Part shown: one piece after another, positions 1-64,000 of the stretch
Layout of the letters: the number at the start of each line of letters is the position of its first letter
Numbering within the stretch: the first letter of the stretch is position 1
NCBI RefSeq assembly: GCF_023055435.1
Contig: NW_025963890.1
Coordinates: 43,462,001 to 43,526,000, forward strand
Source of the DNA: Haliotis rufescens
Lineage: Eukaryota
DNA length: 64,000 nucleotides
Direction: 5' to 3'
The notes under the pieces: generated by a model
What the model saw: only the letters and a program-made list of their open reading frames with translations
Databases searched by the model: none
What the model was told of the DNA's origin: nothing
Position numbers and translations under genes: made by a program

Positions 1-12005: not shown

Positions 12006-12647
12006 ATATAAGCAATTGTCAACGAATCACTATCAAATAGTGATGATACCAGGTGTTCGCGAAAAGGGGGAGAATGTCCCCTCCCTGCGGTGGCACCAAC
12101 TCATAATATATAAAGAACGAGATAAAGATACAGAAGGCCGTGTTATCTTTCTAACATGTAATATAATATACCTACACATGGTTCTTATACCTTTTTGTCC
12201 TACCCCAACATGTAATAAAATTCAATTTGGTGTAAACGTTGAATTGGCATAACAGAGAAATATCGGGTAAAACACGCACTTTACTTGATATACTTCCTGG
12301 TAAGTTTGCATTGTGTACAAAACTGATCTGTGACCTTGCACACTGCCGATACAGACCTGGGTCAAGGGCACTGAGGGGAAATATTCCCTCCTCACAGTTC
12401 GCTCAGGAGAGCGATGCAACGATATTAGACCAAGCTGCAAGGTAAGATAGCAGTGAAATAGTTGTTCAAAGCATATTAATATCCGTCATTTCTTTATTGA
12501 TAATTCGATAATCTGATTTACCTTTTTTTTCATTTTATATACTACAATAATTAACGTCGACCGTCTCTACATGCATATATGTTTGACAGTCACTTTTTTC
12601 TGTTATGAAACTCTGTATTTCAACAGTGACCCAACTCGTGGGTGACC

Positions 12648-15445
12648 ATGGCGACCCTAGCTGTGACGATCACACTGGTCATCTTGATATCAGGTACCTA
12701 TTTGCAATTTATAGAAATAGTATATATCAGTGAAATAAGCTTTGGTCTTGGATTTTTGTCATTTTCGCTCACTAAAATGTATGTAAACATAGGTAAAGGA
12801 GAATGTATTTCCCTGTATCAGTTAGAAACAGGTAACATTAACTGCAAAGGGGAATATGTTTTTGAAAAGTCATCGGTGGCTGATTTGATGTTGGTTACCC
12901 GCAAGTCACTCTTATCATTTCACCAGCAGACATTTCAGCTGAACCCGTGAAGATTCCGGGGTAGAATAGGTCTTCAATAACCCATGCTTGCCGTAAAAAG
13001 CGACTATGCTTGTCGTAAAAAGCGACTAACGGGATCGGGTGGTCAGGCTCGCTGACTTGGTTGATGCATGTCATCGGTCCCAATTGCGTTGATCCCAATT
13101 GCGTTGATCGATGCTCATGATATTAATCACTGGATTGTCTGGTCCAGACTCGATTATTTACAGACCGCCGTCATATAGCTGTAATATTGCTGAGTGTGGC
13201 GTTAAACAACCAACCAACCAACATTTCAGCTGAAAGCGTTCTTAATAAATTACACAATGTCGGACTGACTGTACCCATTGATGTGACAGTGATAAGCAGC
13301 TGGAATAAAATTTCTCGAAAGATGTGAAATTTTTTTATTTTCTTAATTAGCACTTTTTTCGTCACAGTGCCAACACTTGCACCTTCCAGTGGTCTCTGTA
13401 CCGACTGTGAGGACAATAAAAGAATATGTGTTGGAGGAGTGTGTGCGCTACGGTGCGTCAATCTGACGTCATCTGGACAGTGTCTCCAGTGTCGGGACTC
13501 CAGGTTCTATGGTAGACAGTGTGAACATGACTGTCCAGACACCTGTCTCAACTCTCGCTGTCAGCTTGACAACAGCCTGGTTATGTGTACAGAGGGATGT
13601 GTGGTCGGGAAGAAGGGAGACAACTGTGGGGCGGACTGTGATGCAGCATGCACACAGTGTGAACGTTATGGTGATGGTTGTACAGGACCGTGTCAGAATC
13701 CACGGTATTACGGTCCACTCTGTAGAACACCTTGTCCCCCAAGCTGTAGCGATGGATGTGATAAAGATAGGGGGAAATGTGGTACCTGTATAACAGGTTA
13801 CCTGGGAACGTACTGTAATGTTACCTGCTCTTCCCAATCTTGTATAACATGCGACAAAGATACAGAAAAGTGTACACAATGTGATGAGAGCCACATTGAG
13901 TGTAACGATGGAGTATGTCAGGGAGAAGCCTGCCACTCAGGTAAGGGCAGAGGATGTTTGTAAAATATAATTCAAATGAAAGCCTTTGGTTTATACTTAT
14001 CTCAGCATTATCTTCCTTCTTGTTGACCAGACACCCCGACCCGGGAAGATTCCGGGGTAGAATAGGTCTTCAGGTGACTATGCTTGTCGTAAAAGGCGAC
14101 GAACGGGATCGGGTGGTCAGGCTCGCTGACTTGGTTGATGAATGTCATCAATCCCAATTGCGTGGATCGATGTTCATGATATCAATCACTGGATTGTCTG
14201 GTCCAGACTCGACTATTTACAGACCGCCGTCATATAGCTGGAATATTGCTGAGTTCGGCGTAAAACAACAAAAAAACAACAACAACCAGACACCCGTACA
14301 TGAGATATAAAGTTGTTCACCTGGCGGCAATTATTTAATCGGGTCTAAATGTAGGCGTTCTACCGCTGTTTATTTCACTCATCATACATGTTTGAAATAA
14401 TCACAATATCAAGATAGTTGCTTTATGATAAGGTCTCTGACATAAACACTGCAGTTTAAGCTGCCCTATGATTAGCTCGATTGACTTCACATTATCATCC
14501 AAATCAGTTTGAAAACATTTTAAGATCTGTTTCGACTTAAATGGACGTAAAGTAACACTTCTGCAGATATCCGTTTCATTGAAACTATTATGTGCAGTTA
14601 GACACACTTATGAATAAAAACGAACTGTAGTTTATCGAACGTTTCAGATGCCACCACAGCCTTACCAGAGAAACCCGATGGTTTGACCACTGTCCACATC
14701 TTAATGATTGTTTGCTCCGTCCTGTCAACACTTCTGTTGGTCGGGGCTCTGCAGGCTGTTAAGAAGAAATGTAAAAAACGAAGAAGGTAAAAGAGTGATT
14801 TGAGGTTTCTACAAGAATACAGATTACACATTTACCGGAAAAATGCGGAGGATTTTACAATGTTACTATGCTGGTAAATGGTGAACTCTATAAGCTTCAG
14901 TGGTTGTTTCATTGATATGCAGGTCCCACCAGGATGCTATTACAGACTCTTCTACCCAAGCTGAAGGCAGTGGATCAAGTACGTATTTGGCGCATAAATA
15001 CTGGGAGATCAACGACCAGGACGTGGGCCCTGGTATGGAACAGGCTTTGTTGACCAACAGACGCAAACAGAGCGTGGCATTCGTCAAAGAATCTGTATAT
15101 GAACAGACGAGCAAAGAGAACAGGGTGAAGGAAGAGATCGATGTTGTGCCGGATGTTAAACCCAAAGTTGATGATACTGTAATCGCGAAGGTTGATGTTG
15201 CTCCGGTAGATGCGGTAGACTGTAACAAATCAGAATGGCATCCCGAGCATATCTATGAACCTGTGTCAGGCTCCAAGTTGGAAGGTGCTGAAGGACAATC
15301 ACACACAGTCACACACGAGGATAGGCAGATGAGCAGTGAGTCTCTGCAGTTGTTGGAATTAATCGCTGCATCTGCTAATGCAGATGTGAGATATCTAACA
15401 ACACGGAGCTCTGAGGACTCACATGATGACATTAGTGATGAGTGA
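12648..15445 (+). CDS. Receptor gene 2: EGF-repeat type-I membrane protein, ~426 aa
   Basis: Exons: 12648-12693 (MATLAVTITLVILIS), 13368-13940, 14648-14786 (TM ILMIVCSVLSTLLLVGALQAV then KKKCKKRRR), 14923-15445 (LAHKYWEINDQDV, HIYEPV, VRYLTT). AG/GT junctions, 1281 nt in frame. AATAAA at 15940. Confidence 0.9.
12944..13220 (+). mobile_element. SINE-like family B, full length (gene 2 intron)
   Basis: 14-bp TSD acatttcagctgaa. Confidence 0.9.
14039..14284 (+). mobile_element. SINE-like family B (gene 2 intron)
   Basis: Family B body and tail, TSD accagacaccc. Confidence 0.88.
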
Positions 15446-17090
15446 GGAAACAACGCTATAATATGTGATGTGTCCATACTATCCAGTGTTGTGATTATGC
15501 ATAGGTGGATGAGATACCAGTGTCATACCTGTTACAGCTATGAGAAACATATGTGCGTGTGGTGTGGATACGAAAGCACTACGTACTCTCTATTAGAATT
15601 GCTTCATCTTGTTGTGGGATATCCAGTGTCAAATGTTGTGTTATAGCTCTATACAGATGGTTGTAAATATGTAAACTACATCCGTTATTTTTTGTATGTA
15701 CATATCATGTTGCAAGGCATTTAAAATTTAACAATAATGAGTACATGCTCCAAACACAGCGGTAGTTAGTAATATGTGAGCCATATTGCAAGTATCAGCA
15801 TATTTATATGTCAAGCAAAGTAATATAGAGACGATTATTATCTCAGTATCGTCCTGTTAATGCAGAGCACCCTTTGTCGAATCATTGTTTCTACATGTGT
15901 ATATCGCTGTCTTGATATCATTGAACAAGGAGTTCAACAAATAAAATGTTTAATTCAAAGAACATTACGTTTTTCTTTAATGTATAAGATATTGTCAAAC
16001 GAATGGGTCAGCGTGTCGTAATCTAGTCAGCATTCAAGGTTCAACCGGATATTAATCCCGGAAATTAACTGCTGAGTGTGAACTTTGTTCTTTATAAACA
16101 TATTTTTCTGTCTGTTATAAGGGAAACGTGACATTCGGTGCGTTCTGTATTCAAAAATCAATATCTAAACGGAGGAGAAAGTGAATATTAAACATATAAA
16201 TTTAGCTCAGGATCCTGAAAGTCTATTGTAAGGCAAGGCGGTAATTCATCATATTTCAGGCAATGTTGACAAAACAATTATACACATGGTGGGCATACCA
16301 CAAAGTAGTATTATGTTTTGATGCACAGAAAGCATGACTTCGAGCAGGCCTTAAGTATATTGCTTTACCACTTAACAATACACAATAACGAATTCATCGT
16401 GGTGACATCACGATACCGTTATACAGATAGAAAAAGCCTAACCAACGCAGCTATTTACACGATCAAGTAGTTTTGCCATATGAAAATATAGCACAGTTGT
16501 GTAGTTGATCACTCCTCTGTAAGGGAGGTAGAGACATGACATGAGTGAAACTTCCTGTTACACTGCACCTGGTACAAAGTGTTATACTAACGCGGGAGAT
16601 GTTCACGAAACAACATGTTTCGAAACATAACGTATACCTATTCAGATTATCATTGTCTATAATTGAGAGTCACTTAACATTGCCAAGCTAATGTTTGTGC
16701 CTTTTCACTAGTCTGTGTATGTAGAATATGCCACTGGCGTAGGATAGTTATTAATATAGCAAAATATGTTTTCTTCGCTTTCTTGTTCAGAGTTCACAAA
16801 ATGTTAATTATGTGAGGACATGAAAATCAAAGCGGAATTACTGGAGGAAGATCCAACGATTATCTAAATGATAATGGAAAGAAATCGACAAGCAAAACTC
16901 GTTCATAAATCTTCCCACAAGTATGTACAAAGTGGTAGTAGAGATAGTATTAGTTATTGCTTCCACAGAAGGAGAGCTACCGGTAGGGCAGAGCATGGTT
17001 CCCTTTCCGCGGGCGCCAGGTGTCATCGCTGATACTCACTGGTCCATTCATATAATTTTCACCGTTTTGCGCCCAATGAAGTCCGTTTCG

Positions 17091-17358
17091 ACCCGTGAAG
17101 ATTCCGGGGTAGAATAGGTCTTCAGTAACCCATGCTTGCCGTAAAAGGTAACTATGCTTGTCGTAAAAGGCGGCTAACGGAATCGGGTGGTCAGGCTCGC
17201 TGGCTTGGTTGTTGCATGTCATCGATCCCAAATGCGTGGATCGATGCTCATGATATTAATCACTGGATGTTCTGGTTCAGACTCGATTATTTATAGACCG
17301 CCGTCATATAGCTGGAATATTGCTGCGTGAGGAGTTAAACAACAACCCAACCAACCAA
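17091..17358 (+). mobile_element. SINE-like family B, full length
   Basis: 13-bp TSD gaagtccgtttcg. Confidence 0.9.
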
Positions 17359-19517
17359 CGAAGTCCGTTTCGTTGGATGGTCAAAATGGTTCTGGCGTTG
17401 ACGTTTTATATTTAATTAGTTGAACATACCATTATTTTTTACAAATTTCATTGTTATCACGAGTCCGGAAACGGAGCGTATAAAAACACCTGGGTACTTT
17501 CTGAAATAATACACGTCACCTGTGAGTACATTAATAATTGATAAACGCACCGTGTTTCAAGTAGCCTAATTGATTCGACGCTACATGCCCCTGATAAACC
17601 GTTCACTGGCCATTTTGTGGTGATATGGACCTGAGACGTTCTGATCAGGGTTGTTTATTTGATGCCAAACAGTGACCAGGTGGTACTGTGTGTTTGAAAC
17701 AGTTGTGTGAGTCACTGAGGTTGGCTGTTTTCACCACAATGTCTGCATTATTCACTTTTATAAAATCTGTTGATGGTACCGTCCCCGATAGGCGTGCGGA
17801 GGAGGTTTCCCCTAAAATATTGATGACCCATAACTTTTTGTGTTTAAAATATTTGAATTCAGAATATTTTACTCATACGTTTCTTCGACGACATAAGTTA
17901 CATTATTTTTTCTCTTTTCAAGACTAAATGCAGGAGATGGTTCTACCTTGGTTCGCTTGATTTTATGGTGAATATTATATCAATGCTCCCTGGTGAGTGA
18001 TAAATACAGAATCTCACCCGTGTGTCTTTTGGTGTTAAATATGTCGATACAAGTTTAAAGCTTGACGAGGCGTTTTATCTTTTATGGACGAGTATTGATA
18101 TATATGATATCAAAAGAGACATTCTATTTATCATCTAAACATATTCTTCCACCTTATACACTTACTAAACAGTAATAACAAGTGTCTCGGGTTTATATCA
18201 GTCGAAAGTAGATTAGTGATGTCATTTGATTTCGACGTCATGGTAACAGATGAATGTCACAATAGTCTACCAAGCATTGTGAAGAAATTTCATCGAAGTG
18301 ATATCTCCTGTGGAAGCCTGTTTTGGATGATGAAATGTAAAATATACACATAGATTTATCATATTCAGTTACATGTTCATTTGCCAAACCATTTGAAATA
18401 GATCAGTTCAAACTGGATTAGGACCTCGAGATAGGAACGTGCCTTATTTAGCTTTTTTATTGAATTTTGTAAATTCATAAACATGTTTGTAGTTATCAAT
18501 TTGTTTAACATTGCAGCCCCGTGGGATACATAATGCCCTGGTAATCTTAGTGCAACGGATATCCCAAACCTATGTTAGAGTAAAGTTGTAGGATTATTTC
18601 ACTCTGTTAAAGGGGCACAGGACATCCTCACACTGTTTCGTTTCAGGGAAGTTGGAAATTGTGTGAATCATGAAGGTAAATTGTATTTTTGAGTCTAATA
18701 TATTGTTAATGATAATTCTATCAAATTTCGTATACCTACAAATGTACATCTATTTCTATCATGTTGAATGTGTCTTGAATATTGTCTTCCGCATGCATGT
18801 TGTTAATGGTAGTTGGGTTTTTTCATCAGAGGTACATCAGTGCAGTTAATCGTTTTAGCTTGCAAATGTATTTAAACAGCACAACCAGTATCACAGCCAC
18901 CTTATTATTCACGGACATGTCCTCATGAAACTGAATCATATTTCATGAGAAAATAATAAATATTCCCGCAAATAATGTGTTAGTTATTTAATGTTTGATG
19001 GCATTCAGTGCATATCACTGTAGGCCATTAGCAAAAATATTTCCGTTTTTCCCGTGCACCTAACACAACACCGGTTTCACTTAACATATTGATTGAGTTG
19101 GGTTTAACATAATGTTGAACAGTATTAAAATTTTACCTCGCACATCTACCCTCAGTGCAGTCTTATGTACTTGATTGTGGATACGTTTTGAAAATAACAA
19201 TCATGATAGTGACTCTTGTCTGCCCGATCGAGTCTAAATGTAAACTTCAGTTCTAAAACGCTTCGCTAAAGAGCAAAGGCGACGACCGTGCTCTATCCTT
19301 TGACAAAGTACGTTTTTTATTACGTGAAAATAGGATGACGTCATCAAGCTGTTAATTTACTTCCAATTGTAATTTAGTATCCTTTTGGTGATATAGCTCT
19401 GTCACTCATGTCAATCAAGATGGCGCATTCACATCAATTATCGATCGGTGAAATATTTTCTTTGACGAAAAATATTGAATTGAATATTATTCCATGGGAA
19501 GACACATATAGTGCATG

Positions 19518-20540
19518 CTGTACACACTACTGTTCTGCACACACTACTGCGCTGTACACACTACTGTTCTGTACACACTACTGTTCTGTACACACAACTG
19601 CGCTGTACACACTACTGTTCTGTACACACTACTGTTCTGTACACACTACTGTTCTGTACACACAACTGTGCTGTACACACTACTGCGCTGTACACACAAC
19701 TGCGCTGTACACACTACTCTGCTGTACACACTACTGTTCTGTACACACTACTGTTCTGTACACACTACTGTTCTGTACACACAACTGTGCTGTACACACT
19801 ACTGCGCTGTACACACAACTGCGCTGTACACACAACCGCGCTGTACACACAACTGTGCTGTACACACTACTGTGCTGTACACACAACTGTGCTGTACACA
19901 CAACTGCGCTGTACACACTACTGTTCTGTACACACTACTGTTCTGTACACACTACTGCGCTGTACACACAACTGCGCTGTACACACTACTGTGCTGTACA
20001 CACTACTGCGCTGTACACACAACTGCGCTGTACACACTACTGCGCTGTACACACAACTGCGCTGTACACACAACTGCGCTGTACACACTACTGTTCTGTA
20101 CACACTACTGTTCTGTACACACTACTGTTCTGTACACACTACTGTTCTGTACACACAACTGTGCTGTACACACTACTGCGCTGTACACACAACTGCGCTG
20201 TACACACAACTGCGCTGTACACACTACTGTGCTGTACACACAACTGTGCTGTACACACAACTGCGCTGTACACACTACTGTTCTGTTACACTACTGTTCT
20301 GTACACACAACTGTGCTGTACACACTACTGCGCTGTACACACAACTGCGCTGTACACACTACTGCGCTGTACACACAACTGCGCTGTACACACAACTGCG
20401 CTGTACACACTACTGTTCTGTACACACTACTGTTCTGTACACACTACTGTTCTGTACACACAACTGCGCTGTACACACTACTGTTCTGTACACACTACTG
20501 TGCTGTACACACTACTGTGCTGTACACACAACTGTGCTGT
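19518..20540. repeat. 17-bp minisatellite CTGTACACAC[TA]ACTG[TT/CG/TG], about 60 copies
   Basis: Directly visible tandem array with a small set of variant units. Confidence 0.97.
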
Positions 20541-20689
20541 GCTCACTACCACATCAGCCACAAGCGGGCGTTGGTGCCCTATTAATTATATCTGTCTTTG
20601 GGCATAGGAATAAGCAATCCTGTTGCTCAGCATAGGGCATTTAGCAGTACACTACTCTCAAACAAGTTGCTCTTCCTCCACCATGTTCA

Positions 20690-21040
20690 GGACCGCCTCC
20701 GTGGTCTAGTGGTAGAGTGTCCGCCCGGAGAGCAGAAGATCCGGGGTTCGATCCCCGACCGCGTCATACCAAAAGACGTTAAAAGATGGTACTTGTCGTT
20801 ACCCTGTCTGGCGCTCGGCATTAAGGGGCTAAAGGAAGGACTGGTCGGCTCGGAGTCATTTTACTGTGTCTGAGTGGGGTGTTCATGTTAAACTGCGGCA
20901 TGGTATCTCAGTGAGCTAGCACTATAAATCGGCATCAGTCCGGACTAGTACAAGCAGCCACACAAACACACACACGTACATGCACGTCGCTATATACGTG
21001 CAATAATCTTGGACGCGATGTTAAACCCCATTTCACCTCA
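20690..21040 (+). mobile_element. tRNA-derived SINE family D, full length
   Basis: A box TGGTCTAGTGG, B box GGTTCGATCCC, 14-bp TSD cctccaccatgttc. Confidence 0.9.
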
Positions 21041-21379
21041 CCTCCACCATGTTCGTCCTACGGCGACGCCATATCACGCCCCTGACCGTAGATTCACGTC
21101 AGGTGCAACTGCTGGTTACAGTATCCTGTAGAGCAACGCAATCGGCTTTCAACATTTCATGGCTTGCATGCGCAGTTGCTGCAGTCTGCTCACATTAGTG
21201 ATGGAGGCATAATTTGCGACTTCTACGACAGAAACACCACACCTCACAATAATCAGCGCAGATTTCATCTGTGTTTACACGTGTTAACTCAGTCTTACAA
21301 TACACTTGTGGAATGTCTTGAAACACGTGATTAAACTGAACGAAATATAAATCCTACTTACTGTTTTGATATATTATTT

Positions 21380-22205
21380 AGTCTCGCAACGTAAGGGAGC
21401 GGGCACAGGTACAGTCTATGTGCATGTGTGTTCAGACACATATCTCAAATCTAGCTGTGAGATTGGCGACACCAATGTTGTTCAGAGAGATGTGTGGCCA
21501 GCATTTGTTTTTGTCGCCAGCTATATGACGGTGGTCTGTAAATAATCGAATCTAGACCAGACAAGCCAGTGATTGACATCATGAGCATCGATCCACTCAA
21601 TGTCGATACGATGACTGAAAATAAGTGATGACACCAGGTGAAGCAGCGAAAAGAGTAGCATGCCCTGCCCTACCGGTAGCACCCGCCATTCATACAATTT
21701 GCATAAAAAAGTAAGTATCTATTGCCTGACGCAGTGCAGCAGTACTCCTTCCATGCGACGTCAGCCTGTAAACAAAAAGACGATCACGTGATCGATGAAC
21801 CAGAAAACCCAGTGACATGAGAGTTCTATTACTGATTATGTTGAAAACGTTGAGAAATATATTCATTTTGCAACACAGTGGGGCGCATTTTATACGACAA
21901 TGTGAGCGTCGTGGTAATGCGTGTTTAGACAAGTGTTTCAATCCTCGTTACTGCGCAACACTGTATTCGAAACGGTGTCCAGGAAGGTGTAGAGATGGCT
22001 GCGACAAAGACACTTAATGAGTTTGACAGATGCATGAAAGGTTAGATAGGGAGGTACTGCAATTGCTCTTGATATTAACACCACGCATGCCACCTTTGGA
22101 TGAACTTTGTGATGAACACTGGCAACTTTCCCTGACTGCATAGATGGGAATAAATGAAAGGATTACTGTCACCAGACATGTCCATTCAATTGTACTACAT
22201 GTTTC
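21380..22205 (+). pseudogene. Decayed relic of an additional receptor ectodomain exon
   Basis: 21405-21503 aligns by eye to the core ectodomain DNA (cagacacatatctcaaatctagctgtgagat...gatgtgtggcc). 21898-22014 reads QCERRGNACLDKCFNPRYC...CPGRCRDGCDKDT*, and 22161-22202 reads DYCHQTCPFNCTTC. Repeat fragments interrupt it. Confidence 0.7.
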
Positions 22206-22475
22206 AATAATAGAAATAAGCGATTAGACCCTGTCTAAGTAACGCCTATTATGTAAATATAAGCGACAAACCCTTCCATAATCACGATGATGAACATTCA
22301 TTTAGATTAACGGAAACAATAGGTATCCAAGGACAGATGATACAACATCATGTAAAAACTGACCCAAATTGTGACAACTTTAAGATTTGTATGCATGGTC
22401 ACAAAACGTCACGCCCAAACATAATCTGTATTGCTTTATTAACAGTTGCAGATGGCAATAGGCACTTGAAACTAT

Positions 22476-22620
22476 GTTCGATTCCCGACATGAAGCCCAT
22501 TTCTGGTGTCCCCCGCCGTGATATTGCTGGAACATTGCTAAAAACGGCGTAAGACCATACTCACTCACTCACTCACTCACTCACTCACTCACTCACTCAC
22601 TCTCTCACTCACTCACTCAC
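22476..22620 (+). mobile_element. SINE family C, 5'-truncated, with long (ACTC)n tail
   Basis: Matches the family C 3' half. Confidence 0.85.
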
Positions 22621-23411
22621 CCCCTTTTCATGAACGACGTAAACATACTCGTTCAATAGAGGTGAGTTCATGTATCATTTCAGTATCATAGGCTTTTGAT
22701 TATTCTTGAATTTAGTGACGCAATGTGGTGCAGTTACACATATATGTGTGCACGAAAATGCATACATACACCACTCACTGACGTGTGATATATACTGACT
22801 TATATAATAGAGGGTAATATACAATATAATATAAGCGACATATTCATAAGAAGTCTCTGCCTAAAGCAGATAGCTATAAATAACATGCCTATTCAAATTA
22901 TGCATACATGTGATAGTAGTGTGATCCATACGTCAATCGAAACTAGTATTGTATAATAATGTGCTACTGAAAAAAGGGAGTGACTGCATCCTTGTCTTTC
23001 ATAATTCAGTACATTCAACGCTTGAGGACGCTCGCAACAGAGAGACCCGTCAGATTTACTGGTAAGAGTATTACTTTATATGATGTGATGATAATTTGCG
23101 AGTACATAACATACTATAAGTCCATTATGTAGCATAGATTTATCTATTTACTGATCAACTGATTCTAGCACACTGAACACATTAAACACACATTGTAACA
23201 TATTACACTTTTCGCGAACACCTGGCGTCATCACTGATTTTCCCCCCACTATTTGCCTTTTACGCCAAATGAAGTCTGTTTCAGCAGATAATCGAGACTG
23301 GTTATTCTCTGGCGTTGACGTTTTGTATATATTGAATAGGCACGGGACAGTTTTGTGAGGCCTTAACTTGATGTACCAGATTTGTTTCTCTTTGTTCTTT
23401 TAGAAAAGAGT

Positions 23412-26400
23412 ATGATGCTCCTAACAGACTCTGTACGTGGAGTTGTTACGCCTGTGACACTGGTACTTCTGGTATCAACAATAGCAGGTTTGTGTTCTTA
23501 TTTATTGGGAGATAAATCCTAAAGTATCAGCTGTGATGCAGCACATTACATATATTAACTATACATAATACTTGTCCTACCATCTTAGTGCACCTCAATA
23601 TCCTGCACGCAGCTCTTATGAACAGATTAGAAACTATCTGAAAGATTTTAAGGTTAGCTGAAGTATACTATTGTCCAAAAGAAAGTATACCAAGAGTTTG
23701 AAAGACTATGAAAGAAAAACGAAAGCTTGTAGAAAGTCAATATGCATATGTTTTAACATAATGTGTAAAACTGCTCATGTTATCCAAACAAAACCATTAC
23801 GACTGACTGAGACACAAGCACATATAAGGGTACATAATGACAAGTTTCACTCTTCCATTCCTCTATGAATGTTTCACATACAGAAAAGGTGAATACTGAA
23901 CTATCATAGTATTGAAGATGTTTAACTTGTTAATTATATTCAGTACAATACGCTGTTTCGTTCCTAATCGACAGTTTCCCATTCAGGCACACCTTGTAGC
24001 AACTGTGACGGTAACAACGTGGCCTGTGTTGACAGTGTGTGTCTACCTCGCTGTGTCAATGTGACGTCATCTGGAGAGTGTCTCCAGTGTCTAGACTCCA
24101 GGTTCTATGGTAAACAGTGTGAACATGACTGTCCAGACACCTGTCTCAACTCTCGCTGTCAGATGGACAACAGCCGTGTTGTGTGTACAGAGGGATGTGT
24201 TGCCGGCAAGAAGGGAGATAACTGCGGTGTGAACTGTCCTACAGCCTGTACACAGTGTGAACGTTATGGTGATGGTTGTACAGCACCGTGTCAGAATCCT
24301 CGGTATTACGGTCAACACTGTAGAACACCTTGTTCCTCCAGCTGTACAGATGGATGTAATAGGATCACGGGGGAGTGTGACATCTGTGAGCCAGGTTACA
24401 TGGGGGACAAGTGTAATGTTTCCTGTCCTCCAACCTGTAGAGATGGATGTGATAAAGACACGGGGGAGTGTGGCAGCTGTGAGCCAGGTTACATGGGGGA
24501 CAAGTGTAATGTTTCCTGTCCTCCAACCTGTAGAGATGGATGTGATAAAGACACGGGGGAGTGTGACAGCTGTGAGCCAGGTTACATGGGGGACAAGTGT
24601 AATGTTTCCTGTCCTCCAACCTGTAGAGATGGATGTGATAAAGACACGGGGGAGTGTGACAGCTGTGAGCCAGGTTATATAGGGAAGTACTGTGGCAGCT
24701 GTGAGCCAGGTTACACAGGGGACAAGTGTAATGTTACCTGTCCCCCCAACTGTAGAGATGGATGTGATAAAGACACGGGGGAGTGTGGCAGCTGTGAGCC
24801 AGGTTACTCAGGGGACAGGTGTGATGTTACCTGTTCCCCCAACTGTACAGATGGATGTGATAAAGACTCGGGGGAGTGTGACAGCTGCGTGTCGGGTTAC
24901 AGAGGGAAGAACTGTAATGGTGCCTGTCCCTTCAGCTGTAGAGGTGGATGTGATAAGGAGACCGGAAAGTGTGAGGGTTGTAATCCCGGAAACAGTGGGG
25001 AGTATTGTAATATCTCCTGTCCTATCACCTGTAGGGAAAGATGTCATCAAGACGGTGGGTGCATCGTGACCGGTAAGTTCCATAATTATTTTATTCATTG
25101 CAATCCCACATTGGAATAACCACATTGAAAGTAGTTATATTATGCACTTGCTAGTGCCACAAACAGAGGGGATTGTGACAGTTGTGATACTAGAAATACG
25201 ATAGGGATTATTTGTGTTACTCTGTCTTTACCTTGGAATACGGAAACTGATTGAAGAGGGCCATGTCAACATAAAGTCTACATGGACTAATCCGTTGGGA
25301 TTCCGGGATAGAATAGGTCTCCAGCAACATATGCTTATTGTACGATTGACTGTACAGATGCATGTGATGACGACACAGGGGGGCATGACAGGTGGACAAC
25401 ACCCGTGTTGTGTGTACAGAGGGATGTGTGGCCGACAAGAAGGGAGATAACTGTGGTGCGCACTGTCCTACAGCCTGTACACAGTGTGAACGTTGTGGTG
25501 ATGGTTGTACAGGACCATATCAGAACACCCGAACTTATGGTCCACTCTGTGAACTCCAGTTGCGCGGATGTATGTCATAGTGTCATCGGAGAGCGTCACC
25601 CCTGTATGCCAGGTTACACTAGGAACAAATGTTATGTTACCTGCCACCCACACCCAAAAATGTAGAGATGGATGTGATAAAGTCATGGGGGAGTATATAA
25701 AGTGATGCATGACCAAGCATTTTCCTTCTGTTAATCTTCTGTGGTAATGATAACAATGTTTAATCATGACGTCGCTTTGACAATTCAGTATCATTTTCCA
25801 ATACACTATGTACTCAGTAGAGTTGCCTACAATTTCGTGTTTCAAATTTCTAAATGGCATCGAAGAACCAAACGCAATCACTCATTTCAAACACCAAGCA
25901 ACGAAATAATGCCTCGTCTGGTGTTTATCGGTATATTGATTGCCCTGAAATGACGAATAACAGACAGTGATTCGTCGACCAGTGGGATGGATATGTCTAT
26001 ATGTCAAATATAAATCCGGATGACTATTGTTGACATTGAACTATTCTAATAGCAGGCTAACTTGAATTCTTTGTAAGGTAGGCTAGGGAGGGCCTTCTGA
26101 TTTTAATCTGACATAACGTTAATTCAGCAGGTTGTATTTTGGACAAGAAAGAAAGATAAAGTATGTAATATATTTTTGACGCGGTTAAGGGCTATTCCAT
26201 AACGGGATCAATATTACCCCTGAATAGGTCATTTATGATTGAACAGAATCGATATTTTTATCGCTTCGTCCCTTATGAGGGAGGCAGTGTTTACTCTTGT
26301 GTTCTCAAACCATGTTCTCTTATGCGTTTTGTCATTTATTGCCGTACATTATTCCGGTGCCCATCGTTCTATTTTAGTTTTGATATCCTGCTGTTCGTGT

Positions 26401-27713
26401 TATACTGAAGCAATTTGATTGAGCTCTGTTGAGATTGTTGTTGAGACTTTTAATGGACAAGGAAGAATTAACAGTTTTGACCATGAGTAATTTTAAAGGT
26501 CCAATTCAAAATAACAGGGTATATACTGACTGTATAAAATGTCAACACGATATCATAGTGTAAGTCCTGTTTAGTATATACCATAACGAGTTGGACAGTA
26601 CGACATCTGACATTGCCTTCATGTGATAGAGAACGGAGTATGGATACCCCTTTGGATTTTGTATGAGCTTGTTAGAAGCGCATTGCTTGTCTGTATTATG
26701 ATAAATTGAGTTCTGATCTATATTTTGTTATTTACAGGAGGACAAATTTCCCCTTTCCAAATAACCACTGGAATCCTGGCGATGATTGTCATTTTGGTGA
26801 TGGGGATATTGATCCTGCAACGATTATCAAAACGTGTGGAAAGGTGAGAAGATTACTTCACAAGCAATGACAAATAGGGGCTACAGAAAACTACTGTGTC
26901 ATGTCACTGGTACCAAATCGCAAACGCATTTCATCATTGTATGACTTGGTGATGTGATAATTGTCTTTAAAAGGCATGTCCTCATTCTTTTCAACACATC
27001 TGACAACATTTCAAGACTTTAATTATAATAGTTATGCTAATTATGTTTATTAGATAAGGCATATATCTGGTGGGCCAAAATTGCTCTTATGATGCCTAAT
27101 CCTTTTTTCAGCATCTACTTACACAGTGATATAACTGTTTTGCAGACGTGCCTCCTCAACGTCGCCTCCTCCGGAAGGTCGGACACAGCCGGGCCCAGCT
27201 GGTGATTCAGGGGATCTCCACGACAATAATGGAGGGACACAGCCAGGGCCTACAAGCAGCTCGGGGGATCTCCTCGACAGGGATGATTGGACAACAAAAT
27301 ACTGGGTAATCCATGACAGAGATGTTAATTCCACATCATCCTGCTCACAGACTCACAACGAAGTAATACAACTACGAAGAAAGAATTATGAAATTAGTAA
27401 ACCATTATCAGTTGATAAACAACCGAACGTTCATGGACGCGCAAGGACAACCAAGAGACACCTGTCCGAATCACCAGTTGACACAACATCATCGTTGTCC
27501 TTGTTGGGTGCAACGTCACATGTCAAAGGTGACGGTTTAAGATCAAAGTCAGCCCATGATATACGTGGCATCACTATATCGCCAGAAGTCAAGGAATTGA
27601 TAAAGAAAACTGATTCGATCATATTCATTGAGCAAAACTGCGACTTGTCAAGAGTGAGTGCCACTTATCTTAGTCCAACAGCTGACACATGTCATCATCA
27701 CACAAGTGAGTGA
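23412..27713 (+). CDS. Receptor gene 3: EGF-repeat type-I membrane protein, ~615 aa (longest ectodomain)
   Basis: Exons: 23412-23487 (MMLLTDSVRGVVTPVTLVLLVSTIA), 23975-25072, 26738-26843 (TM ITTGILAMIVILVMGILIL), 27146-27713 (WTTKYWVIHDRDV ... LIKKTDSIIFIEQNCDLSRVSATYLSP). 1848 nt in frame. Confidence 0.9.
24388..24890 (+). repeat. Intragenic 93-bp (31-aa) tandem module array in the gene 3 ectodomain
   Basis: Three near-identical consecutive EPGYMGDKCNVSCPPTCRDGCDKDTGEC[GD]SC units, followed by more diverged units. Confidence 0.95.
25350..25705 (+). pseudogene. Degenerate second ectodomain copy in gene 3 intron 2 (counterpart of 4723-5271)
   Basis: Same junction and flanks as the gene 1 remnant, with frameshifts. 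Confidence 0.75.
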
Positions 27714-27966
27714 GGGAACAACAATTAAAGCCACAGTCAGCAATATGTCATCTATATCACGATGTCTGTAAATAAACGAGCATTGACTACGCACACCAGT
27801 GACTGAAGGCATGAGCAACAATCGCCGCCATCGGTAACGATGCCTCGCAATCAATCAAATTTAAAAGAGCCTGACCACCTGATCCCTATTTTGTCGCCTC
27901 GTATGGGGTGCTTAGGATCTATTCCTTCACGGAATCCAAACATGATTCCAGGATCTCTAAGTATAA

Positions 27967-28132
27967 GGGGCGGTCGGGTAGCCTAGTGGTTAAAGCGTTC
28001 GCTCGTCACGCCGAAGACCCGGGTTCGATTCCCGACATGGGTACAATGTGTGAAGCCCATTTCTGGTGTCCCCCGCCGTGATATTGCTGGAATATTGCTA
28101 AAAGCGGCGTAAAACCATACTCACTCACTCAC
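27967..28132 (+). mobile_element. tRNA(Asp-like)-derived SINE family C, full length
   Basis: A box TAGCCTAGTGG, GTC in the anticodon-like loop, B box GGTTCGATTCC, TSD ctctaagtataa. Confidence 0.9.
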
Positions 28133-28733
28133 TCTAAGTATAAATGTAAATACCATTTTGTTATATCAATCATACGAGTCTTTCCCAGTCAAGATCTTCA
28201 TATAAAAAATCGATATGAAATTAATTGAAATAGTCTGAAATAGTCACGATAACGCTATATTTCACGACCTTGTATATATAAGTCACTGTGACCTCCATCG
28301 CAATATATTTGTGTTTTATCATAGTTATGTTTTTGGGTTGCTAAATGATTTATTTTGACAATCAACTACTCATTCTGTATTTTACAAAAAATGCCTAAAA
28401 TGAATATGGGATTAGCAACTGAACTAATTGAATTGAATGCATTGTCTTAAGCCATGCACTTTAATATATGACCTGTTTCTGCGTTTAATATTCTCCCCAA
28501 TGTACAAATGTCTTATAAAAACCCTTTGTATTACTTCGTGTCTGAACCTGTGTTCAATGTATTTCCGATCCCGGGTGACATTGATTCAAAACGTCCATGG
28601 GCATATGTGCATCACGTCTAAACACACCTGCTTGCACATGCAGGACATGTCGTGGTTATTGATCTGAACAATCTTTGGATTTGAGTAGGGGGGTAAAGGA
28701 ATGCAACTTGAGAATTACTCAAACTGGAGCATT

Positions 28734-28770
28734 AATAATAATAATAATGATGATGATGATGATGATGATG

Positions 28771-28801
<31 letters not shown>

Positions 28802-29075
28802 TAATAATAATAATAATAGGCGGCTATTTATATTGCGCACCCATGGGTATGCTCAAAGTTGGATCACTGTGCACAGTATTCAACCCAAGCTGTCTGTTAG
28901 GCGCCAGAAGGTTAACAACCACATTGCCATCTCATCCTACCGGGTACCCATTCACTGCTGGGTGAGCAAGCCAAGCTGCCGAAACGCGGTCACCCATGAA
29001 AGGACTCTCCGCGACCGACGTTTCTTAACACCTGATTTGTGACCTGTGCGCCGTGCACAGGACCACGTGCCACCA
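28734..29075 (-). mobile_element. SINE family E: 5S-rRNA-like segment, Deu/Nin-like core, L2-like tail and (TTA/TCA)n microsatellite
   Basis: Minus strand reads gttaagaaacgtcggtcgcggagagtcctttcatgggtgaccg (5S box A-C like) and cacccagcagtgaatgggtacc. The (AAT/GAT)n run is at 28734-28818. Confidence 0.65.
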
Positions 29076-30469
29076 TTCAATTTTATACAAACACTTAAGA
29101 TGTTTGTCCCAGGATACATCTACACCTGAACTGCCAAATCCTGACTTGAACCGTCACGTTCAGCATCGTTTAAACATAGCATAGTAAAACATTGAATTCA
29201 TCCATGATGTACATGGTTTATATTTCACATGACTGCTATTAGACTAACATTTAGTCTCTGAAATCTTATATTACACAGTGTCCTTCTTGACTCTAAAAAT
29301 ATAAAAAAATTCCCTATGCTGATTTCAGAATGTGGAATAGAGCTAGCTTGAGTTGGCTAGACTTGCTTTTGTATGCATTTCTAGATTATTTAAAAAAAAT
29401 AAAAAAAATATATTCCACGGTCATGGTGCAGGACTAGACTGCTATATGTGAAGTCGTTACCACGGACCGTTGATATCGAAGCACATTCCACATTGAATTA
29501 TTACATACATATCGCGTTATTATTTATGAAGGACAGACAGGCCGCAGTGTGGATATTTCCGGTTTGAGTTCACTTATTCATTGAGGAAATAAATACCGTT
29601 ACTGTGTAGGAATACATTTGTCTTTGAAAAACACGCACATATTTATATCTCGTTAAGAGTAACAGTAAAGCGACAAGTGCTCCGTTTATTGGATACTGTA
29701 AAACAGGAATTTAATGCGACATGAAAACAATGCGAGCTCTTGATTTTAGACATAAATGCGCATTTTAAAAATGAGAGTGCCCATACCCTTTCCTAAAAAA
29801 ATATGCGCTGGATTTATGTTCTGTGTTATTTTAATTAATGTAACCTACGTAAATAAAAGCCTTACCTGAAAACGCTTCGTTTGTTTCAAATTACGTTTTG
29901 AGCAGGAACTGTGAGTAGACAGAGATAAATAAAATAACTGTGCACATTAAATCCCCTGTCCATGTTTTTTTCCATGTATATGAACACTCTCAGAGCTCAT
30001 GTTAAAAGTATTATTTACATAGCAATTAAAGGTAGTAATGATATAACCATGAGGTTACGAATGAGGTTGAATTAAAATTTGGGGTATTTTCATTCTGTAT
30101 GATATGTTAAATTGGCTTATAATGTATAGAGCCTGTTTTTCGATGTTTTCTTAGACAATCCAAGCCCTCGGTATCACATTGCATTTAAACCAACATACAC
30201 AGAAACAACGTCGTGATTCACGGCATTAGTTATAGTTATTTTCTAATAAGAACATATACAGTTCTAGTTTTAGGAGAGCTGGGAAGATGTCCCTTCTGTA
30301 ACTATTATACATGTGCGCGTTTATTAGATTATTTAGGTTTAGCAAAAATACATATCCTTCTGCTTGTTACCATATGCAGGGGGCGTTTGACGTTATTGGC
30401 AAAATGAATTGGGTCTAGCATATAAGGTTACAGTTATTTCAAGCTGGATTTTATGACTGTTGCTCAATA

Positions 30470-30643
30470 CAGTAAACTACGGTTATAACGAACTCAAAGG
30501 GACTACTAATTTTAGTTTGTTATAACAGTAATTCGTTATAAGCATATATACAGCATAACACAGCAAATAGTCGGGACTAAAAAGTGAGTTCGTTATATCC
30601 GTCAGTTCGTTATAAGCGTGTTCGTTATAACCGTAGTTTACTG
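30470..30643. mobile_element. Tc1/mariner(pogo)-type MITE
   Basis: Perfect ~24-bp TIRs cagtaaactacggttataacgaac and TA TSD. A related partial copy lies at ~35833-35945. Confidence 0.88.
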
Positions 30644-31164
30644 TAGTTGTCTGAAAGTATTACAACATTCAAGGCCTCAGTAAAGCTTCATGGTAGACAC
30701 GTGAAGGACATATATAACATTGTGTCACTGGAGGGGGAGGATACACCCACCTTTTCGCGAACGCTTGGTATCATCACAATTTGATAGTGATTCATAAACA
30801 CTAGTTGATAGTCGGAATCGTACAATGAATTCTACTTTTTTTTATCATGGTGGAAATGTTGTTTGTCGCTTTATGCGACGGCGTCAAGGAAACAAACCAG
30901 ACATATCACGTTATAGAAAAACATCCAGTCACACAACAGCGTATTAACGGGGCAGCACGTCGTGCCGTTATAAGCTCGTTATTGGGAGGCTGTGGCAGCG
31001 GTACAAAACAACTCTGCCGGGTACCACCGGTGGGGCAGGATACGCTAACCTTTTCTGGAACACCTGATATCATCATTATTTGATAGGGATTCACAAGCAC
31101 TTGCTCTTGATGACGGAATGGTAAATCGAATTCTTTTTGGCAGAGATTACTTACGAACATGGAA

Positions 31165-33060
31165 AGGTCTTTGAAAGGCATTTAAATTGGATACACACAA
31201 GGAGAATATATGGATGTCAACTTCTTTATTATGAGGAACACAACGTGTCGGAGTATATGCTTACTCCTTCAACAGGTGAATGAATGTTACTTACTTACTT
31301 ACTTACTTTGGAGATTTAACGTGCGCTTTCCGACTGATGCGTATTTCGCACTTGGGCCCGGCCAGGCCATTTAATGTGTTTCCGAAAGGGGCGAAAGTGG
31401 TCTGTGCAACCCAAGAGGGGGGGTTTAGGGGTTGCTTATATAGAATTTGGGAATTTTGAGATTTGGAATAGATGCCGATGGGATTGGGGAGGAGAACTAA
31501 AGGAGCTGGGTATGGTGGATGTTTGTTTGTTTATGTGATTTTGATTTGGTAGGTTATTGTGTTTTTAGATGCGTTTTATTAGTTCCGTTTTTATTAAGAA
31601 TACGCCTAAGGCCTTGAAGTTTTCTAGTTTATTTTGTGGGTTTAGTATTGCTTCTAGAGTTAGAGCCTTGTTTAGATTGAGGGTGGTTTGTAATGCGGTT
31701 CGATGTGTTAGGTAGTGTGTGCAGTGGATGAGTGCGTGTTCTGGGGTTTCTGGTTGTTTGCAGTGTGGGCAGTTACCTGTAGTGTGTTTTTAAAAATTTT
31801 TTAGGTGGTTATTTAGGTTGCAGGTGTGTCCTGTTTGGAGTTTAGTGATTACTTTGTCGATTTTTTTGGATGGATGGAGAATTTTTGGTTTGGTTAGTGG
31901 TTTGCTGAGCACTTTTTTGATTTGGCTATTTGAGTTTAGATATAGGTTATGCCATTTTTTTGTGATTTTTTGCTTGTTTACACTTTTAATTTCTGATTTT
32001 GAGATGGGTAAGTTTAAGCTTATTTCTGGGATTTTGAGGGATAGTTTAGCTGCTTTATCGGCGTTTTCATTACCGTATATTCCTACGTGGGCGGGTATCC
32101 ACAAGAAGGTTATTTGTTTGCCTGCCTTAGTTAGGTCGTTGGAGCTTTTAAGTATTTGATTTATTAATTTAGGTCGGTTTTTGGTATTTTTGTTTTGGAG
32201 GGCTTGCAGTCCACTCAGGGAGTCGGTAAGTATTAGGATTCTTTTGTGTTTTTTGGATTCTTGATTATGGAGGGCTGAGGCCATGCCCATTAGTTCTGCC
32301 GTGAATATTGATTGGTTGTTTGGGAGTCGGAAGGATTGTGTGGTTTTAGTTGGTTGTGTGGTATGGACTCCGAAACCTGTATGTTTTGAGGTCGGATGTG
32401 AGGATCCGTCCGTGTAAATGTGACACCAATTTGGCCAATTTTCGTGTATGTACGCTAGTGTGGTAGTTTTAGCTATGTTTGGGTCGGTTTGTTTATTTAT
32501 TTAGCTAGCTAGTGTTGTGTCTATTTTGGGTATTTTAAATTTAGGGGTGAAGATATTCGATTGTTTGCAGTTTTGTTTAAGATTTTTAATTTGGTGTTCA
32601 TTGAGGTAGTTTGTTATTCTTTGGGATATTGGGGTAAGTAAGGGGTGTTGACGAGCTAGAGCTTGGTTTTTGGGGCTGATGTTTTGGTTTATTAAGTTTT
32701 GGATGAGAGGGTTTGATTGGGACGCGGCCCAGAAATTTAAGCTTAGCTGTTCCCTGCGTAGACTTAGTGGCATTTCTCCTGTTAAGGCCTGAAGTGAGGT
32801 GTAGGAGGTGCCATGTTGGGTGCGTGTAATTAGTTTGAGAGCCTGATATTGTATTGAGTCAAGTGAATGAATGTTATGAGGCAGAGAGCATATATATGTA
32901 CATGTAAGGACAACAACATTAATAAGATAACAAAAGGTGGAAAATAACAAAGGGTAGAAACTAACAAGGGAAGCCAACAGATGATTGGCGCTGATAGGTG
33001 ATTTAGCAATAGACAATGGAAGCCAACATTTTACAGTAACTAGCGCTGATGGTATGGAAG
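31165..33060 (-). mobile_element. Penelope-like repeat (pLTR with mutated hammerhead), split by a LINE insertion
   Basis: 31200-31289 plus 32863-33060 is homologous to 43543-44050. Confidence 0.65.
31290..32862 (-). mobile_element. 5'-truncated RNase-H-containing non-LTR retrotransposon (I group, I/Nimb-like), inactive
   Basis: RNase H motifs IYTDGS, AELMG, ILTDS and LWIPAHVGIYGNENADKAAK, plus C-terminal CPHC...EHALIHC. Two in-frame stops (32501, 31790), (AGTA)n tail and 14-bp TSD gtgaatgaatgtta (31276-31289, 32863-32876). Confidence 0.92.
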
Positions 33061-33666
33061 TTATCATAGATAAGTAATAGGTAACGGGCACTGGGCAAAC
33101 TGGAGGCCGGAGGTAATTAGCACTGATGGAAGTGGGCCTTTTGTTTGCCTAGGTGCTGGATCTGATGTTTGATTATTCTGCAACTGGCATGATGGAGGAT
33201 CTTGTGGACGGGTGAAGAAAATTGAAAACCTCTGGGAACAAGGTTGCTATCTCGGCAACGGAGTAGGAAGCTCAGGTGGTTGTTGGACTAAACACTTTTT
33301 CTGATAGTCTTGATTTGTCGCTTATATTTGTATATGCTCAAACACTATTCGTCACGGAAAAAAATACTATTCGTCACAACACAGATGCAGGATGAAGACG
33401 AACATGATGATGCCATATACGCCAGTGTGTCATGACCGCCATAAAAAGTAGGTCACATTCTGCTGGTCCAGCAATTTCATCACCACTGACATCACGTAAA
33501 GCCAATTCATCAACGTCAGTAGTCGTCAGTTCTGAAATCCTATGAGAGCAGCTTCAGTGCCTTTCTCAGTGATGTAGGCGTGTTTACAGGCGGCGCCAGG
33601 AATGTATTGAGTAAGCTGCTGTAGTGTATAATTAAATAATAATAGATTTGGTAATGCTTTGTACAT

Positions 33667-34052
33667 CTTCCCGAGGCAAGGGTGTTAACTGACTTTAAAA
33701 GTTTAGTTTCCACCCTGGAATTCCTGGGCTCGACCGTAGCACAACCAGTGGTTATTATGAGTTATGTCCCTTATGAGCCTCTCCTATGGACCAATCCGAT
33801 TCCATCTACATGAAAAGGTTTGGAAAATATCTGTTGACAACGAGTTGGCGGTGTACATGCTTTGCAAATCTTGCAATCGACCGAAATTTGCACGACAGTT
33901 TACGAACCGGATTTTGATTTCGTTGCGAGATTTTGATTGGACTATGCGTAGACTCGTTAGTCCAGCCAAAATGTAACTCCATAATACCAGCCTAGTTCGG
34001 CAAGGATGGACACTGGACTTTTATAGTCAATTAACTCTCTTGCCTCGGGCAG
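33667..34052. repeat. Imperfect ~35-bp inverted repeat pair, probable non-autonomous DNA element
   Basis: cttcccgaggcaagggtgttaactgactttaaaag pairs with cttttatagtcaattaactctcttgcctcgggcag. Confidence 0.55.
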
Positions 34053-34236
34053 ATGCGCTTTATAATGGTCTGCGGCAGCACTACAACGACTGCGAGGGTC
34101 AGTTACACGCACAACGATACACATACATTGGCCCCCAATAAGGATACTATTCATAAGGACCTTTCATCGCTATAGAGGTGCCTCGATCTTTCATGGCGAT
34201 ACAGCATGTCCACACCTTGAACATGTGATCAAATCT

Positions 34237-34512
34237 GGGGCACGGGTGGCCCAGTTGTCTAAGGCGCCGCGATTCGCTGTGCAGAGTTGCATCCCTTGCG
34301 CACGCCGGAAACCTATTGTGGGTTTGAAAACCGGTACGCCCCAATTATGTTTCTAGGTTTGTCAGCACCATACCCGTGTGGGTTTCACCGAAGTGGTAAT
34401 CGTCTGAGACCTGCATCACTTCGGGCGTTCCTCCCACGTTAATTAAGCTGACATGCCGCGATATAACTGTAATACTGTTAAACGCGGCGTTAAACCAAAC
34501 TCACTCACTCAC
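34237..34512 (+). mobile_element. SINE family A
   Basis: Family A head, body and (ACTC)n tail. Confidence 0.88.
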
Positions 34513-35381
34513 ACTCTTAGGTTAGGGTAAGATCATCCTGATAATCACTGCACCAGTGGCACGGACATTGTTGACGCGGTGCTATGTGGTCTATTCGTAT
34601 CACGTTTTAGGAAGATCGTCAGAAATGCTCGAGAGTTAAAAATATGTAAACCAGCGAGATCTGCGCAGTTGCAGCTGGTAGGTGAAACAGAATATCCAGT
34701 ACAGCAACAACGTCTTCTTGGGATAGATCCGGTTTTAATTTGGTCTTCAGCAATCCATGCTTGTCGTTAGAGCCGACTGACGGGATCGGATCATCAGACT
34801 CGCTGAATAGTGCTATGTGCGGCGTTATACAACAATCCATCAATCAATAAATGTTCTTGGGATTCTTGTCTTGATGAATAAGAAATCCCCAATGTAATTG
34901 TTGTTTCGTGAGTACGGAAACGAGCGTATTGTTTCTTAACCCAGTACTTCATTCAGATTGTTTTATTTGGGATACAATACCTTAGTGTTATCACATGCAT
35001 GTTGAGGTCAAACATGTGCTAGTTGCGTGATTCATATGAAGTGTTGAATCGAACCTTGGAGCGTAATTCGTCACTGGATAAAGGTTGGAATTGCATTCTT
35101 GTATGTCAATGATTCGGTATATCCCAATGTTGCATATAGCTTATAAAGGACGCTATAGTTTGTCCAGGTTACAGAGAAATCCGTCAAATACTGGTAAGAA
35201 TATTGCTTTGTTTTTGTAATTGGAAAAATATATACTGTCAGTCCATCATCAAGCATATATTTATTTACTGATCTACAGATGAGACTGGCACATGAAACAG
35301 CACAGTAGTCGATGATGACAAAACAGGACAGCTGTTTGAGGCCTAAACTTGATTAACCGTTTTTCTTTGTTCATTTAGAAA

Positions 35382-38300
35382 ATGAGTATGATGCTCCTGA
35401 CAGACTTCGTACGTGGAATTGTTACGCCTGTAACGCTGATCGTTCTGGTATCCATAGTAACAGGTTTGTTTTCTGACTTATTTTTAGAGAAATCCCAATG
35501 TATCAACTGTATGCTGAGGATGTGCCTTGTTACAAAAAATCCCTTTACATAATACCTGTCCTACCATCTTAATGCATCTCAATAATCCTCATATACTCTC
35601 TCATGGACAGATTAGAAACTATCTGAAAGCTTATGAAGGTTAGATTGCTCACGTAGATATGAAGCCGGTTTGTTAACAACTTCCATTGACGTGTAGCGAT
35701 CATAAAAGTAAATAGTAGTATTTATCCAAGGAACATTTCAATATACTGGCAAATTTACAATATCATAATACATTTTCCTAAATGCCACTCTCCAAAATAT
35801 GGTTACGCTTCATTACGTCCAAATGTACCTGTCAGTAAACTATAACGCTTATAACGAACTGACGGATGTAACCAACATTTTTATTGTCCCGTCCATTTGC
35901 TCCAATATGCTGTATATATGCTTATAACGAACTACGGTTATATAGAAAAAATATCAGTGGCCACGTAGTTTCTTGTATATGACACATAAGCACATCAATA
36001 TATCTTAAGCTTTCTCAAGGTGTTCAGTACATGTACATGTGTATTGTGTGGATAGCCTCGATAGATAGCATCATGTATTACATAGTGGACAACTGAGAAG
36101 AAAGAGGAATGACGATTGTTTTCCACCAAGGGGTAATGCTACTCTATACAAAATAAAATAAAATACTACTCACGATACTTACAAATAAGACATGTTCATT
36201 TCGTCTAATGTGAACTAAACCATACATTATCTTTGGCTTGACACCATAGACAGTCTCTGTAACTTTTTCAGAAAATGTGAAAACTGAACCATCATAATAT
36301 TTAGTGTGTTAATTGAAAACAGTACTTTACATTATTTCGTTCTCAATCGACAGCTTCCTCTACCAGCACACTATGTTCCACCTGTGATAGTTACAACGTG
36401 ATCTGTGTTGACGGTGTGTGTCTACCTCGCTGTGTCAATGTGACGTCATCTGGAAAGTGTCTCCAGTGTCGGGACTCCAGGTTCTATGGTAAACAGTGTG
36501 AACATGACTGTCCAGACACCTGTCTCAACTCTCGCTGTCAGATGAACAACAGCCTGGTTGTGTGTGCAGAGGGATGTGTGGCCGGCAAGAAGGGAGATAA
36601 CTGTGGTGTGAACTGTCCTACAGCCTGTACACAGTGTGAACGTTATGGTGATGGTTGTACAGGGCCATGTCAGAAACCCCGGTATTACGGTCCACACTGT
36701 AGAACACCTTGTTCCTCCAGCTGTGCAGATGGATGTAATAGGATCACGGGGGAGTGTGTCAGCTGTGAGCCAGGTTACACAGGGGACAAGTGCGATGTTA
36801 CCTGCCCCCCCAACTGTGGAGATGGATGTGATAAAGACACGGGGGAGTGTGACAGCTGTGAGCCAGGTTACATGGGGGACAAGTGCGATGTTACCTGTCC
36901 CCCCAACTGTGGAGATGGATGTGATAAAGACACGGGGGAGTGTGGCAGCTGTGAGCCAGGTTACACAGGGGACAAGTGCGATGTTACCTGTCCCCCCAAC
37001 TGTGGAGATGGATGTGATAAAGACACGGGGGAGTGTATAAAGTTAGGTGAGCATTGTTATCATCATTAAAAGAAAAATGGAGAATTTATAGAAACAGTAT
37101 GTTAAATCATGATGGTACACAGTGTGACAAACAACAGACGAAAACGTCACTTCGATAACATCATTCTCCAAATATATCGGACGCTGCTCCGTGGGGTAGT
37201 TACAATGTAGTTGGCCTATAGATGTTCCATGTGTGTACAATGTGTGAAACATATTCTTAATGTCAACCGCCGTGATATACCCGGAATATTTCTAGAAACG
37301 GCCGGTGTTTATCAGTAATGTATGGTGCACTGCTTTGACGAATAAAAGATGATTGATCGCCCAATGGAGCTGATTGGTGTAGATGTCTCAGACATGTCGG
37401 GTTGATATTTGACTTAAAAGGTTGGTTCTTTTGTTGTTTACCGCCACACTCAGCAATGCCTGGTGAGGTGAGGTGAGGTGAGGTGAAATGGGGTTTAGCA
37501 TTTAGCGTTGCACTTATATGTATACTGAACCAAATTAAAAACTTCACAATCCTAAAATTTTAACATTTTGACCAGTTATCATTGTGGGCCCTTATTGTGT
37601 ATTTAAACAGTAATGGCCACGTATTGTCTTCAGATAAATCGATCAGGTGCAGGTGCAGGTGAATCGATCAAAATCATGTGCACAGCACTATAGTGGCGAA
37701 AGTGGTTTTTCACGTGCAACTGGTCACGTGGCCATAATACCGCACGTGTTTTCAGCCATACTTGTTAGCAGTCATTAACAAAAAAAGAAAAACACAAGAA
37801 AACAAAAGACTTTACGGCCATTTATCATGCCACGCCTTTCAAATGTGCAACGTGAACGTGCCATCGGCATGTTTCAGACGGGAACGTCCGTAGCTGAAGT
37901 CGCAAGGACGATGGGTTGTAGTCGACGGACTGTTTATGATTTACAGACGCGTCTACAGCAAACGGGTACAACCGCTGATCGCCCTCGGCCAGGTCGACCA
38001 CGTGTGACGTCACATGCAGAGGATCGTCAGATTGTCTTACTTCACCTCCAGAACCGATTTTTGACGGCTACATCAACCAGAAATAAACTGTTTAGGGGTA
38101 GACTGAGTGCGCAAACTGTTCGAAACCGTCTGAGATCTGCTCACCCTCAAGCACGACGGCCATACTGCGGGCCGATTCTGACTCAATTCCACAGACGTCA
38201 ACGTCAATTGTGGGCACAGCGACACTTACGATGGACTCAGAAGAATTGGAATCAAGTCGTCTTCAGTGATGAATCCCGATTGAATCTTCGATTTGCTGAT

Positions 38301-39057
38301 GGTAGGGCGAGGGTGTGGAGGCGCCGTCATGAACGTTACGCCCAGTGTTGTGTACAGGAAGTTGACAGATTTCGAGGCGGAAGTGTCATGGTGTTGGGTG
38401 CTTTCTGTGACAATGCACGTTCCAGGCTTCTTGTCATCCGTGGCAACCTCAACGCTGCTGCTTACTGCGACCAGGTACTGGCACCATAACTTCTGCCTTT
38501 TATGGCAACACATGGACCCGGTTTGATTTTCCAACACGACAATGCCAGACCCCACACACCAATTTTGACAAGGAATTTCCTTCAGAATGCGGCCGTCAAG
38601 GTCTCCCGACCTCAATCCCATCGAACACGTCTGGGATGCTCTTGACAGAAGTCTGCGCACTCTCCAGAACCAACCACAGAATTTGCAAGATCTTGGCACC
38701 ATTTTGCAGCAACAATGGCGTCGTCTTCCCAATCATGTGTTCACAAGCATCACAAGGTCCATGCGGAGGCGTTGTGTGGCAGTTGTCAACGCACATGGTG
38801 GCCATACACGCTACTGAACTTGTGTGCCATCAGATTCTCGTGCTTGGGACTTATGATTTAAACTGTTGATGTTATTACCGAATACCGTAGGTGCTTGGAA
38901 CAAATTATGGTTACCACCGTTAATAAAAATACATCTTTGGACATTAATGATTAAAAGTTACCTTCTCTGATACATTTGTCCGTTGTATATCATATATGGG
39001 ATTACTTTTAAAAATGTGAAGTTTTTAATTTGACTCAGTATATAATGCGATGTGCAT

Positions 39058-39088
<31 letters not shown>

Positions 39089-40778
39089 AGCTATGTTAGT
39101 GAGCTCGACCACCCGTTTTCGCTAATCGCCTCCAACGACAAACATATGTTGCTCAAGACCAATTCTAACCCGGATCTGCATCGGTCATTGTGTGAGGCAG
39201 CCAAGGGAGATCGTTCTGATTTTAATGTTGTTCAGCAGGTTGTATTTTAGAACGAAAGGTGAAATACACAATATATATAAGTCAAAGTCAAGGGGTATTC
39301 CATAGTGGAATCAAAAGCAACTATTTGGGAGGCATTAGATATTGTAGAGACAGTCTTAAGATTTTAGTTCTTGTTTTCTCAAACCAGCCGTATGCACTGC
39401 AGGTAGTAGGCACTATTGTAGACTCGGTCCTCTGCTTCCTGTCGTGCTATCTCCGTCACAATATGTTACGTCTCGTGTTGTTCAAAAGCAATATGCAGGA
39501 GCTATGGTGCGCTTGTGGTTGTGTTTTTGTAATGGACCAGGAAGAATTTACAGTTTTGACCATGAGTCAACTTAAGGGTCCATTTCAATATAACAGAGAA
39601 CTTGGTTAAGGATCTTGCTGTACAGAATGTGAAAATGATTTGATATTGTATCCAGGATCATTGAAGTAGATTGATTCAGTATAAGTCATAACACGTTTGG
39701 CAATACAACATTTGCCATTGTCTGGAAGTAGTAGTAGTTGCTATAGACGGAGAGATTGACATTAATCAGAGTATGAATACCGCTCCGGTTTAACTTGTTT
39801 TTAGAGCATTGGTCACCTGTATTATGATAAAAACTGCCCTTTTCTATCTATATGTTATCTACAGGAGAACCAACTTTCGAAATTACCACTGGAATCCTGG
39901 CGATGGTTATCTTTCTAGGAATTGTGATATTCATCCTGCGAAGGTTTCCGATATGTGTGGAAAGGTGAGAAGATCATTTCACCCACAATGCCAAATTCAG
40001 GCTATATATAACTTTTTGTACCATGGATTTCAAAACATAAACGTATTGTATCAATGTATCACTGTTGTCTTTAAAAGGATAATCTTCATTCATATGAACG
40101 GATCTGTCAACATTTTAAGACACTTTATTACAGGTATGATAAGTTTATTATCAAAGTCATATCTGGTGGTCCAAAATGGCTCATATGCTTCCTCATCTTG
40201 TCGTCAACATCTGCCTACATTGTGAAATTGCTGTTTGCAGACATGGTTCCTCAACGTCGCCTCCTCCAGAAACTAGTACACAGCCAGGATCTGCTGGCAA
40301 CTCTGGGAATAAACACGACAGTAATGACTGGACAACTAAGTACTGGGAAATACATGACAGAGATGTAAATTCCACATCCTCCTGCTCAAAGACGACTCAC
40401 AACGAAGTAATACAACTACGAAGAAAGAATTATGAAATTAGGAAACCATTAACAATTGATGAACAGCCGAACGTTCTTGGACGCTCAAGGACAACCAAGA
40501 GACCCCTTTCAGAGCCAACAGCTAGCACAACGTCATCGTTGTCGTTGTTGGGTGCAACATCACATGTCAAAGGTGACGGTTTGAGGTCAAAGTCAGTCCA
40601 TGATGAATGTGATATCACTATATCGCCAGAAGTCCAGGAATTGATAAGGAAAACTGATTCGATCATATTCATTGAGCAAAACTGCGACTTATCAAAAGTG
40701 AGTGCCACTTATTTAAGTCCAAAAGCTGACACGTGTTATGAACTGCATCATACAAATGAGTTAGGGAATACTGACTGA
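35382..40778 (+). CDS. Receptor gene 4: EGF-repeat type-I membrane protein, ~470 aa (close paralog of gene 3)
   Basis: Exons: 35382-35463 (MSMMLLTDFVRGIVTPVTLIVLVSIVT), 36354-37046, 39865-39964 (TM ITTGILAMVIFLGIVIFIL), 40241-40778 (WTTKYWEIHDRDV ... LIRKTDSIIFIEQNCDLSKVSATYLSP). 1413 nt in frame. Confidence 0.9.
37523..39040 (+). mobile_element. Tc1-family DNA transposon in gene 4 intron 2
   Basis: 26-bp TIRs tactgaaccaaattaaaaacttcaca / tgtgaagtttttaatttgactcagta (2 mismatches) and TA TSD. Confidence 0.93.
37827..38817 (+). pseudogene. Tc1-like DDE transposase pseudogene
   Basis: Paired-like HTH N-terminus, GRPR, VVFSDES, FQHDNARPH and SPDLNPIEHVW. Premature TAA at 38487-38489 and a frameshifting deletion near 38585. 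Confidence 0.92.
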
Positions 40779-40837
40779 TGCCACAGTTAGCAATAAGTCA
40801 TGATCATCTATATCACGATGTCTTTGAAATAAACGAG

Positions 40838-40903
40838 GTGAGGTGAAATTGGGTTAAACGTCTCGTCCAAGATTATTGCATTTATATAGCGACGTCCATG
40901 CAC

Positions 40904-40951
<48 letters not shown>

Positions 40952-41163
40952 CTGCTTGTACTAGTCCGGACTGATGCCGATTTATAATGCTAGCTCACTG
41001 AGATAAATGAATACCCAACTCAGACACAGTATAATGCCGAGCGCCAGACAGGGTAACAACAAGTACCATCTTTTAACGTCTTTTGGTATGACGCGGCCGG
41101 AGATCGAACCCCGGACCTTCTGCTCTCCGGGCGGACGTTTACCACAAGACCACGGAAGCGGTC
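40838..41163 (-). mobile_element. SINE family D in the gene 4 3' UTR
   Basis: 14-bp TSD ttgaaataaacgag. The paralogous site in gene 3 (~27765-27792) is empty. Confidence 0.92.
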
Positions 41164-42481
41164 TTGAAATAAACGAGCATCGACTACGCAAACCAGTGAC
41201 AAAAGGCAGCCGGTAATATGTCATCTGTATCTTGATGGCTTTGAAATTAACGAATATGGACTAGGAAAACCAGAGACTTAAAGCATAAGCAACTATCAAC
41301 GCCACCGGGTACGATCACTCGCAATCAACCGAATTTAAAAGAGTCTCACGACACCTATTATGTCACCTCTTATGACAAGCATTGGGTGCTGGGGATATAT
41401 TCCTTCCCGAAATCCCAAAGTGGTGCATACCATAAAAAATGCACACACGCTTTCAACTTCTCTTTATATAAATGTATCTCTTATATTGCTTTATCAATCA
41501 TTTAGTCGTTCCCAGTTTATACCTTCAGGTAAAACAGAGATATAAAAAAATACATGAAATATTCTGAAATATCTTGATAACGCTATGGTTCACGACCCCG
41601 TTTATATTAATAATCACTTGCATCCATTGCAATATATTTGGGTGTTACCAAAATTTATTTCGGGGTTAAAGTTTTTGGAAGCAACTACTCATCATGTATT
41701 TACGTATATCTGTTTTACTTGATTGTCTGAAGTGATCATGGGATAAACAATTACACTAATGCAGTGTACTGAGCCATGTATATTATTTTCGTCTTCTTAT
41801 TTGTTTTTGCATCTCATGAGTTTGCTATGTACAAATGTATAAAATTCCCTTTGTATTATTTCTTTCTACCAGTGTAGTGACTAATCAGAATAAACATCTA
41901 TCTATTCTTTGTGAAAAACGTTTACTATCAATTTTGCAATTGATTAATAACTTATTATATGCGCTTTCGATCGAAATTCAAATTACCTTGGTCCAATCCC
42001 GAGGTAATAGAGAAAACATAGCACAAGCTCACAGATTCAGTGAACATACGGCTATTACATTATAGTATATTTATATTTGAGTTGAGGGCTACAGGCATTA
42101 AATTAAGTCAATCACTAAAACTGGCTCATTCACGTTTCTTCCAACACTGAAGGTAATTTTCTCAGGGCATATTTACACCTAAACACACAAATCCAGATAT
42201 TAACTTTTTGAAAAAAAACCCTTTGAATTTATTAAAATCAGAATGTACATAGTTCGTAATTCACATGACACTGCTGAAGCCATTATCACGGCCTTTGACA
42301 TCGAAATGTTAGTATTAAGGATTGGCCACAGTGTGAGGATTTCCGTTTTGAGTGCCTTGATCCATCAAGGAAATACATATCATCATTGTGTGGGATTATG
42401 CACACATATATAAATCCCGTTAAAAGTATTAGCAAGAACAAAAAGCGTCTTCTAGATGGTGTTACATAGAGGTTATTATAC

Positions 42482-42767
42482 GAGTGAGTGAGTGAGTGAG
42501 TTGGGTTTAACGCCGCTTTTAACAGTATTCCATTCATATCACGGCGTGTCAGCTTAATTGTGGGAGGAAAGCCCGAAGTGATGCAGGTCTCAGACGTTTA
42601 CGACTTCGGTGAAACCCACGAGCACAGGTATGGTGCTGACAAACCTAGAAACATAATCGGGGCGAACCGGGATTCGAACCCACAATCATAGGTTTCTGGC
42701 GTGCCCAAGGGACGCAACTCTGCACTGCGAATAGCGGCGCCTTAGACGACTAGGCCACCCGTGCCCC
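42482..42767 (-). mobile_element. SINE family A, full length
   Basis: TSD ggttattatac. Confidence 0.9.
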
Positions 42768-43576
42768 TGGTTATTATACAAGCATATGTGTCATAGTGAT
42801 ATTATGGTACGAGTGTCATACTAATATTACGAAACGAGTGTATTACCCGAGCGAGAGGGAGAGTCAGGGTAATACATGAATTCTTACACGAAGTTCGTAA
42901 AATAAGTACGATACACATGCGAGTGTGATAATTTCTTTATTACCCATTATTTCGTAATCCTTTTGAGTTCCCCTCAAAGAATAATCTACTGATCACGATC
43001 GTCGTCTTAGAAAGCTAAAATTGTCGAATGACGTCAATTATCTTCAGCTATGACGTCGTTTCTCGTGTGACGCCATTCCGACCTTACGTAACAATACGAT
43101 TCGAATGACGTCAACAATGCCGGCCAGATGATGTAAACAATGCACTGGTGGGCGTGAAGTTATATTTGCACTAGTGCACATACGACTTTTATGAACTCGG
43201 TTATTTCTAACCTTATGGGTAATATACTGGAAAACAGAACTACCACGATCCAAATGTATGTAGGACGTATACGTCGTATCACATTTGACCGCATCATGAA
43301 GCAACTAAACAATAGGTTTGTTTGAACAGTTTCCAGATCAAAGTAGTTGATTGAAACCTATGGATCATGTGGTACATTTTCATTGAGCTAGATAAATGAG
43401 CCTGTGTAAGAAGTTTCGAATATTCTTACAGATAATTTAAAGTGAAACAGTATTCCAGAGCGCCATCGTCCACATCATTCGAACAATGTGCGATGTACAT
43501 GTAGTATTGTTGTTCTCGAGAGGTCAAAGTCAACTTACGGAAGAGAGTTTATGGATGTCAACTTCTTTATTATGAG

Positions 43577-43856
43577 AAGTGAGTGAGTTGGGTTTAACGC
43601 CGCTTTTAAAAGTATTACAGTTATATCACGGCGTGTCAGCTAAATGTGGGAGGAAAGCCCGAAGTGATGCACGTCACATCAGACGTTTACCACTTCGGTG
43701 AAACCCACGAGCACGGGTATGGTGCTGACAAACCTAGAAACATAATCGGGGCGAACCAGGATTCGAACCCACAATCATAGGTTTCTGGCGTGCCAAAGGG
43801 ACGCAACTCTGCACAGCGAATCGCGGCGCCTTAGACGACTGGGCCTCCCGTGCCCC
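43577..43856 (-). mobile_element. SINE family A nested in the Penelope-like arm
   Basis: 12-bp TSD ctttattatgag. Confidence 0.9.
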
Positions 43857-44107
43857 CTTTATTATGAGGAACACAACGTGTCGAAGAATATGCTTACTCC
43901 TTCATCAGGTGAATGAATGCCATGAGGCAGAGAGGATATAAATGTACATGTAAGGAAAACAAAAGTAATAAGATAACAAAGGTGGAAACTAACAGGGGAG
44001 GCCAACAGATAATTTCCGCTGATGGGTGATGAGCAAAAGACACTGGATACATGGTTATGGAAAACTGGACAACTGGACAATATGCTCTCTGCCTCATAGC
44101 CTTCATT

Positions 44108-44147
44108 CACCTGATGAAGGAGTAAGCATATACTCCGAAACGTTGTG
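44108..44147 (+). ncRNA. Minimal type-I hammerhead ribozyme motif
   Basis: CAC-CUGAUGA-A-GGAGUA(AGCAUA)UACUCC-GAAA-CGUU-GUG: core CUGAnGA/GAAA, 6-bp stem II, palindromic AACGUU stem III, 3-bp stem I, GUU cleavage triplet. Confidence 0.75.
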
Positions 44148-44243
44148 TTCCTCATAATAAAGAAGTTGACATCCATATATTCTCTTATTATGTGTATCAC
44201 TTCTAAGTGTCATTCAAAGTCTTGAAAGTCAACTTATTTCCTC

Positions 44244-44535
44244 GGGGCACGGATGGCCCAGTCGTCTAAGGCGCCGCGATTCGCTGTGCAGAGTTGCGTC
44301 CCTTGGGCACGCCAGAAACCTATGATTGTGGGTTCGAATCCCGGTTCGCCCCGATTATGTTTCTAGGTTTGTCAGCACCATACCCGTGCTCGTTGGTTTC
44401 ACCGAAGTGGTAAATGTCTGAGACCTGCATCACTTCGGGCTTTCCTCCCACATTAAGCTGACACGCCGTGATATAACTGGAATACTGTTAAAAGCGGCGT
44501 TAAACCCAACTCACTCACTCACTCACTCATTCACT
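44244..44535 (+). mobile_element. SINE family A, full length
   Basis: A/B boxes, (ACTC)n tail, TSD caactt[a/t]tttcct. Confidence 0.9.
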
Positions 44536-45549
44536 CAACTTTTTTCCTGATATATAGCTAGCTTTTGGTTTACGGTTGAAATAATAATGCTAAAATGCAG
44601 TATCTGAAAATTCAAAGTGCAGTTCTGTTTCAATGAATGACTTGTCAAACACAGACATGTTATTGGCACACGCTCTTCTAAAGTTTGTTTTCCTTCCATA
44701 GTTTAATTTACGAGGAATGTGTATAGAGTTAATGTACCTTGTGTGCTGAACTGAGATAGGATTATTATGATATAATCCAACCAGAGACGAATTGTTGTGC
44801 AGTGTTTATGGGCCGTCTACAATGCCATGCATCAAAATCGTAGCGTCTATATTAACAATGTGGTCTAAAGGTATATGATTATTAAACTGTTGTGTAAAAT
44901 AAATATGATATATGCATCAGGTCAAAGTTTCATAGTGCTGTCGAGTTGTTTCCCGTCGTAAACAGCCAAAGGAAGTATATATTACCGCAGTGCATTAGCG
45001 AGCAATGTATGACGATAAATAACTTTAACTTTATCAATACATATAAATGTTATAACGGGACACACTTCAACGAATATGGAACTTACACATCATTTGATAG
45101 ATACAGTCTTTATTGACTACTACTATAGTCAATATGTATATTGACAGTTATTCAGCATGCATACGATGACATGGATTCTGATTACGTCTCTATTCAGAAA
45201 CGTTTATAAATGTGATAATTTTCTTATGTGAATCGAGGCTATATAACTAGTCAACGGGGTTTATGAAACTGTCACTAAGGTATGAAAAGTCAAACAAGTG
45301 CTTAACTTTACTGTCGCAGTGTGATGTCATATTCACCCAGCTATGTGTCTATGTGATCTCAATATCTGGGTGCTCTGTCACATGTCTGAAGTTGTGTTTA
45401 CATGACTGGGGACCTCGAAACTTCTGTATCATATTCCGTCGTAAACCCGGAATACCAAACACAACATATAACATGTGCCACTAAACCCCAATTGCCATGT
45501 TTGTTCTTGAATGTGTGTAAATCAAATCCTCATACGCGTGTCCTCTAAG

Positions 45550-45817
45550 ACCCGTGAAGATTCCGGGGTAGAATAGGTCTTCAGCAACCCATGTTTGCCG
45601 TAAAAGGCGACTATGCTTGTTGTAAGAGGCTACGAAGGGGATCGGGTGGTCAGGCTCGCGGACTTGGTTGAAACATGTCATCGATCCCAATTGCGTGGAT
45701 CGATGCTCATGATGTCAATCACTGGATTGTCTGGTCCAGACTCGATTATTTTACAGACCGCGGTCATATAGCTGGAATATTGCTGAGTGCGGCGTTAAAC
45801 AACAAACCAACCAACCA
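45550..45817 (+). mobile_element. SINE-like family B, full length
   Basis: 15-bp TSD acgcgtgtcctctaa. Confidence 0.9.
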
Positions 45818-46713
45818 ACGCGTGTCCTCTAAACATTCTTTTAATACTTATTCAGAACAATATTGCCACTTTTGGCTTAGAGATTTCCACATGATGCCGA
45901 AACAATGCGACTTCTAATAACAGCCTTTTACCTAAATGTATACGGTATATTTACCTCTTCTGACTGTATCCGTTAATGTTAAGTTATCCGTTAAGTCATA
46001 AATGGATAGAAAAGTAAATGCCATCTATAATTGAAATCGTACATCTGGCACAGGTATGTCCCATAAAACTAAACACGCATATACACCAAATAGCTAAGTA
46101 ACCCTAACATTAAGTTCATGCTGATGTTTCAGAATAAAACCCGCTTATTTGTATGAATAACTATGTATATGTATATAATGTAGTTTTTCTTGCTTTAGTT
46201 TCTTTTATTATAAACATGTTCGTGAATCAAGTTTTCAAGATGATTTACCGCAATCATTATGTATAAGTTAATCAAGGAAACAAACCTTACTGAACATTAA
46301 CGTGTTCACATTTATGTGCATTCTTGGCAATAAACATGCATTCTTCATAAAATGTAGGCCGATGTCAATGCCATAGAGGTGATGCATATATAACTCATGG
46401 TTTGGCTGCAATGCCATGTTTCCGTCCTCATCAGAATCAAACTGATATTATAACATGCTTTTAAAACCAGGATAAATTTGATGTGTTCAATCACAACAAT
46501 CACAACATTATACATTATACATTATAAGTTTAACAAAATCTCAGCATGTAATACCTACACTAAGACTATTTCACATTGATAAAATGCATATTTTAATAAA
46601 ATTCTTTTATGATACACATGCAGCGAAAACCGAAGCGAGAATAATACCTTCGTTATAAGACGTACTAAATAGAACATGTGTGTTTCAGTTGAGGTGTAAA
46701 CGTTTAACTTCCC

Positions 46714-46880
46714 TATATAAAGGAAACCAGCTTTACACCTCGACCTGTCCCGGCTGACACACTTGCCTTCACTGACAATGTCCAGCGATTCATTCAGATA
46801 GTGTCATAAGCGACCTGTTGTATGAATGACAGTTGCAAAGGACTCACTCTATTACAAGGAAAAACTGGTATTAAATTATG
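46714..46880 (+). promoter_or_regulatory. Candidate TATA box and non-coding first exon of gene 5
   Basis: TATATAAA at 46714-46721 and a consensus donor G|GTAAGT at 46880/46881. The gene 5 ATG exon begins with a splice acceptor, so a UTR exon is needed upstream. Confidence 0.4.
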
Positions 46881-46999
46881 GTAAGTAAACCCCTTTAAAA
46901 CCATTTTCTAATCAAGCTTGCCTTTCTCGTGATGTTAGTGCAATCATCAATGTCTTAGAATGCGTAATAAGGGCGTTTGGCATTTGTTAAAATGATGTA

Positions 47000-47333
47000 C
47001 CGTATTCGACGTAATAAGCGCCCAGGGCGCTCTGAAAATTAGAAATAGGGGGCTCTTATTAAGTATTATTTTGGTGAAAAAAAGAGAGTTGAAATATAAA
47101 TTTTGTGGTTTATGCTGACAGCCTGAAATGTTTAAATACGACAGATATATTTTTTCCAGAATGTAATTGCCCTTAATTAAGGGTGCATATAACACACGAG
47201 TGCGTAATAAATAAGTCTTTTGTACCTTGATCAATCGGAAGGGGTGCTAATTGGGATTGTTCTCTAGTCAATATATTAGCAAATATCGCCGTGGGGGCTT
47301 ATCAGAGAGGGGCGCTGATAACGTCGAATACGG
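47000..47333. mobile_element. Tc1/mariner-type MITE
   Basis: TIRs ccgtattcgacgtaataagcgccc / gggcgctgataacgtcgaatacgg and TA TSD. Confidence 0.85.
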
Positions 47334-47352
47334 TATATTTCTTGATATACAA

Positions 47353-47456
47353 GGGACCCGTTCCACAAAGCGACCATATCACTAAAACGAAGTCCTATAC
47401 TTTAAGATAGGCTTATGATAGTCGTATTGTTAAGATAGCTTCGTGGAACGGGACCC
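47353..47456. mobile_element. Short MITE
   Basis: TIRs gggacccgttccacaaagc / gcttcgtggaacgggaccc. Confidence 0.65.
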
Positions 47457-48577
47457 TGGCCCTCGAATGTCAGAGAGTGAAAGTCTATATTTCTATATTA
47501 GAAGTAATTGCAAATACACCTGGTGTCATCGCTTTTTTCAGTGATCTTACATATAATTTTCATAAATGGCAAATGGAATATGCTTCGGCAGATAATTCCT
47601 ATTCCTATTCGTTTTGAACGTTTTGAATTGTATAAAGAGTATATATGTATCAGAAAGCACTTTCTAATCTTGTCTTAAACATGCATCAATTGAGTGAAAC
47701 AATATTTACCACTAACATATCAGGAAGTGCTATTATTTCAATTGAGAAAAGCGGGGAGTTATATCTTGAAATAAATCACAAGGAAGATGCAGCACTGTTT
47801 TGTGGACAATACGTCACAGTCTGGAGAGTTATAAACATACTGTTTACTGTTTATTGTTCTTAACGTTAACTCAATGAATTTTAAATACTCAGTGCACAAA
47901 CAAGTAATTTTATCTGGTGAACCTTAAAGCGAAATACATAGTTTGTTTTCTAATACAGGATATTTACCATCACAAAACACACTTCTTCTTTGTCGTTTTG
48001 TTTTTATATCGTCGACAAAAGTATTCGCATCTTTCACACACGGTACCTAAGCAGTACAGATGTTTCTTGAATGTGCACATTGATATAGTAGCTTACAAGG
48101 TAAGTGATACATCAGTTTCAACTTAAATTTGTTGTTGTAATATAGGGCAAATCAGAATTCTCATAATATGTTCAGATCTCCGATGGTCAATTCAATCGAT
48201 CAAAGATTGACAAAGGCGATGCCATGTTTGTTTGTGAACATTAAATGTAGTACCCACATGAATTCTTTTGCATTTTGTTTGCTTTTTGCAGTTGGCCTTT
48301 ACCAACCCATTTATGCCTAATCCTTAAAAAAGGATTTTTTCATGTGCATCAAGGCTTTATCAAAAACTGCTAGAACAATCTAGCCCTTTAAAACCGCCTT
48401 GTCTGTGATAATCTGATCTCTGCTTTCTGGATATATTATGTTAAAATGAATACTATTAGGCGTATGTAGTGGCATCGATTGCTGATGACAGCATATTTTA
48501 AGTGCTTGGCATTATTTAAAAAGTAATGTTTCAATCTTACATCATGATTATTCCTTTCATTGAAGGGAAATTCAGTG

Positions 48578-51359
48578 ATGCCATCAAGGACAACATTCTC
48601 GGTGGTCCTGAACTCAGTGGTGCTGACATGTATTCTGCTGTTATTTCCCATTGAAGGTTAGTAAAGGAATAATGTTTCACATGTAGTCAGAAGCCTGGTA
48701 GATCATGGACTCATTAATTCAAACGTTTCGAGGAGTGAAATAGTGTTTCATTTGAAGGAGTAAATGGATGCTAGATAGTTTGATTACATTTATTTTATTT
48801 TTCCATTTTGCAAGGTGTTTTCTTTTGTGCTGACATCTCTTTCCTGTGTTATCTCTGCCTTTTTCTCACTGCAACGACAGCTCCTACATCAACGACACTG
48901 TGTAACGAGTGTGACGGTAACAACGTTACCTGTGAAAATGGCGTGTGTCTACTACGTTGCGTCCGTTTGACGTCATCTGGAGAGTGTCTCCAGTGTCTTG
49001 ACTCCAGGTTCTATGGTAAACAGTGTGAACATGACTGTCCAGACACCTGTCTCAACTCTCGCTGTCTGATGAACAACACCCGTGTTGTGTGTACAGAGGG
49101 ATGTGTGGCCGGCAAGAAGGGAGATAACTGTGCCTCTTCTTGTCCTTCGTCCTGCTCACAATGTGAACAGACAGGAGATGCCTGTATTGGACCATGTCAA
49201 AACGACCAGTATTACGGTTCACAATGTGAAACTCCCTGTCCTGATAACTGTTTGGATGGCTGTAGGAATGACACGGGGAGCTGCAAAAGCTGCGTGGACG
49301 GTTACACAGGAGAGTACTGTAATGGATGTGTGGTGGGCTACAGTGGGGGGTACTGTAACATTGCTTGTCCCCCACACTGCCTGGACGTATGTGATAAAGA
49401 CAAGGGTGAGTGTGGCAGCTGTGTGACAGGTTACACAGGGACGTTCTGTAATGAAACCTGTCCCTCCAACTGTACTCCGTGTGAGCAACGTAATGGGCAG
49501 TGCATTGGACCATGCCCCGACAGCCTGTACTACGGCCCTTTCTGTTCTATACAATGCCCTACAAGTTGTGCGGGATGCGACAAGACGACAGGGAGATGCA
49601 TTCTCTGTGCCGATGGCTACACACAGTGTACGGACGGTCTCTGTCAGAAGGGTGACTGTGACTCAGGTGGGTGGTACACATGAACTTTTGCCTAAACATC
49701 AAACATGTTCATATGCTATTTAATAGCTATTAAAAGTATATCGACATAAGTCTATTTGATATTGATCCATAAACACATGCTCATCATATAGTCGGAATCG
49801 AACAATCGCCTTCTATTGACTAAGAGAGGGGTTTTGTCACTTTTATTTTATCTAAAATGTAATTTTCGTTTTAGTGAGGATTTGACAAACAAGTTAAGAT
49901 AAAATGATGTCTTTAAAAAGAAACAAAATGACTAGAATATAACGAAAGTACCTCCTGTCACTGTCTCCGATATAATATTATTTACATTGGTATACATGTG
50001 TGTGATATGATTTACAATGTACATGTAACCGTTTTTTTCTATTAACACGTTTCAAACGTTAGATGTGCGATGAATTAAATATTTCATCTTGTCCTTTCAT
50101 TAAAAAGGGAGGGCAATATTACAATGAAGTGCATACATTATATCCGTGTTGGGAATCGAACCTGGGCTTTCTGCGTGACTGGCGAAAGGCTTTAATGACT
50201 CGCAATTGACTTGTCTTTGCATGTGTTTGTGACGTGTACCGGTGGGGCGGGATACGCTCGCATTTTCTCGAACACCTGGTTTCTTTATTATTTGATAGTG
50301 ATTCATAAACACTTGCTCATGACATAGTAGGGATCGGAACAGTCGACTCTGCTTTGTGCAGATATTTCTATTGGATATGGAAGGGGTTTTGTAGCTTTAT
50401 TTATATCTAGGCTACACCTCGCTTCGAACATAATAAACAGTGTACTCATATTTGTATTACTACAGGTAACACGATTTTGACTCTGAAAGTGACAGCTGGA
50501 GTGCTGGCGATGGCTGTGTTGCTTGGAACGATCTTGGCGGTGGTCATTCTGGTCAGACGCAGGAGCAAATGCCAACACGGGTAAGAATGTTAATGTACTA
50601 TCATAATCACATAGCAAATACATGTTTAGAATACGTCCATAATATTAGCTTCTTGTTTTCTCATATGCAAACACAGTTGTGAATGTGAATCTGAAATTTT
50701 AGAATTGAAAGTGTTTAAATTATATGTCACTTTCAGAATAATGTGCTTGAATAATGATTCATCAACACTAAGGGGACTATTTACTAAACTGCACTTTTTT
50801 TCTCAATAGTGAGATGTCTCCCCGTCAAGACATTCCACAGGACCTTGGTCAGAGTGACAGCAATGAATACTGGGCCCACAAATACTGGGAAATACATGAC
50901 AAGGAATCTGGCTCTGAATCTGGGTCAAACATCTCACCTGTGCTCCCGTTACCCTATAGACGATCTGAACAAGCCAAGGATATCCCCCTAGGAAATGTCA
51001 CAGTAAGGAAACCAATGCCGTATAATACTGACGTGTCACCGGCGGCTGTGGTACACCAGGATGGACATGATTCGACTTATGAACCATTTGTTGTGGAATC
51101 GCCACAGTCGGACGTGGTGGACAGTGTCGTGGCTGGTGCAGCAGAGGAGGACATCATGGGTACGACACTCAGTAACTCTGGTCCTCGGACAAATCAGGAA
51201 GGGGGCGGAGTCATGAAGAATCCCATCCAACCTCATATTCAGCACCTTATCAGAAAGACGGAATCTATAATAGCTATTGAACAACATCTTGATTTAGCAA
51301 ATATCAATGTCAAATATCTTACACCTGATAAAGTTAACACCAGTTCAAATACATTATAA
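48578..51359 (+). CDS. Receptor gene 5: EGF-repeat type-I membrane protein, ~509 aa
   Basis: Exons: 48578-48656 (MPSRTTFSVVLNSVVLTCILLLFPIE), 48881-49666, 50466-50580 (TM VTAGVLAMAVLLGTILAVVILV), 50810-51359 (YWAHKYWEIHDKE ... LIRKTESIIAIEQHLDLANINVKYLTP). 1530 nt in frame. AATAAA ~51436. Confidence 0.9.
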
Positions 51360-51469
51360 TTGCGTCAAAAGGATCGTGGAATCATTTTAGATGTTCTTTC
51401 ATAATATGCTTGTTTTGAGTATATTCATACGTTGCAATAAATCTTTGTCAAAATTTTACTGTTTCTTTT

Positions 51470-51657
51470 TTGTTCGTAGTTTAACCTCGTATTCAGCAAT
51501 ATTCAAGCTATATGACGGTGGTCTGTAAATAATCGAGTCTGAACCAGACAATCCAATGATTGACATCATGAGCATCGATCTACGCAATTGGGATACGATG
51601 ACATGCATCAACCAAATCATTGAGCCTGACCATTCGATCCCGTTAGTCTCCTCTTAC
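51470..51657 (-). mobile_element. SINE-like family B, 5'-truncated
   Basis: Family B body and tail. Confidence 0.8.
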
Positions 51658-53132
51658 TTATATACTTTGTACTAAGTTTGTGATATATGTAAAAGCAGAG
51701 TCCATTGTACGATTCCGACTATATCACAAACGTGTGAAACGTGTCATAAATACATGCAAAGACAAGTAAATTATTCACCCGAAAATACACTGGAACATAT
51801 GGTACAATTCAAAATAGGGAATTGCAATGGACATCACTTTTGTCACTGATGTGTCAAATTTGGAAATACCAATGCTTCTTATCCCTTGAAATTTAGATAA
51901 GGTTGATGTATGTTGGATGTAGGATAAGCAAACACGAACATGATAAGACGTTAAACAACTTATCAATTAAAACTACAGTTTTTGTGTATGTCAAACATCT
52001 CCCCTATAATCTCCATTACTACCGGAAGTATTCCATTGTAGTGTGTAATTTACGAAACAGTCACTGTTGCAAGTTCTTCTTTGACAAGGCATTGAAAACG
52101 ACTACGCTAATTTCATTCTGAAATATTAAACAGTACATATTTTAAACTACATTCGAGGCTCTACCATAATTTTGACAATGACATGTGATATATTTTTGCA
52201 AGAGGCCCACATTTACCTGAACATTTAACAAGTGAATGAAACTTGTGAGACATACATTTTTATGCATCATCGAACGCCATGTTTTATAAGACGTGCACAC
52301 ACACACACACACTCACACACACACATGTATGTAATACTTAACCAAAATATGTGTATATCTCACAGGTATATGTACATGCCATAGTGTTTATGTTACAGTT
52401 GATGTGTAAAATGTGATCTCAATATATAAAATGCCTTAATATTTCTGTCATTTTACACATTGACTGCATATGTTTTCCCCTGCTTATCAGACTACACGAG
52501 GAAGACCTCCGAATACAATCATCTGACACGAACACTATTTTAGAGTAAAATCACATCTCACTCTTTGGAAAGTAGCATATAAATGCATTTAATAATAATC
52601 CCACATTAACTGTTTACATAATGATGTAATGATTTCGACACTTAATTTGATCAATCTTGAAAGATAATAAAAAAACAACAACAGCTATTTAAGCTTCCTG
52701 CAATTGATTGTTGATGTGTATTCACGTGATAATATTACATTAATAGAACATTAAATATAACATCATTAGTTTCAGTTTGGATTTCCTTGCAACGAAGGTC
52801 ACACGGACAGAATAGTTTTACAAAAGTTCAGATGAGTCATATATGTGCATGTAGGCACGTCGAAAACATGCGTAAGCATGCGGTTTCAATATTTTTTCAA
52901 GATTTGTGTATTTGAACGAACATATGCCTCTCCTGACAGCGCATGACAGGGTTGCAGTTATCCTTTCCTCATAATGTTTGTTTTGTTGGTTAGGAGGAGG
53001 ACAGTATAACGTGCAACTAGTTTCTTAAGAAGACAGCTGCTCACTTCCAGTCGTAACTAGTTGAAATCACCAGTAACCATTTGGATACATCAGATTGATG
53101 AAGGTAATTATAACTTTGGATTATGTAAAATA

Positions 53133-53416
53133 GTGAGTGAGTGAGTGAGTTGGGTTTCACGCCGCTTTTAACATTATTACAGTTATATCACGGCGTGTCA
53201 GCTTAATGTGGGAGGAAAGCCCGAAGTGATGCAGGTCTCAGACGTTTACCACTTCGGTGAAACCCACGAGCACGGGTATGGAGCTGACAAACCTAGAAAC
53301 ATAATCGGGGCGAACCGGGATTCGAACCCACAATCATAGGTTTCTGGCGTGCCCAAGGGACGCAACTCTGTACAGCGAATCGCGGTGCCTTAGACGACTG
53401 GGCCACCCGTGCCCCC
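53133..53416 (-). mobile_element. SINE family A, full length
   Basis: TSD ttatgta[a/t]aata. Confidence 0.9.
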
Positions 53417-53692
53417 TTATGTATAATATCATGAGGTTTGTTGCGGGTTTATTCAAGGTACAAATACAGTGAATAAGATGGTGAAAATAAGCTTCTGATT
53501 GCTTGGTGACAGAACCTTTTGTGCGTTTGATTTGGGATGATAAAATATATTTCGAAAAGTTTTAAATTTTGAACTCGTGAGTGAGTTTGGATTAATGCCG
53601 CTTTGGGGAGTATTTCAGTTATATCACGGCTAGTCAGATTAACGTGAGAGGAAACACGAAGGAATGCATACGTACGGTAACCTCTTTTATGA

Positions 53693-53862
53693 GTGAGTGA
53701 GTGAGTGAGTTTGGTTTTACGCCGCTTTTAGCAATATTCCAGCGATATCACGGCGGGGGACACCAGAAATGGGCTTCACACATTGTACCCATGTCGGGAC
53801 TCGAACCCGGGTCTTCGGCGTGACGAGCGAACGCTTTAACCACTAGGCTACCCGACCGCCCC
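53693..53862 (-). mobile_element. SINE family C nested in an old family A remnant
   Basis: TSD ctcttttatga. Confidence 0.9.
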
Positions 53863-54013
53863 TCTCTTTTATGAAACCCACAGGCAAAGGTAGGAAACTA
53901 AACAGGACAAACAGGTATTCGATCCCATGATCATAGTGTTATTATGAAACTGTTTGATAAAACGGTCATAGTTCTGTTACTTGACGTGTCTTACTGTGTT
54001 TCTGTATAGAAAT

Positions 54014-57000
54014 ATGGCGCCTTTCGGTTCGATATTGCGACACCCGGTGTTCTGTGTGGTAGCGGCCATCTGCATGGTACCCGTCACAGCAGGTTTGTTT
54101 TTAACACCAATAATTTATGATAAATGGAGAGTAACGATCATGAATACTTTTTAGTAAACAATGTTTAAAGCTGAAACAAATACAAATATACTGTTCATAT
54201 TGCCTATTCGAAATATTGCAGATTGCGATATATACTTAAACAATTTGTAGTCATTTCTGGTTTCCGAGCTCAAAAGTTGTATTTTCAACGGAGACCGTTT
54301 ATAATCTAATGTACTAAGTGTCATTGTTATGATTCTATTAAGAATGTTGCAATTCCATTGATTAAAAAAGTACCAGGTGCCGAAACAATACATTTCAATG
54401 TAGACCTCCAAATCATGTCTCGTCTGACTTGTCACATGATCAGTATTGACCCTTCACGTGATGAATATTGACTCGTCTGCTAGAAACAAGATGGCGTCTT
54501 GTATACTACCATTTTCCGCTTTGCAGCTAAGTTACTGTAAAGAAACAGATAACGGCTTAATGGCTTCATAAATTTGAAAGTGAATTTCGGTATAACAAAA
54601 CAACTGATTACTTTTGACAAGGTCATTATGCGAAAAAAAGGAGCCTCGGACCCGACTGATTCGTCGGTCTGACGAGACCCCGGCCGTCGGTCTCGATCCG
54701 GTCAGACGATCTCAGGGGTCGGGTCCTCGGGTCCTTGTTTTCGCATATGGACCTATTAAGAGTAATTTTTTGTTTATTGTTTATCACTTTTTGTGAAAGG
54801 TTCTTCAGTGTGCTCCTCCTGCACCGGTAACAACGTGACCTGTGCTGACGGTATATGTCTGCCTCGCTGTGTCAATGTGACGTCCTCTGGAGAGTGTCTC
54901 ATGTGCCGTGATTTCATGTTTCACGGGGTACAGTGTGAAACCCTCTGTCCACACACCTGTCTCAACGCGCGTTGTCAGATGAACAACTCCCATGTTGTTT
55001 GCAAAGAGGGATGCGTGGCTGGCAAGAAGGGAGATAACTGTGGTGTTGACTGTCCGCCATCTTGTACACACTGTGTAGGGGATGAATGTATAGGTCCATG
55101 TTTGAACCCCCGGTATTTTGGTCCTAAATGTAAAACACCATGTCCCGAGGACTGTAATAGTGGCTGCGATAAAAACACAGGGAAATGCAAACCATGTTCT
55201 GTAGGTTACATGGGGGAGCACTGTACCACTGTTTGCCCCTCGGGATGTAAAGATGGGTGTCACCAGGAGACAGGGGCATGTAACAGCTGCATGCCTTGGT
55301 ACGGTGGGGACTATTGTGACGTTTGTCAGACAGGGTACCGCGGGAAGTACTGTAACATTAATTGCCCAGCCTTATGTACAGCGTGTGAGCGCCATGGGAA
55401 TAAGTGTATCGGAGCTTGCCTGAATATTTGGAATTACGGTCAATATTGTAATCTCTCATGCCCATCCAACTGTAGAGAGAGGTGCCAGAAGTTGACGGGG
55501 GAGTGTGATGGTTGTGTACCGGGGTTTAGAGGCACATATTGTAACGTTACCTGTCCAGTAAACTGCACAGAGTGTACGCGTCTTGCTGATGAGTGTGTGG
55601 AACCGTGTACTGACAGCAAGTCCTATGGAGCATCCTGCCAACACCACTGCCCAGTCAACTGCAAGGACGGCTGTTACAGACTGACGGGCGACTGCATCAA
55701 CTGTAACCCTGGTTACAGAGGGAGATACTGTAAGCTTCCGTGCAGCAATGGAGCATGTAATCCAGGTGAAGTTATTACAGGAGACTGTTTACACCCCTTT
55801 GGATTTTCTTTAGAAATGAGTGAGTGAGTGAGTGAGTTGGGTTTAACGCCGCTGTTAACATTATTCCAGTTATATCACGGCATGTCAGCTTAATGTGGGA
55901 GGAAAGTCCGAAAGTGATGCAGGTCTAAGACGTTTACCACTTCGGTGAAACCCACGAGCACGGATATGGTGCTGACAAACCTAGAAACATAATTGGGACG
56001 AACCGGGATTCGAACCCACAATCATAGGTTTCTGGCGTGCCCAAGGGACGCAACTCTGCACAGCGAATCGCGGCGCCTAAGACGACTGGTCCACCCGTGC
56101 CCCCTCTTTAGAAATGGTATATGGTATATGATATTCATGCTTGGTTAAAATGAATGTATTACAGGCAGTAAAGATTAAACGGTATAAACAAATTGGAAAT
56201 ATAATCTTTTTATAGCAATGGCTGCAACGGCGTATTGATGTGAGATCAGGAGTGAAATTATGTAGAATAAGGGGTAATATAGTGGTAAATAAGAACATTG
56301 CGAAAAGCATGACAAGTTCTAGCCCATCTAGTTCTTGTCGAGGTTGTTTGATGCTTGATCAGGGTTACGGCATTCGAGGCCTCGGTGGGGCTTTTGGGGA
56401 CGTGTGGAGGACGCATCGGTGACGAAAATGCTTTTGGCTTGTGCCGTTTGTTACCGTGTTTTTTTTAGGTGTAAAAAATGACTTGCCTTTGCATGTGTTT
56501 GTCACTGGTGTCACCGATGGGGCAAGATGCAATCACCTTTTCGCGAACACCTAGTATCACCACTATTTGATAGAGATTCATAAACACATGGTAATGATAT
56601 AGTAGGAATCGTACAACCAACAAGAGATTTCTATTGAATATGGAGGGGTTGTTGTCGCTTTTAATGTAATTGCAATGGTTCCGTTTGTCATTCTAATTGA
56701 TGCGAAATATTTCTGAATATATAATCTATATTGAACTTTCAACTAGCGATGATTATGCATTCATATATATCATTTTAGGTGACCCGAGGCTGACTACGAA
56801 AGTCGTTGGTGGCGCAGTAGCTGTGGTGGTGCTGCTGGGCTTGTCTATAGCTGGGTCGGTGCTAATGAAGCGTTATAGAAGCCACCATAGGTAGGTATAG
56901 GGTCTGTAGTCATATCGTTTAAACATCATTACCTCATTAAAACGGTGTGTCACTTAAAACGATTCAACTGCATCAAATAATCTATACTTTAAACATGTTC

Positions 57001-58143
57001 ATATCAGTGCCCTGCTTATATCACTAACCCGCTTTTCTGAGATCTCACTTTAGATATTATGTCAGGAAAATTTAGAACATACTTTCAATACACATATTTA
57101 TCACATTGTATAGTTTTACAATGATACATGTTCCATTTAATCGTTATATTATTCCACCCGTGAAGATTCCGGGGAAGAATAGGTCTTCAGCAACCCATGC
57201 TTGCCTTAAAAGGTGACTATGCTTGTCGTAAAAGGCGACTAACGGGATCGGGTGGTCAGGCTCGCTGACTTGGTTGATGCATGTAATCGATCCCAATTGC
57301 GTGGATCGATGCTCATGACATTAATCACTGGATTGTCTGGTCCAGACTCGATTATTTACAGACCGCCGTCATATAGCTGAAATATTGCTGAGTGCGGCGT
57401 TAAACAACCAACCAACCAACCAACCAACGTTATATTATTCCGTTCCTTGACTAGTATTCAGTTGGTTAGATATGTTTGTCTGGTGACTAACTGAAAAGCA
57501 GTTGTGAAACAAGTACTGAACACATTCTATGTTTGTATTTGACAGTCGGGTTCCTGCCGCCGCTTGCCGAGCTGAAACAACACGTCGATGCAACTGTGGC
57601 GATTACTGGACACACAAATACTGGGAAATAAATGAACAGGACGTGAACTCGGATCAATGTTTAGAGGAAGTAGCTCGGCCCACTTCGCGTTATCCCCATA
57701 CACTGGCAAGAACAACCCGCGCTGAAAGCAGACCAGAGAAACCGGAACATGAACGACGGGGGTCCAACAAAATAGAGGAACAAAACGCCAACTCTATATC
57801 TGTTCCAGGGACTCTCAATATTGAGACATTTCAGGGGTCTAACACTGGGGCAGGATTGACAATGACTGCTTCCTACTGCGAAGCACGTCCTACTGTAATT
57901 CATGATGATGATGATGATGATGGCTTGTATCCAATTGATGAGAAAGTATCTTTTCTGAACACTGAAGGCGATCCAATACTTGCCTCAGCCAAAAGTGAAA
58001 ATGGTATTGATTATTGTCATATGTCACTTGACACCCAAAGGTTGATTAAAAAGACTGATTCGGTCCTATTCATAGAGCAAAACTGTGACATGTCCAAAGT
58101 CAACGTCAAATATCTGACCCCAAAGTCCAAACTTAAAACTTAA
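54014..58143 (+). CDS. Receptor gene 6: EGF-repeat type-I membrane protein, ~584 aa (most diverged ectodomain)
   Basis: Exons: 54014-54092 (MAPFGSILRHPVFCVVAAICMVPVTA), 54800 (or 54809)-55765, 56779-56890 (TM VVGGAVAVVVLLGLSIAGSVLM), 57546-58143 (YWTHKYWEINEQDV ... LIKKTDSVLFIEQNCDMSKVNVKYLTP). 1755 nt in frame. Confidence 0.9.
54620..54754. mobile_element. Palindromic MITE just upstream of the gene 6 ectodomain acceptor
   Basis: aggtcattatgcgaaaa / ttttcgcatatggacct ends with nested internal inverted arms (ggacccgac/gtcgggtcc, tctgac/gtcaga, gagacc/ggtctc). Confidence 0.8.
55819..56104 (-). mobile_element. SINE family A, full length
   Basis: 12-bp TSD tctttagaaatg. Confidence 0.9.
57156..57427 (+). 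mobile_element. SINE-like family B, full length
   Basis: 14-bp TSD cgttatattattcc. Confidence 0.9.
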
Positions 58144-58649
58144 ACCATGGTCGTGTCCGTTTACATTGTACAGAGAGACAATTGAAAATGTATACTTATA
58201 ATTATAAAATAAAATATAATCACGTCACATACTATTTAATTTTTTTGTCATTTTGTTAATAATTTTACCACGTTGGATACCATGGATACCATGGATAATA
58301 AGTATGAGAGAATTGTGTCCTATCTCAAAACATTGCGTTCTATGTGACATTCACCTTTAGTATATCGGCTTATGAAAGAACACAATATATTTGCCTAGAA
58401 TCTTGGCAACAAGGTTTAAAACATTTTCTCAAAAAGAGAAAAAATGATGCTGCCAGTTTTACCACGAACTTTGGTGTTACATTTGCGAAACAATCAAGAA
58501 ACACTTCGTTCACAAAGGTTGAGTAGAGGAGTGGAAATATCACGTTATATTTCCCTTGTGACAGAATGCTTTGCATAGCTACGACATGCTATGCTAGTTC
58601 ACGCAAAGAGAACAAGAAACATTTTGCCACTAATAGTCTCTGTGCAAAG

Positions 58650-59165
58650 TGGTCAGGTCACACACCAGGCGGAGTTAGGCAACGTTGGTTGCGGAGAGTA
58701 GTTGGATGGGTGACCGTGTTCGGCGCCTGTGACGCCTGCATGGGTGTCTATCCTGCCTCACATTGAAGCACATGTAGCATACAGGTGGCTTTGTTCGAAA
58801 TACGCCCATGTTTTCCCAGCAGCGAATGGGTACCCGGTAGGATGACAACCGGCGGCTTGGGTTTGTTTTGTTTTGTTTGTTTGTTTGTTGTTTAACGCCG
58901 CACTCAGCAATATTCCAGCTATATGACGGCGGTCTGTAAATAATCGAGTCTGGACCAGACAATCCAGCGATTGATAACATGAGCATCGATCCACGCAATC
59001 GGGATCGATGACATGCATTAACCAAGTCAGCGAGCCTGACCACCCGTTCCCGATCCCGATCCCGTTAGTCGCCTTTCGCCAAGCATGGGTTGCTGAAAAC
59101 CTATTCTACCCTGGATCTTTACGGGCCCAGCTTGGGTTGGACTCTCGCCAGGGAGCTGAGAATGA
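58650..59165 (+). mobile_element. SINE family E (5S-like plus Deu/Nin-like) with a family B element (58864-59125, minus) inserted
   Basis: agttaggcaacgttgg...agtagttggatgggtgaccg and cccagcagcgaatgggtacc; gcttgggtt is duplicated around the insert. Confidence 0.65.
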
Positions 59166-59560
59166 AAATCGAATGCACCGTAATCCAATGGCCGCGGTGA
59201 AAGTGTGCCCTTAAGCTTTGAGCAAGAAAAATCCGTAATACAAATGGAATATTATTATAGCAAAGTTTGATATAATAATATACACCTCTATATGCACACT
59301 GAATTTCATATTCACTGCATATATACTTTCTGTAAAAGAAGAAACATTGCTCTCGATTATTATGCACTACAACACATGAGTGTCCAAGAAGCGGTATCAT
59401 ACTGGTTTTAACCGATGTCACATGTAACTGATAAATGTAAAAAGTAAAACACGACAAAAATAAATTGTCCTTTAACATTTTTTGAATAATTTACAAAGAA
59501 CCTTGACGTGGAATTAATCATGTTACTATAAGTTACTGTTCTTTTTAATTAAACCATAAT

Positions 59561-59690
59561 GAAGAGAACTTATGGATGTCAACTTCTTTATTATGATCAT
59601 AATAAATAATTATTATCATAATAAAGAACTTGACATCCATAAATTCTCTTCCTTATTAAATCACTTCTGAATGCCTTTCAAAGACTGAAT
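59561..59690. repeat. Palindrome built from two inverted 3' ends of the Penelope-like pLTR
   Basis: gaagagaacttatggatgtcaacttctttattatga ... tcataataaagaacttgacatccataaattctcttc. Confidence 0.75.
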
Positions 59691-60591
59691 TAAACCATGC
59701 GACAGGGTAATACTATGAAAGACGGGTATATTATCTGCATGACTGATGGCGAGGGATGTACCCGAATATCAGTGACACATATAGATAAAGACCTTATTGC
59801 AATTTTTTCAGTAGCCATTATATATTTCAAAGTAAACTCACGAAAGTACTTCAGTATCTTAAACAGTGCATAGTGAAATAACACAAGAAACAGGGAAGAA
59901 ATTAACCCAATAACCGGACACGATGTTTTTTAGAACAGTCTTTTAAAACTTACCATGCATATATTTATGGCTTTGATTTGCATAATTAGCTTAATATTAT
60001 TCACACAACATGATGTTGAGGCCAGCACTAACACGTGTTATGTACATCGATTACAGAATTTATTTTCTGGTATATGATTAATCACCATGTATGTATGAAT
60101 ATGAAACATGAATGAAAACATTGAAACAGAAACATGCGGTGGCTATTTTCGTAATGACGAGGTTAGTCCACCCTCTTACTTAAATTATTTTTAAATCAGG
60201 AAATCAATTGAAAAAGATTCTTGTGTCTAATGTTAGTTACCACACAGTTGAAAGTTGCTTGTATGCATATTTAAAAGTACACGAAGTCAGCTTGATTTTG
60301 TAAATGAGCGTGGCACTTGGCATTGCTCGTTTCAAGATGTCCATATTATTTCTTCACCCCTTCATTTAACATGTATGTATATGTTTCTTGAAGAAGTGTT
60401 TTGTGTGTAGGCCTATCGTATTCATTCCTTATATTTTATGTTAACTTAAAAAAAATAGTTTTATTGATTTTTTCGATACATACCATAGAGATACCAATTA
60501 ATACTTGAACAAAGCATTAACGACAGCTAGCTGTATCTACCATGAATATAATTGGAAGCTGAAGTACATATATGGCAACAAGTAATTCAAG

Positions 60592-60703
60592 TGAGTGAGT
60601 GAGTGAGTGAGTATGGTTTTACGCCGCTTTTAGCGATATTCCAGCAATACCACGGCGAACATGACGAGCGAACGCTTTAACCACTAGGCTACCCGAACGC
60701 CCC
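60592..60703 (-). mobile_element. SINE family C, internally deleted
   Basis: TSD agtaattcaag. Confidence 0.85.
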
Positions 60704-60866
60704 AGTAATTCAAGAATGTGAACAGATGTTGGCGGATTACAACGTCATGGATCTAGACTACTCGGCTTATAAATAATTTCATTTCATCTTCCTCGTCATT
60801 AGTTTCACGACCGTTTCATAAGCCCGTATGTAGCACTTACAGGACCTGGTGCACAAGATAAGCTTC

Positions 60867-63800
60867 ATGTCAGCCATGCTGGTTATAATGAAGCTGCTGC
60901 TTTTCGTAACAGGTAAGTACTTTGATGCAAAAAAGTAAACCAGATATGATTGACTCGTTTATTGCTTTGCATTTACGGCAAACCCCTTACAATACTGAAA
61001 CTGTTATTCTTCCGTGTTTGCTGGTATAAGAAGGCCACAGCAAGTTGATGACTTCTCCGGAGTCTCCTCGTCGCCTATCTAAAATACCCCTTAATTCCTC
61101 AGATGATAATTTCTACCTTGCTGGTAGAAAGGGTAAGTGTTTCATAACATCTTCCCTTCCCTTACCCGTGAATATGTTTTGTGACATAAATCGTAACATT
61201 CATCATTACACCTGTCTTGTAATTTCCTTCGAACCGTGAAGATCCGGGGTAGAATAGGTCTTCAGCAACCCATGCTTGCCGTAAAAGGTGACTAACGGGA
61301 TCGGGTGGTCAGGCTCGCTGACTTGGTTGATGCATGTCATTGATCCCAATTGCGTGGATCGATGCTCATGATATTACTCACTGGATTGTCTGGTCCAGAC
61401 TCGATTATTTACAGACCGCTGTCATGTAAGCTGAAATATTGCTGAGAGCGGCGTTAAACAACAAAACCCAGAAGGATATTTGTAACTGCAACGTGAACGA
61501 AACAAGAGAGTTTGGGATAACACCAACTTAAAATTAGTACTACTGAATGATCGTGAGAAATGGGCTTCACACATTATACCCGTGTGGAAATCGAGCCCGG
61601 GATTTCGACGTGACGACAGACGCTTTTACCACTAGGCTACCCCACCGCCCCTGTTATCAGAGTGAAGGAGTTGTATAAACTGAGTATATCAAGGAATACA
61701 TGTTTCTTATTCTTTGAGTTGGAGTTCTAATGAAGTTATGTTTCTCACTGCAGCAATAGCTGTTTCGTCGAGTAAACCTTGTACCAACTGTGACGGTAAC
61801 AACGTGACCTGTGTCGACGGCGTGTGTCTACCTCGCTGTGTCAGTGGAGAGTGTCTACACTGTCGGGACTCCAGGTTCTATGGTAAACACTGTGAACAGG
61901 ACTGTCCAGACACCTGTGTCAACTCTCGCTGTCAGATGGACGACACCCGTGTTGTGTGTACAGAGGGATGTGTGGCCGGCAAGAAGGGAGATAACTGTGG
62001 AGTGAACTGTGATGCCGCGTGTTCGCAGTGTGAACGTTATGGCAAGGACTGTACGGGACGTTGTCAGGACCCTCGATACTACGGTCCCCTGTGTAGGACA
62101 GCTTGTCCTTCCAGCTGTCGAGGTAGATGTGATAAAGACACAGGGGAGTGTGACAAATGTGATTCAGGCTACAACGGAAGGTACAATATAAGTACATAAA
62201 ACTGTATNNNNNNNNNNNNNNNNNNNNNNNNNNNNNNNNNNNNNNNNNNNNNNNNNNNNNNNNNNNNNNNNNNNNNNNNNNNNNNNNNNNNNNNNNNNNN
62301 NNNNNNNNNNNNNNNNNNNNNNNNNNNNNNNNNNNNNNNNNNNNNNNNNNNNNNNNNNNNGCGGCATTCATTCTACAAAAGATAAAATATAAAAAAATAT
62401 ATATGGAAAATGCTTGACGTAAAAGGCGCTAACGGGATCGGGTGGTCAGGCTCGCTGACTTGATTGATGCATGTCATCGTATCCCAATTGCGTGGATCGA
62501 TTCTCATGATGTCTATCATTGTATTGTCTGGTCTCGAGTATTTCCAGACCGCCGCCATATAGCTGGAATATTGCTGAGTGCGGCGTTAACCAACAAACAA
62601 AGCAAAGGAAACGCATATGGAATACGTCATATGATAACTTATTTAGTTCTATATTTAACGTTATCGTTTACAAAATTAAATTTGTTGGAAGTTACTAAAC
62701 TGTCAAATTCATCTGTCAGTAGTGAAGAGATGTGTCTGAGATGCGGACCCCAGTTCCTCTACTGTGACGGACAGTGCTTCCAGTGCATTGGCGACAACTG
62801 CCACAACTCTCCCTGTGGGACACGTAACTAGTTTATTTTATTGCAAATATCATGGTAAACTTTATTATTAGATCGTTTATACGGAATAACAAAGTAATGT
62901 TTATTGAAACTCATCATAAGCTTCATGTTTATGTTCTTATAAATTATATACCTGATTTTACAATCATATTTAAGAATGTCGTTGTCAAAGTTGATCAATT
63001 ACTGAACAACTAGTTACAAAGACGACGAAACAATTTCCAACATTTTGTACAAATTTAAATATTTTGTCAATAATGCATTGTGAATTCCATGTATGAATCT
63101 CTCTCTCCACCCTCTTTGTCTTCGCTGGCTCAAGAAAAGTTACACTAAAATGTATATAATGTTTCTGTCATGTATATTGTTCTTTATGCAGGACACACAT
63201 ATCACATCCTACAAGTTGTATCGGGAATCCTCGCAGTGATTGTACTTATTGGGTCAGCCTGTGTTGTGGTAAATCTAGCCAGACGAAAGACCAGATGTCG
63301 AAAGAGGTAATAATTTATGTCTAATGATAAATGTTAACAAATACAAATTTGTGTTAATCGAGAGTTATCTAACCCTTTCCCTACCTCGAATAATAACTAA
63401 GTTTTAAAAGCATCTTACAGTCTTACAGTTGAAAAGGCTTGTCCAAAGACTTGTCTCCATTCGTTGAGACTCATACTCCGTCCTGATGACCATCACAATA
63501 TCAAACGAAGAGGAGAGTAGGGGACGTACTGGGGACAGAAGTTGGCTGACACTGTGGCTAGCCGACACACTTGTGTCTAAACCTTGGTAATACCTCTTTG
63601 TTATATAACCAATCTAACTGTACAATTAAGAGTGTGAACCTTTTGTTTTACAGAAAGACCACCCAGTCCGGGGAAGAGGCCACAGACGGGAGAGATGTCT
63701 CGAAGAGCGATGGCAGTGGTCATTGGGCTCACAAGTACTGGGAAATACACGATAAAGCCACAGATACCGATTCGTATGTAAGCATTTTGTCTTTAAATGG

Positions 63801-64000
63801 ACTAACATGTACAGTGACCAGTGTTAATGAAAGCGACGTCACGAGGAAGCAAAAGTCCACTGGTCAAGAGTCCCCATCTGTGTCAACTGACCCAGCCGCC
63901 GTGCAGTCTGATTCGGACAAAACAAGACATCACTGGGAAAAGGAAACTATGGACGGCTGTTTCAAGCATGGTGGACTGAATATGAATCCAGAGTCGAACC
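60867..64000 (+). CDS. Receptor gene 7: EGF-repeat type-I membrane protein, 3'-incomplete (window end), ectodomain spans an assembly gap
   Basis: Exons: 60867-60912 (MSAMLVIMKLLLFVT), 61754/61760-~62180, ~62720/62723-62823, 63192-63306 (TM ILQVVSGILAVIVLIGSACVVVNL), 63654->64000 open (GHWAHKYWEIHDKA...). Confidence 0.75.
61233..61468 (+). mobile_element. SINE-like family B (single-hairpin variant)
   Basis: Family B sequence lacking the internal 22-nt duplication. Confidence 0.85.
62208..62360. other. Assembly gap (N run)
   Basis: Run of N. Confidence 1.
62410..62600 (+). mobile_element. SINE-like family B, 5'-truncated
   Basis: Family B body and tail. Confidence 0.8.

Follow-up and report, generated by a model that had tools for sequence, protein, structure and literature searches.

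A conserved tyrosine-centred cassette in the cytoplasmic tails of a tandem EGF-repeat receptor family of Haliotis rufescens

The window analyzed here is a 64,000-nucleotide stretch of the Haliotis rufescens genome (contig NW_025963890.1, positions 43,462,001 to 43,526,000) that carries seven receptor genes, designated g1 to g7. In g2–g7 the exon order is EGF-repeat exon, transmembrane (TM) exon and tail exon, and the acceptors of all six motif-bearing tail exons are in the same intron phase. The ectodomain exons encode Cys-rich CxxGxxGxxC repeats with weak EGF_laminin matches in Pfam. Multiple EGF-like repeats are thus combined with a single TM helix in a type I topology, and the order is confirmed by RNA for g6. 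The TM and tail exons and one assembly gap are listed below.

8352–8696, + strand: g1 tail exon, possible degenerate cassette EHSYDNIDN … ETIVVFLPKPSVHVHYINTTP; same intron phase; Y, I and Y align
14698–14751, + strand: g2 TM segment
14923–15445, + strand: g2 tail exon (acceptor to stop)
26710–26844, + strand: g3 TM exon (open-frame bounds, approximate)
27146–27713, + strand: g3 tail exon; joined to the TM exon as in XP_046382112.2
39831–39965, + strand: g4 TM exon (open-frame bounds, approximate)
40241–40778, + strand: g4 tail exon
50411–50581, + strand: g5 TM exon (open-frame bounds, approximate)
50810–51359, + strand: g5 tail exon
56779–56890, + strand: g6 TM exon, RNA-supported
57546–58143, + strand: g6 tail exon; EGF, TM and tail exons joined by one RNA contig
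62208–62360, no strand: assembly gap within a g7 intron, part of no exon or motif
63149–63307, + strand: g7 TM exon (open-frame bounds, approximate)
63654–64000, + strand: g7 tail exon, cut at the window end; the remainder, including block B, was read from L010:1423-2046

A 1,560-nt RNA contig (run X10) spans the EGF, TM and tail exons of g6, and the TM–tail junction of this gene is crossed in two further RNA runs. The g6 motif is transcribed and spliced as modelled. The assembly gap starts approximately 30 nt past the donor of the g7 EGF exon and lies 1.3 kb upstream of the g7 motif. Residues 5–169 and 172–215 of the H. asinina orthologue map to 61684–62172 and 62718–62849, respectively. Because the orthologue maps on both sides of the gap without missing residues, the gap is intronic and has no bearing on the motif.

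A six-frame scan of the window for KYWxI returned exactly six matches, all on the + strand, with the K codons at 14996, 27297, 40338, 50880, 57616 and 63733 for g2 to g7, respectively. The original prediction of a shared tail motif in six receptors was borne out, and the peptides are those quoted in it. The pattern across the six tail exons is [WL]-x-[HT]-K-Y-W-[EV]-I-[HN]-[DE], and the individual copies, termed block A, are as follows.

14987–15016, + strand: g2 block A, LAHKYWEIND (YLAHKYWEINDQDV)
27288–27317, + strand: g3 block A, WTTKYWVIHD (DWTTKYWVIHDRDV), TxYxxI pattern
40329–40358, + strand: g4 block A, WTTKYWEIHD (DWTTKYWEIHDRDV), TxYxxI pattern
50871–50900, + strand: g5 block A, WAHKYWEIHD (YWAHKYWEIHDKES)
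57607–57636, + strand: g6 block A, WTHKYWEINE (YWTHKYWEINEQDV), covered by spliced RNA contigs
63724–63753, + strand: g7 block A, WAHKYWEIHD (HWAHKYWEIHDKAT)

Block A of g3 is identical to that of H. rufescens XP_046382112.2, and the spliced RNA contigs covering block A of g6 carry a K to R change at 57617. In g7 block A is followed, nine residues on, by a second YxxI (YVSI), giving an ITAM-like pattern. Block A lies 24–50 codons into the tail exon. It had been described as membrane-proximal; the location in the cytoplasmic tail holds, but the motif sits approximately 33–61 residues past the TM helix. In most copies it is followed by an acidic, Ser-containing run, [DE]-x-[DE]-x-[DN]-[ST]-[DE]-[SQ]. 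At the equivalent place the g1 tail exon encodes EHSYDNIDN, and homology of the g1 tail to the cassette was not significant by hhalign. Given this peptide, it may be that none of the seven genes of the window lacks the Y-x-x-I core.

Among the six window genes the motif has a pS of 0.88, with the synonymous sites saturated, and a pN of 0.13. For the g5–g7 pair, pN is 0.00 in the motif versus 0.55 in the rest of the tail. When H. rufescens was compared with H. asinina or H. rubra, 53/60 residues of block A (88%; Fisher p 1e-7) and 139/168 residues of block B (Fisher p 2e-12) were identical, versus 522/950 (55%) in the rest of the tail. Purifying selection had been set as a check on the motif, and the substitution values and orthologue identities agree that, at the level of the coding sequence, the motif is under protein-level purifying selection. 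It is highly improbable that block A has no function of its own and persists through recent ancestry, gene conversion among the tandem copies, or a role at the RNA or DNA level, for example as a splicing enhancer. The genes do form a tandem set of paralogues, and g3 and g4 are recent duplicates, but the amino acids are kept where synonymous sites are saturated, and the flanks have diverged past alignment. The motif is also kept in orthologues of species with only 55% identity elsewhere in the tail and in unlinked subfamilies on other contigs.

The comparison was extended to 29 tail records, one of which (L027, an 83-aa ORF) has block B only and stands outside the 28 motif-bearing tails. YxxI is kept in 28/28 of the latter, from four Haliotis species, and no position other than Y and I(+3) is invariant. 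Across 11 paralogue lineages, blocks A and B alone can be aligned, and Y and I are identical in 11/11. The ten-residue consensus originally proposed is over-specified, since other paralogues or orthologues replace K(−1) with R or T, W(−4) with L, Q or V, W(+1) with S or C, and H/N(+4) with Y, G, D, R or L. Conservation nevertheless spans approximately 12 residues, from an acidic residue and Tyr at about −5/−6 to an acidic residue at +5, and a second aromatic pair occurs at −5/−4 in most copies. These alignments mark block A as a true short linear motif, with the working consensus [KR]-Y-W-[ED]-I-x-[DE] and the invariant core Y-x-x-I.

The flanks of the motif fail to align, as had been reported; the tail, otherwise fast-evolving, is not wholly unalignable, however, as conservation returns in a second block towards the C-terminus. 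This longer block B, LI[KR]KTDSIIFIEQNCDLS.V.V.YL[TS]P, equals or exceeds block A in conservation.

15320–15403, + strand: g2 block B, degenerate (…SSESLQLLELIAASANADVRYLTT)
27594–27677, + strand: g3 block B, ELIKKTDSIIFIEQNCDLSRVSATYLSP
40638–40721, + strand: g4 block B
51243–51326, + strand: g5 block B
58039–58122, + strand: g6 block B, predicted helix (AlphaFold2, pLDDT 75–81)

The AlphaFold2 model has a mean pLDDT of 54, with no secondary structure at block A and a helix at block B at pLDDT 75–81. Block A is therefore placed in a predicted disordered cytoplasmic tail, and block B, which ends in [KR]-Y-[LI]-[TS]-P, is probably helical. A third island, S-Y-[ST]-H-L, appears in a sister subfamily. 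As aligned, the shared tail cassette has two or three conserved islands, each centred on a tyrosine, and block A is the first of them.

The seven-gene picture gave way to a larger one, in which the array comprises about 20 genes across 240 kb and the cassette also occurs elsewhere in the genome. Eighteen tail exons of the array match the first profile, and about 20 match a wider one. The strict DNA pattern KYW-x-I-[HN]-[DE] has 14 matches in the 1.33 Gb genome versus 1 in the reversed control, and 6/14 are g2–g7. The relaxed pattern [KR]YW[ED]Ix[DE] has 54 matches versus 10 in the control, including tails on contigs C605 and C46 and at C112:34.6 Mb, and with a profile of the second subtype 70 places reach E ≤ 0.01. 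Outside the array, the genome has the tail cassette at roughly 50–70 other places, where it follows other MEGF-type ectodomains. Judged from these matches, Haliotis has reused the cassette widely, joining it to many diversified EGF-repeat ectodomains. One bearer from H. rubra, P0027, is a 217-aa protein with a TM helix, the tail and almost no ectodomain.

A profile search of 1.84 billion proteins with blocks A and B gave no match outside Haliotis; every database match was from this genus. No Pfam family reached the cut-off with the tail, the best PDB profile match had an E of 0.38, and no paper matching the motif was found in the literature. The designation as an uncharacterised linear motif is upheld for Pfam families, solved structures and papers, and MEGF/SREC-like receptors with this cassette are so far known from abalones only.

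Draper, MEGF10 and CED-1 share with the abalone genes a type I single-pass architecture, strings of EGF-like repeats and a disordered tail whose function sits, or in abalone would sit, in a few tyrosine motifs, and several abalone members are MEGF10/11-like or CED-1-like by NCBI name. NPxY in the tails of MEGF10, Draper and CED-1 is the PTB docking site of CED-6/GULP. A regex scan found NPxY in none of the 29 tail records and YxxL in none of the H. rufescens tails of this array, in line with the original prediction that the motif is not the NPxY/YxxL pair of those receptors. MEGF10, Draper and CED-1 have an N-terminal EMI domain ahead of the EGF-like repeats (PMC8092387); in Pfam scans covering the ectodomain exons and five full-length Haliotis members, no EMI domain and only weak EGF_laminin/EGF_TEN matches were returned. 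The abalone tail aligns with no non-Haliotis protein. The Draper-style ITAM, YxxI/L-x6-12-YxxI/L (PMC6219719), is matched by g7 (YWEI-x9-YVSI) and kept in its H. asinina orthologue, the only two among the 29 tail records by regex scan.

Immunoreceptors with ITIM, ITSM or ITAM sequences and paired-receptor families resemble the abalone genes in the Y-x-x-[IL] core and in being tandemly duplicated and fast-diversifying, a likeness at the level of pattern matches; the abalone ectodomains are EGF repeats, unlike immunoreceptors with Ig or lectin domains. The ITSM pattern T-x-Y-x-x-[VI] is matched, as noted earlier, by g3 and g4 (TKYW[EV]I) and otherwise only by the H. cracherodii g3 orthologue. 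The ITIM pattern [SIVL]-x-Y-x-x-[ILV] is matched by four upstream paralogues (VTYCEI) only and by none of the six window motifs, which have H or T at −2. H, K or Q occupies −2 in most copies, and these copies therefore match neither the ITIM nor the ITSM pattern.

Block A is probably a docking site for signalling or sorting proteins. The likeliest reading is a phosphotyrosine docking site (YxxI) that possibly doubles as a YxxΦ sorting signal, to which we assign a probability of about 0.45. Receptor clustering would lead to phosphorylation of the tyrosines by a Src-family kinase, and pY-x-x-I together with pYxxL and pYxxP would recruit SH2 proteins as in Draper/MEGF10 tails; unphosphorylated YxxI might also be read by AP-2 mu2. 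Y-x-E-I is similar to pYEEI, the optimum for Src-family SH2 domains, and SH2 domains of the Crk/Nck type have YxxP as their consensus. What counts against docking is that block A has a basic residue at −1 and Trp at +1, both atypical for preferred Src-family substrate or SH2 sites. In Draper/Megf10 tails the tyrosine motifs are phosphorylated by Src-family kinases and read by Shark/Syk, Crk and Corkscrew (PMC8092387, PMC6219719).

The pattern Y-x-x-[LIMFV] is matched in 28/28 motif-bearing tails in a predicted disordered context. Since Y and Φ(+3) are exactly what AP-2 YxxΦ recognition needs, sequence alone cannot separate docking from sorting. Block A would, in a second and unlikely reading, be a constitutive sorting signal, read unphosphorylated by mu of AP-2 (or AP-1/AP-3), with the acidic, Ser-rich run acting as a CK2/PACS-type acidic cluster, the two together taking a scavenger-type receptor through endocytosis and recycling. 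As in YxxΦ signals with an acidic cluster, the sole invariant residues are Y and the bulky hydrophobic I(+3), those that mu2 binding requires, the motif lies in a disordered stretch tens of residues (~33–61) from the membrane, and the acidic/Ser run follows in most copies. Class F scavenger receptors are endocytic. The abalone architecture is compatible with that of SREC/SCARF1 and SCARF2 of this class, in which N-terminal EGF-like repeats, with no EMI domain, precede a single TM helix and a long, disordered tail rich in Ser, Thr and Pro. NCBI automatically names several abalone members "scavenger receptor class F member 2-like"; the abalone tail cassette has no match outside Haliotis. A bare YxxΦ, however, does not need the conserved [KR](−1), W(+1), acidic +5 and upstream positions, the two further tyrosines (YxxL, YxxP) better fit a multi-site phosphotyrosine scaffold, and P0027 bears the cassette without a ligand-binding ectodomain.

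The conservation of approximately 12 residues exceeds a minimal SH2 or mu2 site, and the reader may therefore be a different one. It is distinctly improbable that block A uses its aromatic and acidic residues (Y-W…K-Y-W-E-I-x-D) to bind a partner other than SH2 or AP-mu proteins, for instance a peptide-binding module of the W-acidic, LIR-like or another, lineage-specific kind, or that it packs against block B in its own or a neighbouring tail. The length of the conserved stretch, the aromatic pair at −5/−4, the retention of Trp(+1) in most paralogues and the surface that a helical block B could offer are consistent with such a partner. Intact, conserved paralogues nonetheless replace W(+1) with S or C and W(−4) with L, Q or V with Y and I constant, the basic residues that precede Y are at odds with the LIR or W-acidic consensus, and AlphaFold2 gives no contact-stabilised structure at block A.

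The cassette YWEI … (YxHL) … KY[IL][TS]P could, though this is rather doubtful, play in the abalone lineage the part that the ITAM/ITIM system plays in vertebrates, within a paired-receptor recognition repertoire that a mollusc evolved independently. One common phosphotyrosine signalling tail would serve some 70–90 EGF-repeat ectodomains that diversify rapidly, and also at least one adaptor-like protein that lacks an ectodomain. Individual receptors would be tuned toward inhibition or activation by paralogue-specific changes at −2 or by a second YxxI, the variants being ITIM-like VTYCEI, ITSM-like TKYWEI and ITAM-like YWEI-x9-YVSI. A phosphotyrosine scaffold with activating and inhibitory variants would amount to an independent invention of immunoreceptor-style signalling logic.

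Molluscs have huge and poorly understood MEGF/SREC-like gene expansions. The automatic names MEGF6/10/11, PEAR1, CED-1 and SCARF2 mislead, as the mollusc genes are without the tails that define those proteins. In abalone, an animal of commercial and ecological importance, the members of one expansion have in common a cassette that is lineage-specific, under selection and built on two or three tyrosines, which provides a concrete handle on how these receptors signal and a sequence signature for sorting the MEGF/SREC-like family. At present this is a solid lead from comparative genomics rather than a surprise.

SCIMP appeared, as a lead only, among weak feature look-alikes with atlas scores of 0.80–0.87, below the meaningful level and without sequence homology. 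P0027 resembles transmembrane adaptors such as LAT and SCIMP in its build: its ectodomain is very short, and its TM helix is followed by a tail in which three tyrosine motifs are conserved.

A six-frame scan of the window returned six occurrences of K-Y-W-x-I, all on the + strand, and reproduced exactly the six motif peptides quoted in the original prediction. The 64 kb window has a GC content of 0.41, a single run of N at 62208-62360, and seven tandem genes (g1 to g7), all on the + strand. Each gene is built from at least one Cys-rich EGF-repeat exon, followed by a small transmembrane (TM) exon and a tail exon; the motif, denoted block A, lies in the tail exons of g2 to g7. For Pfam and the other searches the exons were submitted individually; only the g6 exons were joined, along an RNA contig, to check their frame locally. 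The ectodomain exons of the window genes give only a weak EGF_laminin/EGF_TEN signal in Pfam. In g1 the EGF-repeat exon is duplicated internally (3747-4490 and 4743-5262), with blocks that are 84-90% identical. The tail-exon acceptors of the six motif genes have a good polypyrimidine-AG, and the exon opens at codon base 3 in six of six. The block A tyrosine is found 24-51 codons into the tail exon and ~33-61 residues past the TM helix. The TM-plus-tail of g3 is identical at every letter to H. rufescens XP_046382112.2.

Block A is transcribed. The g6 gene model is backed by a 1,560-nt contig from RNA run X10, which aligns to 54931-55763, 56777-56888, and 57544-58149, and the TM-tail junction of g6 is spanned by contigs from two more runs. 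After GT-AG placement the first of these exons ends at 55765, the other two occupy 56779-56890 and 57546-58143, and joining the three gives an open frame. The g6 transcripts carry an A>G change at 57617 that converts the motif K to R. The assembly gap at 62208-62360 overlaps no motif and starts ~30 nt past the donor of the g7 EGF exon (…AAG/GTACAA). When the H. asinina orthologue of g7 was placed by tblastn, residues 5-169 mapped to 61684-62172, residues 172-215 to 62718-62849, residues 208-236 to the TM exon, and residues 245-350 to the tail exon. The gap is thus intronic, since the orthologue loses no residues across it. An annotated isoform model of the H. cracherodii g7 orthologue (P0010, XP_071118511.1) has the EGF exon spliced straight to the tail exon with the TM exon skipped; as annotated, it would place block A in a TM-less product.

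The strict DNA pattern of the motif has 14 matches in the genome versus 1 in the reversed control. The ten-residue consensus proposed originally fits the six window genes but fails in other members of the array and in orthologues, where variant residues appear as follows.

Block A in other array members and in orthologues
Other array member: SLAHRYWEIGD
Other array member: TVGHRYWDIDV
Other array member: DYQSHKYSEIYD
Other array member: DYWTKKYWEIYD
Other array member: NVTYCEIED
g6 orthologue, H. asinina and H. rubra: HRYWEINE
g7 orthologue, H. asinina: LAQTYWEIRD
g3 orthologue, H. cracherodii: DWTTTYWVILD

A working consensus of [KRT]-Y-[WSC]-[EDV]-I-x-[DEV] is suggested by these sequences. 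Positions -5/-4 are usually an aromatic pair, with an acidic residue farther upstream and an acidic/Ser run downstream. The predicted TxYxx[VI] fit of g3 and g4 was recovered by pattern scan as an ITSM-like TxYxxI, present also in the H. cracherodii orthologue, and an ITIM-like VxYxxI occurs in four upstream copies of the array. In most copies the -2 position is H, K, or Q, which fits neither the ITIM nor the ITSM pattern.

Selection was gauged by orthologue protein identity per region and by paralogue pN/pS. The tails of the six genes, and those of 11 paralogue lineages, are alignable at two islands only, and in the first of these, block A, the Y and I of Y-x-x-I are the only invariant residues. 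Across the six window genes, the ten codons of the motif have a pS of 0.88 (synonymous sites saturated) and a pN of 0.13; over ten lineages the motif pN/pS comes to 0.34. Between g5 and g7, pN is 0.00 in the motif versus 0.55 in the remaining tail, with pS of ~0.8-1.0 in both. Gene conversion and constraint at the nucleotide or RNA level are excluded as causes of the motif by the saturated synonymous sites and by these pN values. Between H. rufescens and H. asinina or H. rubra, 53/60 residues are identical in block A, 139/168 in the second island (block B), and 522/950 in the rest; the Fisher p values, 1e-7 for block A and 2e-12 for block B, are somewhat optimistic because one paralogue is counted twice. 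Block A is more than shared ancestry, and the orthologue and paralogue comparisons place it under purifying selection.

The original prediction called the tail around the motif unalignable and missed block B. This island of ~28 residues (LI[KR]KTDSIIFIEQNCDLS.V.V.YL[TS]P) is found close to the C-terminus in g3 to g7 and in all other array members as Q-x-L-[IT]-[KR]-K-T-[DEN]-S-I-[IL]-F-I-E-[QE]-N-C-D-L-S-x-V-x-V-x-Y-L-[TSA]-[PT], and its conservation equals or exceeds that of block A. The S, E, Y, and L are invariant, and the g2 copy is degenerate.

Copies of block B (+ strand)
27594-27677: window copy
40638-40721: window copy
51243-51326: window copy
58039-58122: window copy
L010:1423-2046: rest of the g7 tail exon with its copy, in the DNA just past the window end

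The g6 tail was modeled by AlphaFold2 with a 15-row alignment. It appears as a disordered chain with a mean pLDDT of 54, in which block A lacks secondary structure (pLDDT ~57) and block B forms two short helices (pLDDT 75-81). Judged from this model, block A has the character of a linear motif within a disordered stretch, and block B resembles a pre-structured binding element. A conserved dileucine, [DE]xxxL[LI], at the start of block B was considered and rejected because only some copies have it. The g1 tail exon (8352-8696) has the same intron phase, reads EHSYDNIDN … ETIVVFLPKPSVHVHYINTTP, and occurs once in the genome. Blocks A and B may be present in it in degenerate form; a MAFFT alignment was suggestive of homology to the family, and hhalign gave no significant match.

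A search of the 1.33-Gb genome with a six-tail profile returned 18 tail exons, all in a single + strand array at 43.32-43.54 Mb of C112, the contig of the window. A wider profile added one more tail exon at 43.56 Mb, which, with g1 included, brings the array to about 20 genes across 240 kb. The relaxed pattern [KR]YW[ED]Ix[DE] gave 54 genome matches versus 10 in the control. At the following further sites, where the loci were read, block A was seen in tail-like open frames that follow TM exons.

Further sites with block A
C112:34.59 and 34.60 Mb: MEGF-type ectodomain exons upstream
C605:45.4-46.3 Mb: six genes
C605:40.25 Mb and C605:48.20 Mb
C46:4.11 Mb: duplicate on C148

Where seen, the ectodomain exons at these sites encode MEGF-type EGF repeats ~35% identical to g6. 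The tails (loci L043, L063-L069, and L071) read …RYW[ED]I[RH][DE].D… S-Y-[ST]-H-L … [KRS]-Y-[IL]-[TSK]-P, so that this sister subfamily combines block A, a YxxL island, and a C-terminal Y-[IL]-[TS]-P as in block B. A joint alignment of both subfamilies leaves the block A Y and I and the C-terminal island Y as the only invariant columns. Block A belongs to a cassette that has one or two more invariant tyrosines and is reused behind many ectodomains. The sister-subfamily (C605-type) profile gave 70 matches at E<=0.01, spread over more than 12 contigs, with YWEI itself read at the listed loci only. Some of these matches are split frame pieces or haplotig copies, and a fair estimate from the matches would therefore be 50-60 loci. 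In H. rubra, the orthologue of the C605:40.25 gene (P0027; orthologous locus L071) is complete at 217 aa and consists of ~40 extracellular residues followed by a TM helix and the full tail cassette. It is a small type I protein with an almost absent ectodomain and a layout like that of a transmembrane adaptor.

Outside H. rufescens, the six-tail HMM was run against 1.84 billion representative proteins and gave ten matches at E<=1e-3, all from Haliotis (rufescens, cracherodii, rubra, and asinina) and annotated as MEGF6/10/11-like, SCARF2-like, CED-1-like, PEAR1-like, or uncharacterised. The P0006 tail region, a mixed tail alignment, and P0027 were each run through a word-indexed search, and no proteins from outside Haliotis came back; being limited by length and word, these searches are weak evidence of absence. 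Since all HMM and word-indexed matches are from Haliotis, the array-type tail appears restricted to abalones at HMMER sensitivity. No tail match was obtained with Pfam on tails and full-length members or with a PDB profile search, in agreement with the proposal of an uncharacterised motif. The ESM Atlas gave no usable match for the g6 tail and only look-alikes with scores <0.9 for P0027, and searches of the literature on abalone MEGF/SREC and on the motif string returned nothing relevant.

The defining features of Megf10, Draper, and CED-1 are an ectodomain of EMI plus EGF and a tail with NPxY plus an ITAM or YxxL; Src-family kinases act as the writers of these tail motifs, and Syk/Shark, GULP/CED-6, Crk, and Corkscrew as their readers (PMC8092387, PMC6219719). 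EMI was not detected by Pfam in the abalone receptors. By pattern scan, NPxY is absent from all tails examined and YxxL from the H. rufescens tails of the array. The array genes are therefore not strict members of this group, and the motif is distinct from the NPxY/YxxL pair, as had been stated. A likeness to Draper at the level of pattern is found in g7 (63733-63786) and its H. asinina orthologue (P0005), where YWEI-x9-YVSI places a second YxxI nine residues on, an ITAM-like arrangement that fits the Draper pattern YxxI/L-x6-12-YxxI/L.

The preferred reading, at a probability of roughly 0.45, is that the cassette tyrosines would be phosphorylated and then dock SH2 proteins. Block A could instead be a YxxΦ plus acidic-cluster sorting signal, which is judged unlikely. 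The two are not mutually exclusive, and because both require exactly the Y and Φ(+3), sequence alone is unable to separate them. Conservation over ~12 residues is compatible with another, lineage-specific partner as the reader of block A, a quite improbable alternative overall. The LIR and W-acidic (kinesin light chain) readings were rejected, as the aromatic residue is preceded by basic residues and the W is not invariant. The observation behind the original prediction is thus confirmed and extended, and its interpretation is supported in part. The motif is an apparently abalone-specific version of a familiar theme, tyrosine-based linear motifs in the tails of phagocytic/scavenger-type receptors. 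The cassette is a useful lead for mollusc immunobiology and not a categorical novelty.

Repeats and transposon-like frames were also observed in the window.

19378-20632: tandem repeat of ~1.2 kb between g2 and g3, all three + frames open (…HYCSVHTTVLYTLLRCT… units)
31793-33148 (-): long open-frame pair between g3 and g4
37779-38866 (+): transposase-like open frame within g4, in the intron that separates its EGF exon from its TM exon
10150-10443, 12898-13122, 16980-17255, 45484-45714, 58978-59211, and 62376-62585: copies of a short interspersed repeat (translated …PDHPIPLVAFYDKHSRLLRQAWVAEDLFYPGIFTG…)

The open frames at 31793-33148 and 37779-38866 look transposon-derived. The short interspersed repeat recurs in both orientations across the window and has enormous depth across all read sets, for example at 57120-57480.

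What the first reader, a model, noticed from the sequence alone, without database searches (positions are those of the whole stretch)
27570..58135. Second conserved C-terminal tail module LI[RK]KT[DE]S[IV][IL][FA]IEQ..D[LM]..[VI]...YL[ST]P
Seen: g3 ISPEVKELIKKTDSIIFIEQNCDLSRVSATYLSP, g4 ISPEVQELIRKTDSIIFIEQNCDLSKVSATYLSP, g5 IQPHIQHLIRKTESIIAIEQHLDLANINVKYLTP, g6 MSLDTQRLIKKTDSVLFIEQNCDMSKVNVKYLTP. Shortened versions occur in g2 (MSSESLQLLELI..ANADVRYLTT) and g1 (LSNETIVVFL..SVHVHYINT). This is a ~34-aa helix-strand-loop-strand-like pattern ending in a Tyr motif, fixed at the C-terminus despite a hypervariable linker. Inference: a small interaction or oligomerisation domain working together with the KYWEI motif. 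I recognise no named domain.
Basis: partly seen in the sequence, partly recalled or inferred. Interest (0 to 1): 0.8.

Follow-up and report, generated by a model that had tools for sequence, protein, structure and literature searches.

The report
Abalone EGF-receptor tail docking module
A tandem family of abalone (Haliotis) EGF-repeat membrane receptors ends in a conserved ~34-residue tail module with an invariant tyrosine; it matches no named domain, is found only in abalones, and is most likely a docking site for signalling partners.

Summary
The four tail sequences are in the window letter for letter (g3 27576-27677, g4 40620-40721, g5 51225-51326, g6 58021-58122). The predicted gene-7 copy lies 138 nt past the window end.

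The window is Haliotis rufescens. The genes are type-I membrane proteins: EGF-repeat exon(s), a transmembrane (TM) exon and a last exon that encodes the cytoplasmic tail. RefSeq calls them MEGF10/11/6-, CED-1-, SREC- or PEAR1-like.

The module occurs 17 times in the 1.33-Gb genome, all in one ~214-kb cluster, always downstream of a KYWEI-type motif. Synonymous sites between divergent paralogs are saturated. Orthologs in H. rubra and H. asinina keep the module while the linker drifts, so selection maintains it.

A profile search of 1.84 billion proteins found it only in four Haliotis species. Pfam, PDB sequences and Foldseek gave nothing.

AlphaFold2 models the whole tail as disordered. The module alone is modelled as helix-hairpin at pLDDT ~70, which suggests folding on binding.

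The module is composite. The terminal V.V.Y[LI][ST][PT] element and the YWEI block also occur in a larger Haliotis tail superfamily on other chromosomes. LI.KT.SIIFIE[QE].CDL is specific to this cluster.

The g1 "short version" is not supported and the g2 one only marginally. The function is inferred, not shown.

The parts
27576..27677 (+). g3 C-terminal module ISPEVKELIKKTDSIIFIEQNCDLSRVSATYLSP
   Evidence: Six-frame regex and open-frame read. Identical to the end of RefSeq H. rufescens LOC124153046 (P0002).
40620..40721 (+). g4 C-terminal module ISPEVQELIRKTDSIIFIEQNCDLSKVSATYLSP
   Evidence: The H. cracherodii ortholog P0001 is 94% identical over the tail.
51225..51326 (+). g5 C-terminal module IQPHIQHLIRKTESIIAIEQHLDLANINVKYLTP
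   Evidence: The H. rubra ortholog P0008 keeps it.
58021..58122 (+). g6 C-terminal module MSLDTQRLIKKTDSVLFIEQNCDMSKVNVKYLTP
   Evidence: H. rubra and H. asinina orthologs P0006/P0019/P0007 keep it. Lies inside exon 4 of a spliced transcript contig. AlphaFold2 helix-hairpin model.
27146..27713 (+). g3 last exon (cytoplasmic tail and stop); KYWVI at 27297-27311
   Evidence: CAG acceptor at 27143-27145 and phase-2 donor after 26843 reproduce the P0002 junction ..KRVE-R-RASS...
40241..40778 (+). g4 last exon; KYWEI at 40338-40352
   Evidence: Acceptor inferred from the P0001 junction ..ICVE-R-HGSS.. and the DNA. KYWEI.
50810..51359 (+). g5 last exon; KYWEI at 50880-50894
   Evidence: ATAG acceptor and phase-2 donor after 50580. 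Inferred only, by comparison with P0008. KYWEI.
57546..58143 (+). g6 last exon; KYWEI at 57616-57630
   Evidence: Transcript contig X2 record 8 joins 56777-56888 to 57544-58214. GT-AG placement.
56777..56890 (+). g6 transmembrane exon (..VVGGAVAVVVLLGLSIAGSVLMKRYRSHH)
   Evidence: Hydrophobicity scan. Spliced contig piece 56777-56888.
54798..55763 (+). g6 EGF-repeat exon (ectodomain)
   Evidence: ORF 54793-55827. Weak PF00053 EGF_laminin match. Spliced contig piece.
52844..53101 (+). g6 first exon (5' end of the transcript contig)
   Evidence: X2 record 8 and X1 record 1 pieces at 52844/52854-53101, joined to 54798.
26710..26843 (+). g3 transmembrane exon (open frame; exon start not fixed)
   Evidence: Paralog blastp and hydrophobic stretch. 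Matches the N-terminus of P0002.
39831..39964 (+). g4 transmembrane exon (open frame; exon start not fixed)
   Evidence: Matches the N-terminus of P0001.
50411..50580 (+). g5 transmembrane exon (open frame; exon start not fixed)
   Evidence: Matches the N-terminus of P0008.
15377..15403 (+). g2 degenerate terminal element NADVRYLTT (KYWEI at 14996-15010); the helix/first-strand part is missing
   Evidence: HMM 4.8 bits, 2 of 1000 shuffles as good. The g2 KYWEI block scores E 8.5e-9.
8634..8660 (+). g1 SVHVHYINT: claimed short version, not supported
   Evidence: HMM -0.4 bits, 101 of 1000 shuffles as good. The tail has TFFDMEDK in place of KYWEIHDK.
63733..63747 (+). g7 KYWEI motif; its C-terminal module lies 138-257 nt beyond the window end
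   Evidence: L006 = C112:43526138-43526257.

Best explanation
SHOWN. The window carries part of a ~214-kb tandem array in Haliotis rufescens. Its genes encode type-I membrane proteins with an EGF-repeat ectodomain, one TM helix and a ~150-190-aa cytoplasmic tail. The tail is modelled as intrinsically disordered, apart from short conserved islands:
- a membrane-proximal [DE]YW.HKYWEI.D.D block;
- a weaker SSLSLLGA-type island;
- the C-terminal 34-36-aa module S..[IV]Q.[LM][IT].[KR]T.S[IV][IL]F[IL]E[QE][NH]CD[LM]S.[VI].V.Y[LI][TS][PT], with invariant T, S, E and D and nearly invariant Y and L.

The module is under purifying selection and is restricted to Haliotis. It is composite. Its terminal V.V.Y[LI][ST][PT] element, like the YWEI block, is inherited from a larger Haliotis superfamily of MEGF-like receptor tails. 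The preceding helix/first-strand part is an elaboration specific to this cluster.

INFERRED. The module is a docking element that folds on binding, not an autonomous domain. It is modelled as a short amphipathic helix plus a beta-hairpin whose first strand is hydrophobic on both faces. It would present the conserved terminal tyrosine to a cytosolic partner.

The most likely mechanism runs as follows. Ligand-driven clustering of the EGF ectodomains leads to tyrosine phosphorylation of the YWEI and terminal Y[LI][ST]P sites by a Src-type kinase. SH2 or PTB adaptors are then recruited. This is how Draper, PEAR1, Jedi-1 and MEGF10 signal (established knowledge), but here through different, lineage-specific motifs.
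For: Anatomy and expression:
- ORFs, TM exons and tails.
- RefSeq models with the same splice.
- A spliced 2099-nt transcript contig covers all four g6 exons, with partial contigs from other runs, three studies and two species labels in all.

Reality and selection:
- 17 copies, all in C112:43.32-43.54 Mb.
- dS is saturated or not computable while dN is 0.18-0.58 between divergent paralogs.
- Ortholog alignments show two conservation peaks, at KYWEI and at the module.
- Per-column information shows T, S, E and D invariant.

No known domain.

Taxon restriction: an HMMER profile against 1.84e9 representatives found 9 real hits, all Haliotis.

Disorder and conditional fold:
- Whole tail pLDDT 52, with a local rise to 78 over DMSKVNVKYL.
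- Isolated module pLDDT 70 with helix and hairpin.
- The language-model neighbours of the TM+tail protein are single-pass adaptor proteins with Tyr-motif tails such as LIME1 and SCIMP. This is a lead only.

Composite origin:
- A second family of Haliotis MEGF-like tails has EYQ.LHRYWEI .. PVLADC .. SYTHL.RD.. V.Y[IL][ST]P at the end.
- hhalign gives E 1.4e-5 for the YWEI block and E 0.0019 for the terminal 11 columns.

Co-occurrence with KYWEI.
Against: - No phosphorylation, partner or phenotype data exist. The mechanism rests on analogy.
- Pro at +3 of the tyrosine is not universal. Thr replaces it in 7 of 23 unique sequences, so a strict pYxxP (Crk/Abl-type) site cannot be the whole story.
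- One copy (L012) has Ser for Tyr.
- 34 contiguous conserved residues are long for a linear motif, and 11 conserved hydrophobic positions would also suit a small folded or oligomerising unit.
- The AlphaFold2 confidence is only moderate and the alignment behind it is shallow (12-16 sequences, one genus).
- The tissue of expression is unknown because run identities are coded.
Confidence: 0.5

Rival explanations
1. The module is an autonomous mini-domain, a helix packed on a beta-hairpin, that drives homo-oligomerisation of receptor tails. Clustering of tails, not adaptor docking, would be its primary function.
For: - The isolated module is modelled as H11-19/E23-28/E35-40 at pLDDT 70-80.
- About 11 hydrophobic positions are conserved, and strand 1 (S-I-I-F-I-E) is hydrophobic on both faces.
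- Conserved length and an absence of indels across 23 unique sequences.
Against: - In the context of the full tail no strands are modelled and pLDDT is 59-78.
- 34 aa without disulfide or metal ligands is marginal for a stable fold. The Cys in NCD is not invariant.
- No structural neighbour was found.
- No multimer model could be run.
Confidence: 0.25
2. The module is a trafficking signal, for ER export, polarised sorting or endocytosis, read by coat adaptors. It is not a signalling element.
For: - Its position is fixed a few residues from the C-terminus in all copies.
- It has a tyrosine with hydrophobic neighbours.
- A [DE]xxxL[LI]-like string occurs in 7 of 16 tails.
Against: - The tyrosine does not fit YxxPhi, because Pro or Thr sits at +3.
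- The dileucine-like string is absent from most paralogs.
- Known sorting signals are 4-7 residues, not 34.
- The upstream YWEI would be a better YxxPhi candidate.
Confidence: 0.12
3. The module is a beta-arch, amyloid-like homotypic assembly motif. It would resemble RHIM/cRHIM in function and nucleate higher-order signalling complexes.
For: - A strand-turn-strand of about 20 aa with Asn/Asp in the turn, at the end of a receptor tail in an expanded, probably immune-type family.
- It is isolated in an otherwise disordered tail.
Against: - No [IV]Q[IVL]G core in any of the 16 tails.
- It is not Gly/Asn/Gln-rich.
- No partner protein with the same motif was found anywhere else in the genome.
Confidence: 0.05
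4. The similarity reflects only recent duplication or gene conversion among neighbouring paralogs, or a nucleotide-level element, with no selection on the peptide.
For: - The genes are tandem neighbours.
- g3 and g4 are 82% identical over the whole tail.
- Several upstream copies are near-identical (L013-L016 and L008/L010/L012).
Against: - Between divergent paralogs, module nucleotide identity is only 54-75% and dS is >=0.8 or saturated, while invariant residues persist.
- Linkers in the same exon are unalignable.
- Orthologs in four species keep the module.
Confidence: 0.02

Closest known systems
CED-1 / Draper / MEGF10-11 / PEAR1 (Jedi-1) engulfment and adhesion receptors
   Same: - A type-I membrane protein with many EGF-type repeats, one TM helix and a disordered tail whose conserved islands are tyrosine-centred.
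- RefSeq names the Haliotis proteins after these families.
- The likely logic is the same: phosphotyrosine docking after clustering (established knowledge for Draper/Shark, Jedi-1/Syk and PEAR1/PI3K).
   Different: - No NPxY in any tail, and no ITAM with canonical spacing except one chance-like case.
- No EMI domain was detected in the exons scanned.
- The profile search with the tails found no protein of these families outside Haliotis.
- The tail motifs YWEI and KT.SIIFIE..CDL..V.YL[ST]P are unrelated in sequence.
Scavenger receptor class F (SREC-I/II, SCARF1/2)
   Same: An EGF-repeat ectodomain and a long, low-complexity cytoplasmic tail. Some cluster members are named SREC-II-like by RefSeq.
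   Different: No detectable tail similarity. The tail here is shorter and organised as discrete conserved islands. Membership rests on automated naming from generic EGF similarity only.
Second Haliotis MEGF-like tail superfamily (RefSeq 'SREC-I-like', 'CED-1-like', 'draper-like'; contigs C605, C611, C568, C19 and others)
   Same: - The same overall plan: TM, then Y..[LV]..YWEI.[DE].D, an acidic linker, and V..Y[IL][ST]P a few residues from the end.
- hhalign gives E 1.4e-5 for the YWEI block and E 0.0019 for the terminal element.
   Different: - It carries PVLADC[FY]PG and a SYTHL.RD[IV]F[VI]DD block (a YxxL site) where this cluster has LI.KT.SIIFIE[QE].CDLS.
- These parts do not align significantly.
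- Its genes lie on different chromosomes.
Transmembrane adaptor proteins with Tyr-motif tails (LIME1, SCIMP, LAT-type)
   Same: A single TM helix and a disordered tail with spaced tyrosine motifs. They are the nearest neighbours by protein-language-model features, with scores 0.85-0.92.
   Different: There is no sequence homology and those scores lie in the range that shuffled proteins reach. Those adaptors lack ectodomains. This is an analogy only.

Membership tests
Any Pfam-A domain (for the tail module) | A match to a curated profile at or near its gathering score | tested here: not met
   0 families for the g4, g5 and g6 tails. Only sub-threshold noise for the others (E 0.03-0.16, 12-15 bits against a 27-bit cut-off).
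CED-1/Draper/MEGF10 family | Multiple EGF/laminin-type EGF repeats in a type-I ectodomain | tested here: met
   PF00053 EGF_laminin at E 5e-8 for the g3 exon, weak for g6 (E 0.034). Cys-rich 31-aa repeats. The TM exon follows.
CED-1/Draper/MEGF10 family | N-terminal EMI domain | tested here: inconclusive
   No EMI hit in the large ectodomain exons. Exon 1 and full-length proteins were not scanned.
CED-1/Draper/MEGF10 family | Cytoplasmic NPxY (PTB/GULP/CED-6 site) and YxxL/ITAM | tested here: not met
   NPxY in 0 of 16 tails. An ITAM pattern in 1 of 16. Only the single YWEI-type YxxI is universal.
CED-1/Draper/MEGF10 family | Role in engulfment or phagocytosis | not testable with these tools
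   No functional data. The literature search found no paper on these Haliotis genes.
SREC / SCARF1-2 | Sequence-related cytoplasmic tail | tested here: not met
   The tail profile found only Haliotis proteins among 1.84e9 representatives.
pYxxP SH2-ligand motif (Crk/Abl/RasGAP type) | Tyr with Pro at +3, conserved across the family | tested here: inconclusive
   Y in 22 of 23 unique modules. P at +3 in 16 of 23 and T in 7 of 23. Phosphorylation is not testable here.
ITIM / ITSM | [ILVS]xYxx[ILV] or TxYxx[VI] | tested here: not met
   The terminal motif is V.Y[LI][ST][PT]. An ITIM pattern occurs in only 2 of 16 tails and not at the module.
RHIM / cRHIM amyloid signalling motif | [IV]Q[IVL]G core tetrad within a ~20-aa beta-prone segment | tested here: not met
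   Core pattern in 0 of 16 tails.
Tyrosine-based (YxxPhi) or dileucine sorting signals | YxxPhi, or [DE]xxxL[LI], conserved at the module | tested here: not met
   Pro or Thr at +3 of the module tyrosine. The dileucine-like string occurs in 7 of 16 tails only.

The most novel reading that the evidence does not exclude
The helix-hairpin module is a new kind of homotypic assembly element. On receptor clustering, the doubly hydrophobic SIIFIE strand and the V.V.YL strand of neighbouring tails would zip into an intermolecular beta-sheet, in the manner of signalling by cooperative assembly seen with RHIM/cRHIM. The terminal tyrosine would act as a phospho-switch that permits or blocks assembly. This would be a mollusc-specific solution for turning EGF-repeat recognition receptors into signalling platforms.
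Probability: 0.07. Interest if true: 0.75.

Novelty: new variant of a known kind. Interest (0 to 1): 0.35.

Why it matters
Molluscs carry large, fast-evolving arrays of MEGF/SREC-like single-pass receptors. These arrays keep appearing in hemocyte transcriptomes and in resistance loci, for example the MEGF-rich SudRes1 region of Biomphalaria (PMC12297450). How they signal is unknown, because their tails lack the NPxY and ITAM motifs of Draper, CED-1 and MEGF10.

This finding defines the conserved tail elements of one such array in abalone: a YWEI block and a 34-aa C-terminal tyrosine module. It also shows that the two tyrosine elements are shared by a much larger set of Haliotis receptors.

That gives concrete handles for finding the downstream adaptors in a commercially and ecologically important animal: peptides, Y-to-F mutants and pull-down baits.

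It is a lineage-restricted motif without functional data, so the general interest is moderate.

Tried and rejected
- Pfam scans of seven exon products and of all 16 aligned tails gave nothing.
- PDB sequence searches with one tail and with the module profile gave only noise (eS10 and XaxB, E 0.09-1.2).
- Foldseek of the module model against the PDB gave a best E of 1.5.
- ESM Atlas with the TM+tail protein returned only generic single-pass adaptor look-alikes.
- A word search with the g4 tail found only three short Haliotis models.
- A word search restricted to the tail of a second-family protein (P0037, residues 350-475) found only itself. Whether the wider tail superfamily exists outside Haliotis therefore stays open.
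- hhalign of the whole module against the second-family C-terminal block aligned only the last 11 columns. The global alignment was not significant (E 0.08).
- Regex tests for NPxY, ITAM, ITIM, the RHIM core, TRAF sites, YxN, YxxM and YxxQ showed no pattern conserved at the module.
- The SIM-like (DS-IIFI-E), FHA-like (pT..I) and BRCT-like (pS..F) readings of KTDSIIFIE were considered from memory only. They were not pursued, since such short patterns are common and cannot be tested here.
- Two literature searches found no paper on these genes or motifs.
Exons were searched separately, and full-length context came from the RefSeq proteins that the tools returned.
Full report
**What is in the window**

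The window is eukaryotic, about 40% G+C, with sparse ORFs. It carries seven same-strand paralogous genes, g1 to g7.

- Each gene has a large Cys-rich exon built of ~31-aa EGF-type repeats. Pfam gives PF00053 EGF_laminin at E 5e-8 for g3 and a weaker match for g6.
- A short exon encodes a single hydrophobic helix followed by basic residues.
- A 180-200-aa last exon follows.
- The word search identified the organism. RefSeq protein LOC124153046 of Haliotis rufescens (P0002) is letter-identical to the g3 TM exon plus last exon, which also fixes the splice between them.
- The window is G000:C112:43462001-43526000 of a 1.33-Gb assembly.

Exons were searched one by one, and full-length context comes from the RefSeq proteins the tools returned.

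**Check of the observation**

- All four quoted peptides are present at 27576-27677, 40620-40721, 51225-51326 and 58021-58122, each a few codons before the stop.
- A four-sequence profile finds 17 copies in the whole genome (16 at E 6e-29 to 6e-11, one truncated copy at E 0.004). Every copy lies in C112:43,321,801-43,535,499, and nothing credible lies elsewhere.
This is correct: the module lies 138-257 nt past the window end (L006).
- Across 23 unique paralog and ortholog sequences the module has no indels. T12, S14, E19 and D23 are invariant. K11, I15, I18, L24, Y31 and L32 are nearly so.
- The 'shortened versions' are weaker. g2 keeps only N.DVRYLTT (4.8 bits; 2 of 1000 shuffles as good). 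g1 is not distinguishable from shuffles (-0.4 bits; 101 of 1000).

**Is it selection or recent ancestry?**

- Between divergent paralogs the module's nucleotide identity is only 54-75%. NG86 dS is 0.8 to above 3 or not computable, and dN is 0.18-0.58.
- In the same exon the linker cannot be aligned.
- Ortholog trios or pairs from H. rufescens, H. rubra and H. asinina show two conservation peaks. The KYWEI block is 73-93% identical and the C-terminal module 73-87%, against 7-60% in the linker.
- The consecutive gene numbers of the H. rubra models on one contig (LOC124289766 to LOC124289775) suggest that the array itself is conserved.

So the peptide is maintained by purifying selection.

**Expression**

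Logan contigs from four runs were laid on g6. The runs come from three studies and carry two species labels. One 2099-nt contig is spliced exactly as exon 1 (to 53101), EGF exon 54798-55763, TM exon 56777-56888 and last exon 57544-58214. It is therefore RNA-derived, and the tail exon is part of the mature message. The tissue is unknown.

**Known domains and taxon range**

- Pfam gives nothing for the tails.
- PDB sequence searches give nothing.
- A Foldseek search with the module model gives nothing.
- An HMMER profile covering KYWEI to the C-terminus (16 sequences) was run against 1.84 billion representative proteins. It found nine real hits, all from H. rufescens, H. cracherodii, H. rubra or H. 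asinina, plus two spurious bacterial repeat proteins.
- RefSeq names the hits 'MEGF10/11/6', 'cell death abnormality protein 1-like', 'scavenger receptor class F member 2-like', 'PEAR1-like' or 'uncharacterized'. These names derive from generic EGF similarity.
- The tails contain no NPxY and no canonical ITAM or ITIM.

**Structure**

- AlphaFold2 on the g6 tail gives mean pLDDT 52 and pTM 0.17, which means disorder. It shows one short helix (SLDTQRLIK) and a local pLDDT rise to about 78 over DMSKVNVKYL.
- The isolated 48-residue module gives mean pLDDT 70 with a helix at 11-19 and strands at 23-28 and 35-40.
- Moderate confidence that appears only locally in a disordered tail is what is usually seen for segments that fold on binding. 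That reading is an inference.
- Strand 1 (S-I-I-F-I-E) is hydrophobic on both faces, so one face must be covered by something other than the helix. That could be a partner or another copy.

**The module is composite**

- A profile of the KYWEI block hits 13 places at E<1e-8, all in this cluster, including g2.
- A weak hit on another chromosome (C605:34.008 Mb) turned out to be the last exon of a different MEGF-like gene. It reads ..EYQALHRYWEIREADMNTES..TYTTIGARYISPIDDDKPYSE.
- Following that gene uncovered a second and larger set of Haliotis receptors, named 'SREC-I-like', 'CED-1-like' or 'draper-like'. They lie on contigs C605, C611, C568, C19, C10, C46 and C58.
- Their tails follow the plan TM, Y..[LV]..YWEI.[DE].D, PVLADC[FY]PG, [SD]Y[TS]HL.RD[IV]F[VI]DD, then V..Y[IL][ST]P and the end of the protein.
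- Profile-profile alignment supports homology of the YWEI blocks (E 1.4e-5) and of the terminal 11 columns (E 0.0019). It does not support homology of the 22 residues before them.
- So the terminal tyrosine element and YWEI are old features of Haliotis MEGF-like tails. LI.KT.SIIFIE[QE].CDLS is an elaboration found only in the C112 cluster.
- The fam1 linker island SSLSLLGA[ST] may correspond to PVLADC. This was not tested.

**Mechanism**

Shown: a receptor-like architecture, a disordered tail, tyrosine-centred conserved islands, co-occurrence of the two islands, purifying selection and expression.

Inferred: the module is a docking site that folds on binding and works together with YWEI. The most likely route is tyrosine phosphorylation and recruitment of SH2- or PTB-type adaptors after ectodomain clustering, by analogy with Draper, Jedi-1, PEAR1 and MEGF10 (established knowledge).

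Against a simple pYxxP site, Thr replaces Pro at +3 in 7 of 23 unique sequences, and the invariant T, S, E and D lie upstream of the tyrosine.

Rivals:
- a self-contained oligomerising mini-domain (0.25);
- a trafficking signal (0.12);
- an amyloid-like assembly motif (0.05);
- mere recent ancestry (0.02, contradicted).

**Novelty**

The genes are annotated but the tail elements are undescribed. No Pfam family covers them, and two literature searches found no paper on them. MEGF-rich receptor arrays are known as candidate immune loci in other gastropods (PMC12297450).

I rate this a new variant of a known kind: a lineage-specific tyrosine-motif tail on MEGF-type receptors. Interest is 0.35.

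**Limits**

- The range outside Haliotis is untested for the wider superfamily.
- No multimer modelling was available.
- The alignments are shallow and come from one genus.

Noticed in passing
L055:4815-5876 and 7746-7955 (G000:C605:~34.00 Mb); also L056-L085: A second, larger superfamily of Haliotis MEGF-like receptor tails on several chromosomes. They carry four conserved Tyr islands: EYQ.LHRYWEI, PVLADC[FY]PG, SYTHL.RD[IV]F[VI]DD and a terminal V..Y[IL][ST]P. At least 25 tails were found with one 69-aa query.
   Followed up: partly
window 27400-27560, 40440-40600 and the equivalent linker positions of L008-L016: A third, weaker conserved island in the linker (SSLSLLGA[ST]S, PAVLGASA, LLTLLCASA). 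It may correspond to the PVLADC block of the second family.
   Followed up: no
window 8313-8696 (g1 last exon): The g1 tail has ..SYDNIDNTFFDMEDK.. where its neighbours have ..YW.HKYWEIHDK... This is a natural Tyr-to-Phe version of the KYWEI block on a tail that also lacks the module.
   Followed up: partly
window 31790-33091 (-) and 37827-38489 (+): Transposon remnants. RT/RNase H-like ORFs of a non-LTR retroelement lie between g3 and g4, and a Tc1/mariner-like transposase ORF lies inside the g4 intron. Both were identified by eye from the translations, not searched.
   Followed up: no
window 19408-20635 (+): A ~1.2-kb tandem repeat that is open in all three + frames (CTHYCSVHTTVLYTLLF.. units). 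It is probably a minisatellite and not coding.
   Followed up: no
window 52991-53975, 55749-56142, 57128-57521: Very high-copy repeats sit in the g6 introns. Summed contig depth is 1e5-1e6 in all four runs, with many false joints. This is why read laying listed over a thousand joints.
   Followed up: no
window 57948 and 58128: Transcript contigs differ from the assembly in two places. A 9-nt in-frame insertion (GAGGACATC) lies in the Asp-rich linker in two runs. A 1-nt insertion two codons after YLTP in two other runs changes only the last residues. The residues after the tyrosine motif seem free to vary.
   Followed up: no
L012 (C112:43404315-43404449), L017 (C112:43384650-43384724), L009: Some upstream array members look damaged. 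L012 has Ser for the module tyrosine. L017 is cut by TAA after ..SIIFIE. The L009 tail frame is only 83 aa. These are possible pseudogenes or alleles.
   Followed up: no
window 62208-62360: An assembly gap (153 N) interrupts the EGF exon of g7.
   Followed up: no
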